A stretch of 64,000 bases of DNA from Bugula neritina (taxonomy: Eukaryota > Animalia > Bryozoa): assembly GCA_964035545.1 (NCBI GenBank), contig OZ037765.1:6706698-6770697 (forward strand), in the 5' to 3' direction. Positions 1 through 64,000 of the stretch are shown piece by piece. Position 1 is the first letter of the stretch. Each line of letters starts with the position of its first letter. Below the pieces are notes generated by a model. It had not been told where the DNA came from and searched no databases. It was given only the letters and a program-made list of their open reading frames with translations. The translations under genes and the position numbers were made by a program.

Positions 1-74
1 GAACCTATAAGTTTCTATTATCACATAGATTAGATAGAGTAAATCATGCATTCAACAGTCTTGATTTGTGACAG

Positions 75-2317
75 ACACTACGACTACTCATTGGTGGACG
101 GAGCCTGTGCTGAGAATGTGATTGGATACATGCCAGTACCTGTGGGAGTTGCAGGCCCCCTCCTTCTCGATGGTCGTAAATACACAGTTCCCATGGCAAC
201 TACCGAGGGCTGCCTGATTGCCAGTACTAACAGAGGGTGTCGAGCTATATCCGTATGTATCATATATGTCAATACTTCTAATCTCGTATTTCTTTTCTAT
301 GTTGAAAACAATTTAGTTTATGCATTTCTGGCATTGCATTAAACTCGGGTTTTGATTTATACAGATGTCAGGCGGTGTATCCAGCTCCATCTCAAGTGAT
401 GGAATGACCAGAGCTCCTTTAGTCCAACTACCAACCATGCTTCAGGCTAAAGAAGTTCAAGATTTTATAAAAACTTCAGATGGATTTTCCTTACTGAAAG
501 TCGAGTTTGATTCGACTAGCAGGTAAGTCATTCTGAAATCCTAAAATAAATGGCTAAAAATTGAATATTACTGTTATGTTGAATTTAAAAATAATTAAGA
601 TAAAAATCACTGCACATGTTTTTAATTTCTAGCGTTTAACCAATCATAATGATGTAGTTTATACGTTGCCAGTCAGTTTACTTGTGAAGAATCTTTTTAC
701 ACTGTTACAAAATTCACCAGGTCTAGCATATGGTTCTGCATGAACTTAGAGATCGTGTTTACTAATAGGTTTGCCAGACTGGAGTCTATCGACTGCCAAC
801 AAAAAGGTCGCCTTCTGTACATCCGATTCAAGTGTCAGACAGGGGATGCTATGGGTATGAATATGGTGTCTAAGGGGTGTGAGAAGGTCTTGAAGAAGTT
901 GCAGGAGCTGCATGATGACTTAGAAATTCTCTCTCTGTCTGGGAACTACTGTGTAGATAAGAAACCTTCAGCTATCAATTGGTGAGCATTTTATGCTGTC
1001 TGTTTGTCCTCATATGCTGTTTATTAGTCCTTTACATGCTGTCTGTTTGTCCTTTACATGCTGTCTGTTTGTCCTCATACGCTGTCTGTTTGTCCTCATG
1101 TAGGAAGAGTGCATATTATTTTCGCAAAAAGAGCTTCTTAATCAGTGGTTAGGGTGTAATGTTAGTTCATACTAAGCATAGCTATAGTATGTACCAGCAG
1201 GCATTGACTTGAATATAAATGAAATATTGTTCATTACTGTTAATATAGTTAATTATTTTTCAGTTGTCTTCTCTCTGCAGGGATGTTGTGGTAATGTACT
1301 GCTGGGGTGATAAGTTATGTATTAGATGTTGTCTCTGCCTACATGCTTATATATCTCTTGTAGGATTGAAGGCCGAGGCAAGTCAGTGGTATGTGAGGCA
1401 GTTATACCCGCCAGTGTAGTCAAGACAGTACTCAAGACTACAGTCCCCGCTCTCGTTGAGTTGAACTTTAAGAAGAATTTTGTTGGCTCATCAGTAGCTG
1501 GTAGTATTGGAGGAAACAACGCACACGCTGCTAATGTCGTAGCAGCTATATTTATCGCATGCGGACAGGTAACCTCAATCAACTTACATAAACAGTTGAC
1601 ATAACTTTAAATTTAGTCCCTATACCGATTGGCTTCTATATTACAATACTTCACTGTTTCCTAAAATGAATCATTAAAAACATTTTTTGGTGCTAGAATT
1701 GTCTTCAAATAAAAGTCATGTATACTGAGTTTGCATTGTTATGTAATATCTATTCCAGGACGCTGCCCAAGTGGTTGGCAGCTCCAATTGTCTAACTCTG
1801 ATGGAGCCCACCGGACCTACTCACGAAGATCTAATGATTAGTTGCACAATGCCTACAATGGAAGTTGGAACAGTTGGGGGCGGTACAGTTCTCGGCCCGC
1901 AGTCAGCCTGCCTCAGTATGCTAGGAGTCAAGGGTTCTTGTGTGGAAGAACCTGGGCGTAACGCCCAGACTTTGGCTAGAGTTATATGCGCTGCCGTTTT
2001 AGCTGGTGAACTGTCTCTGATGTCAGCCCTGGCAGCAGGTCATCTTGTCAAAAGTCATCTTAGATATAACAGGTTTGTTTTAACTGTGCAGCACGTGCAC
2101 TTAACTCACATATACTCAAGTGATTTTATAAGATGGTTTAGGATTTTTAATTGCTGTTTTTAACCAAGTTAATAGAATAATATCACTACAACTTATCGAT
2201 TAACGTTATTTTTTTTATTTTAGATCAACTTCGAATGCTGCCAATCCGTTTGCCAAGATAGATGCTGTCTCATCACTAGCTAGTAGATCAGGTTCATGCA
2301 TTCACAAAGCCTCGTAG
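75..2317 (+). CDS. HMGCR: HMG-CoA reductase (class I), catalytic-domain exons; 5' part lies outside the window
   Basis: GT-AG exons 75-252, 365-522, 769-981, 1364-1568, 1759-2072, 2224-2317 join in frame. Motifs: [84 protein letters not shown]. Stop TAG at 2315-2317; AATAAA near 2489. Confidence 0.98.
993..1099 (+). repeat. Intronic minisatellite, ~21-23 bp unit (atgctgtctgtttgtcctcat), ~5 copies
   Basis: Directly visible tandem units in an HMGCR intron. Confidence 0.85.
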
Positions 2318-2820
2318 ATTGCCAGTAAAATTTTCAGATACAGATATTCAGATGGTCCTCCGTAATATTGTAATGTTTCAAATTCTTACACGGTCTATAT
2401 GTTGCCTGGTCATACCATCTCACCTTCACCTCTTATCACCATTCATGTGAACTTTAAACGAGACTAGTAGATTAATTCAATTTTACTCAATAAACAAAAC
2501 ATTTTCGTTATTCTTGAATACATCTCATCTAGTAATACGTTATGTTGCTATTACTTCATTATAGTTTTGTCTTTAAAAGCCATTTATATGATACTATATT
2601 TTATATATGTAGGTTCTCAAATTACCAATGTCTTTCAAACAAACTGTCATATATGACTATTTACAACATTTTGTGTCAGTAAAAGTGAAGATTCTAAAGA
2701 CTTTTTTTCATTGTATTGCAATTGATTGAATCACATATTAAGTGTTCAAAATATATTACTTGTTATATCAAACACATTATGAGTATAATCTTGATGAATA
2801 AGGTAAATGTGATGTATAAG

Positions 2821-3005
2821 AGAGTAGCCATGGTATAGTGGCTACTAAACACGGTCAGTGGTTCGAATCCTAATCAAAGTCATGTGATGTTAGGAAAGGA
2901 ATTCAGCAATAATTGCTCCTTTAGTCCTTTACCACAATATAAAACAAGTCTTTAGTTATAAAAACCATTTCCATCAGGGGTTCTCACAACGATGGTGACT
3001 TTAGA
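2821..3005 (+). mobile_element. Degenerate tRNA-derived SINE (same family as 10142 and 38986)
   Basis: A-box-like tggtatagtgg, B box ggttcgaatcc, and shared body tgatgttaggaa...ataattgctcct...ccatcagggg(t)ttctcaca...gtgact. Confidence 0.75.
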
Positions 3006-3186
3006 GTAATAATGTTATTAGCTACCAAAACTCTTTCAAAATCGAAGAAAAGGACAACGCTCTGATGCATGTTGATGCTGTATAGGATGTAGTTTGAGGT
3101 ATTGAAATAGCATTCACTTGATGTTTCAGCACCCAACTCATACTTGTGAATTATAATAGAAGCTGGTTTTAAGTCTTAAATAAACT

Positions 3187-6100
3187 TTACGATGCATTAG
3201 GTTTGATTCGTCCACCTTGAGATTTCAACAGAAATCTGTCAACTTCCTCTTCAGTTTGTTTCCAAATTGCACCCCAAGACTTGGTGGAAGGCTTTCTCTT
3301 CAAATTGTTTTCACCTGGAAACTCAGTTGGCCACTCGCAACCATAATGATCTAAATGAGCTTGATACTTGGCTTCTGCAATCAAGAACAATCAGACTCAT
3401 AATTTTCTTAATCAAGAGTGAGTAGTTATCTGCTCAGTTAAAAACCCGATTGTAAATAATGCACCGTAGTACCAAATGCATAATGTAATGAACCTAGCTG
3501 AGACAAAATTGCAAGGGTTGAAATACTGTGTAGCCAATAGTTTCACATACACGTGTTACTTACTATGCTTGTTTATATTGTTCATCATTTCACAGACTAA
3601 GCAGAGATAGATATCTGGAAAATTTGGTTTTATCCTCTCCTGGTTGACTTCTACGTCAAAGTCAGGCTCCCACAACCTCTTTTCTAAAGTTTCTTTAAGA
3701 TATCTATTGGTTACACCTCCTTGCCGTTTAAATTTCCGATATGAATTGTACTCTTGCTCATTTGATGATAGCTTGTTGATGACTGACACAAGTTGCTGAA
3801 TAGATGTATAGTCCACTACATTTATTATTGAATTGTTGTCAGGTGTGAAGTCCTGCAAATATAAAACTAAATAAATATATTATATATTATATAAAAGTAA
3901 TGTACGATAAAATTTGATTTAAAACATTTTATTACTATTAGTTTCAAGTGCATGACACACAATCATCAGATAAAATGTAAATAAGCTGTAAATCAAAATT
4001 TATAATATATATATAAAACAAGCAAAACATTCCAAGACCTAAACTTGCTCATGCACTAACTATATTATATTCTATGAAATATATACTTTTAAAATCATAT
4101 TTGCACAGAAAAATCTGAGTTATATACATGAATCTTAGGTGATCCTAGGACAATGGGTATAGTGCCAACAGCCAATGGCCTCCATAGCTTCTCTGTTATA
4201 TAATCCGGGCATATTCCATTCTCCATTGCAATAGCAAATTTATACTTTGACACCAGCTCCAGGAAATCACTATGTGTCATACCATCAACCGGGTCAACTA
4301 GACTAAAACAATAAATTCTTCTAACATGTAGCCTACTAGTATATCTGCTAGGGTAAATAATATACACAAAAATAATATTATTTATTTAGATTAATTTAAT
4401 TATCATTCATCTTACAATAAATTCAAGTGCACACATAGATAATTGTAGTTTCTATATACTATATATAGATTTTATTATCTATATATAGTATATATTTTTA
4501 GAGAATAAAATGAAATTAATGTAGTAATAAGTAATAACAATACTCTTACACAGTTAGTTTAAGGTCATTACTTTCCAGATTCAAGCACTGCTTTATGTTA
4601 TATATAAACGGTTTCCAGGGGATAGCTCGAACAGTTTTTGTCTCACATTAACAAATTTTACATGAAAAGATAGCTCTTGCATTCCTCTTTCATATACTTT
4701 TTTAATTTTTCAATAAAAAATTTTCTGAGAAAGTTGTTGCATAATAAGTAAAATTTTATACCCTCCATGTTCCACTGCTGTAGCACAGGGGATTCATTTT
4801 ATCAAGTCTAAAAGTTAAACTTGACATTCCTTGATATGTTTTCTCTAATATACTTTCTTTGTTTTTTGAAATTCTGTTTATGCTCTTCACAATTTGGTAA
4901 AAACATACACCATTTTGCAAGTTTCACTGCAATTTTCTAAATTCTTCATATGGTGGTTCTAGCTACGCTCCTGTGACTAATTATAAAATTCCTAGTACGT
5001 TTGCCGCTCTGCGCTATCACAATAACATATAGTACCCTCTCGCACAAATTGGCAATCTATTGGATTTCTGCCAAGATAATGTTCCCTGTTTTACATTAGC
5101 ACTTAGCTGAATCATCTCACTATGTTACAATAATATATTGAAAATGCCTTAGCACAACATAATTCTTTGTTTGTTTGGCAGAGTTAATTTCAGCTAAATC
5201 ACTTCACTTTGCAGTCTTGTCAGTAAAGGTCTGTCTATAGCACAGCAGGTGTACTTTCAGTTTCTCTAATTCACATATGATTATTTTAAGTACATTGTAT
5301 TCTATAAGATCAATTTAAGGTTTAGTCCAGCGTTCAGTATCTAATTATTATGCATGTATGTTGTCTTACTGTTGAACAAAAGTTAAAAAAAAAACTTTAC
5401 ACTTATAGCCATATTTATTATACATGCGTAGGATTTGCATAAATTGACAAAAAAAATTGCAACAAAACAGGGTTGAACCATGATCAACCAACTCGTCGTT
5501 GACGCCTCTAACCTCTGGACCACGCAGTCATCGTAAATGAAACGCGCACTATATGAGTCACTATCATTACATAAATATTTCGCGCGCAAACGGGTTATAA
5601 TTATTAGGCTGTCAATTCATGTTGATAGCAGTCAACTGTTGCAATAGTCTCGGGTTACTAGCAAAGCTAATGGTTTTGAACAAATAACCCAAAAGTTTAA
5701 AAATAAGTAGCTTGCGTATTACTAGCTACAAAAACAGGTCTGAAATAGACTGGTAAAGCAAGCTCTTATTGTAGAGTTTGCAGATGTGCTCTAAAATAAA
5801 ACTTAAACTGTATGCTATTACATAAGTATTTGTATGCGAGAGATAAATGGACATTACTGAGTTTCTGGAAAACAACATACTTGAAGTTAACTTTGACAAT
5901 GGTGTGTTATTTTCATCATAGCTAGCCTATAGCATAAATCTCTAATCATATGAATCTTTATGAAGCCCACAGCTCATGTAAGGGTGGCAATGTAAAATGA
6001 AATGAAATGAACAATTATGTTGCTGCATTGTGTCTTAGGTATATTAGAGAGCAGAATTTGGTTTTAATAGCCTACCCCAACGGCATTCTACAATGCAGCT

Positions 6101-9100
6101 TATATGCTGGCAGTTGTAATAAGTACTGCCAATAGCAAGGTTACTATCACTGCTAGCTCTGTGCAGTATGTAACCTCTTGAATAATTGCGCCAATTTTAA
6201 ACTCTTGGAAGTTGGCCAAGTTATCATATCGCAGCCAGCCACCGGAGACAAAGCATCAGAGCTTTTCATATAATATTATACTGACGCACTTGGTAGCAGA
6301 GTGGCTAATCTAATATAGTTCATAGTTCAACACCCTTTACTTTGGGAATACAGCCTCTTTTTTTAGGTTTACCTTACAAAGCATGAAAATATCTAAACTG
6401 ATATTCTGATAATTTAGAGGTACATTTTGAAAACTAGGTTAATTGCACTTGTTTGCACAACAACAATAATAAAATAGATATTATGCAGTATAATAAAAAC
6501 ACACATAGTACTATATAATATATTATAATGATAATAATATAATATTATAAGTACCATTACTGCATTTTATAAATCACATGGTTGCCAAAAAAATGTATCA
6601 CAAATTTTGTAATTATACATCAAAAATAGAACTAGCTAGGCAGCAGGTTAGAATAGAGTAAATTTTTAAAACATGAAATCATGATTTGACTATTGTTTTA
6701 TTTAGGCCAACCAACCTAGGAATACAAGATTGGGTTTTAGCTGACAGTTTATAACATTTAGCTTTTGAGCCAGCAGCACTGGCACTTGTGAAGTATAGGC
6801 AAAGTTAGTGAAGCGAGACTAACAAGCACTCAAATACAAGGCATATTGAGACACAATAACAAGTCAGGAGCGTATAAATTGAAAAGAATGTGGAAGGGGG
6901 ACTATGTTTTTCAACAAGCTATAACTTAAACATGAATTGGCTTTTGAAAAAAATAAAAAAGTATATTGGAGAACATAAATTTCTTTATCTTTTCATATTT
7001 TTTTTGTTCCTGTGACATTCAACCTGTTCGAGCTATCAGTGGAACATTGTTCATATAGAACATAAAGCACCTGGCAAAGAGCCAGAAAATGAAAAGTATG
7101 ACCTTAAACCAACTGTGTATAAAATTTAAATACATTTTTACGGGCTAGCAATTTATTTTGAATAAGTATGCGAGAAAAATTTCGATTTTATTACTTTAAT
7201 AAACAAAGTAATTAACTAATATTTCGGGCACCACTGTGCCCATCTTCAGAGTAACAATAAATAACAATATAACATTATATTGTATCATTATAAGACTTTA
7301 TAAAATAGAAATGTGTTAACATAAATTTATGCAGTATTATTAGTTGGCTAATATTTCGAAAAGTTGTAAATTGGAATAAAGATGTTGCTGCAAATGTATT
7401 TTATACAGTCATAATACAACATTATAAATGCAACCATAATCAAAGAGCAAAAACCAAAAACGAAAAGTGCGAGTTTCTTACTGCTTCGGTAAATCTTTGT
7501 TATGGAGACAAACACCATAGGAGTCCACTTTGACATATTTCATCAGCATTCTTACCAAGTTGTCTCTGTCACTCGGCACATCACAGTCACTTTGAACATA
7601 GATAATGGGTGCCAATCCCTCATTCCTCATAAACCTGGGTATGAATTATATACATTTGAAGCATTTTTGACCAATTAAGAGTACAAATTTTATTTTAACG
7701 TTTTATAGTTGGTAGCCTCAGCCTCAGCTCTTTAATTAGGTATTTAGTTTATTGCCATAAACTTATAAGCAAATCAAAGTTTGTTGGTTCCAAGTCTATT
7801 TTCATTTTGAAGTCTATGATGAAAATTTTACATACTCAACTTTTTGTTGGAAAGATTTCTGAAACTTGGTAGACTCAAGTTGCTGCACATTTCGTAAATA
7901 TTGTGTGGAAAGAGGCAAGTTAGATTCTCTTCGGAATGTCGACGTATGATTAAACAACTCCATAATTCCTAAAATTCCAATTACTCTTTCTAGCCATATT
8001 GAGCACAATTGTTGAAGTTTGAATTCTAAATTTAGTACTTTTAACTATACCTTTGAAGCTAAATATGATGTTATTTTTTGGAGATTCTTCATGCATTAAA
8101 GACCACACATGTTGTGGTAGCCTGGGTAAAGGCAAGTTAGATAGTGACACATCTGTACCATAAAATACTATTGCCTAAAATATAGTAAAATATCACCTAA
8201 ATATAGATGCATGTAATATGTGACATATTAATTATAATGTGCACCATATATTATACATCCTACACAACATTTGTCATGTTCTTTTTATGTAATTTAAGAA
8301 CATTATCCCTATGCTATCTGCTAAACAAAATGTGACTGGCTTTGAAAAAAGGCACAAATTTCAAAACAATAGATACTCTATCGGTTTTGTGTTAGTGTCT
8401 GGTTGAATGATATACTTTAACTACTAGCCAACTTGGCAACAGGTTTTCAAGTTTATTTACTCTCAAATCGTACCCTAGAAAAATGGGAAAAAATAGAAAT
8501 TGTATAAGTAAGTAGTAACAATATAAATCAAAATTCAGAGAAACACCATGAACATCACAGAACCAAACAAGTTGACATGATCTATTATAATTCTAATAAA
8601 ACTTACAATATTGATGCATAGATAAACTTCTTAGCCATCACAATGCCAAAACCGATAGTCTATTCTCACAAAGAGTGTAAATATTGGAGTCTAACTGTGT
8701 GTTCGTATAATGCTAAAAATGCTCCTCTCTGGCGGTTTGATCATGACACACTGACTCATGCAGTACAGTGAATTATAGCACTAGCCCTGCCAGCTAATAA
8801 TAGCTTTGGTGAAAGCTTTAAAGCCTGAAAGCTTTAATGATTGGCTGCCTGCTAATACATCTGGGTGGCATATCAATACAGATACAAACCAGGCATTTAG
8901 CTTTTATGCTCACAAAATTATTAAAATTTGTAATTTTTAAACATTCTGAACTAAAGCTATTGCATGAAAGTTTATTGCAAACATGACTTTTAACCAAGCT
9001 TTGTGTGGAGAGAGGCATTGGAGAGAAATAGAGCTTCCTATCTACACAACAGTTACCTGGCTTAGGTTAGTGGATGTGTAAGATCGGTTGGAAGTAGTAA

Positions 9101-9958
9101 TACACTGGTGAGTTCCACTACTTAATCTACATGTACTGAGTTGTGTTGTTGGGAAACCAAAGTGATTGTGCCAATCCACTAGCAGTGGGTGTTTACCTAA
9201 AAGAGCTGTGAAACCACACTTGCATTATAAGCATTCTACGCAAGCATAGATACTGTGCCCCAAAAACTACTGTCAAATCTTTAAAATATTATAAAATTCA
9301 TTGAAACATTAAATTGTATGAAATTGTAAAATGTTTACATCTATAACATGTGATTATGCAACACATGCACAGTAGTTACAAACATCAAAGATGCTAACCA
9401 TTTGATTGTAACTATAAAAGAATTTATTTCATTCTCAACCAATTGCATCAACCTTTTATTTTAGGAGTTATTTGTTTTTAATTCATTGCCAGTCTTATAA
9501 TAGCAAAATATAGCATAATGCAAATTTACTTACAGATTAACTTGACTGATGAGTAGGATATGTATTAGTTATATTGATAAATAACATATCAATAAAACCT
9601 CTATAGCAACTTACCTTCAACATTGGTGTGTAAGTAACTGTTATCTTGGATAGTTATAATAGCTGGATAGACTATAAACACCTAAAAATGTAATAGTCTA
9701 CAAAATACTAGTAAATACTGACAAACTTACTGCTCTTCTGAATTAAGTTCTGAACAAATAATTTGGCAAAAAAAGTTGATGTCAAGTCTAATCTTTCAAC
9801 AGTTATGAAAACAAAATATATACAAAAGTTACAAATATAACTGCAATTTGTTTTACCTGTAAAAATGCAAATAAAACTAAAGATGCTAAACCACCAACAA
9901 TGATGTAGTTGTGATTCTTGATGCGAGAAAATAATGTCTTAGAGTATTTTTGCACCAT
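3187..9958 (-). CDS. Alpha-1,3-fucosyltransferase, GT10 family, FUT10/FUT11 (POFUT3/4)-like, ~456 aa, 9 exons
   Basis: Exons 9958-9857, 9681-9615, 9196-9057, 8174-8051, 7968-7836, 7634-7482, 4302-4128, 3852-3564, 3374-3187 join in frame (1371 nt). Type II N-terminal TM. Motifs: [79 protein letters not shown]10 vs FUT11 not resolvable here. Confidence 0.93.
4549..7116. mobile_element. Decayed TIR DNA transposon with TA target duplication (Tc1/mariner-type ends) in the FUT intron
   Basis: ta|cacagttagtttaaggtcat...gatagctcgaacag at the left end is the inverse of ctgttcgagctatc...atgaccttaaaccaactgtg|ta at the right end (~85 bp imperfect TIRs). No intact transposase ORF. Confidence 0.7.
7215..7252 (-). 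ncRNA. Minimal type I hammerhead-ribozyme-like motif (probable Penelope pLTR remnant)
   Basis: Minus strand reads act-CUGAAGA-u-gggcac(agug)gugccc-GAAA-uau-u-agu: core motifs, 6-bp stem II, palindromic AUAU stem III, only 3-bp stem I. Confidence 0.55.
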
Positions 9959-10141
9959 CTTTTACTATGCTGAGGCAATCTTATTAACCAGAAAACATGA
10001 GTTGTTATCAGTTAGCTCTGAGAAATGTCATATGGCACGAGTTTAAAAGAGATTTAAAAATGCCTTGGTGTTGGTAAATACTGGTTGCATCAAGTTGCCA
10101 ATCAAATACAAATATATTTTGTTTTCTAAACGGTAAATTTT

Positions 10142-10334
10142 GGAGCAGCCGTGGTCTAGGGGTTAGAGCGTTTGCCTAGTAAGCATGAAGGCCATTGGTG
10201 ATGTTAGGAAGAGCATCCAGTCATAATTGCTCCTGTGCCCCGTTTGAATAATTCCTTAGCCCAATCTAACAAAAACCCTTTCAAAGGTTTTCTTACAGGG
10301 ATAGTGACTATAAACTAGCATGAGTTTTTTTTTG
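10142..10334 (+). mobile_element. tRNA-derived SINE, B box deleted
   Basis: Colinear with the 38986-39199 copy. A box tggtctagggg; flanked by 13-bp near-duplicate aac(g/t)gtaaatttt (10129-10141, 10335-10347). Confidence 0.85.
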
Positions 10335-10986
10335 AACTGTAAATTTTCTAATTAAAATGTTACTTAGACAAATCAATTTGATTCTTGTTTGTCACCCAAC
10401 AGAAAAAACTCGTAAGATATAAATTACGATTTACTCTACATTAATAATTCATCAACGATAAGTAATGTCAGTTACTCAAAATTTATTTGTGTAAAATTAA
10501 AACAAAATTTAGTGCAGTATCACAAAATTTGAAAGACAATGGGATCGAAATACTATCAAGCAAGAAATATGATCAACAAATATTATCAAGATTAATAAAA
10601 CAATTTACAATTATAGATAAGATCGAATGTCATAAGCAAAATTAAAGTATGAGGAATTTGAAAAAACTACAAATACTGTATACAGTTGAAATACAGAAGT
10701 ATGACTCATGGAGACTGCACAAGTTGTTCTAGAAAAAAATTATCTAAACAAAAACCATTACTTATACACACACAACTTTCTTTTCTATTCTGGTGGAAAG
10801 CCAATATATGTGGCGAATTCCATATGCATAAGATAAGCATTGTCAATAAAAGATGAATTGCTACAAAACTTTGGGTGGTACTATCTGCAGCTAACATCAT
10901 AAACTATAAAACAGACAAATTTACAGAAGCTTCAACATTCCCACTTACAGACATTCTACAGTAAAAGTATTATAATTAATAGTTGA

Positions 10987-12277
10987 TTAAAATTGCTTTC
11001 TCTTGATTGACTGACTGGCCTTGTCTAATCTAGATTGGACATCACTAAGATTTCTCCATGAGTCAATGATTAACAACAGAGGAATTACTATCCAAATCAC
11101 ATTCATAAAAACAAAATAAAACCAGAAATATAGTGGGTGATACATTGGTCCATGCTTAAAGTTTTCCATCCAAGCTGTGAGGAAGTACAGAACACAGCCA
11201 TAGAACTGTCCCAGCGATACACACAGCTGACAGAGATATCTGCAGGAGTATTGCTTAACAAAACACCACACTGTGAAGAAGCAGAGGGGTCCTTCCACAA
11301 AAGCAGTGATGCTCTCCATACACACAGTGAAGGAGTCTTTACTACAAATGAATTATTACATGTATATCAGATTTTGTATGAATACATGCATTAGTTTTTA
11401 TTCAAATTAGACTCCAACTGCTATCTAGACTAAATGGGCCTATGTATATGCAACGCACAGATGGCAGCAGCATTGATCAATTACAGAAAAAGTTGAGGAA
11501 CAATATATTTATAATGCTTGAAGTTACTCACGTCATGTATCTACTATCTCCCAAAGAATACTCTTTCCCTAAAATGAACACCAACATCCACATCAAGCAA
11601 TTCTGGATAGCTATTTGCAAGTCATGCACACGAAACAATTAAAAAATGTTCTTACTGATAACTTATAGTGAGGAATTGTGCTACCTGCAGAGTAAAAATG
11701 TTGAACTTAAAATAATCCCCAAGATAACATAAGGAAACACAATTTAGGTACTATAGGTATGTTTAAGATTCAATCTTTAAATCAATGATACTATTCAAAT
11801 TGATCAACAAAGCCTAAGAAACTAAGAGTCAGATGCTTTAATTCGCACTTCTTAATAGAATTTTACATAAATGCATATCTAATTCAGTAGTTGCTTAAAA
11901 AGCTATCGCAATGGTAAATCTATAGGTGCAATTACCACCCATGCTTACAAACTAAAATTAATATAAATAGCAATAATACTCATTTACGTTCACTTACATA
12001 ACTGAGAAAGAAAGTCCATTCTAGAGCTAATGTCGGAATGATAGATAGCAAAATGGCCTTCGAGAAAAGTATGGATTAATCCACATAATAGAAACCAGCA
12101 TAGAATCAATTTTCTAGAAATACTGCTTTTATAGCCTCTTAATAAAAGAAATCCTAAAGAAGAGATGGCTATGCACAAGCCTCCAAAAAAATACAACAAA
12201 ATTTGAAACGTAGGTATATCATTTTGTTGATAGTTATCAAAAATAATACTTCGGGGAAGAAAAGGGTGCGTTTTCAT
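10987..12277 (-). CDS. EBP: Emopamil-binding protein / 3-beta-hydroxysteroid delta8-delta7 isomerase, ~223 aa, 3 exons
   Basis: Exons 12277-11998, 11568-11532, 11341-10987 in frame. Motifs: HPFLP, WFLLCGLIHTFLEG, SQLWKEYSLGDSRY, CMESITAFVEGP, GQFYGCVLYF, YFWFYFVFMNVIWIVIP; C-terminal KRKQF (KxKxx ER retrieval). Confidence 0.96.
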
Positions 12278-12443
12278 TTTGATTCAAATAAATAATAAAT
12301 GAGTTATACTTAAAAACACTAAATTAGCAACGCGAACACCAAGTGAGTTAGATTTGGAACAAGAAAATCTGCAAGTCTTTGAGTTTGCTTGTCAATTAAT
12401 CAACATTGCAAAATATTTAACAATATACTAACGTACGATTTGA

Positions 12444-12482
12444 ATTGGAGCTTAAAACGAAACCGCACTATTGTGGGGTCAT
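12444..12482 (-). promoter_or_regulatory. Candidate sterol regulatory element plus CCAAT box upstream of EBP
   Basis: Minus strand ATGACCCCAC (12473-12482), a 9/10 match to SRE ATCACCCCAC, and CCAAT (12444-12448), ~170-200 bp upstream of the EBP ATG. Confidence 0.35.
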
Positions 12483-12819
12483 AGCCTAGTTTATTAGATA
12501 TTCCGTAATAAATAACGAAAGAGGAAGGAAAAACAACACACAGAACCTATGGTGTGGAACCTAGGCATTATCAGGTGTCATAGCTGGTTTCTAACGGTGA
12601 TTTTTCAAATACTGGGCTCTGTTCGTTGTACAATTCCGCCTGTTCTATTTTACTTACTAAGGTCAAGATCATTAGTTAGTTATAAAAAAGAACCATAATT
12701 ACTACAAGTTCAGTACAAGCTGAAATAGTTATAGTACAAATTTATAATTTATTATATGGTTATATTTATTTCTTACTAAAACCAAGAGTAAGTCTAGCAG
12801 TAACTGTTAGGCTTAGTAT

Positions 12820-13155
12820 TAGTGTTACTATTAGCATTGTTAAATAATGGTAATAATACTAATAGTTTTAGTATTACTAATAGTATTAGTAATACTAATA
12901 CTAATACTAATACTCAAATAGTAGTAATACTAATAGTAATAGTAATACTAATACTAATAGTAATACTAATACTTAATAGTAATAGTAGTAGTATAACTAA
13001 TGCCTAATCAGTAATCTTAATGATAATCTATACTAATAGTAATACAGTGTACGCCATAACTATAAGTATATACTAATACTTATAGTTATAGTATTGCTAT
13101 TAGTATCAGTAATACTCTATTAGTAATAGTAATACTAATAGTAATAGTAATAAAT
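12820..13155. repeat. Degenerate (TAA/TAG/TAC)-type microsatellite
   Basis: Runs of tactaa/tagtaa; explains spurious ORF 12822-13007. Confidence 0.85.
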
Positions 13156-13756
13156 AATTATAATTGATTTGAACGTTTAGTTTTACCTTGAAACTTTGGT
13201 ATTTTAATTTTTTATTTAATTTTATCATTTACATTATCAGATTATCATTATGATTATGCCCGTCCGCCCGCCTCATTGAATTATGATAATGATTTTCATC
13301 TTGAAAAAAATTAGATAAAAATATTCGGTAAATCTATTTATAAAATGTATGCTTGAAACAGTAATTTTGCTCAATTAATGGAGACTGTATTAGTGTGGTC
13401 ATGCTTTTTTTTAATTCTACCAGTGCTAGTTTTTCACATTTACTGAGTATATGCAGCTCAGTTTTATCTCTCTCATTACACACCTGAAAATTTTTTCTAC
13501 CCTGTTCTTTCATTACAGCCATCTTTTAATTTTGAGTGTAATTTCGAGTGGTCACCAATAGCTCATCTGTTCCCTTTTTTGAGATTTGGGTCAGGTGCAT
13601 TCGTTAAATTTTTTAATTTGTTGTCTGCATTATGATTTTTTTATCTGAGTAAATGTATGGTTTGGTGTCGAACTGCATGAATGCTTTTTGTTTTATAGGC
13701 TGAAATTTAATTGTTATTGGATTACCTGGTAGATTAGTTTTTAATATACCAAGAAC

Positions 13757-15063
13757 ATGGAAAAGAGTTTGGAAAAGCACATGACGAATGTGTAAGTTAT
13801 TTACCATTTTCATGTTGGTTCTTTTTTAAATATATGTTTTTTAAAATGTTTTACTAATGGATATTGTTTCATTAAAACTTGACTATCATTCTTGATTTTT
13901 AACGAAAAAATATTTGTTAGTACAACTTTTAAAATAATATAAATAGTCTTTTTTGTGGTCAACAATTTATCAAGTTGTTTTTACTTCATTTTTATTAATA
14001 GTAACACTACTTATGTATCGTTTTAGACTGAATAATCATGGTGTTACAGGAATGATATGTGTTGATAAACATGGACTATGTTTAGGAGGTAATTTAATAT
14101 TAAGTTATATTAATGTTATAGCAATCTTTAAATTTTTTTCTGTTAATGTAAGTATTTAGTCGATCATTTGTATGATTTTAAGTGCTGATAATTTAATACA
14201 GTGTTTCCTTCATATTTCACTAAGAGGGAGGGAGCACTGTACATCATCTAAAAAACTTATAATTTTAGTTTGAAGCCATAATTTTCCCATAGAAAAACTT
14301 ATTGCCCTGAATTTGTAACTTGGCTATTTATTATTATCACAGGACTGTGTAAATCATATTGTGTCGAAAATCTCAAGTGAAAATATGTGAATTTTAGCTT
14401 AAATTTTATTTTCAACTTTCTAAAATCTAGTTGCTTCATTTTGCGGCCCAGAAACTTCTTATGTAATACTTATATCTGTTTCAACCAACTCGGTACATAT
14501 AAAAATTTCTACACTCAATTTGCTACTCTAAATACAATTTTTATGTTGCTACTATTGCCTCTGGAAATTATTCTGTTGGTCTATGTTTTTAACTTACTTC
14601 AATACTACCACATTTATCTTACCTTTTTGCTGTTTGAACCCCCCCTCCCCCCTGCGCAAAGTATGTTAGGGAAAAGTATATTATGGGGCTACAAATACAG
14701 TTCTGTTAGAACTGTATGTTGTTAGACACACATGTGTTATTTGTATGTTGTTGTAGTGAAGGGAAATGCTGACACAAAAGCTAGTGGATGTTTAGCTGCC
14801 ATATCGCAAGAAGCTGAAAAAATTATTCCCAATTTAGATACTCCCGTCGTATGCATAGAGTCTTCTTCCTCGTAAGTTTTACGAGCCAACATGAAATCAT
14901 TGGCTGATAAGGGAAGACAATCTTACAAAATCTATTGCAAAAATTATCACAGAAAAAATACAACAAAGAATTGTTATGTTTACTTTGATTTCGGATTTTT
15001 TTTAGGAACATTCTAATCAAGTCGCATGAGGACTGTACTACAGCTATCTACAAACATAACTGA
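13757..15063 (+). CDS. LAMTOR5: Ragulator complex subunit LAMTOR5 (HBXIP), 89 aa, 4 exons
   Basis: Exons 13757-13791, 14027-14088, 14757-14871, 15006-15063 give MEKSLEKHMTNVLNNHGVTGMICVDKHGLCLGVKGNADTKASGCLAAISQEAEKIIPNLDTPVVCIESSSSNILIKSHEDCTTAIYKHN, colinear with human LAMTOR5 (DSQGLNLG, PVVCLES). Largely missed by the ORF track. Confidence 0.93.
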
Positions 15064-17764
15064 GTCCATTCTGATGCTTATGATGAGGCTTTGCTGTTCA
15101 TTGAACAACTCTGTTGCTTTGCACAATTTTCATTTTCTTATCAATTGGCAATACTTTATTTTTTATAAGTTGATATTTATTTTACATATTGTTTTAGCAA
15201 TGCTTAAAGTAAATAATATGTGAATTTAGTCATGTTTGAAATATTATTACACCTTCTATTAAGCAATACTATTCAAGGAACTGTAATGAAATAAATAATA
15301 CTAAACTATAAAAATGTTGGGTTGCTATGATTTTCAATTGTAGTTGGTGCATAATTGAATTTATGAATTATTTTCAATTGAAAAAAATAAACAATTTTTT
15401 ATGACTAAACAGCATGATATGCTATTAAGCATGCCACTAATTTCTTGGATCATTAGAAATTATAATATACGATGTTACCATACATGACATGGGCATGTCT
15501 AAATTATAAACTTAATGCTTATTATCTTATTGTCACTCACAAGTTTTGTGGTTAGAAATATGTATTCATAGTTATTTATGCACATATTTAACTTAAAAAT
15601 TCGCAGACATAAAATCCCAGTTTGTTTATTTCAGGTGTTTAGTTGTAGGTAACCAATGACGTTATCGTTTGGGTATTATGCGTCTTTCTCAGGTAAACTG
15701 AGTAAATAATAAGGATAGTTTTTAGGATTTAGAGTTGTTGCTTTTTTATTAGAAAGCAAAACTAATCAAATGACGCGCAGTGGACAATGGATATATCTTA
15801 ACCCCTTAGGCTGATGTTCTAGCCACAATATAAAGATTAGTTCTTTATGAAAGCGAAGTTATCTTCTCATCAACATACTTTCGAAAACGTTCATCGTATA
15901 ATAATTAATGTAACTGTTGAGTCACATGATAAACTTCAACATACTCGTACTGCACTTAATCTTATTTTTTATTTATCATTTACTTTCAAAGTATTGCCAT
16001 TAGATTAAAATGTTAAAATCGATTTATCGCTTTTTGGTTATTGTGACTTTAGGAGCGCATTAGTGAGTAACATAAGGTTAAGCTCAAGCTGAATCTTGCA
16101 ACAAATCACAATCACAATTGAATTTAACAATCTTGAATTATAAATTAATCAGTTAATGATTCATACTGATACAATCACAATGACAACGGTGAATGGTCAG
16201 AACTCATAATCATATCTGATATTTGTACCCACATTTCTAATAAAAATAGTCATAAATTAGTTTTGCTTTCAATTTTTGTTTATCAAGTTAATGATTTTGA
16301 TTATTATAATTATTTATATTAATATTATAATATTTATATTAATTATAATTATGATTATTATTTATTTTTAAAATTAAATTTAATGTCAATAACAAATTGA
16401 ATTGAAATTAAAAATTTATACCAAAGGTTAATTAATTTTATATTCAGATTTCAAGTTATTTATTAAGTATTTTATTTGATTACATTTACACTTACAGCAT
16501 AATAATATAATAAATATAATAATAATATCAATTAATGTTAATCTAAATCATCATAATAATAATGCTTAGCTCATGTAATGAAACGATTGTGAACATGATG
16601 ATCACTTGATAATCATAATGATTACTTTTAACTCCAGCTTAGTATAACTATTAGTAGTACTAATACCAATAGTAATAGTAATACTTATAGTTGTACTATT
16701 ACTATTAGTTATTACATTTACTCTCAGTCTTTTACTGTTAGTCTTAGTAATAATATTTTATTAGCATGAAAATACTGTTGCTCATACTAGAAGTTGGTGA
16801 ATCAAAGTTTAAATTTGCTTCATTTGGTTTTTAGCTACTATAGAACTAAGAAAGTCTTTTCCGGGATAAATAGCTTTGTACTTAAAGAAAAAATGCTCAA
16901 TGAAAATGAAATAAAATAAAAATAATAGGCTTTTTAATCATGTTATTGCAAAGATGATTGATAATTATAATTAGATGACATTTAAACGTAGGTTATTTTT
17001 GTATTATACTTTATAAATAATCATATGAAACAAAGCATTTGTAAATAAATAGAACTGAATCTACCAACTTATTAATTTTATTGGAGCTGTTACTTGACCA
17101 ATTTTTATCTAATGGCTAATGCATGTAAATTTTTAAATAAGCATTACCTGTATTGACTTGATTGGAGAATTGCAAGCTTATCCAGACAGATTTGAGTTTA
17201 CAAAACCATTATTGACTTGGACCAGACTTGAAAATGCTTTGTCAAGAGCCATAGCTTTATTTAGCTAACTGTGAATCATCAAATTAAGTTAAACATATTC
17301 GCAATATTGCTGCAATATCAACTTTATTGCATAGTTAAATCTGAATCAAATTTTTAGACTTGCAGTTGTTATTCTAAGATACGTGATTTGATATTGTTAA
17401 TTAATATTATAATCATGTTGATGCTGAGATTTTGCTGCTATTGATCCTAATAGCACTGCAACTCCAACATTGAATAATGCAAGCTCATTATCTATTTTTA
17501 ATTTCACATTTAGTGCAACACTGTAAATAAAGCCTGCTAAGTAAGTGCTGATAAAAACAAGTTTAACTAGAATTAAAGTCAATCTGACTCAATTTGATGG
17601 TAAAATTAATTTTGATGTTTTGAAATGATTAATGATATCTTACTGATTGTAATACAAACATAATAAATGTAATAATGATATTACAAATAATATATAATTG
17701 TAATAACAATCATATTCTATGGACTTTTAACATTTGGTAGCAGAGTTATCAAACTGGAAGGCCT

Positions 17765-17811
17765 TTAATAATCATTGTCTTTAAGAAGAATACAAAGACA
17801 ATGATTATTAA
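17765..17811. repeat. Perfect 18-bp inverted repeat with 11-nt loop
   Basis: ttaataatcattgtcttt / aaagacaatgattattaa. Confidence 0.85.
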
Positions 17812-19239
17812 TTATTTCAGCAAAAGTGGCAAAGTAAAAAAACTGTTGTAATGTGATGCCAGAACTAAATTTATAGTATTAAAACTAGAGCCAAAAATTT
17901 TTATGCTTGTTTATAATTTTAGTACTGTTCACTACCTGAACAGTTGACTAGCAGTACTTCATATAAATTGTCATAGATTTGACATCATACTAAAACAAAC
18001 TGATCAATTAAGATCAGCTAACATCTTTGGAAATTTCGTAATGGATAGTAAAGAAATTGATCCTAATTTTGCAGTGCTACAGTATGCTTGACCAACTGCA
18101 CATATTGCTCCAATACTTACATTGATTTTCAATTATAGCCCCTATTATGTAAGCTTTATCATTGATTATTTTGATATGATTCAGCTATGGCTAAATCACC
18201 CTTGTTTACTCTACCATTAAGCCAACCCCTACAATTTTCTGAAAACTCACTTGGTGAAACAATGCAAGGTCAATGATGCTATTCAATTTCAGATTTCACT
18301 GCTGGTTTTTCAATAAATTGTAACATAACTAAATTTATTTTCTCTTCTGCTTTCAAAGAATGTTTGATGTTTTCTTGCTTCAATAGTGAAAGGCTGTAGT
18401 TGCTAATAGTTGCTTCAATTTTGATAGTTACCAACGTGTCCACTTTTATGAGAAATGACTCTCCTAAAGACCTAAACTTTGATCCAGCTCTACAAAGTAA
18501 TAGTTTCTTTAAAAAATGTTTATCACAAATCAGCACATCTTTATCAACAATCTTTTAAATAAAACATTTAAACTGCTTAATGAGTATAGATTTAATCCAA
18601 TCCAAATTGTACATTACACATATATTCAAATTCAAATTTTGATAATTCATTTCTTTAATCATTTTTTGAACTTGGTTTTTCTAAACATAGCGATTTTTAA
18701 ACTGTAACAAAATATTATATAATATGTTATGCAAGACCAAAGTGTCCAAAAATATATTTTTTGTAGCATATTTATAGAATACTTTCCTTTTTCTATCCTA
18801 GAATTTGTTTTACTGTAGGAAATATTTATCTGCTAGATAGAGTACAGTCACAAGTAAGTGCACATGTACTTGGTGTAGCTCAGATAAGTTTTTGCCATGA
18901 AGCTGTTAATTATAACCCGTTTATCACCATAGAGTAGTTCATAGACACACACAGATCTTATCATAGCATGGAATCATAATCATGTGATTTTCATATGTGA
19001 AACTATTAGCAATGGCCAATTACTTACTTTACTGCATTTTGAAAAGCTGTAGCTAATGGAACTAACACTCAATGGAACTAACACTCAAGCCAACTTTTTA
19101 TGCTTAGAGTGACAGCAAAGTGGTTTCAGGAGAACACAATTCTCTCCACTACACAACAGTTTACCTGTGCATTTACGTAATTATGGTGATAGAATTCCCT
19201 AAGTGCTAAGTAAACAGATATGAGGGATGATATGCTTTA

Positions 19240-19447
19240 TCACGTGCTCTCTTAGCAGTGTCATGTGATGACTTGTATGAGTGATAGGAAGGCCTTCTCA
19301 ATAAATATATTACTCTACGCTGTTGGAAATGGTGTGTAGTTTTAGTAGAAAATATTTTAGATAATTGATAATACCAATTCTAGTTTCTTACAAAAGTGAA
19401 ATAATTTTATAATGTCTTATTGGAATGGAAAGTTAAACTTGGTATGT
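19240..19447 (+). promoter_or_regulatory. Candidate promoter and leader exon of DRAM copy 1 with E-box/M-box motifs
   Basis: TCACGTG (19240), GTCATGTGA (19260), a further TCATGTGA (18980), then donor-like G|GTATGT at 19442. The first coding exon is preceded by acceptor ttacag at 20160, so an upstream leader exon is expected. Confidence 0.35.
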
Positions 19448-20190
19448 TATCAATATATATTATTTATAATTAAATTAGCAATTAAATGATGATAAATTCA
19501 GTTGAGTCAACCAAAATCCAGTAATTATTATTTTACTTTTTGCTTCACCTTTTATTCAAAAGAATCTTAGTTATCTTTTTGCCTTGATTAAATTCATACC
19601 AAAGAGTTTTCAGTGGTGAAATTTTGCAGTAGTTATTGTCTTTGCATGATGTTTATTATGAGAACTAGCTTGTGTTCAAGCTCTATTTGTTACACATACG
19701 TTTTTTGGCTTTCATGCTGGATTTTTTTATAAGTAGGCTTTTCCTATCATAGCTAGCTAAACTCTTTGAAAATTTAAAGCTAGGCGCAATAACCCCAGGG
19801 TAAAGTACTGGGCTCTAGTGTTTTAGAAGGGCTAAAAATTTGTCTACTATCGGAGTATTTTATTGCATGTGTTTAAAGATTAACTGAAACATTTCAAATA
19901 TCAGAGATGCACGATATGGTATTTTTAGACAACCTATTGTTCTGCATCATATATGAAATTTTTAATACCGGATTATTAATTATGCAACTAATAGTACTGC
20001 AGCTGTGTTTTGTTGGTCGGCTCTATTTGATTCACAATTTTGTTAGCAGATTTCAACGGTTTGTTGAAATGTTTAATTTAGGATTTTATAAATTACTTAG
20101 TTAGGTTTTACCAGGTTACACACCACACAAACTACTTGTATAATACTGATATGGTTACAGGACGGAGAGGAAAATCACTCCTATGAGAAA

Positions 20191-23100
20191 ATGAGATCTG
20201 CACTGTGTTGGTTACCAATACTTCTTGCTATAGTGACGGTTATTTGCTTCAGTGTATCATATGTCTTTGCAGTTGTTAGAGGGGATATCAATGCATTCTG
20301 GCCCTATATCAGGTATAAACATGTGATTATAAAGTATATATAAGTATTAGTAGTAATATTGCAAGCTTACCAGTATAGAACTTACATTATATAAGTACAT
20401 ATTTCTCTCACAACTCAATTTAGCTGCTGCCTCTGTTGATACAACTTGCATTTTCTAAACAATACTTGGTCAACTTCATTAACTTTGTAAAACACTTGTA
20501 AAGTATTTTTCTTGGATGTGAACATTAACCTGTGACTGAAGAGTATTAAAAGTTGTGCTAATTGTAACACAGTTGTTGCAAAAATATGTTAGTTTGTGCA
20601 ACACTTAATAAAATCAGCCTAGCCGATATTGACAATGAAGTTTGTGAAACTCATTACACAGAAAACACCCAAACAGTTTTTTTTATATTTTTGAAGTTAG
20701 TAATGTAATGCAATTTTTATTCGCATTTAATGTAATGTTTTGATTTAAAGATATATAATTGACACTAAAGTTTATTTTCACATACGTTGGTTTGACAAAA
20801 TTTTGAAGACCAAAATTTACTTTAATTTCCCATATAATTGGGCAGGTGAAGAAGATTTTAAATTATATGTTTTAGTGATACTGGGGGCCAGGAACCTGAA
20901 AGTTGTTTATTTGGCCAATTGTTGAATTTTTCTGCATTTCTTGGTGAGTAAAGCTTATCTAAGCAAGTCATCCTCAAACTGATATCTATAATTTATCTCA
21001 ACAAATTTTATTTTTAAAATATTAAATCTAGAGTCTTGTAAATATTTCAGAATGAAGCTAGCAAAGGTATTTATAAGCACAATTTATAAACTTGTTTTCT
21101 AATAACATTTGCTTCACTGCTTAAACTTTCAACGCTATGAAGATAGAAACATTTTCCAGAAAGAATTTTTAGCACAGATTGTTAATCTATAATATATATG
21201 CAATCTTAATTCCAGGAAGACACAGGTGAATATTGCATCATATTTTACTTGTTTCTGTTATTTTCAGCTATGGCTACAATGTACGTTAGATTCAAGTTGG
21301 TTCAAGCATTTAACAATTATGACAGAAGCCTTAGGATATTGAATAAAGTGGCTCTGTTTATGGGTGCGCTGTCTAGTCTGGGCGTGTCTTTAGTAGCCAA
21401 CTTTCAGGTGAGCTGCCGTTAAAGATACAGGAAGTTAATAACTGCACATTTATTTAGTAGAACTATTATTAACATTTAATGAAGGATTTGCTACAACGGA
21501 TTCAACTTTGCTCAGTTATTCCAAGTGTAATGCCCAGCCATTTGTATGATATTCATATTCTACATTTTGGCTAATTTCAAAAAACGCTTAAAGATAAGGG
21601 AGTTTTCTTATAAATAGTTTGTTGAATGAATTAATAGTGTTAATGAAGACACAAATGTCAATCAGCCTAATGTATTACAGGACACTTACGTTGTAAGTGT
21701 ACATATGACTGGAGCATTTATGGCTTTTGGTATTGGAGTTGTCTACTGTTTCCTGCACACTGTTATCACGAGAAAAATGTATCCAATGTACAATAATAGG
21801 AGTATTTGGATTCTTAGATTTTTCATTTCTCTACTTGGACTCTTGTCTTTGATACTCAGTAAGTTAATTTTATACTTGAACAATTTCACTTTATAGTGGT
21901 AAGGTTTTGCAATTATTAATTTGTAGTAAAGAAGATCAAGTTGCAAATTATGTCACTGCTAAGATTGTAGCTTGCATTTAGATGTAGGCTCAAGTTTTCG
22001 TTATAAATAAACGCTATTTTTTTATTTGAGTTTTTCTTTTTAATCTTCCATATGAATAATTTTGTGTGTACAATATATAATTGAAGGCTTATGCAGTAAA
22101 ACTTGAAAACATGTTTAATATAAGCAATTTAGCAAAGTTTAAACCATTTAAATTTTAAATTACTTTTAAACAAAACACACGTAATTTAAACCAAAGTAGT
22201 CTACTCTGTAGCCTGAGAACTAAAGACCCTCTCAAGGTGATATTTTATGCAGCAACTACAGGTCAACAGGCTAGACCTATGAAAGTGATTATAACATCAT
22301 AAGCTAAATTTTTTTTCATTAGTATCACACTGAACTACTTCTTACAGTAAATCTTCAAATTAATTTGTTAAATCATAATTATTTATTATTGTTTTAATGA
22401 AATTACCAGCAATCAACTATATATTCACTGTTAGAGAGATTTAATATCACTTGATTATTGTGTTGTTATTTTTAACTTTATTTTTATTCACTGAGGGATA
22501 ATTTTATCAATTTCTATTAATTAAACCTAAAGCTGCAAAGAAGGTTTCTTTAATCTAATGCTCAATGCTTGTAGCTGCCCACCAATTTATATTTATCTGA
22601 ACTTTCAAATAAAAGTTGTATCTATTGACATGACCAAGTACTTTTGAGTCACTTAAAGTTGGCTTGAGTTGATTCAGTTCATTGGTTGACTTAATTTGAC
22701 TTAACTTTTTTGTCAAGACTATGATTCACCTTACCTTCACTTATTTAGTCCAAGACTTAGCTCGACTTGCTGTGCCTTTGACCAGGTTTTGTGACTGATA
22801 GATTTGTTCATATATAGAGGCATGTGTGTACTAATATTGTATGAGTAATATATTTTTAAAGCTTCACATATTTTCTTTACCATTAAATTTATTAACAAAT
22901 GCATAAAATATTTAAAATGTGGGCAGCTCATTGGATAATTTAAGCTAAATTGCTGGTTTGAATTACTCAAGTTTCACTGTATTATGGGTTTACTGTATAC
23001 AGTTTTGTAAATGTTTTTTTGCAGCGTTTGTATTTGCAAGTATTGCGAGTGCACAAGCTGGAAGTATTTCTCAAGTTACAGATTTCACTAAGAAATGGAA

Positions 23101-24042
23101 TGCAACAGAACCTGTAAGTTCTATTATATTTTTATAATTATTCCCTAAAAAAAGAAATTATTTCGTCAACTTCATATCTCTGCTAAGCAATTTGAGTAGT
23201 TTTAATTTAAGTAATTGTTATTCATTTTAAGATGCTCTTCACAGTAACAAGTATTGTTAATAATATAAAGAATATTATTTCCTAACAATTGGTATTTTCC
23301 ACTTCAATTTTTACATATTAGTGAACTGTTTTTAAAAAAGAGTTGGCATCTCACTGAAACTCCCAAGTAGTCATAGACCCAGTGAAACATTTTTAGTGAT
23401 AAACACAACTATGAAAAAAATTTTACAGACATTTTCTCTCTGCTATCTTGTTTTTTTATCTGAACTAATTTGGAATTACAAATTTTACAAATATTTTGTC
23501 CAAGTTGGAAGTAGAAATTCAAATGAAAATGAAATCAAATAATGTAGAATGGAATTGTGTTTTTTTATTTGTCCTCTTGACTGAATTTGTAAACAGTTCT
23601 AAATAGATTATACTGCATACAGCAGGAGTAGTTTATGTTACAATCCTACCCTACCAGATACCTATATGCGACTCTTATAGCTTCTCTTATTAATAAGTTT
23701 GATGAGATACCTGTAGACAAGATAGCATAATTTTATAAAGCAATATTTTACCCATCGACACTGCTATTGGTGAATTATTTTGAGTATTTTCCCATGGTAT
23801 CCTGTATCTATATATCATGTACATGTAGTACTTATATTATTCAGGGGTTTGACGAGCACATTGTCAGTACAATGAGTGAGTGGATGATAGGCGTAGCTTT
23901 CCTCTCTTTCTTCCTCACTTATGTCAAAGATTTCCAGAAGATTACAATAAGAATTTTACCAGAACTGCTGGTCTCACACTTGGATGAAACCCCCATAGTG
24001 TTCAACTCAGGGCCTACTGAACGAACTGGCCTACTGGCCTAA
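20191..24042 (+). CDS. DRAM-like protein (Frag1/DRAM/Sfk1 family) copy 1, 264 aa, canonical residues intact
   Basis: Exons 20191-20312, 20876-20943, 21268-21407, 21681-21858, 23025-23113, 23845-24042. Motifs: WPYISDTG, PESCLFGQLLN, YVRF, VANFQ, VHMTGAFMAFG, HIVSTMSEW, TYVKDF; six hydrophobic segments; C-terminal ERTGLL. Confidence 0.94.
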
Positions 24043-25132
24043 GCTCACTCTTTTATGCTCTTATATTTGTGACTTTAAAAGCAGGAAACCAACAGTATAG
24101 ACTTTCCTTTAACTTGTGATCTAATACTATCTTTCTTTTATTGTAGTTATGTGAATGTGTTTATATATTATTCACACAGTCTATTCATTGAAGCATGCTG
24201 GTGATGTTTTTCCTAGTACACCCTTTAAAATTTTGCTATAATTTGATACTTTAAACTTCATGTAAATACACTGTATCAGCTGTGGGCAATTAGAAAAACT
24301 AAGATATTAAGGTTTTTATTTTTGTATTTTTGTTATGCATATATAAGGATGATAAAAACTATTTGGCAGTCATGAATATCCATTATTTTGTTGAAGTTCA
24401 ATAGTGACAAATTCATTGCTATATGATAATTTATTTGAATTATGCTTAAATGCAGACCTATTTAGATGTTAATGTGATTCTTCAAAGTCACATTAATACT
24501 GGTTGAGGATTGGGGTAATTGTCTATGCATGTTTCTATTTCATTGCCTTTGTTAAATTGTGATTCACTTTAACTTATATCATCAGTGGAGACAAAAACCT
24601 ACCTGTAACTGTCTAAATAACATACATATATTGCAGTTAATAAAACTGGCATTGCCAGCACTTTTACTAATTATAAATAATATCATGCAGCTTACCTGTA
24701 GACCTTTGTACTTGTGAGAGAATATAATGTAAGAATATAATAAATAATATAATGTCCATGGATATCCCTGAATTAAGAAAGTTCAGATTTGATATCTTTT
24801 AGCTTTTACCTGCACAATTTTCTGTAAGTAATAGTGAGGTTGGAACTTAAAGAGCAAAATATACCCAATTATTGCCAAAGAGGTTTTGCTCTCAATTACA
24901 AGTTATATTGATTATAGGCTTGAGCAGATTTAAATTGTTTCCTTTTGATACTTAGCCTTAAATCTTGCAACTCCTTTGTGCATATAATATGTGGATCCCC
25001 TCAATTTGCATTTGTTACTGGTTTTGAAGACTGCAGGTTATGCAATAAACTAAAACTTCCTCCTAATTCGATGGGTCTTTGTGCAAGCATAATACAAGTA
25101 AATTGATCAGCTGTGTTTATGACTAATTCCCA

Positions 25133-25473
25133 GTCACATGAGCTAGGCCTTGTATCTGTATATTGGGGATAAAGATTACAGCAGTTCAGTAGCAGCAGTC
25201 AGAAGGGAAGTGCGCTCTCTAACTGAAGCAGATTTCTTGCATTCAACAGTTTTTCTTGCCATTTTGTAAAACATACATTCTAGATTTAATATTCATCTAC
25301 ATATAATATCAAACCATTGTTTCAAGTCTCGTTTTTTCTGTTGACACTCACATTGTGATTGAATCTAAGTTCTGGTGTTGTGATTTGTATTCACGGTGGA
25401 GATTGATATCATAGGCCAGCAGGCTGGATACGAAGTATAAACTGTGATAGGCTGATCCGTTTTGCTGGTAGGT
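25133..25473 (+). promoter_or_regulatory. Conserved promoter/leader-exon-like block upstream of DRAM copy 2 (repeated at 31903-32247, 41490-41851, 47749-48120)
   Basis: GTCACATGA (M-box/CLEAR-like) followed by a less AT-rich conserved ~300 bp block ending in donor CTG|GTAGGT, present in all four units. Confidence 0.45.
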
Positions 25474-25680
25474 TATCTTATCTGAACATTTCAAGTATGC
25501 ATCTTATTGTTACTTAATGTCTGTTTGTAAATTTTCCTGCTAGAATTTTAATTTATAGTTGAAGTTAAAGTTTTCATATTTATGTTTCGACAGCTGGGAA
25601 CAACAAAAGAAAACATACCACATTTGTTAACATTGGTCAGTTATACCAAATACAGCTACAATAAGTTTAATTACCTATTC

Positions 25681-25919
25681 CAGGGGTGGTCAACTAGGGG
25701 CCCCAGGGTCACCTGTGGCCCTAGCTTCGCCTATTTTTCAGTGGCCCTTTTGATGCTTAAGATAAGCAAACATGTTACATCTATTCTGATTAGCACAGTA
25801 CAAGTTTAGTAACAAATTACTTTATTATAATCAGATTTAATATGTGTAAAATCATGTGGCCCTTCATTTTGGCTGACCTCTGAACTTGGCCTTCATGCTG
25901 AAGAAGTTGCTCACTCCTG
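25681..25919. mobile_element. hAT-type MITE
   Basis: TIRs caggggtggtcaac / gttgctcactcctg; 8-bp TSD (a/g)cctattc; empty site near 48284 in unit 4. Confidence 0.85.
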
Positions 25920-26565
25920 GCCTATTCTATCTACTAATTTTCAGTAAACTTTAAATAAAATATTTAGGTTTGATCTCATATACAATAATTGGTATATTGT
26001 CATTTAAACTGAGCTTTTTTAAAGCTATTAAAATTACAAAACTAAAAATCAGCAACATGGTGGTTACATCCTAGAGCTGTAACCAAATTGAAAAACCTGA
26101 ATTATCACATGAGACTATTGCGTCTTTCTTTGCAAGTTCTATTTATATTAATTATATTAATAAACACACGATGTACCCAAACTTTTAACAAAGTTTACTC
26201 AGACTAACAACAGAAGTGAACTTACTAGAAGTTTTAATAATGTTACATTAGCAGAGAATAGCAGAGATGCATGATTACATAGTATTTTTTCGAGCTGCCC
26301 TAATATAGAAAACCTGTATTGTTCTATGCATCATATATGCAATTTTTGATACTGTGTTATTAATTATGCAAATCTGCTGCTGTGCTTTGTAGATTGTCTC
26401 TATTCAATTAACATTCACATACTGTTGAAATCTTTAACGTACGTTTTATAAAGTATAGCCAGTTAGGTTTTACCAGGATATGTACTGAGGTTGCACACCA
26501 CACAAACTACTTGTATAATACTGATATGGTTACAGGACGGAGAGGAAAATCACTCCTATGAGAAA

Positions 26566-26792
26566 ATGAGATCTGCACTGTGTTGGTTACCAATACTTCT
26601 TGCTATAGTGACAGCTATTAGCTTCTATGTAGGAGAAGACATCTATCCATTATGGCCCTATATCAGGTATAAACATGTGATTGTAAGCTATATAAAATGT
26701 ATGCGCATATATATATGAATATCTGTATGCAATATATGCAGTATATACGTGTGTGTGCGTTTGTATTATATATGTCTATATATATACAATAT

Positions 26793-26889
<97 letters not shown>

Positions 26890-26914
26890 CACACATATAT
26901 ATATGTATGTATAT

Positions 26915-26953
<39 letters not shown>

Positions 26954-29900
26954 TCACAGCTCATGTACTCATGTAATTTATATAATTCAGAAATAATTGA
27001 CGCTAGAATTTATCATTTTTATTTTATGTTGAAAAATACAACTCATTAAATTTTGAAGACCAAAGTTTAATTCAATTTCCTAAATAATTAGACAGATTTT
27101 GAATTATGTTTTGGCAGTACTGGTACTGTCCAAGAAGCTGTAACAGGTGTAATTGGTCAATTTTTGAATGTTTCTGCATTTCTTGGTGAGTGGAGTTTGT
27201 CTAAGCAAGTTGCTCTCAAACTGGTTTCTGCAATTTATCCTATGACAATTTTTTTAGTTTTCAACAAGTTTTTAGCGGACTTTCAAATAATATTTGCTTT
27301 ACTACGCAAAATATTTTATCATTGCACTTTATAAATATATATAGAGACATTTACCAGATCAAATTCTGATTATGAATTTTTAGTCTAAAGCAGATATGCA
27401 GACTGAATTCCGAATATGAATATTGCACCATATTTCACTTGTTTCTGTTATTTTCAGCTATGGCTACTATGTATGTTAGATTCAAGTTGGTTGAAGCGTT
27501 TAGTAATGACGACAGGAGCCTTAGGATATTGAATAAAGTGGCTCTGTTTATGGGTGCCCTGTCTAGTCTGGGCGTGTCTTTAGTAGCCAACTTTCAGGTG
27601 AGCTGCCGTTAAAGATACAGGAAGTTAATAACTGTACATTTATTTAGTATAACTCTCTGAGCTATAATTAGTAGCAATAAAAATTTTTTTTGAACAGATT
27701 TTATAAGATTTATCAGTTTTTCTCAGTTACTCCAAGTAGTATATATATATACATTTTTATTATACATTTTGGCTAACTTTGAAAACCCTTGAACATAAGG
27801 TGTGTTCTTGTCGAATATAAATTGCTTGGTGAATGAATTAATAGTTTTAATTTATGACTTTGGATAAAGACACAAATTGTCATTGGCCTAATATATTACA
27901 GAGCACTTCCGTTGTAAGTGTATCTATGACTGGTGAATTTATGGCTTTTGGTATTGGAGTTGTCTACTGTTTCCTGCACACTGTTATCACCAGAAAAATG
28001 TATCCAATGTACAATAATAGGAGAATTTGGCTCGTCAGACTTTTTATTTCTGTACTTGTGCTCTTGTCTTTCATACTCAGTAAGTTAATTTTATACTTGA
28101 ATATTTTCACTTTATAGTGATAAGGTTTTGCAACAATTAATTTGTAATAAAAAAGATTACAATGTACACTACTAAGTTGGAAATTATGTCACTGCTAAGA
28201 TTGTAATTTAAGCATTTTTCTAATTTATTTTAATTACTAATTTGATTTCAACAAAACACACCTTATTCAAACCAGAGGAATCAACTCTGTAGCCTGAGAA
28301 CTAAAGACCCTCTCAAGGGGATGTTTTATGCAGCAACTACAGGTCAACAGGCTAGACCTATAGAGAGTGATAATAATATCATAAGCTAATTTATTTTTAT
28401 TAGTTTCAGACTAAACTACTTCTTACAGTAAGTCTTCAAATTAATTTAATTTTATTAAATTATGAAATTATTTATTAGTGTTTATTTATTAAAATTCACT
28501 GTTGTTTGGGAGATTTAATATCACTTGATTATTGTGTTGTTATTTTTAACCTTTCTGTTTTTCACTGAGTTATAACTTTATTGATTAATATTGATAAAAA
28601 AATACTTTAATATAGTAGCTTTTAGAGTCTAGAGTCTAGACCTAAAGCTGCAATTTTAGTTTCTTTTGTTTAAGTTGCTCAATGTTTGTGTAGGGAAAAT
28701 TTTATGTATAATAACTTAGAATTGTCTTTTTGGTTTTTCTACTTTTAATATAATAATTTTGTGCAATCGTGTAAGCCGATCTCAGCCGAAAATCGAAAAA
28801 AAAGACGATGTCGGAAATGCCGATTGTGTTTAGAACGTCCTATCAGGTATGTTGGCAATTCCGACATCTCTCGGAACCCTTGATTTTTGGACTTGATCGG
28901 CAGAAGTTTCTAGAAGGGACTTTTTCCCCAATATATAAGGAGATGAGCTCACAGAGTAGATCAGTCTACCACTGGAGCTTGCAGGATACAGACACACACA
29001 CATACACCCTTATACCTTACAATAAAGATTACTTCACTCGGAACTATCAACCTACCTTGTTTCTTACATCTCGGAGTTATGCTCCCCACTGAATTGCATT
29101 CTACCCACAAAACTACTACACTTGTAGCACCAATTTATATTTATGTGAACTGTCAAACAAAAGTTATATCTATTGACGTGACCAAGTACTTTCGAGTCAC
29201 TTAAAGTTAGCTTGAGTTGATTCAGTTCATTGGTTGACTTAATTTGACTTAACTTTTTTGTCTAGACTATGATTCAACTTACCTTCACTTATTTTGTACT
29301 TGTGACTGATAGATTTGTTCATATATAGAGGCATGTGTGTACTAATATTAGACTATTATTAGGAATATGAATAAATTTTTAAAACAGCCAGGCGTTGGAG
29401 TTTTAAAGTTCTACATATTTTTTATCTAGTATTTAATTTATCAACCTATGCTTATTAATATTTAAAATATGGCATGTCACATATACCAAACTATGGTTAT
29501 TTTATAAGCTAAATTTCCTGGTTTGAATTATTCAAGTTTCACTGCATTCTGTGTAAACTGTATATAGCTTTGCAAATGAAGTTGATGTTTTGTTGCAGCT
29601 GCTGTATTTGTAATTATTGCGAGTGCACAAACTGGAAGTATTACTCAAAATATTGGTTCCAAGAATTGGAATGCAACAGGACTTGTGAGTTCTATTATTT
29701 TATAATTATTCGCTATATTATAAAGAAAAATAATTTTACCAATTTGATATCTCTGCTAAACAATTTCAGTAATTTTAGTTTAAATATTTATTAATCTTTT
29801 TTTTTAAATGGCGCTATTCATAGTAGTTACAAGTATCACTAGTATAAGGAAAATGAATTCTTAATAACAATTCGTATTGTCCTATTCCATTATTGTGTAT

Positions 29901-31210
29901 TGGTGAACTGCTGTTAAATAAAGAGTTGTCATCTCACTGAAACTCCTAAGTAGTCACAGCCCCAGTGAAACATTTTTAGTGATAAACACAGCTATGAAAA
30001 TTTTTAACAGACATTTCCTTTCTGCTGGCTTGTTTTCCTATCTGAGTTGGATCGGGATTATTTACTAAATATTTTAAAAGAATTTTGTCCAAGTTGAAAG
30101 TAAAAATTCAAATGGAAAATTGAGTGAAATAATATACAAAGGAGTTGTGTTATCTTTTAATTGCCTGCATGACTGAAATTGTAAACAGTTGTAATTAAAC
30201 TATACTTCATACAGCAGGAGTAGTTTGTGTAACAATCCTACTCTACCAGATACCTGTGTGCAACTCTTATCACTTCTCTTACTAATGGAAGAAATATGCA
30301 TATAATTACTTCCCCTTCCATGTAATGTCAATTTGGCTGTAAAATATGATGTAATAATGTCGTACTATATACCCTGAAAACCCAAGTAAAATGTTGTAAA
30401 TTCTAAATGTGTAAATTCTAAATGTGTAAATTCTAAATGTGTAAATGTAAATTCTATAATGTGCAATTATTAACTATAATGTAATTGTAGATTTATATTT
30501 TTCACAGACATAGCTTTGTGCTGTATTTATTTATTTTAAAGTAAAACATTCCCTAACCATTTTAAACTGCCTGGCTGAATAGTCTCCTTTATAACCAACA
30601 TTTCTCACCATGTTATATGTTGACTGCAACTCTTCTCTTTATACTCTAGACTTTATATACGCTAGAGTCTAGAACTAATACTTTCTGTATGTAAACTGTA
30701 ATACTGACACTTTATAAAATATGAGTTCTGGCAAATAAATGGTATATGATTTATTACAATCTTACATCAATAAATTTATACCTGTGTATAGGTGTATATA
30801 TAACTGCGTGAGTAAACTTGCGTGAGTATATATATATACATGAAAAGTATGGTGAGCAGTAAGTTTGGTGGGATATCTGTAGACAGGATAACATTATTTT
30901 ATAAACCTTTATTATACTCATAAACACTGCTATTGGTGAATTATTTCAAGTATTTACCCATGATATCTGATATTTATATGCCATGTACATGTATAGCACT
31001 TATATTATTCAGGGGTTTGACGAGCACATTGTGAGCATATCGAGTGATATGGTGTTGCATATAGCTTTCCTCTCTTTTTTCCTCACTTATGTCAAAGATT
31101 TCCAGAGAATGACAATAAAAATTTTACCAGAACTGCTGGTCTCACACTTGGATGAAACCCCCATAGTGTTCAACTCAGGGCCTACTGAGCAAACTGGCCT
31201 ACTGGCCTAA
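26566..31210 (+). CDS. DRAM-like copy 2, 256 aa, divergent luminal face
   Basis: Exons 26566-26666, 27118-27185, 27458-27597, 27902-28079, 29599-29684, 31013-31210 in frame, no stops. SDTG>STGT, VH>VS, EW>DM; tail EQTGLL. Confidence 0.85.
26800..26950. repeat. (TA)n microsatellite
   Basis: Long TA tract in the first coding intron of copy 2; source of the YIYIYI ORFs. Confidence 0.95.
28689..29120 (+). mobile_element. Solo LTR (432 bp, 4-bp TSD, Ty3/gypsy-like)
   Basis: TGTAG...CTACA termini; flanks tttg/cttg (cttg/cttg in the copy-4 relic); TATA-like tatataa ~28932 and AATAAA at 29021; empty site ctcaatgcttgtagct at ~22561 in copy 1. Confidence 0.85.
30395..30460 (+). repeat. 15-bp tandem repeat (tgtaaattctaaatg), 3-4 copies
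   Basis: Direct repeats in the last intron of copy 2; single copy at the equivalent site in copy 3. Confidence 0.8.
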
Positions 31211-32457
31211 GCTCACTCTTTTATGCTCTTATATTTGTGACTTTAAAGCAAGAAACCAACATTATACTTTCCTTTAACTTGTGATCAAATGCTATTTTTC
31301 TTTTATTGTAATTATGTGAATGTGTTTATATATTATTGCACGAAGTCTATTCATTGAAGTATGCTGGTGATGTTTTTTCTAGCACACCATTTAAAATTTT
31401 GCTATTACTGAACTAAGAAAGTTCTGATTTAGATATCTTCATAATTGTAAGGTGGGAACAAGAAAAGCAAATGAGCAAAATATACCCAATCATTGCCAAA
31501 CCATGCACTCTGAAGATTTTGCTCTCTTTAACCCATTTGAAATGAAAAGTTGAATTGGTTGTTGGAGAATACAGCAACCATCTGAGTTTTATATTTATAT
31601 AGTTTATCATGAGGTTAGATAGCAACTTACAAGTTATATTGATTATATGCTTGAGCGGATTTGAATTGTCTCCCTTTGATGTTTAGCCTTGAATCTTGAA
31701 AGACGTTAGTGCATATAGCTGGATGCCCTCCATTTGCATTTGTTATAGCTTTTGAAAAATGAAGGGTCTATGCACTGAACTGGAAAAATATTTTGAGCTC
31801 AGTGGGTCTATGCAATAAACTAAAACTTCCTCATAATTCAATGGGTTTTTGTGCATGCATAATACAAGTAAATTGATCAGCTGTGTTTATGACTAATTCC
31901 TAGTCACATGAGCCATAAGGAATTGTTTCTGTATATTGGGGGGTAAATATTACAGCATTTCAGTAGCAGAAGTCAGAATTGAAGTGTGCTCTCTAACTGA
32001 AACAGATTTCTTGCATTCAACAGTTTTTCTTGCCATTTTGTAAAACATACATTCTAGATTTAATATTCATTTACATATAATATCAAACCATTATTTTAAG
32101 TCTCGTTTTTTCTGTTGACACTCACATTGTGATTGAATCTAAGTTCTGGTGTTGTTATTTGTATTCACGGTGGAGATTGATATCATATGCCAGCGGGCTG
32201 GATATAAAGTATAACCTGTGATAGGCTGATCCATTTTACTGGTAGGTTATCTTATCTAAACATTTCAAGTATGCATCTTATTGTTACTTAATGTTTGTTT
32301 GTAAATTTTCCCTCTAGGATTTCAATTTATAGTTGAAATTAAAGTTTTCATATTTATGTTTCAACAGCTGGGAACAACAAAAGAAAACATACTACATTTG
32401 TTAACATTGGTCAGTTATTATACCAAATACAGCTACAATAAGTTTATTTGCCTATTC

Positions 32458-32695
32458 CAGGGGTGGGCAACTAGGGGCCCCAGGGTCACCTGTGGCCCTT
32501 TGCCTACTTTTCAGTGGCCCTTTTGATGCTTAAGATAAGCAAACATGTTATATCTATTCTGATTAGCACAGTACAAGTTTAGTAATAAATTACTTTATTA
32601 TAATCAGATTTAATATAATATGTAAAATCATGTGGCCCTTTGTTTTGGCTGACCTCTGAACTTGGCCGTCATGCAAAAGAAGTTGCCCACTCCTG
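32458..32695. mobile_element. hAT-type MITE (duplicated with the unit)
   Basis: TIRs caggggtgggcaac / gttgcccactcctg; TSD gcctattc/gcctactc. Confidence 0.85.
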
Positions 32696-33342
32696 GCCTA
32701 CTCTATTTACTAATTTTCATTAAACTTTAAATAAAATATTTAGGTTTGAGCTTATATACAATAATTGGTATATTATCATTTAAACTGAGCTTTTTTAAAG
32801 CTTTTGAAATTACAAAACTAAAAATCAGCAACGTGGTTACATCCTAGAGCTGTACCCAAATTGAAAAACCTGAATTATCACATGAGACTATTGCGTCTTT
32901 CTTTGCAAGTTCTATTTATATTAATTATATTAATAAACACACGATGTACCCAAACTGTTAACAAAGTTTACTCAGACTAACAACAGAAGTGAACTTACTA
33001 AAATTTAGTCATGTTACATTAGCAGAGAATAGCAAAGATGCATGATTACATGGTATTTTTTCAGGCAGCCCTAATATAGAAAACCTGTATTGTTCTAAGC
33101 ATCATATATGAAATTTTTGATACTGTATTATTAATTATACAAATCTGCTGCTGTGTTTTGTAGATTGTCTCTATTTAATTAACATTCACATACTGTTAAA
33201 ATCTTTAACTTATGTTCTAAAAAGTAGCAAGTTAGGCTTTACCAGTATATGAATATCAAATAGTGCTGAGATTACACCGCACACTAACTACTAACATCGA
33301 TTACTGGTTGTAGAAAAGAGAGGAAATCACCTATATGAGAAA

Positions 33343-34232
33343 ATGAGATCTGCACTGTGTTGGTTACCAATACTTCTTGCTATAGTGACAGCTATTAGCT
33401 TCCTTATGTCATATGTCTTTGGTCAAGGGGAAATGTTTTCATTTTGGCCCTCTATCAGGTATGAACATAGTATCCCCCTGTTCACACATTGCCGCATCGT
33501 AAACCGTAACAGCACAAAAAAAATGGCGCTGCTGTTACATTTTGTCAACGGGCGTTCACACATTGACGTAAAAGTACAACGCATGATGTTGAGTTGTGAC
33601 CAATCATAATGAGGTTAATTCTTGCCTGCGGTGATTTGAATGCTTTTGAATTTTATTTACAAATCATTCGCAACATTCTTTTCAAAAGATGTTATATAAA
33701 TGCTGTTTACTAAATAAAAGCAAGTACATGAAAAGAATCTCTCTTTTAAATATATTCGTTTTTAAAATAATTGTACAAACTAATTTAAATAATGAATATT
33801 GAAGTCGCCCAAATCAGTTTTAAGTTTTAGGTTTGCGTGCTTTTGTGATTAGGGAAAGCTAGATTTTTAAGCTGAGTTTAATTCAAACAAGCCAGATAAA
33901 GATTTTTTAATTCTTTAAAGCTTTTGAATTAGTTAAATTGAATCAACAATAAGTGATCAAAATAAACTAGCGAAAATGTTCTTTAACTTTTAGTACTAGA
34001 TCGACTCTAGCCAATGGGAGCCCGCCGTGATTTTTCGAATCAAGCACTGCTTGATCAACGCCGCAGCAGCGTATACCGGGCTACGATTCAGGCCGGATGT
34101 TATCAAAGATGGCGGATATTTGCTGTTGCGGCGTACGGTGCGGCAATGTGTGAACAGGGGGTTAGATTGTAAAGTATATAGTGTGTGCTTGTATATAAAT
34201 CTATAAATACATACATTTATATATGTCCATAT

Positions 34233-34286
<54 letters not shown>

Positions 34287-36176
34287 AATATATAAAGGAT
34301 AAATAAGGCCATAACTCCAAAACTAGCTTTGAATATTTGGACAAATACTTCCGAGGTAATTAAATGGTTCACAAATTTAGATAACAACAAATGCTTATCT
34401 TTTATTGTATTTGACATTGTCGACTTTTATCCATCAATAGCTAATAAATTACTCCACACTGCAATTGATTTCGCAGCAGAGCATACCACCATAACAGACA
34501 CAGACCGCACCGTGATTTTCCATGCCAGAAAAATGTTGTTATACCATTCCGGCCAACCCTGGAGTAAAAAATGTGGCTCATTATTTGACATTACAATGGG
34601 CAGCTATGACGGTGCAGAATGTTGCACTCTGGTCGGCATATTTTTACTATATAAAATCAACCAGAAGTTTGGAAATACCTTCGGTCTATACCGTGATGAC
34701 GGTCTAGGAGTAATCAACGACACTGCAAAAAATATAGATAGAATTAAAAAATCAATCTGCAAAATTTTCCAAAAACATAATCTAAATATCACCATTGAAG
34801 TAAACAAAAAAGTCGTCAACTATCTAGATATAAATTTTGACATTAGCAAAAGAACACACAAACCCCATGTAAAACCTAACAGCGAAATCCTATATGTAAA
34901 CTCCAAATCCAACCATCCACCCCATATCACAAGAAACATTCCACATGCCATAAACAACAGGGGCTCTCCAATCTCTCATTTAACGAAGAAGTCTTCAGTC
35001 AAACAACAAAAATACACCAAGAAGCTCTAAGTAAAAGTGGATACACACATAACCTAACATTCCAGCCAACACACACCACTAGCAGACCAAAAAGAGAAAG
35101 ACGACGAAACATCACATGGTATAACCCCCCATTCTCCAAAAGTGTAACAAGCAACCTGGGAAAACAATTTTTTAAAATCCTGGAGGAAGAAATACCCAAA
35201 GATCACAAACTCTACAAAATTTTCAACAAAAACAACATAAAACTCAGTTACAGCTGCTGCAGAAATTTAAACAACATAATCAACAGCCACAATAAAAGAT
35301 TACTCAACCCAGCAAACCAACCTCCTCGAGAATGTAACTGCAGAAACAGCACAGTGTGCCCACTAGATGGAAAATGTCTCACAATTAGTGCATCATATAC
35401 CAAGCTACAGTTACAACCAAAGATGGCAGCCAACCCCAGACTTACGTGGGAACATCAGAAACAGAATTCAAAGCCAGATTGTATAACCACAAATCAACTT
35501 TTAACAACAAAACAAAAAAGAACCATACTGAATTGAGCAAATATATCTGGAAACTAAAAGACAAGAACACCCATTTTGACATAACATGGAAAATTATGAA
35601 AAAGACCAACTCATACAACAAAGTCACTAAAAGGTGCAACCTCTGCCTATGGGAAAAATATTTCATAATATACCAGCCCAGCAAATCTTCCCTTAATAAC
35701 AGAAATGAGATTCTATCCACATGCAGACATGCGCGTAAGCACTACCTGGGCAACATCACATAACAATACTAACAATTCTCAACCATAGTACTACCTATTA
35801 TAAATTACCCTTTCCATCAAACATCTAGCTTTTATAGTCTAATCCTTTAGAAAAAGAGCAATTTAATTAATTAATAGATAACACCAAATCCACTACTATG
35901 TTTGCATTTCGTTTTACGTTGTGTTTAGCATGATAGTTTTCTTTATGTAAAAATTTGAATAATCGGTATGCTTCATAGATTTTATTTATTTTTAGTCTAA
36001 CACCTGACGAGTGCAGTTTACTGTACGAAACTATATAGTCGTGTGAGATTTTTTAAATAAAAAAATATATATGTATCATTAACAATCTGAACACACTACA
36101 TTATATTAGCTCTGTCACCCGTGATATCGAGCACTTTACTTCGTTGGAACTCCAACTAGATTGACAATCAGCATAC

Positions 36177-36257
<81 letters not shown>

Positions 36258-39200
36258 GATGGTAAAAGGTATTGTTATATCCTTTTGAACAATACAATTC
36301 ATTAAATTTTGATGACCAACGTTTAATGCAATTTCCTATATTATTGGGCAGATTTTAAATTATGTTTTAGTGATACTGCTGGTCAAGAAACTGAAAGATG
36401 TTTATTTGGTCAATTCTTAAATTTTTCAGCTTTTCTTGGTGAGTAGAGTTTGTCTAAGCAAGTCATCCTCATTTCAACTGATTTCTGTAATTTATCATGA
36501 CAGCTTTTTAGTCCATACAATATTTTAGCAAGTTTCTATAGCTGATTTTCAAGTAACATTTCCTTCACTGTGTAAAATATTTAAATGTTACGCTCCATAA
36601 ATATATAAATATTTTCCAGAAAGGACTTTTAGCACAGATTGTTAATATCTAAAAAAAATGCAGATTTAATTACGAATTGCATCATGAACAATGCATCATA
36701 CTTCACTTGTTTCTGTTATTTCCAGCTATGGCTACAATGTATGTTAGATTCAAGTTGGTTGAAGCATTTAATAATTATGACAGAAGCCTTAGGATATTGA
36801 ATAAAGTGGCTCTGCTTATGGGTGCTTTGTCTAGTCTGGGCCTATCTTTAGTAGCCAACTTTCAGGTGAGCTGCCGTCTCACTTACAGATCGATGTGCTT
36901 CACTTCTTACAAGCAAATAGGAAGTTTACAACTGTAAATTTATTTCTTAGAACTATCTGAGCATTTAATGAAAGATTTACTACAACACATTTCATAAAAC
37001 TATAAGCATTGCTCAGTTATTCCAAATAATAATGCATTCATATTTTACAATTTGGCTACTTTTAGAAGCTCTTTAAGATAAAAGGTAGTCTTGTAAATAA
37101 ATTGTTTGGTGAATGAATTAATATTTTTAATGTATGACTTTGAATAAAGACACAAATGGCAATGCTACTAATATATTACAGGACATCTACGTTGTAAGTG
37201 TATCTATGACTGGAGCATTTATGGCTTTTGGTATTGGAGTTGTCTACTGTTTCCTACACACTGCTATCACCAGAAAAATGTATCCAATGTACAATGGTAG
37301 GAGTATTTGGCTCCTCAGACTCTTTATTTCTGTACTTGGACTCTTGTCTTTGATACTCAGTAAGTTTATTTTTTACTTTATTCAAATCATTTCCTTATCA
37401 GGTGGTGGGCTTTTGCTTAACTCCCAAGTAAACCAAACTTTTCCATTTCACCCGATCACTTGTGATTCTGATTTAGATCTAGCCAGCGGAGGTCAGCTTT
37501 GATTGTCACTCTACTGTTGTTTCGATTGATTACGCCCTCTGCTTCCAGCTCATTTCATATACTCTCCTTATATTATCATCTCTCTCACATCGCCAAACAT
37601 AGCCATACCATTCCAGCCCCTTTTTTCTCAAGACATCTTTGATTGGCATAATATTGATGTTGCAAAAATTAATTTGTAGAAAAGAACATCAAGTTGCAAA
37701 TTAAATCACTGCTAAGGTTGTAGTTTACAGTTAGATGTAGGCTAACTTTTTTGTCATAAAAAAAACTTGTCGTTTCATTGGAGCTTTTATTTTCAATCTT
37801 CCATTTGCATAATTCTACATGTACAATATATATACATACATACAGTGTATACATATACAGTGCATACAGTGTTATAAATGAGGTTGATGTTTTGTTACAG
37901 TTGTTTTATTTGCAATTATTGCGAGTGTACAGGCCGGAAGTGTTGCTAAAGGTCTTGATTTCCCTAGAAGATTGAATGAGACAGGACCTGTAAGTTTTAT
38001 TATTATTATTTTATCATTATTTTGCTATTTTATGTTAATTTTATATCTCTCCTAAGCAATTTTAGTATTTTAATTTAAATAATCATTAATTATATCTAAG
38101 GTGCTTTTCACAGTAACAAGTAATATCAATATTATAAAAGAATTGATTCCTAATTTTTATAACAATTCATATTTTCCACTTCAATTATTACATATTAATA
38201 GCTAAGCAATTTGAGTAGTTTTAATTTGAGTAATTATTATTCCTTTTAAGATGCTTTTCACAGTAACAAGTATTGTTAATAATATAAAGAATATTAATTC
38301 TTAACAATTGTTTCCACTTTCATTATTATATATTAGTGAACTGCTGTTAAATAAAGAGTTGTCATCTCACTGAAACTCCCAAGTAGTCACAGACCCAGTG
38401 AAACATTTTTAGTGATAAACACATCTATGAAAATTTTTATCAGACATTTTCTCTCTGCTATCTTGTTTTTCTATCTGAGTTGGATCGGGATTATTTACTG
38501 AATATTTTACAAATATTTTGTCCAAGTTGAAAGGAGAAATTCAAATGAAAAATGAAATCAAATACCATATAATGGAGTTTCGTTTTCTTTCATTTGTCTG
38601 CTTGACTGAAATTGCAAACAGCTATAAATAGACTATTCTGCATACAGCAGGATGTAATTGCTTCCCTTTCCATGTAATGTCAATATGGCTGTTAAATATA
38701 TCCTAAAAACCCAAGCAAAATATTGTCAATGCTAAATGATATAATATATAGTATGCATTTCCGAGTTATATGTTATTTATACTTTTCACAGACATAGTTT
38801 TGTGCTGTATTTATTTATTTTAAAGTAAAACATTCACTAACCATTTTGAACTGCCTGGCTGAATAGTCTCCTTTATAACCAACATTTCTCACCATGTTAT
38901 ATGTTGACTGCAACTCCTCTCTTTATACTCTAGACTTTATACGCTAGAGTCTAGAACTATTACTTTCTGTATGTAAACTGTAATAAAAACTCACGCAAGT
39001 TTATAGTCACTATCCCTGTGAGAAACCCCTGATGGAAAGGGTTTTTGCTAGAACGGGCTAAGGACTTGTTTAAATGAGGCACAGGAGCAATTATGACTGG
39101 ATGCTCTTCCTAACATCACCAATGGCCTTTGTCGGGGTTCGAACCCACAACTTCGTGTTCACAAAGCGAACGCTTTAGCCCCTAGACCACGGCTGCTCCT

Positions 39201-40243
39201 GTATGTAAACTGTAATACTGACACTTTATAAAATATGAGTTCTGGCAAATAAATGGTATATGATTTATTGCAATCTTACATCAATGAATAGCTGGAAAGT
39301 TTGGTGAGCAGTGAGTTTGCTGAGATGTCTGTGACAGCCGATACTGCTTCCTGTGTCAGCTGATAATTGTTACTGAGTCAGCACGGATGCCTATGTATTG
39401 TGATTCATTTAATGAAGGGTTAATGGATAGAGGACACAGATGCAGGCCACAACTTTGATTTTTGTCTATTGCCAACAGTATATTTTCTAAGTTAGACTAA
39501 ACTTGAGCTCACATTCAGACTTAGACTCATATTCATACTTGAACTCAAACTCGAACTTGAACTCATACTCGAACTGATACTCATACTGTAACCTATAACC
39601 ATGAAAATTACAAACATATTGTTAACTTAACACTAATTACATAGCTGACAAAACATTTATTTAATGAAGTTCAAAACAAACGACAATATAATACTTGATA
39701 CTTACAATTATTTTGACAATTGAGTATAGATTGCCTGCATCCTTAGCAGGAGGAAAATTGAGCTACACTGACTCTTGAATAAAAATAGCTAGCAAATAGC
39801 TATAGCGAAAGCTTTCACAAATAGCTTTCGCTACACATTGGTTTTTGGAAAGCTGCCAAAAAACTCCTGCAACAATGTCTGTACAGGGGGAGGGGAGGTG
39901 GGGATAATGTTATTTTATAAAGCAATATTTTACCCATCAACAATGTTGTTGGTGAATTATTTTGAGTATTTTCTCATGGTGTCTGATATCTATATATGCC
40001 ATGTACATGTATATGCCGTGGCCATATAGTGCTTATATTATTCAGGAGCTTGGGGAACAAACAGTCAGTGGATTGAGTGAATGGATGATAGTCTTAGTTT
40101 TTCTCTCTTTCTTCCTCACTTATGTCAAGGATTTCCAGAGAATGACAATAAAGATTTTACCAGAACTGCTGGTCTCACACTTGGATGAAACCCCCATAGT
40201 GTTCAACTCAGGGCCTACTGAACGTACTGGCCTACTGGCCTAA
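33343..40243 (+). CDS. DRAM-like copy 3, 262 aa
   Basis: Exons 33343-33458, 36371-36438, 36726-36865, 37182-37359, 37901-37989, 40046-40243 in frame. PYISDTG>PSISDTA, PES>TER, VH>VS, EH>EQ; SEW and ERTGLL kept. Confidence 0.87.
33474..34161. mobile_element. Non-autonomous TIR element (MITE), PIF/Harbinger-like termini
   Basis: ~41-bp TIRs ccccctgttcacacattgccgca.../...tgcggcaatgtgtgaacaggggg with 4 mismatches; absent from copies 1, 2 and 4; TSD ambiguous. Confidence 0.85.
34283..36177 (+). mobile_element. 5'-truncated Penelope-like retroelement (RT plus C-terminal GIY-YIG endonuclease, pLTR), frameshifted
   Basis: RT motifs FDIVDFYPSI, MGSYDGAE, GLYRDDGL, YLDI, SNHPP; linker WYNPPFS, KLSYSC, CNC...CPLDGKCL; endonuclease IIY...YVG...FKARLYNH...CNLCLWEK...LNNRNE...CRH. 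Frameshifts at ~34961 and ~35388; stop 35763; both ends lie in (TA)n. Confidence 0.93.
36000..36044 (+). ncRNA. Type I hammerhead ribozyme in the Penelope pLTR
   Basis: acac-CUGACGA-gugcag(uuua)cuguac-GAAA-cuauauag-UC-gugu: complete core, 6-bp stem II, palindromic stem III, GUC cleavage triplet, 4-bp stem I. Confidence 0.88.
36178..36251. repeat. (TA)n microsatellite flanking the Penelope element (partner tract 34235-34282)
   Basis: Direct observation. Confidence 0.95.
37385..37645 (-). mobile_element. 3' fragment of an RTE-like LINE
   Basis: Insertion absent from other copies. Minus-strand translation LRKKGLEWYGYVWR...IRRVYEM, IKADLRWLDL, DRVKWKSLV resembles the RTE ORF C-terminus (RLxWxGHV...DRxxWR). 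Confidence 0.7.
38986..39199 (-). mobile_element. Full-length tRNA-derived SINE with 18-bp TSD
   Basis: A box tggtctagggg, B box ggttcgaaccc; perfect TSD tgtatgtaaactgtaata (38968-38985, 39200-39217); single-copy empty site at ~30686 in copy 2. Confidence 0.93.
39330..39874. mobile_element. Solo LTR (545 bp, 5-bp TSD)
   Basis: TGTGACAG...CTGCAACA termini; TSD atgtc at 39325-39329 and 39875-39879; internal (gaactc)n-like repeats; absent in other copies. Confidence 0.75.
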
Positions 40244-42010
40244 GCTCACTCACTCTTTTATGCTCTTATATTTGTGACTTTAAAAGCAAGAAACCAACAG
40301 TATAGACTTTCCTTCAACTTGTGATCTAATACTATTTTTCTTTTATTGTAGTTATGTGAATGTGTTTATATATATTTGCACACAGTCTATTCATTGAAGT
40401 ATGCTGGTGATGTTTTTTCTAGCACACCATTTAAAATTTTGCTATAATTTGATATTTTAAACTCCATGTAAATACACTGTATCAGCTGTGGGCAATTAGA
40501 AAAACTAAGATATTAAGGTTTTTATTTTTGTATTTTCGTTATGCATATATGTATAAGGATGATAAAAACTATTTGGCAGTTATGAATATCCATTGTTTTG
40601 TTGAAGTTCAATAATGACGAATTCATTACAATGATAATATATTTGAATATTTAGATGTCATTATGCTTCTTCAAAGTCACATTAACACTTGATGAGTATT
40701 GGGGTAATTATAATTGTCTATGTTTCTATTTCATCGCCTTTGTTATATTGTGATTCACTTTAATTTACTGTACATCATCAGTGGGGACAAAGAACCACCT
40801 CTAACTGTCTAAAATCTAAATCATACATGTATACATACTGCAGTTATTAATACTGGCACTGTGGGCTCTTTTACCACCCATATAAATAATATCAAGCCTC
40901 TTTAAAGACCTTTGTACTTTTGTGCGTTATAATAAATAATATAATGTCCTTGAGCATTACTGAATTAAGAAAGTTCTGATTTAGATATCTTCATAATTTT
41001 CTGTAAGGTTGGGAACAAGAAAAGCAAATGAGCAAAATATACCCAATCATTGCCAAACCATGCACTCTGAAGGTTTTGCTCTCTTTAATGGTTTCAAATA
41101 ATGTAAAGTTGAATCCGTTGTTCGAGAATACAGCAACTATCTGAGTTTTATTTTATAATAATTATGTATAGTTTGTCATGAGGTTAGATAGCAAATTACA
41201 AGTTATATTGATTATACGCTTGAGCGGATTGGAATTGTTTCCTTCTGATACTTAGCCTTGAATCTTGAAACACTTTTGCGCATATAATCACTGAGCTGGA
41301 AAAGTTATTATTATTGAGTTCATTGCATGTAATATGTAGATCCCCTTCATTTGCATTTGTTATTGGTTTTGAAGACTGCAGGGTCTTATGCTGGTAATGC
41401 AATAAACTATAACTTCCCTATAGTTCAATGGTTCTTTGTGCATGCATAATACTAGTAAATTGATCAGCTGTGTTTATGACTAATTCGCAGTCACATGAGC
41501 TAGGAATTGTATCTGTATATTGGGGATAAAGATTACAGCAGTTCAGTAGCAGCAGTCAGAAGGGAAGTGCGCTCTCTAACTGAAGCAGATTTCTTGAATT
41601 CAAGATTGCTAGTATTTTTCTTGCTATTCTGTAAAACATACATTCTAGATTTAATATTCATCTACATAATTATTATAATATCAAACCATTGTTTCAAGTC
41701 TTGTTTTTCTATTGACGCTCACATTGTGATTGAATCTAAGCCATTTGTTCTGGTGTTGTGATTTGTATTCACGGTGGAGATAGATATTGTATGCCAGCAG
41801 GCTGGATACGAAGTATAACCTGTGATAGGCTGATCCGTTTTGCTGGTAGGTTATCTTATCTAATCATTTCAAGTAGGCATGCATGTTACTGTTACTGAAG
41901 TTAAGGTTTTCATATTTATATTTCTGAGGATAACAAAAGAAAACATACCACATTTGTTAACATTGGTCAGTTATACCAAATATAGCTACCATAAATTTAT
42001 TTGCCTACTC

Positions 42011-42255
42011 TAGGCGTGAGCAACTGGGGGCCCCAGGGTCACCTGTAGAGTGTGACCCTAGCTTTGACTATTTTTCAGTGGCCCTTTTGATGCTTAAGAT
42101 AAGCAAACATGTTATATCTATTCTGATTAGCACAGTGCAAGTTCAGTAACAAATTACTTTAATATCATAAAATTTGATATGTGTAAAATCATGTGGCCTT
42201 AGTTTTGGCTGACCTCTGAACTTGGCCCTCATACTAAAGAAGTTGCTCACTCCTG
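42011..42255. mobile_element. hAT-type MITE (duplicated with the unit)
   Basis: TIRs taggcgtgagcaac / gttgctcactcctg; TSD gcctactc/gcctattc. Confidence 0.85.
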
Positions 42256-42925
42256 GCCTATTCTATCTACTAATTTTCAGCAAACTTTAAATAAAATATT
42301 TAGGTTTGATCTCATATACAATAATTAGTATATTGTCATTTAAACTGAGCTTTTTTAAAGCTATTGAAATTACAAAACTAAAAATTTATCAGCAACATGG
42401 CGGTTACATCCTAAAGCTGTAACCAAATCGAAAAACCTGAATTATCACATGAGACTATTGTGTCCTTCTTGGCAAGATTTGTTTGCCATTCACTTTTATA
42501 CAAGTTCTATTTATACTAGTTATATTAATAAACACATGATGTACTCAAACTTTTTTGCAAAGTTTACTCAGACTAACAACAGAAGTGAACTTTCTAAAAT
42601 TAAGTAATGTTACATTAGCAGAGAATAGCAGAGATGCATACATAATATGGTATTTTTTCTTCGTGCTGCCATAAAGAAGAAAAACTATATTGTTCTGCAT
42701 CATATATGCAATCTTTAATACTGTTATTATTTATGCAGATCTACTGCGTTGTTTTTTCAATTGTCTCTATTTAATTCACACTCATATGCTGTTGAAATAT
42801 TTATTTTATGTTTTATAAATTAGCCAATTAGGCTTTACCAGGATATGTGCTGAGGTTGCACACCACACAAACTACTTGTATAATACTGGTTACAGGACCG
42901 AGAGAAAAACCACCCCTATGAGAAA

Positions 42926-44296
42926 ATGAGATCTGCACTGTGTTGGTTACCAATACTATTTATTATAGTGACAGCTATTTGCTTCTATGTAGGAGAAGAC
43001 ATCTATCCATTCTGGCCCTATATCAGGTATAAACATGTGAGTGTAAGCTATATAAAATGTATGCGTATATATATAAATATCTGTATGCAATATATGCAGT
43101 ATATATGTTTGTGTGCGTTTGTATTATATATGTCTATATATATATACAATATATGCAATATATGCAATATATACAATATATACAATATATACAATATATA
43201 CAATATATATATATATATTATTGAAGAAAAGAGCAATTTATTTAGATGTTTTATTGCGCTACTAATAGTTTCATGCCTCTTCGGCATTCCTCAGATTGTG
43301 CCTGAGGAGTGCCGAAGAGGCATGAAACTATTAGTAGTGCAATAAAACATCTAATTAAATTGCTCTTTTCTTCAATAATATAATTGCTCATTATTATACA
43401 CATAATAATTTGAGCACTTTTTCATCTGCTGCTTTTTAAAAAACTCACGCTACGACTATTATATATATATTTATATATATTTATTCACAACTCATGTACT
43501 CATGTAATTTATATAATTCAGAAAATAATTGATGCTAGAATTTATTATTTTTATTTTATGCTGAAAAATACAACTCATTAAATGTTGAAGACCAAAGTTT
43601 AGTTTAATTTCCTATATAATTGGACAGATTTTGAATTATGTTTTAGCGGTACTAGTGTCCAAAAAGCTGTAAGATGTGTAATTGGTCAATTCTTGAATGT
43701 TTCTGCATTTCTTGGTGAGTGAAGTTTGTCTAAGCAAGTCATGCTAGCTCAAACTGATTTTTGCAATTTATCCTATGGCATTTTTTTTAGTTTTCAGCAA
43801 GTTTCTTGCTGACTTTCGAATAACATTTGCTTTACTACACAAAATATTTGATCATTGCACTTTATAAATATATATAGAGACATTTACCAAATCAAACTTT
43901 TCTTTGAATTTTCAATCTATAATAACAGATATGCAGACTGAATTCCGGATATGAATATTGAATGATATTTCTCTTGTTTCTGTTATTTCCAGCTATGGCT
44001 ACTATGTATGTTAGATTCAAGTTGGTTCAAGCATTTAACAATTATGACAGAAACCTTAGAATATTGAATAAAGTGGCTCTGTTGATGGGTGCACTGTCTA
44101 GTCTGGGCATATCTTTAGTAGCCAACTTTCAGGTGAGCTTCCATTAAAGATACACTCATGTTAGCAAACAGAAAGCTAATAACTGTACATTTATTTAGTA
44201 TATAATTCTCTGAGCTATAACTAGTGGCAATAAAGAATTTTTTGGAACAGATTTCATAAGATTGATCAGTTTAGCTCAGTTATTCCAAGTAGTATA

Positions 44297-44391
<95 letters not shown>

Positions 44392-46621
44392 TTAATATTA
44401 TACATTTTGGCTAACTTTGAAAACCCTTGAACATTAGGAGTGTTCTTGTAGAATATAAATTGCTTGGTGAATGAATTAATAGTTTTAATTTATGACTTTG
44501 GATAAAGACACAAATTGTCATCGGCCTAATATATTACAGAGCACTCCGCTTGTAAGTGTATCTATGACTGGTGAATTTATGGCTTTTGGTATTGGAGTTG
44601 TCTACTGTTTCCTGCACACTGCTATCACCAGAAAAATGTATCCAATGTACAATAATAGGAGTATTTGGCTCGTCAGACTTTTTATTTCTGTACTTGTGCT
44701 CTTGTCTTTTATACTCAGTAAGTTTATTTTATACTTGAACAGTTTCACGTTATGGTGGTAAGGTTTTGCAACAATTAATTTGTAGTAAAAAAGGTTACAA
44801 TGTACACTACTAAGTTGCAAATTATGTCACTGCTAAGATTGTAGTTTAAGCGGTTTTCTAATTTATTTTAATTACTAATTTGATTCCAACAACACACACC
44901 TAGTTCAAACCAGAGTAATCCACTCTGTAGCCTGAGAACTAAAGACCTTTTCAAGGTCAACAGACTAGACCTATAGAGAGTAATAAAAACATCATAAGCT
45001 AATTTCTTTTTATTTGTCATATTAAGCTACTTATCACAGTAAGTCTTCAAATTAATTTAATTTTATTGAGTCATATAATTATTTATTAGTGTTTATTTAT
45101 TAAAATTCCAGCAATCAACTATATATTCACTGTTAGTGAGATTTAATATCACTTGATTATTGTGTTGTTATTTTTAACCTTATTGTTTTTCACCGAATTA
45201 TAATTTCATTGATTAATATTGATAAAAATAATACTTTAATATAGTAGCTTCTAGAGTATAGACCTAAAGCTGCAATTTTAGTTTCTTTTGTTTGAGTTGC
45301 TCAATGCTTGTGTAGTGAAATTTTTATGTATCTCGGAGTTATGCTCCCCACTTAATTGCATTCTACCCACAAAACTACTACACTTGTAGCGGTCCACCAA
45401 TTTATATTGATGTGAACTTTCAAATAAAAGTTATATTTATTGGCATGACCAAGTACTTTCAAGTCACTTAAAGTTGGCTTGAGTTGATTCAGTTCATTGG
45501 TTGACTTAATTTGACTTAACTTTTTGTCTGGACTATGATTCAACTTACCTTCACTTATTTTGTACTTGTGACTGATAGATTTGTTCATATATAGAGACAT
45601 GTGTGTACTAATATTAGACTATTATTAGGAATATGAATAAATTTTTAAAACAGCCAGGTGTTGAGTTTTAAAGTTCTACATATTTTTTTATCTAGTACTG
45701 AATTTATAATCAACCTACGTTTAAAAATATTTAAAATATGGCATGTCACATTATATGCCAAACTATGGTTATTTTATAAGCTAAATTTCCTGGTTTGAAT
45801 TATTCAAGTTTCACTGCATTCTGTGTAAACTGTATACAGCTTTGCAAATGAAGTTAATGTTTTATTGCAGCTGCTGTATTTGCAATTATTGCGACTGCAC
45901 AAGCCGGAAATATTGCTCAAAATATTGATTCCAAGAATTGGAATGCAACAGGACTTGTGAGTTTTATTATTTTGTAATTATTTACTATAAAGAAAAATAA
46001 TTTTACCAACTTCATATCTCTGCTAAACAATTTTAGTAGTTTCAGTTTTAATGGTTATTAAATATTTTTTTAAATAGCTCTTTTCATAGTATTTACAAGT
46101 ATTACTAGTATAAGGAAAACTAATTTTCAATAACAAGTCGTATTTTCCACTGCAATTATTACGTATTAGTGAGCTGTTTGTAAATAAAGAGTTGTCATCT
46201 CACTGAAACTCCTAAGTAGTCATAGACCCAGTGAAACATTTTTAGTGATAAACACAGCTATGAAAATATGGTGAGCAGTAAATTTGGTGGAATATCTGTA
46301 GACAGGATAACGTTATTTTATAAACCTTTATTATACTCATAAACACTGCTATTGGTAAATTATTTTAAGTATTTACCCATGATATCTGATATCTATATGC
46401 CATGTAGCACTTATATTATTCAGGGGCCTGGTGAGCAGTCTGTGAGCTTATTGAGTGAGTCTGTGTTATATATAGCTTTCCTCTCTTTCTTCCTCACTTA
46501 TGTCAAGGATTTCCAGAGAATGACAATAAGAATTTTACCAGAACTGCTGGTCTCACACTTGGATGAAACCCCCATAGTGTTCAACTCAGGGCCTACTGAA
46601 CGAACTGGCCTACTGGCCTAA
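42926..46621 (+). CDS. DRAM-like copy 4, 256 aa, divergent luminal face
   Basis: Exons 42926-43026, 43647-43714, 43993-44132, 44540-44717, 45871-45956, 46424-46621 in frame. SDTG>SGTS, PES>AVR, VH>VS, GA>GE, EH>EQ, EW>ES; tail ERTGLL. Confidence 0.86.
43214..43456. mobile_element. Penelope-type pLTR fragment with inverted 5' duplication (81-bp-arm palindrome)
   Basis: 43214-43294 is the reverse complement of 43302-43382 (3 mismatches, 7-nt spacer). Inserted in a TA tract; absent at the same site in copy 2; shares gagcacttt with the pLTR at ~36130. Confidence 0.8.
43295..43343 (+). ncRNA. Type I hammerhead ribozyme
   Basis: auugugc-CUGAGGA-gugcc(gaaga)ggcau-GAAA-cuauuag-UA-gugcaau: 7-bp stem I, 5-bp stem II, short stem III, GUA triplet. 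A second copy lacking the stem I 5' arm lies on the minus strand (43253-43294). Confidence 0.82.
44298..44388. repeat. (TA)n microsatellite
   Basis: Direct observation; short in copy 2, expanded here. Confidence 0.95.
45311..45382 (+). mobile_element. Internally deleted relic of the 28689-29120 solo LTR
   Basis: Same termini (tgtagtgaaattttt ... ccacaaaactactaca) and perfect cttg TSD at the same intron position. Confidence 0.85.
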
Positions 46622-49600
46622 GCTCACTCTTTTATGCTCTTATATTTGTGATTTTAAAAGCAAGAAACCAACATTATACTTTCCTTTAACTTGTGATCTA
46701 ATGTTATTTTTCTTGTATTGTAGTTATGTGAATGTGTTTATATATATTTGCACACAGTCTATTCATTGAAGCATGCTGGTGATGTTTTTTCTAGTACACC
46801 ATTTAAAATTTTGCTATAATTTGATACTTTAAACTTCATGTAAATACACTGTATCAGCTGTGGGCAATTAGAAAAACTAAGATATTAAGGTTTTTCTTTT
46901 TGTATTTTTGTTATGCATATATAAGGATGATAAAAACTATTTGGCAATCATTAATATCCATTGTTTTGTTGAAGTTCAATAGTGACAAATTCATTACAAT
47001 GATAATATAATATTTAAATATATTATTATGCTTAAATGCATACCTATTTAGATGTCAATATGCTTCTTCAAAGTCACAATAATACTGGTTGAGGATTGGG
47101 GTAATTGTGTGTGTTTCTATTTTATTGCCTTTGTTAAATTGTGATTCACTTTAACTTATATCATCAGTGGAGACAAAGAACCACCTGTAACTGTCTAAAT
47201 CACACGTGTATACATACTGCAGTTAATAATACTGGAACTGTGAGACCTTCTATATGAACAACACAGCCTCCCTAAAGGCCTTTGTGCTTGTGGGGGCTTC
47301 TTTGTAGTTATGTTTTTCGACTTGAGAAAATTTCAATTTTTTTTAACTTTTACCTCCATAATTTTCTGTAACTGTAAGGTGAGGGATAAAAAAAGTAAAT
47401 GAGCAAAATATTATACCTAGATTGTCTAAGTCTACACTCTGAGAGTTTTGCTCTCTTTAACCATCGCAAATATAAAGTTAACTCGGTTGTTTTTATAGAA
47501 TACCAGCGACTATCCGAGGTTTACAATAATATTATAAGTTGGATGCGCAAATTACAAGTTATATTGATTATACGCTTGAGCGGATTTGAATTGTTGCTCT
47601 TTGATACTTAGCCTTGAATCTTACAATTTGTTTGTGCATATATGTAGATGCCCTCAATTTGCATTTGTTATTGTTTTTGAAGACTGCAGGGTCTATGCGC
47701 ATGCATAATACTAGTAAATTGATCAGCTGTTCTTATGAGTAATTCCCAGTCACATGAGCGAGGCCTTTGTTTCTGTACGTTGAGGCTGAAGATTACAGCA
47801 GTTCAGTAGCAGCAGTCAGAAGGGAAGTGCGCTCTCTAACTGAAGCAGATTTCTTGAGCTCAAGATTGCTAGTATTTCTCTTGCCATTTTGTAGAACATA
47901 TATTCTAGATTTAATATACATCTTTATCAAACCACTTTAGTAATTACAAATTCAGTTCTAGTTCTTAGACTTGCTTCAAGTCTCCGTTTGTCTGTTGACA
48001 CTCACATCCAATCTAAGTCATTCGTACTGTTATCGTGATTTGTATTCACGGTGTAGATTGATATCATATGCCAACAGGCTGGATACAACTGTGATAGGCT
48101 GATCCGTTTTACTGGTAGGTTATCTTATCTAAACATTTCAAGTATGTTTGTCCCTCAAAATTTTAATTTAAGGTTGAATTAAAGTGTTTAAGCTTATTTT
48201 CGACAGCCGAGGGTAAAAAATACCACATATTATGTTTGTTAACATTGGTTAGTTATAGACAATACAGCTGCAATAATTTTAATTGCCCATTTGCATTTAC
48301 TAATCTTAAATAAACTTTGAAATAAAATATTTAAGTTAAAGCTCGCGTACACGAATTGGTATAATATTGTCATTTAGAGTAATTATTAAAATAAAATTTT
48401 CTAAACCTATTGAAGATAAGGCTAAAAATAAAATTGCCATTGCGGTTACACCCTAGAGCTATAATATACCTAAACCCTGAATTATCACATGATGTCATTG
48501 TGCACTCCTTTGCTCAATTTATTTGTCGAGCTTTTACAACGAAGTTGGATTTGTAATATTTCAAAGCCATATACTATAGTTAGTGCTGTGGTGCTAACTT
48601 AATCACGAGTCAGTAAAAAGCATTATAGACATTTAAATTATATATTATTATATCATTATTAAAGTCGCATCACCAAATCACACAATGGCTACAATCAGTT
48701 TGAGTCAAAACTCAGATGGTTTGCAAATTGAATACTAACATAATTTTATAGTAATTGATTAGCAGCTTCATTCATTTGACATTTCAAATCAAGAAGCTGT
48801 AGAAAAGGCAGTGCTATCACTGTAGCTATGCAATATTGTGTAGCCTAGAAAAGTTTCTGCTATGACTGAATCCATAAAGATTTACAGTAACTTACTAGTT
48901 AAGCAGGTCTGGTCATTGTAAGTTAAGCTAGTTCTGAATCAACAAAATGTGAACACAACATATACATGTATGTAAATTATTATTTTAATGAGTATGTATG
49001 CCAATCATAACACAATGCTTTAAATTGTACCGTACAGTGATTGTACTCCATTAAATTACTTAGTACTTCTTATTTGAACTACACAAATTGAGAATTGTTG
49101 CACCACCCTGATCACTGATAACTTGCAGTTCAAACTTTAGGCTATATTCACTGTCTTTGCATTCATTCAACCAGCTTTGAAGCTAAAACTTGGTAGCAAA
49201 TCACAATCTGGCTTTCCTGGTTGAATGACACCGTAATTGGCTATAAGCTGCCATTGCCTTGAAGCTGTTTGCTGCGTGGGAAGACTGTAAAATCAAATAT
49301 GAAATGACATCATCTCTACCTAAATTATACATTCTATAATAGCTTATTAGACAATAACAAATTAGAAATGTAAATAGAACTGTTTCTTGTACAGTTACTT
49401 GCCCAGCATAAGTACATGACTAGTGTTTACATTTACTAGGCTGGTATGACACTGCACGCAGTGCTACTTGTATGTTATTATGTTATTATTCATCTACCTG
49501 GAATCTGGTGAAGTGCCAATTTCCTCTTCTGATATAAATATTAGCTAGTATTGCCTCGTGGCAGTGGAAAGTATACATTGTGTAAAGTTAGATCTAGTAT

Positions 49601-50233
49601 AAATAGAGTGAGTGTAGCATTTCATTAGCCTTCACCTAATTATCTATTTTACTTTATGTTCCCTTAGTAGCAGGTAATACTAATCTAATACAGTTCAGAT
49701 AGATTGAAATTGAAGTGAAAACTTGGCTGTAAATTTATTAGCCAACTACTAATAATTTTGTTCTCAATAGACTGCGTAATTTGTTGTTGAATATTCAAGG
49801 CGCTGACTGGCTTTTATTTTACTGCACTAACTGGCATTCCTAGTTGGAACTAGCTGTAGTTCAAAAACAAATGAAATTGGCTCAACGCCAAAAGCAAATA
49901 TCCAACCCTGGCGCACTAGTAGAATGACTTGTCATTAATTATAACTAGTTTCTACATACATTACTGCCTTCTAATAGGCCTATCTAGACGTAAGAGTTGA
50001 AGATTTCTCAAACCATTTCAATTAACTACTCAGAGCCAAGCATCTAATTAAATTATAAATTTTTGTCCTCCTTTTTCAACTCCAAATATTCATTAAATAA
50101 AATGTTATTCAGTTTGTTTCACCTGAGCTCTGCTATCATAAGAGCAACTTTCTCTCAGCTTTTGTTTTACTATTGATTGTGTCAACTATATTTAGTTTGC
50201 AAAACGTATCCTTGTAGTCAATTACCAGCTGCC

Positions 50234-53200
50234 ATGAATGCCATCAGCCTCATTCCAATTTTCGGCTCTGCGTTTGCTGCCTTAGCCTTTCTTACCGCAT
50301 ACATAGTTGCTGTCTTTAGGGGAGATGTTTACCCTTGGTGGCCTTACATCAGGTGAGAATAAAGTTCAAGGTAAAATATAGACAACCGATTATAGACATT
50401 TTATCTATTGTCAATCCTTTAAATCCATCTACAAAGATGCATGTACATCCGCCTTAATGCTTGTTGTTTTGCTAAATTATTATTCTATTCATTATGCTAT
50501 TATTATTTGTTGTTAACAAACTTCTATGTAAGTGACAAGTTATCTTGTAATTCTATGCAACTTAAGCTGAATGTTCCTTAGCTTAAAACATTGTAAGTTG
50601 CAACTATATTGGTACAACTAAACATTGCAATATAGTAATTGAAAAGTTTATCAACTAATGGAGCAAAAACCCTTAGCAACTGATGATATTGTAGCAAAGC
50701 TTGTGTGTATTCACATTAGAAGCCAAGCTTTCTATATTTGTTGATTAGCATCAGCCAGTATAATCTAGAATGTAGATTGTAGAGCATAGACAATGAGTAT
50801 ATTATGGTGTAATACGGGATGCTGTATGCTATTTATAGCGATACTGGGACGACAATTCCCGAGAGCTGCATATTTGGTGAACTATTAACACTAACTGCGG
50901 TATTTGGTAAGTTATGTACTAATGTGGGTACATGTATACCAGTGATGTAATACCAAAACATACCACCAGTTTATGCTGTTGCACCTAATAGCTGACTAAC
51001 CTCCACTCATGCTGTTCAAGGAGCTAGCCGTTCAACAATATCATTATTCTCTTCCAACATTCATTATCAGAGCAAAAAATCAATGACTAGGTGCTGAAAA
51101 CATGCTATTGTGGGTTACTGCTAAAGGATGGTTTTAAAGCAATTTACTCTAAATTGAGCACTGTACTGCTTCTGCTGCCATTAACTTGCTAACTCAGTAC
51201 TTTAAGACTAGCTTTAGGTGATAAGATTTTCTAACTTCATTATATTATAATACAGTGATGGAAATGATTATATTGTTATATACAGTATTGAACATTTTTA
51301 TGCCAGTAAAGATATTGATTGAAGCATCTCATTGTTGAAGCAGTATAAGACAATACACAGCAGAAATTATTGCGCAATGATTAGTAGGTGAATTCTTAGG
51401 AAACCAATTCCATACTTTAATAATTAAAGTGAGCATATTTCTACTTGATGTACCTAGAAAGCCATGATCTTTTCTCTTGTATGTATATTTTATTCCTCGG
51501 TAGCAGCCATTTTATTCTGTATATAATAGATTACTATTAAAAGTAAATGTAATACATGTAACATAATACAATACTTCCCTGTTGATAAAATGCAGTAAAT
51601 TATTTTACTTGCAGCTTCCATCGCCATGGTGATTAGATACAAATGGGTAGAGTCCTTTAACCACGGGATGAAACTACTACAAAACTTGAACTCAGCAGCT
51701 CTGGTTACTGGCCTAATATCGTGTGTAGGCATGACTATGGTAGCTAACTTTGAGGTAGGGGAACAATCCTGTAATGTAATTCAATTATTAGGCAGTTGTG
51801 TTCTACCTTTCTCGACTAGCAATCATTATGTATTGTTTTAATGTTTATATGGCTGGAAAAGTGAGTGTATATAGCAAAACTATACATCTCAATGCAGTCG
51901 AGCTGGCTCCTATTATATGTAGTTATTGTACTGTTAGTAGTACTGTTAGTAGTACTGTTAGTAGTACTGCTACTAGTGCTGTTAGTAGTACTGCTAGTAG
52001 TACTGTTGGTATTACTTTTAGTAGTACTGTTAGTATTACTGTTGGTAGTACTGTTAGTAGTACGGTTAGTTGTACTGCTAGTAGTACTGTTAGTAGTACT
52101 GTTAGTATTACTACTGGTAGTAATGCTAGTGGTACTGTTAGCAGCACTGTTAGTAGCACTGCTAGTAGTACTGCGAGTAGTGCTGTTATAGTAGAACTGC
52201 TAGTGGTACTGTTAGTAATTGCCTAAGCCCCAAGGAAAGTGATTTCCAGGAAATAGTGTGTTAATGAGTTCTGACTAGCATGAAACTGTTATTAGTGACA
52301 ATGGAAGGAGAATATATAATGGCTCACTATTGTAATATCAACTATATGTGCTTATATAGTAGCTAATAACAAACTATAGGCTATATCGCCTTCTCAAGAG
52401 ACATGCTTTATTTACGTAATGCACTTGCTTGCACTTTTTCTTAGAAAGTCTGCTTATAATATTTAGAAGTGAGTTAATGAGAACAAACTTTGCAGTTGTT
52501 ATTCATTTGCAAATACTAAGTTATTGTATCGAGCAAATTCCTAAAACTATAATTAGAGATTCTCAATAATATTTGTTTTATTTAAACCCTGCTCCTTTTT
52601 GGGAGCTAAAAATTTTTGGTTTTGTAACACAGCCTATATTTATTGTGTGATAAAAAGAGTAGTGTGTTGATGTTTGTATTTGTTATTGTTTATCTTAGTT
52701 TGCTTCACTGAATATTGCTTTAGTAGAGGAACTATGACTTATCATGTCCCAAAGACCTGTTAATCTATCATCAATCAATATTCTGAAACATCCTCTCCTC
52801 TGACATTCTTTAATCTTATCCAGCTGTGTAGGTGCTGGATGACTGTTACATTGTATTAATGCTTCTGGTAGTCGGATAATTAGCACTAATTTATTATGAG
52901 TTTGATATTTCCTGAAAGGCATTCTATTAGTTTGAAGTATTAACCTCCCCCAGGTCACATTAAAGCAGTTGAAATAGTTCAGTCAAATGTGAGCAGGAAA
53001 AAAATATTAAAGATAAGGGGAGAAAAAATTGAGTTTTATGTACATTTTCATTCCAAAAAATGATTTATGTAAAGTTTTTGATGGCTTTTAGTATAAAATG
53101 TAATATTTTTTTAAAGCATTGATGATCCAGGATATCAAAATTACCAATGAACCAAAAAAGTATCAAATCACCATTTTTATAATTTCCTCGTGTTTTCTTT

Positions 53201-55265
53201 TAATCTTTTCTCACCGTTTAAACTACAAACAAAATAAAACACAAATAAAGCAGTGCATATAATAATACAAAATTAGTATAGTATATAGTATGTAATTATA
53301 TGCAATTGGGGTTGTGTTATGTTACAGGAAACGAGCATTCGAGCTGTTCATTTCCCCAGCTCTGCAACCACATTCGGAATGGGAATTGTTTACAATTTCA
53401 TGCATACAGAAATCACGAGAAGAATGTCTCCCAAGTATAGTAGCACCTGTGTTTGGATCTACCGCCTCATAATCAGCGTGATGGGACTTCTTTCATTTGG
53501 TCTCTGTGAGTATAGACTCAATGATTCTAAGGAAACCATACTGCAAATGGTGGAAACTTGACTATTTATAATTTTTTTGTAGTTCTGACCATTCTAACCA
53601 ATTATACATGTATGGAATTAAAACATTCTCTGTGCTTAGAGATGAACTTATCTCTATTATTAATTTTCTAAATATTCTGAACTTATTGGTCAAAAACATA
53701 CCAGCCATGTTGCTTTCCCAACAAAAGTTTGCTTTATACTGTTCAGTATTGACCCTGCAGGGTTTAGAATTTAGATGGTTGTAACCACTTTAAAATAATA
53801 GATAAATAATTAATAGTAATGGAATAGTGCAGATTTACTAGATAAAAGTACTCTAGGCATATAAGGTTAACTTTTCATGTCATCTTTATGATTGCTGTTG
53901 AAAAATATGCTAATGGTTGTAGAGATAGTTGCTTCATTCTAAAGTGGTGACAATTTATTTGACAAATACTGCTAACATATTGTCACTATTTTGTAGAACA
54001 AGCTTTTATATATATTATATTTACTTTTAGTATACGGGTTTGGCATTAGCGCTGAGATAAAAGGAAAAAAATGGTATGGAAATGACACTGCAAAGAAGTT
54101 GGAATGGAATCCGGAAGACCCTGTATGTTTCTAATATTATTTGATCTCACACTAGATTTTATATGATGTACAGCTTGTGTTATTTGATGCTCTACTGGCT
54201 AAATCTATAATAGTGATTATCATAGTACATCAGGTTCTACTGCTAGTTTATTTGCATTTGTAGTGTTGGTTCAGACATCATAAGTGTGCTGTGTATGCCT
54301 AATTTAACTGCAGGTCAACTGGATCAATTTCAGCGTGGTGAATTTTTATAGGCTAATGTTGCTATTATTGGTGATATTTTTTATCAAGTTTTTCAGGTAA
54401 CATTAAGCAGCAAAGTTTTATTAATATATTTAGCAACGCACTTGTGTTTACTAGTATGTTAAAAAATCACACTGCAGCAGTAGTAAGCATTCCACTAGCT
54501 GCTAGCAGCTGAATATACCAGATACTTTAAATATGATAATTAAATGTCAATAAATGTTTCAGTATAATGAAGCGTTATGCTAAATAAAATACTTACCCTG
54601 GAGAATCACTACTGAATAATTGTGCTAATTAAATTATCAGTCTGAGATAACTTGTAATTATCATTTATGCTTCTTCAGAGAACAATATCATTTTATATGC
54701 AATGGAATTTTTAAAACCTACATAGGAGTATTTACTTTTGGATATAAAGGTGTGTTCTGATGGGCTATCCTTTTTTATAAGCTGAAGCTACAACACTCTG
54801 CGTCATCCATAACTCAGCATCTCCAGTTGGTGCAAGTGATCCAAAAAATTATACTTTGTGTTGAGGTAGGTGCAGTAATGAAGAAATTGAGAGAGGCCTT
54901 CTAGACTAGAAATGTCGAAAAAGAAGTTATGTTGTCGGAATAATTTCAACCTGCGCCCCAAACCAAAATTTATAAAGAAATTTAAAAAGCTTGGGCTATC
55001 TCAATTTCTCTACTACTGCTCCTAAATGTTTGTTAACCTCTTAATTCAGCAAATACATGTAGGAGTATTTTTGTATGCTTTACAGGGCTGGGGACTGCAT
55101 CTGGCTTCAGCTGTTAGTGAATGGATCATAGGACTTTCAGTCATACTCTTCTTCCTTACATTCACGTTTGAATTTGGAAAAATCAAGTTGAGGTTAGTGG
55201 CCGAGGCTGTGAATTCTCCACCTGCACAAAGAGAGGTTAATGAGACGTCCCCTCTTATCACGTAA
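50234..55265 (+). CDS. DRAM-like paralog 5 (old, divergent), 258 aa
   Basis: Exons 50234-50352, 50839-50906, 51615-51754, 53328-53505, 54031-54122, 55086-55265, with the same intron phases and 68/140/178-nt internal exons as copies 1-4. Motifs: WPYISDTG, PESCIFG, VANFE, VHF, HLASAVSEW; tail ETSPLI. Confidence 0.93.
51927..52216. repeat. 12-bp minisatellite (gtactgttagta)n
   Basis: ~24 degenerate units; explains the STVS and VVLL low-complexity ORFs. Confidence 0.92.
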
Positions 55266-56601
55266 CTCCTGGATTAGAATAATGCCTCAGTCTACTCTAT
55301 GACTGTATCAATGCAACAGATTTTATTTTAAAGTACAATACAGCAATTGACTCAGGGTTGTTGATAGGAATCTCTAGTTGGTAAACTGTTCCTTCGATCA
55401 CTGCTGAAAGTTAGAATGTTCTATTAACTCTATAATCTGTTCCAGAGCTCCACAGTATTAGTGTGTTATAAGGCTATAGGGAAAACTTTTACTAATATTA
55501 TGATGCTATGTGCAAAGCAAGCTATGGAGTGTATGGAATTACAATAAATATTTTTATATTCTTGATAGTAACCACATTTTAATAAGAAATAATTATTTAA
55601 CTTTATATAGGGATAACATACTGCCATTTGTATTTCTGATGAGGAATACAAAATTAGTTTTTAAGTAATATTTTTTTATACATGATTATTTGTAATTATT
55701 GTGTCTTGAGATGGTTAAGTTCAAATAAAATATTATGACACACAATAAGTCTATGTGGTTTTGTGGGAATAAACACGTTCAAGTTTTGACTTGCTCCTAT
55801 GATTACTGAATGTGTAGACAGTTGTGTTAATGATAAAAGCAACAACTATTACTTATTGTGGCAGCCAGGGTTACCATAATAAGCAAACAAAGAATTAATA
55901 TTATTTTAGTACGAAAGCACCCTGCTAGGGTAGGTCAATGACCGCATTGATTTCTCTGGTACTATATTATGCAAATGCCCGTATGACCTATTTTAATGAG
56001 CGTTGCTAAATACTTGTACTGTTCAGGCATCAAAATACTGCTATGGTAACATTTTATACCAACAATTTATTTTTAGGAAAGCCAGAATTTAGATGGTAGT
56101 TGTTGCAACAGTAAATGTCAGTTCAATGCCCATGTAATTAGCAAACAACCTGTAAGCCAATCAAAAACATATTGAAGCCTACACTAAAATTTATTAAAAT
56201 ATAAACTTAAGAAAATAGCCTATATCCACTATGTACATATTCAGAAAAGTTACATTGATTGTGCACTACTACCTAATGGACTACACAACCCCTCCCAAAC
56301 CCTTACAGATCTTCCCAACTTACATTAAGTGCCCAAATCCCTCTAACAATGCAGGTCTTAAGTAGAAAATTGTAAAATGGACAGGTAAACTCATAGAAAC
56401 TGCTTGTTTAATGAATTAAGATAAGCAGACGAAGTAAACATGCAGATTAACCAAAGAGTTGAAGCAGTTCCCCAGAGAGCAAGCTGCCAGAGAGAGATGG
56501 CGAGGCAGCTGCACCACTCCAATGCTGTCGCATGACTCTGTGACCCACTGAGAAAGCTAGCAAGCAGCTATAGTATCATGATGATGTCGCAGTCAAGTCT
56601 G

Positions 56602-59600
56602 TCACATCATGTCTATTGAACCATTAGTCTGTGTGGTTGGAAGAGCAGTGCAATTCTTACTACTGTCTGTCTTAAGGGAGTCATTGATATCTCTTCGGAA
56701 CTCAGACAGATTCTGAGTGAACCTACAATTAAACCAACGATGAAATAAAATACTGAAAAACAAACCCAATGAGCTGAACTGGCAGTATATGGACGTTGTA
56801 CTAATTCCGAGCCTCTACAAATTAATGCTGACATTTTTATTTCATCTTAAGAACCAAAAGTAATTCAGCAGAATGTCAAAGTATGAAGTGAATCGAATGC
56901 TTCCACTTGTTTCTCATACTAAGAAAGCTGGTTCAAGCTGCTTTCACATACTTATCCCTGTTCTTAGACAGTAAGCTGTACTCTATGCCTTTCATCAGTG
57001 TTGTGAAACATCTTTCCATAGCAGCTTGTTTATCCAATGGCTGCCGAGTTATAATGTTTGTTCTGAGCTCACCAAAGTACTGTAGAAAAAGACACACAAA
57101 GATAAAACTCCAGCAATGCTAACAAAAATATTGGGGAAGAAATATGCATAAAACTTCCATCGGATAATGTGTGCATGCTCAAGGAAAATACCACGGAGGT
57201 CTGGGAAGTACACAAACACAGTAGTGATATTTAAATTCTTACAAAGATGGTAAACATTTTAAAGAGAAGTAAATTTAGTTCTTTAGTTAAAGAACAAGCC
57301 TCAACCTAATTCGACTATCAGAAAAACCATGCGAATTGTAGCACATGCTGCGTCACCAAAGGCTTATTCAAATAAGATAATCAGCAAAGAGCATTTTCTA
57401 TGTTTAGAGTAAATTTACTATGTTTAGAGAGCACTTGCTAGGAGAAGGGAAAAGCCAATTAGTGTTTGGATTACTGAGTTTAGGTCAACTATAGAGATAT
57501 GTTATATCTATGTGGTCACCATCACAACTGGCCAAGGTACACATCTGATAATAATGCATGTCTCTAACTACTTCATTATGTGCTTGAACTTATAAACCTG
57601 TCCCAATATCAGTTTCAAAAACCATATTTATTCAAACACAATGTGTTGAAACATTCATCAGAGATAGTGCTGAGCAAGATATAGCTTCCATTTAGTTCTA
57701 TAAAATGTCATGGTCACTAGTTTATTAAAATAACTTTTAGGAGGTCAGCTGCTAAAGGTCCACAAACTATGATGGCTTAAGAGTTATTCCTTTGAGTTAA
57801 TATGCTTTGAAACTTTTGACTTTAGAATCTTTCACTTGGTGTTAACAGTTATTGGAATCTTACACAACAAGCGCTAATAGCTAAAAGAGCAAAAATTCCA
57901 AATTCTAACTTGCTTTAACTGTCACATTAGTTAGTATAAACAAAGCCAATCATGTGAAATAGCCCAAGTTCTAAAGGCAAAACTACAAACACTACTATCA
58001 TTACTGTGACAGCTAGTTTTAATAAAAGACTATTTTTAATTTTAATAACTTGTAATAACCGACAAAAAGCTAAAAATTTTGAAAAGAAACTTTTTTTAAC
58101 GAAAACAAAAGTTAAATCTTTACTATTGTTTTTAATAAAATTAAAAGCTAAATCAATAAGCCTTTTCAGTCAACAAGTTTAAAAACTGAGCATTTAACCA
58201 TTATAGTTGTTTGGATACTTTGAGTAATAAACTTAACAGTTGCCATTATTTTACATTAAAAGCAATGTAGGAAATTTTAATAGTGTTCTTGATTTTAACC
58301 CAAATGATATTAATAAATTGCCTGGTTGAAAAAAAAACATCAACACAATTTTAGTCTACTATGCTCATCAACCCCATTTCAAACCACCATCCCTACTTCC
58401 ACCTGTGAAAGCCATGAATACAATACTACCACAACACCAGTGAACTAATTACAATATATGCCAATGACCTGAAACTAAATGGTATGAAGCAAGTCGTCAG
58501 CACAAACCTTGTCATTCAGCAAAATAAGACCTAGCAACGGCCTTGACATAGACCACTGATTTCTACAGTCTTCAAACATAATAATATTGAGCACAGTACC
58601 TAGCATCTACAATGGAGGCAGAATAATGTTTGGATGACAAATTTACAGGGTACAAAAATATATATATATAAAATATAAAAACATAATTTAGTTATTTCTC
58701 TAGTAAACTGGACTACTTTGAGAACTTGGTGTAATTAGTTTGCAAGTGTTATATAAATAGACACACACTAATAGGAATGATTAACTTAAATATAATATTT
58801 TATAGTCAAAACATAACTCGAAATACATTTCCAACATGAAGATTAGAATTCTATAGCTTTTTCTTACAAATTTTCACCACATAAAAACAGAATACAAAGC
58901 TCTTTATGTTATGGACTGCCATATTTAGAAATATCCTACTCCAGCCAGTGTTATGTCAATTGCATTATACACTCCACGAGTAAGTAAATAGCAACCTGCT
59001 GCAATATCTGAGGTCTGGTCTCCAATATCTGGACTAGGGAATCACCGTTAGCCATGCCATTGACTTCTTGAGAAGACTTTTTCTTGGTGACTCTTTTAAA
59101 GAGGAAGGAGACGATATTATCGAGTATAGAACAGCACCCAGTGCTTACCAGTGTGTCTGCAAGTACACCAACACGCATATTTAACAGAGGGCTTTATGCC
59201 TAGTCACACTACAGCAAAGCCTGAACTATCTGATTTCAAACAGCTAGCTTAGAGCTGTAGTCCGAATGGGGCATAAATGAGATAACATCGCAATGGCCTT
59301 GGGTTTAGGTGAAAAACACAAGTTTGCAATAGAAGATGCAGCTATTGCTTTCTTACTGTCGTTTCTGTGAAGATGCAGGCCTATATGACCCTAAAGATCA
59401 TCAGTACTTCGCCCTACCATCAGTTGAAACAGCTCCCAGTTAAAAATACGAGTCAAAGCATGAATCATAGCCAAGAAGTTAAACTGTTTTTGAGATTAGA
59501 CATTGACCCCATACAGTACCCATCAGTACGACATACCAAACGCTGATAAGCCATCAGATATAGTGGAGAGTATGTAGAGAAAGACATCTGGCTCCAAGTT

Positions 59601-62040
59601 GCTCACAAAGGACATGTGATCAGAGGCCAAACACTCTAGCAAAGCGTAGTAAGATTGGCTCAACTTGGGGTATTGCTGTAATAGGAGAGGATAAAGATTA
59701 GCTGCAAGTCCGATGTGTGTTACAATAGTACATAGGTCGGATAAACAAGGGTAATATCCAAAATACTAAAGTTGTGATAAGGTTGAATAGAAAAATCGAT
59801 TAAGAGATTACAGAACCAAATAATCAACAGCAGCTGCTAAATAAAACTCAAACCGCAATAGCTGAGCTCAAAAATTTACAACTCAACATAAGATTATAAT
59901 AAGATCAACCATAAAAAATTCAGTCACAATCCATCCAAAAATCAGATATCTATAAGAGGGGGTGGGGGTGACATTACGGTCTTGCATTGCATAAAGCCAT
60001 GATGACAACATAGCTAAAGATCCTTAAATTATGTAGGTCGTAGATGAAACTGAGCCCTAATGAATCAGGAAGGATTTGAATCACCAGTACTGCACAGTAT
60101 GTTTATGCTAAACAAGTGCCTCCCTCTACTTAATATACTCTGTACAAACTTTTTAACAATAAGACTGGCCCAGTGAAAATACTAGATTTTATTCCAAGGC
60201 TCCATATGGTTTGTGAGACGAATTTTTTCATAAGTTGGTTAGCAATTTTGATCGAAATATTGTTTGAAGCAAAGTCTATTTATGCAATTTTTCAAAACAC
60301 AATCCAATTCAACTTTAGGAACGTACATATTGGATATTGCAAATTTCAGCGTACAGAACGATTTTTGTGCCACTTCATTTGACATGAACATTTCAATATG
60401 ATGGTAGTCCCAACATTATTATGACCTGGAACAAGGAGTAGGGTTTGAGCTGACCACTGCAAACAGGTCTGAGCTCTACTATGCTATACATATATTTTCC
60501 ACCCAGACTGATGAATTACTGACCAATATTTCCGCTTGTTGAATGGACACCAACATTTTGACAAAAATCTCCAGTGAATCGTCGAGAGCTCGGTCGCCAT
60601 AAAGACGAATGACGCCAAAGTTGACGTAGTTACCACACAGCGCTGCCTTGAGCATGTTGAAACAGATGGAGAGACCCTTGAGCTTCATTGTGTACAGCTG
60701 CTCCTTTGGTAAATGAGTCAAGGCTAGAATTCTAGAACCTACATATGAGAGTATTTCACAGAGAATAATTATACATGATTACAAAAAAATGTCAGTATTT
60801 TATAACTTGCATTACCTGGAACACAGAGTTGTTAGAAATATGCAAAAAATCACTAAAGGCATAATGCACATAGCATATAATTCAGGATATATTATACTGA
60901 CGAATAAATTAACTTCTAGTCTACACCATAACTTTATTATAATTTATGGCACTATAAATATATATAATATATATATATGCATACATACCGTAGGCAACTA
61001 GCATCTTGCTAATCTCTCTAAAGAGTAGAACACCATTAGGTGAGGACACGTCAAACTGTAGTCTCTGTGATCTACAAGATGGAGGAGAATATAAATCTAC
61101 ACAAGGATATGCCAACAGTCAGTTTTAATATGAAGACACTTTACAAGAGTAGACATTCACATTTCAGGGTGAGTATTAATTGTCAACCTGGCGTGGCTTA
61201 GCACGGCTAAGTTGGGTCACATTATAAAGACAACTACCCAACTAGTTCAGTCACTCGTGGAAACCCACTACGTTTCCAAGCTTCACAATAAATTTTTCAT
61301 TCGGTATTTGGAAACGAATGGTTCCATCAGCAGCTCTGATTTGAGGATGAATGAGTACAGCAGTTTGCGGTTGTTTAAGTTTGCAGTTGGGGTTTATTGA
61401 AACCCCAACTGCAAACTCCCGCAAAGTACTGCATTCATTCATCCTCAAATCAGAGCTGCTTATAGAATCATTCCTTGGAAACAGTTGCATTGAATGAAAC
61501 CACAACCATACGCCCAAGCAAACCGTAACCGCCAAATTCCTCGCTACAAGCAACCATTCCCATATAGCAAAAGTAACAGAAACACAGTGATGTAATCCAT
61601 TAGCCAGGTACCTGTTTTGAGCAAGTTCACACATCAGCTTGAGTATAGGGGTGGTGAGAGAAGGTTCATGGTACCACAACTCTATGCCTCGAAGTAGAAC
61701 TGGGAAGTAGTTCGGATACAGCCAATCGTACAGCATCATGTAACTGGTTTTGTTATTGAAGGCGTGCGCCACACCACGAAGGTCACGCGCCAGACCTATC
61801 AAAGACCTCTACAATAACAAAATGAGACATCGATATTGCTCCTACTGTCAATATAGAAACACGCAGACTAGCACAAAAACCCACATTAAATTGAAATGTC
61901 TTTTTCAAACACAAACATAGAACAGAGAAACAAAAAAACAGCTATCTATAATGTATAGAGATCTATTACCTTGCACTCTTCTGATCTAAACATGGGTGTT
62001 TCTGCTTGGTTCAACATCTGGGCAACAGCATCAAATGTGT
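56602..62040 (-). CDS. XPO7: Exportin-7 (RanBP16/17 family), C-terminal exons; gene starts outside the window
   Basis: Exons 62040-61970, 61808-61612, 61071-60989, 60738-60524, 59675-59537, 59156-58996, 58606-58508, 57079-56952, 56722-56602 in frame. Motifs: [83 protein letters not shown]; ends DMM-stop. Confidence 0.97.
61316..61473. repeat. Long imperfect palindrome (~75-bp arms, 4-nt loop) in an XPO7 intron
   Basis: agcagctctgatttgaggatgaatga...agtttgcagttggggttt-attg-aaaccccaactgcaaact...tcattcatcctcaaatcagagctgct. Confidence 0.9.
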
Positions 62041-63231
62041 CTAGAAAATATCACGTTCAGTTATAACTCTTGTCAAATCTGACTAGAAAAAGAAAAGTTA
62101 AATGACAATGTCGTGCTTCAACATGAAGGAAGAGCTTAGGATCGGTGCAGAGAGCGTATCCGACTGGTACACAACAGACTAGAGGTTAGAGTGGGGTCAG
62201 ACCTGCAACCAGTCATCTCCTGATCAATAGGTTTTAGTTGTTGATTAAAGTGGCACAAGCGGACTAAGTAAGGTGGAGGGTGTATAACACAGTCTGAGCC
62301 AATGCTTTGCGAGTCGAGTGTTAAATTATTACAAGATTGAGATGGACTGCAAGAAAGGCAGCTGCCAGAGTAGCGGGAGCAGCCTCAGCTACCTTAGTAC
62401 GAGATCCCATCTAATACATAGCAAATGGGTGTTTAGGCAAAGCTGGACATGAGCGGAAAGCCTCGATACGGCAGCCATGATCAGGGCACTTTTACTGAAA
62501 ATGAGAAAAATAGATTAATACTTCTGCATGAGAATTCTGGACCATAAACATGGCGGTGGCTTGGCTGTGAGAAGACTTTCCGCCCTTATCTGCAATATAT
62601 ACTCTTTAGAGCACCAAGCAAGCTGTATTTAAACTGTTAGGTAAAATATAGTGCAGAACAACAAAAAATCGTACTGTTTACGGCATGAGCACTAAGTCAG
62701 CAATTAAAGGGCAGCTTGGTGGGACAGATCACAAGAGCCTTTTAATATAAGAAACATTAGCATTAAACAGATTGACGGACAGAAATTAGACAACAGCCAA
62801 TTCAAAATTATACCAGACTAAAATGAGTTGGATAATGGTAAAAGCAAGGTAAAACTTCAAGACATGTGAAAACATTGAGCTAATCTATAAAAATTATTAT
62901 TGAAAAATTTGTGGGAGATTTAAAGGAAGACCACTTGCTGAGAGTGTCAGATTATATAATACATAAATACTGAACTTGCAATGGTTATCACCGAGTACAT
63001 GAGAGTACAACAGGAAAATGGCCGAAGCCCAGTCACTCACAAATACCACGTTAAGGTTCTACTAGCAGCAGGCCAATGTGGTTAATGCGCTGAGTAATGC
63101 AGTGGCCATTGAACACATACTAAGTGAGCCGCTGCAATATATTAACATAGATTAACATCAACTAAATAGATTATAACAAACTGTAAAGAAGTAGTAATAG
63201 TGGTGATAGTAAGCATGCACTGCCAACTCAC

Positions 63232-63261
63232 TTGAAAACGGAGCCAGAAACCTTGCTCCAG
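63232..63261 (-). other. Candidate 30-nt XPO7 microexon (xGARFLAPFS)
   Basis: Pyrimidine tract ending tttAG, 30 nt, then GTGAGT; phase 1/1 joins in frame to the exon at 62040. Confidence 0.5.
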
Positions 63262-64000
63262 CTAAATAGGGAGAGAATAAACAAAACAAAACCAAGAAGC
63301 AATAACTGTTTAATATAGAAACAATTGTGACAGTGTAGTTTATATTAAATTACATTAATTCTATTTCATATATGATTTAAGAGATTATACACAGCTGGTA
63401 CAGAGATGACTGTATCATTCATCAGTATGTAACTAGATGGAAGAATACACCTACACTTTTATAGGAGGGCAAAATATAGCACATAACGAAGCTTGTGGGT
63501 TTATTTTAACTGTTTGACATAAGTGAACATATATAATAGCTAAACCAAGGTCAGTATTGTATAATAATGAATCTAATGATCTAATGAATTTTTTTGAAGA
63601 AAATTTACACAACTTTCATTTGAAATGAAAAGAACACAAATCATTTAATATAACCTTGCCGAACAATAAATATAAATTCTGAGTTTCACTGGGAACTTGC
63701 TATGGGTGATGCCTTTATGCTATTTTAACACGGCAGATGGATGCTTTGGTATAACTCCTATCTATTTACACAGATTACAAACATAAACCAACTCAATTTT
63801 AATCAATTACCGAGTCTAGAAAATAGATACTGTACTGCAAAGCAAGGCTGCCCAGTTACATTTATGTAGTATTGAAACTTGAAGAAATTCCTGGCTGAAA
63901 CTCAAATACAACTTTGGAGCTGTTTATGCAAATACATTGGTTTTATAGTATTTTTTACAAGAATATTTTCAATTCATAAGTTTGGACAACCTGGTTTCGA

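Follow-up and report, generated by a model that had tools for sequence, protein, structure and literature searches.

A tandem array of DRAM2-type genes in Bugula neritina with divergent predicted luminal loops and near-invariant cytosolic parts

The Frag1/DRAM/Sfk1 family, which includes DRAM2, consists of endolysosomal membrane proteins with six helices. DRAM proteins, modulators of autophagy and lysosomes, are usually encoded by single genes and evolve slowly. We know of no established role for their luminal side. In Bugula neritina, the window (the whole stretch of 64,000 nucleotides that was analysed) carries, at 20191-46621, four intact six-exon paralogues of this family with GT-AG introns. 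A first-pass annotation had described a hypervariable luminal face combined with a nearly constant cytosolic face and sorting tail, and had read this pattern as diversifying selection on a recognition surface, not as neutral decay. Which kind of evolution, then, separated the two faces of these proteins, and in which of the copies?

Exon models were built for each gene (Table 1). They confirm the four recent copies as annotated: the frames of copies 1-4 are open to the stop codon and 20/20 splice borders are intact (AG|GT). Whole-genome searches of the 216 Mb B. neritina genome returned these four DRAM-family copies and a fifth one only. The exon 2 acceptor is shifted in copy 2. In copy 1, the exon 4 acceptor is ...TTACAG|GAC at 21681; the more upstream start of this exon implied by the annotation was rejected, as its frame does not continue that of exon 3. 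Part of the variability previously ascribed to early exon 4 may thus be intronic.

Table 1. Features of the DRAM array and its surroundings (positions in the window)
Feature	Position	Strand	Exons	Description and basis
Copy 1	20191..24042	+	20191-20312, 20876-20943, 21268-21407, 21681-21858, 23025-23113, 23845-24042	264 aa; GT-AG exon model, open frame, exon-wise Pfam PF10277 matches
Conserved 3′ block, copy 1	23943..24237	+		Last 100 nt coding (tail) and ~195 nt past the stop; sliding identity, alignment
Copy 2	26566..31210	+	26566-26666, 27118-27185, 27458-27597, 27902-28079, 29599-29684, 31013-31210	256 aa, derived; exon model, alignment
3′ block, copy 2	begins near 31111	+		Alignment
Copy 3	33343..40243	+	33343-33458, 36371-36438, 36726-36865, 37182-37359, 37901-37989, 40046-40243	262 aa; exon model, alignment
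Retroelement fragment, copy 3 intron 1	34329..35763	+		Reverse-transcriptase-like open frame containing YRDDG
3′ block, copy 3	begins near 40144	+		Alignment
Copy 4	42926..46621	+	42926-43026, 43647-43714, 43993-44132, 44540-44717, 45871-45956, 46424-46621	256 aa, derived, nearest to copy 2; exon model, alignment
3′ block, copy 4	begins near 46522	+		Alignment
Copy 5	50234..55265	+	50234-50352, 50839-50906, 51615-51754, 53328-53505, 54031-54122, 55086-55265	258 aa, older canonical DRAM paralogue; exon model, orthologue in L001

The earlier assignment to the DRAM family and the proposed six-helix topology are both supported. PF10277 was searched exon by exon, not on the joined protein; the exon 3 open reading frame scored 30.5 bits (cut-off 30.3), exon 4 19.1 and exon 6 18.6, and a genome scan combining adjacent exons gave 51.1 bits. 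Among named proteins, the closest are ‘DRAM2’ entries of B. neritina, and identity to full-length DRAM2-like proteins is 40-47%. The six hydrophobic segments of the array proteins align without large gaps to those of P0120, a 47%-identical relative whose AlphaFold model (pLDDT 88, pTM 0.83) contains six long helices and a disordered tail. Six membrane helices in the array proteins fit this model, which is that of the relative and not of the array's own spliced proteins. Loops 2 and 4 and the tail are enriched in K/R, a positive-inside pattern, and the long loop 5 has a conserved N-x-S/T sequon; the C-terminus of DRAM1 is reported to face the cytosol and to be required for lysosomal localisation (PMC11441506). 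On these grounds we infer cytosolic N- and C-termini, with loops 1, 3 and 5 in the lumen.

The array proteins share with DRAM2 (TMEM77) and DRAM1 the NFQ motif ending helix 3 and a cytosolic tail terminating in ExxxL[LI], and copies 1 and 5 also carry the luminal motif PYISDTG...PESC. They differ from these single genes in forming four recent tandem paralogues, and in the fate of loop 1. Its near-invariant residues (P, S, G, P, C and F of PYISDTG..PESC.F) are all present in copies 1 and 5, and most of them in copy 3. In copies 2 and 4, in contrast, SDTG is without its D and PESC.F without its P, E and F, and copy 2 is without the C as well; all of these residues are near-invariant in the family. 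Copy 1 is the conserved, ancestral-like member of the array.

With this orientation, variation in copies 1-4 is concentrated on the predicted luminal side, as had been proposed: 47/65 alignment columns are variable in the luminal loops versus 10/78 in the cytosolic parts (Fisher p=2.5e-13). The same polarity is seen within the membrane helices, where 30/64 columns of the luminal halves vary against 9/64 of the cytosolic halves (p=9e-5). The codon counts made by hand between copies 1 and 4 hold with small corrections: 11/22 codons are replaced in exon 2, with 2 silent-only changes instead of about 3, and 3/47 codons (not 46) are replaced in exon 3, with 4 silent changes. Length changes also fall where they had been placed, in late exon 1 (shortened by 7 codons in copies 2 and 4 and by 2 codons in copy 3) and in exon 5 (1 codon in copies 2 and 4), and every coding indel in copies 1-4 is a multiple of three. 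The N-x-S/T sequon and anchor residues persist amid this variation. The array thus reverses the usual profile of the family. Across 19 diverse members, identity is highest in luminal loop 1 (0.52) and lowest in the tail (0.14), whereas in copies 1-4 it is 0.49 in loop 1 and 0.98 in the tail; compared with DRAM2 and DRAM1, it is here the luminal loops that vary, and the cytosolic loops and tail that do not.

Rates of substitution show that this description applies to the array as a whole and not to each of its members. Among copies, luminal dN/dS is about 1 (pairwise 0.65-1.86; copies 2-4 1.86, copies 1-2 1.25, copies 3-2 1.16), and cytosolic dN/dS is about 0.3. Between copy 1 and its orthologue in a sibling lineage (L002), dN/dS is 0.14 overall and 0.24 in the luminal parts; between copy 5 and its orthologue the corresponding values are 0.12 and 0.04. 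In a distant species, too, an exon 6 of copy-1 type retains both its luminal start and the motifs of the tail, despite saturated synonymous sites. The claim of a hypervariable luminal face therefore stands across the array and fails for copy 1. Across the same species split as the copy 1 and copy 5 pairs, copy 4 and the GenBank gene of B. neritina gave a dN/dS of 0.88 with a luminal dN of 0.17; the value of 0.88 may mix paralogues, since orthology is uncertain within the group of copy 2, copy 4 and the GenBank gene. In a branch-by-partition likelihood model, luminal dN/dS was 0.19 on the copy 1 branches (below 1 at p=0.019), 1.26 in the copy 2/4 clade (p=0.44 against 1) and 0.86 on the deep branches.

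The reading that we favour, and to which we give about an even chance, is that of one conserved ancestral copy and three derived copies that have lost luminal constraint while keeping their trafficking and cytosolic functions. A DRAM2-type gene would have undergone a lineage-specific tandem expansion in B. neritina, in which copy 1 would represent the ancestral gene, with its hallmark luminal motif and strong purifying selection throughout. In the derived duplicates (copies 3, 2 and 4), the luminal loops and luminal helix ends would have been freed from the ancestral constraint and would now evolve at an approximately neutral rate with in-frame indels, up to the loss of family-invariant residues in copies 2 and 4. 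Since the cytosolic loops and helix halves stay nearly unchanged, as does the C-terminal tail, all copies most likely still take the same adaptor-dependent route to endosomes or lysosomes and share their cytosolic partners, while presumably presenting differing luminal surfaces. Positive selection may act on a minority of sites. Duplication, unequal crossing-over and patchy gene conversion turn the array over, and this would sharpen the difference between its conserved and its diverged segments. Two points bear on how far this goes. Loop change at a neutral rate fits relaxed constraint without any new function equally well; conversely, site models favour a class comprising about 13% of sites with a dN/dS of 2.8-4.1, for which relaxation alone may be too weak.

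A rival reading, that of the annotation, takes the luminal loops for a recognition surface shaped by positive selection, in an expanded endolysosomal receptor or decoy family in contact with pathogens, toxins, symbionts or non-self. On a single tree, neutrality is rejected (M1a/M2a 2dlnL 17.7, p=1.4e-4; M7/M8 18.2; M8a/M8 17.6; dN/dS about 4 at 12% of sites), with an M0 likelihood reproduced exactly by iqtree2. Luminal dN/dS exceeds 1 in several of the pairs given above, four c4-like exon 6 variants have at their luminal start a pN of 0.15-0.21 against a pS of 0.05-0.15, and the persistence of anchor residues and sequon, like the in-frame indels, also speaks for this reading. However, class-averaged luminal dN/dS is never significantly above 1. 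The copies being clearly mosaic, separate trees are needed for each exon, and when each exon is given its own tree and rate the site test falls to 2dlnL 5.85 (p=0.054). The synonymous rate is moreover 2.2-fold higher in the luminal segments, which models with a single synonymous rate can misread as selection, and several of the top-ranked sites are non-luminal, with helix 3 and cytosolic loop 2 represented among them. Finally, copy 1 is strongly conserved, and four copies make a small repertoire. The earlier claim of diversifying selection is thus not shown, and we regard the recognition-surface proposal as possible but doubtful.

The array does resemble tandem immune and recognition arrays evolving by birth-and-death and patchy gene conversion (MHC-like): it is a tandem array with mosaic histories, its variation is concentrated on the non-cytosolic surface over a conserved membrane and cytosolic scaffold, and synonymous divergence is higher in the variable segments. 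It differs from them in that dN/dS above 1 is not robust, members number only four and copy 1 is highly conserved. B. neritina has a vertically transmitted bacterial symbiont. As a tentative and somewhat improbable idea, the derived copies 2-4 and the sibling-lineage variants could form a small, fast-turning endolysosomal family with a diversifying luminal face and a fixed cytosolic module that retains them on the lysosomal route, serving as a DRAM-based sensor or decoy for an agent encountered in the lumen of endosomes or lysosomes, such as a pathogen, a toxin or this symbiont.

Recombination or gene conversion between copies is evident. Informative sites support conflicting groupings, seven exon partitions yield five different best trees, and introns of copies 2 and 4 lie anywhere between 0.06 and 0.28 apart, a four-fold spread within one pair (per-intron values of well-aligned introns only; pooled global alignments were dropped, as they include unalignable stretches with p about 0.45-0.49). 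The B. neritina GenBank gene KAF6028734.1 ‘DRAM2’ (P0002) is itself chimeric, copy-1-like in exon 1 and copy-2/4-like in the rest. Together with its neighbour KAF6028735.1 (P0010) in GCA_010799875.2, it lies beside the copy-5 orthologue, in flanking DNA 88-92% identical to the window, and belongs to the same gene family with the same tail. That contig differs from the window in beginning inside the array and in holding one recent copy, this chimeric gene, whose exon 6 frame is broken by three one-base indels. A metagenome scan with P0002 found one unrelated locus only, at 41% identity.

As annotated, the tail is the same in all four copies bar R/Q at one position. It contains a 12-residue stretch and a terminal ExxxLL acidic-dileucine motif, also present in the relatives P0120, P0121 and P0014; the copy 5 tail is unlike those of copies 1-4 and terminates in ExxxLI. 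ExxxLL and ExxxLI at the C-terminus probably play a sorting-type role, and the motif is kept even in distant relatives, in agreement with the sorting tail suggested earlier. Tail identity is nevertheless not a purely protein-level signal, because the tail is part of a longer block, running ~195 nt beyond the stop codon, in which the four copies and the GenBank relative are 93-100% identical in nucleotides. An Rfam scan of 19000-57000 gave zero family matches, and folding of the tail and 3′ UTR block gave a z-score of -0.59, with no sign of unusual structure. We also considered the tail as a nucleotide-level element conserved deep in evolution and rejected it, synonymous sites being saturated in distant orthologues.

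It could then be argued that patchy gene conversion produced most of the contrast by homogenising exons 3-4 and the 3′ end, with segments that had already diverged escaping it. The ‘invariant cytosolic face’ would then owe more to concerted evolution than to protein constraint. The extension of the 3′ block into the UTR, the mosaic trees and intron distances, and a synonymous divergence of 0.04-0.19 in cytosolic-coding parts versus 0.1-0.5 in luminal parts all agree with this. Yet the few variable sites of the 3′ block mostly track the gene tree and not the species, and in the introns beside exon 3 copy 1 differs from the other copies by about 25%, so that conversion tracts would need to coincide tightly with the exon. 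Distant species with saturated synonymous sites keep both the tail motifs and the cytosolic parts, which indicates protein-level selection, and the orthologous pair of copy 1 and L002 shows equally low cytosolic change without any need of conversion. As the main source of the contrast, gene conversion appears unlikely.

Could copies 2-4 instead be unexpressed or dying duplicates, with luminal variation as early neutral decay? A luminal dN/dS of about 1, the residues lost in copies 2 and 4, and the broken exon 6 of the GenBank relative would agree with it, and no full-length transcript-derived protein of copies 2-4 was found in the protein collection. The annotation had excluded decay, and we concur: frames and splice borders are all intact in the window, no coding indel disrupts the frame, dN/dS in the cytosolic parts is about 0.3, and the helix halves on that side come close to the cytosolic loops in conservation. 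As c4-type exon 6 is unbroken in two metagenome variants, the frameshift of the GenBank gene may stem from misassembly or represent a null allele. We consider decay very unlikely.

Under the favoured reading of a conserved ancestor with released derivatives, the array would be a natural experiment, in which the cytosolic and trafficking module is held fixed and the normally most conserved luminal side is freed in 3/4 copies. If the derived copies are expressed, their comparison with copy 1 could reveal the role of the conserved luminal motif, and could show whether lysosomal multi-pass proteins can become variable luminal sensors; if they are not, the locus would be an ordinary young duplication cluster.

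Of the words sampled against read sets, two 2016 ‘symbiont metagenome’ RNA-Seq runs contain 6% and a 2023 run contains 79%; the 6% cannot count as expression. Intron 1 of copy 3 is expanded by a retroelement fragment, which plays no part in the function of the gene. This fragment is without Pfam match, and its nearest Atlas clusters carry RVT_1 and HTH_animal. Composition skew reverses in 34001-36000, around the insertion.

Self-comparison of the window resolved four tandem units, and models built from reading frames and splice sites gave six exons to each of copies 1-4, with AG|GT borders and open frames of 256-264 codons. The start of exon 4 in the first-pass annotation was corrected to ...TTACAG|GAC; an upstream acceptor was ruled out as it is out of frame. 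PF10277 (Frag1/DRAM/Sfk1 family) was matched exon by exon in Pfam scans, and among named proteins the closest are those entered as 'DRAM2' for B. neritina. Spliced models were searched against databases one exon at a time, while the joined proteins served for alignment, codon analysis and one local tblastn against already fetched loci. The window occupies C1:6706698-6770697 of the 216,009,554-base assembly (G000). When this assembly was queried with the family profile, the exon 3 protein sequence and the exon 6 DNA, only five family genes were found, copies 1-5.

Coordinates of features in the window and in related contigs
Feature	Position	Remark
Copy 1	window 20191-24042 (+)
Copy 2	window 26566-31210 (+)
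Copy 3	window 33343-40243 (+)
Copy 4	window 42926-46621 (+)
Copy 5	window 50234-55265 (+)	more distant family member
3' block	window 23943-24237	coding tail and about 195 nt of 3' flank; equivalents after copies 2-4
Retroelement fragment	window 34329-35763	intron 1 of copy 3; reverse-transcriptase-like frame with YRDDG
Flip of both GC and AT skew	window 34001-36000	around the retroelement fragment
Long TA-rich microsatellite	window 26700-27000	directly 3' of exon 1, copy 2
Long TA-rich microsatellite	window about 43050-43150	directly 3' of exon 1, copy 4
Tandem repeat	window 51792-52223	intron 3 of copy 5
Exon 6 of KAF6028734.1	L001:4957-5153	GenBank draft contig; gene annotated as DRAM2
c4-like exon-6 variant	L006:868-1062	intact; B. 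neritina-associated metagenome
c4-like exon-6 variant	L007:197-394	intact; B. neritina-associated metagenome
PF10277 match	C108:12976-13602	intronless, full-length; small contig of the assembly (G000)
PF10277 match	C72:11677-12306	as above
PF10277 match	C250:11449-12084	as above
PF10277 match	C313:13296-13673	as above

Relatives from other samples provided points of comparison. The GenBank B. neritina contig L001 (VXIV02001920.1), which starts inside the array 134 nt upstream of the KAF6028734.1 gene, shows 88-92% identity in alignments to the window flank and copy 5 and therefore comes from a sibling lineage diverged by ~10-12% at neutral sites. Its single recent gene is chimeric, exon 1 being copy-1-like and the remainder copy-2/4-like. 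Three one-base indels relative to the window copies break the frame of its exon 6, so that the deposited protein ends in an out-of-frame stretch; the tail DNA 3' of the indels is still identical, and the frameshift points to an assembly error or, alternatively, to a null allele. Among metagenome contigs, L002 carries exons 3-6 of a copy 1 orthologue, L003 a copy-2-like fragment and L008-L011 copy-1-type genes of more distant species. Compared with copy 4 or with one another, the two c4-like exon-6 variants show 5-7 differences within the first 17 residues, including a one-codon insertion, hence the sibling lineage also has several derived copies.

The first-pass annotation had described a variable luminal face opposed to a near-invariant cytosolic face and tail. 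Its hand counts for copy 1 versus copy 4 are correct: 11 of 22 codons are replaced in exon 2, compared with 3 of 47 (and 4 silent changes) in exon 3. Membrane regions were assigned by combining the positive-inside pattern with the six hydrophobic segments and with an AlphaFold model (pLDDT 88) of P0120; in that model this 47% identical relative forms six long helices with a disordered tail. In copies 1-4, variable columns make up 72% of the luminal loops and 13% of the cytosolic loops and tail (Fisher test, p=2.5e-13), and 47% of the luminal versus 14% of the cytosolic helix halves (p=9e-5), confirming that variable positions concentrate on the predicted luminal side. This profile inverts the family norm. 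A set of 19 diverse DRAM-like proteins has its highest mean identity of any region in luminal loop 1 (0.52) and its lowest in the tail (0.14), whereas in the array the values are 0.49 and 0.98, respectively. Near-invariant family residues are missing from copies 2 and 4.

Pairwise dN/dS (Nei-Gojobori) was 0.65-1.86 in luminal, about 0.3 in cytosolic and 0.3-1.3 in membrane segments, all rate estimates being drawn from five to seven short sequences. Three comparisons span one same species split. Overall dN/dS was 0.12 for copy 5 and its orthologue (luminal 0.04, luminal dN 0.007), 0.14 for copy 1 and L002 (luminal 0.24, dN 0.021) and 0.88 for copy 4 and the GenBank gene (luminal 0.83, dN 0.17), orthology within the copy 2/4/GenBank group being uncertain. 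Likelihoods were obtained with a purpose-written codon program, whose M0 values (lnL -2251.960, tree length 1.071) were matched exactly by iqtree2. With separate ratios for each membrane face and branch group, luminal dN/dS came to 0.19 on copy-1 branches, lower than 1 with p=0.019, and to 0.86 on deep branches; the copy 2/4 clade gave 1.26, which does not differ significantly from 1 (p=0.44). The synonymous rate in this model was 2.2-fold higher in luminal segments.

The array is best accounted for by a single conserved DRAM2 gene of ancestral type, copy 1, and three derived duplicates. On this account the latter retain scaffold, cytosolic loops and putative sorting tail, while their luminal face, released from ancestral constraint, changes at about the neutral rate, by drift or in part under selection. 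That they are plain pseudogenes is argued against by intact frames, canonical splice sites, indels solely in multiples of three and a cytosolic dN/dS near 0.3. Diversifying selection on the luminal face, as proposed in the first-pass annotation, is a live minority view. With one tree, M1a/M2a favoured positive selection (2dlnL 17.7, p=1.4e-4; dN/dS about 4 at 12% of sites). This test is weakened because the array is mosaic: the distance between copies 2 and 4 ranges from 0.06 to 0.28 by intron, conflicting groupings are backed by informative sites, and seven exon partitions yield five different best trees. When each partition was given its own tree and rate, support fell to 2dlnL 5.85 (p=0.054), and the top-supported sites lie not only at luminal positions but also in helix 3 and cytosolic loop 2. 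Positive selection at a minority of sites is therefore possible but not established.

The tails of copies 1-4 all end in a stretch of 21 letters followed by (R/Q)TGLLA. This E-x-x-x-L-L ending fits the acidic-dileucine pattern; copy 5 ends in E-x-x-x-L-I, and the relatives P0120, P0121 and P0014 end similarly. Within the B. neritina complex, the tail belongs to a block whose nucleotide sequence is 93-100% identical among copies 1-4 and the sibling-lineage gene, whereas introns are about 75% identical; in copy 2, 3' similarity stops abruptly near +395 from the exon 6 start. Since the block runs past the stop, near-identity of the paralogous tails is partly a DNA-level effect, which could reflect either gene conversion or constraint on the 3' UTR. 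The few variable sites of the block are mostly in line with the gene tree; an Rfam scan of window 19000-57000, covering the 3' blocks, gave no family match, and predicted RNA folding of tail and block was not unusual. Gene conversion alone would explain part of the luminal/cytosolic contrast but leaves deep protein-level conservation unexplained: copy-1-type genes of distant species retain a 13-letter tail motif and TERTGLLA with synonymous sites saturated (pS about 0.8), which shows protein-level selection on the tail.

Several other elements were observed. The retroelement fragment in copy 3 had no match in a Pfam scan, and the Atlas clusters nearest to it carry RVT_1 and HTH_animal. One frame of the copy 5 intron 3 repeat is a 144-aa serine/threonine/valine-rich open frame and another is leucine/valine-rich; the repeat is probably a minisatellite rather than a gene. 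Among the intronless PF10277 matches, those on C108, C72 and C250 contain 4-5 in-frame stops, exclusively TAA or TAG. From these codons the three appear to follow a different genetic code in which, as in ciliates, TAA/TAG encode an amino acid; their contigs thus look like contamination of the assembly or like DNA of an associated protist. The C313 match has a single in-frame TGA.
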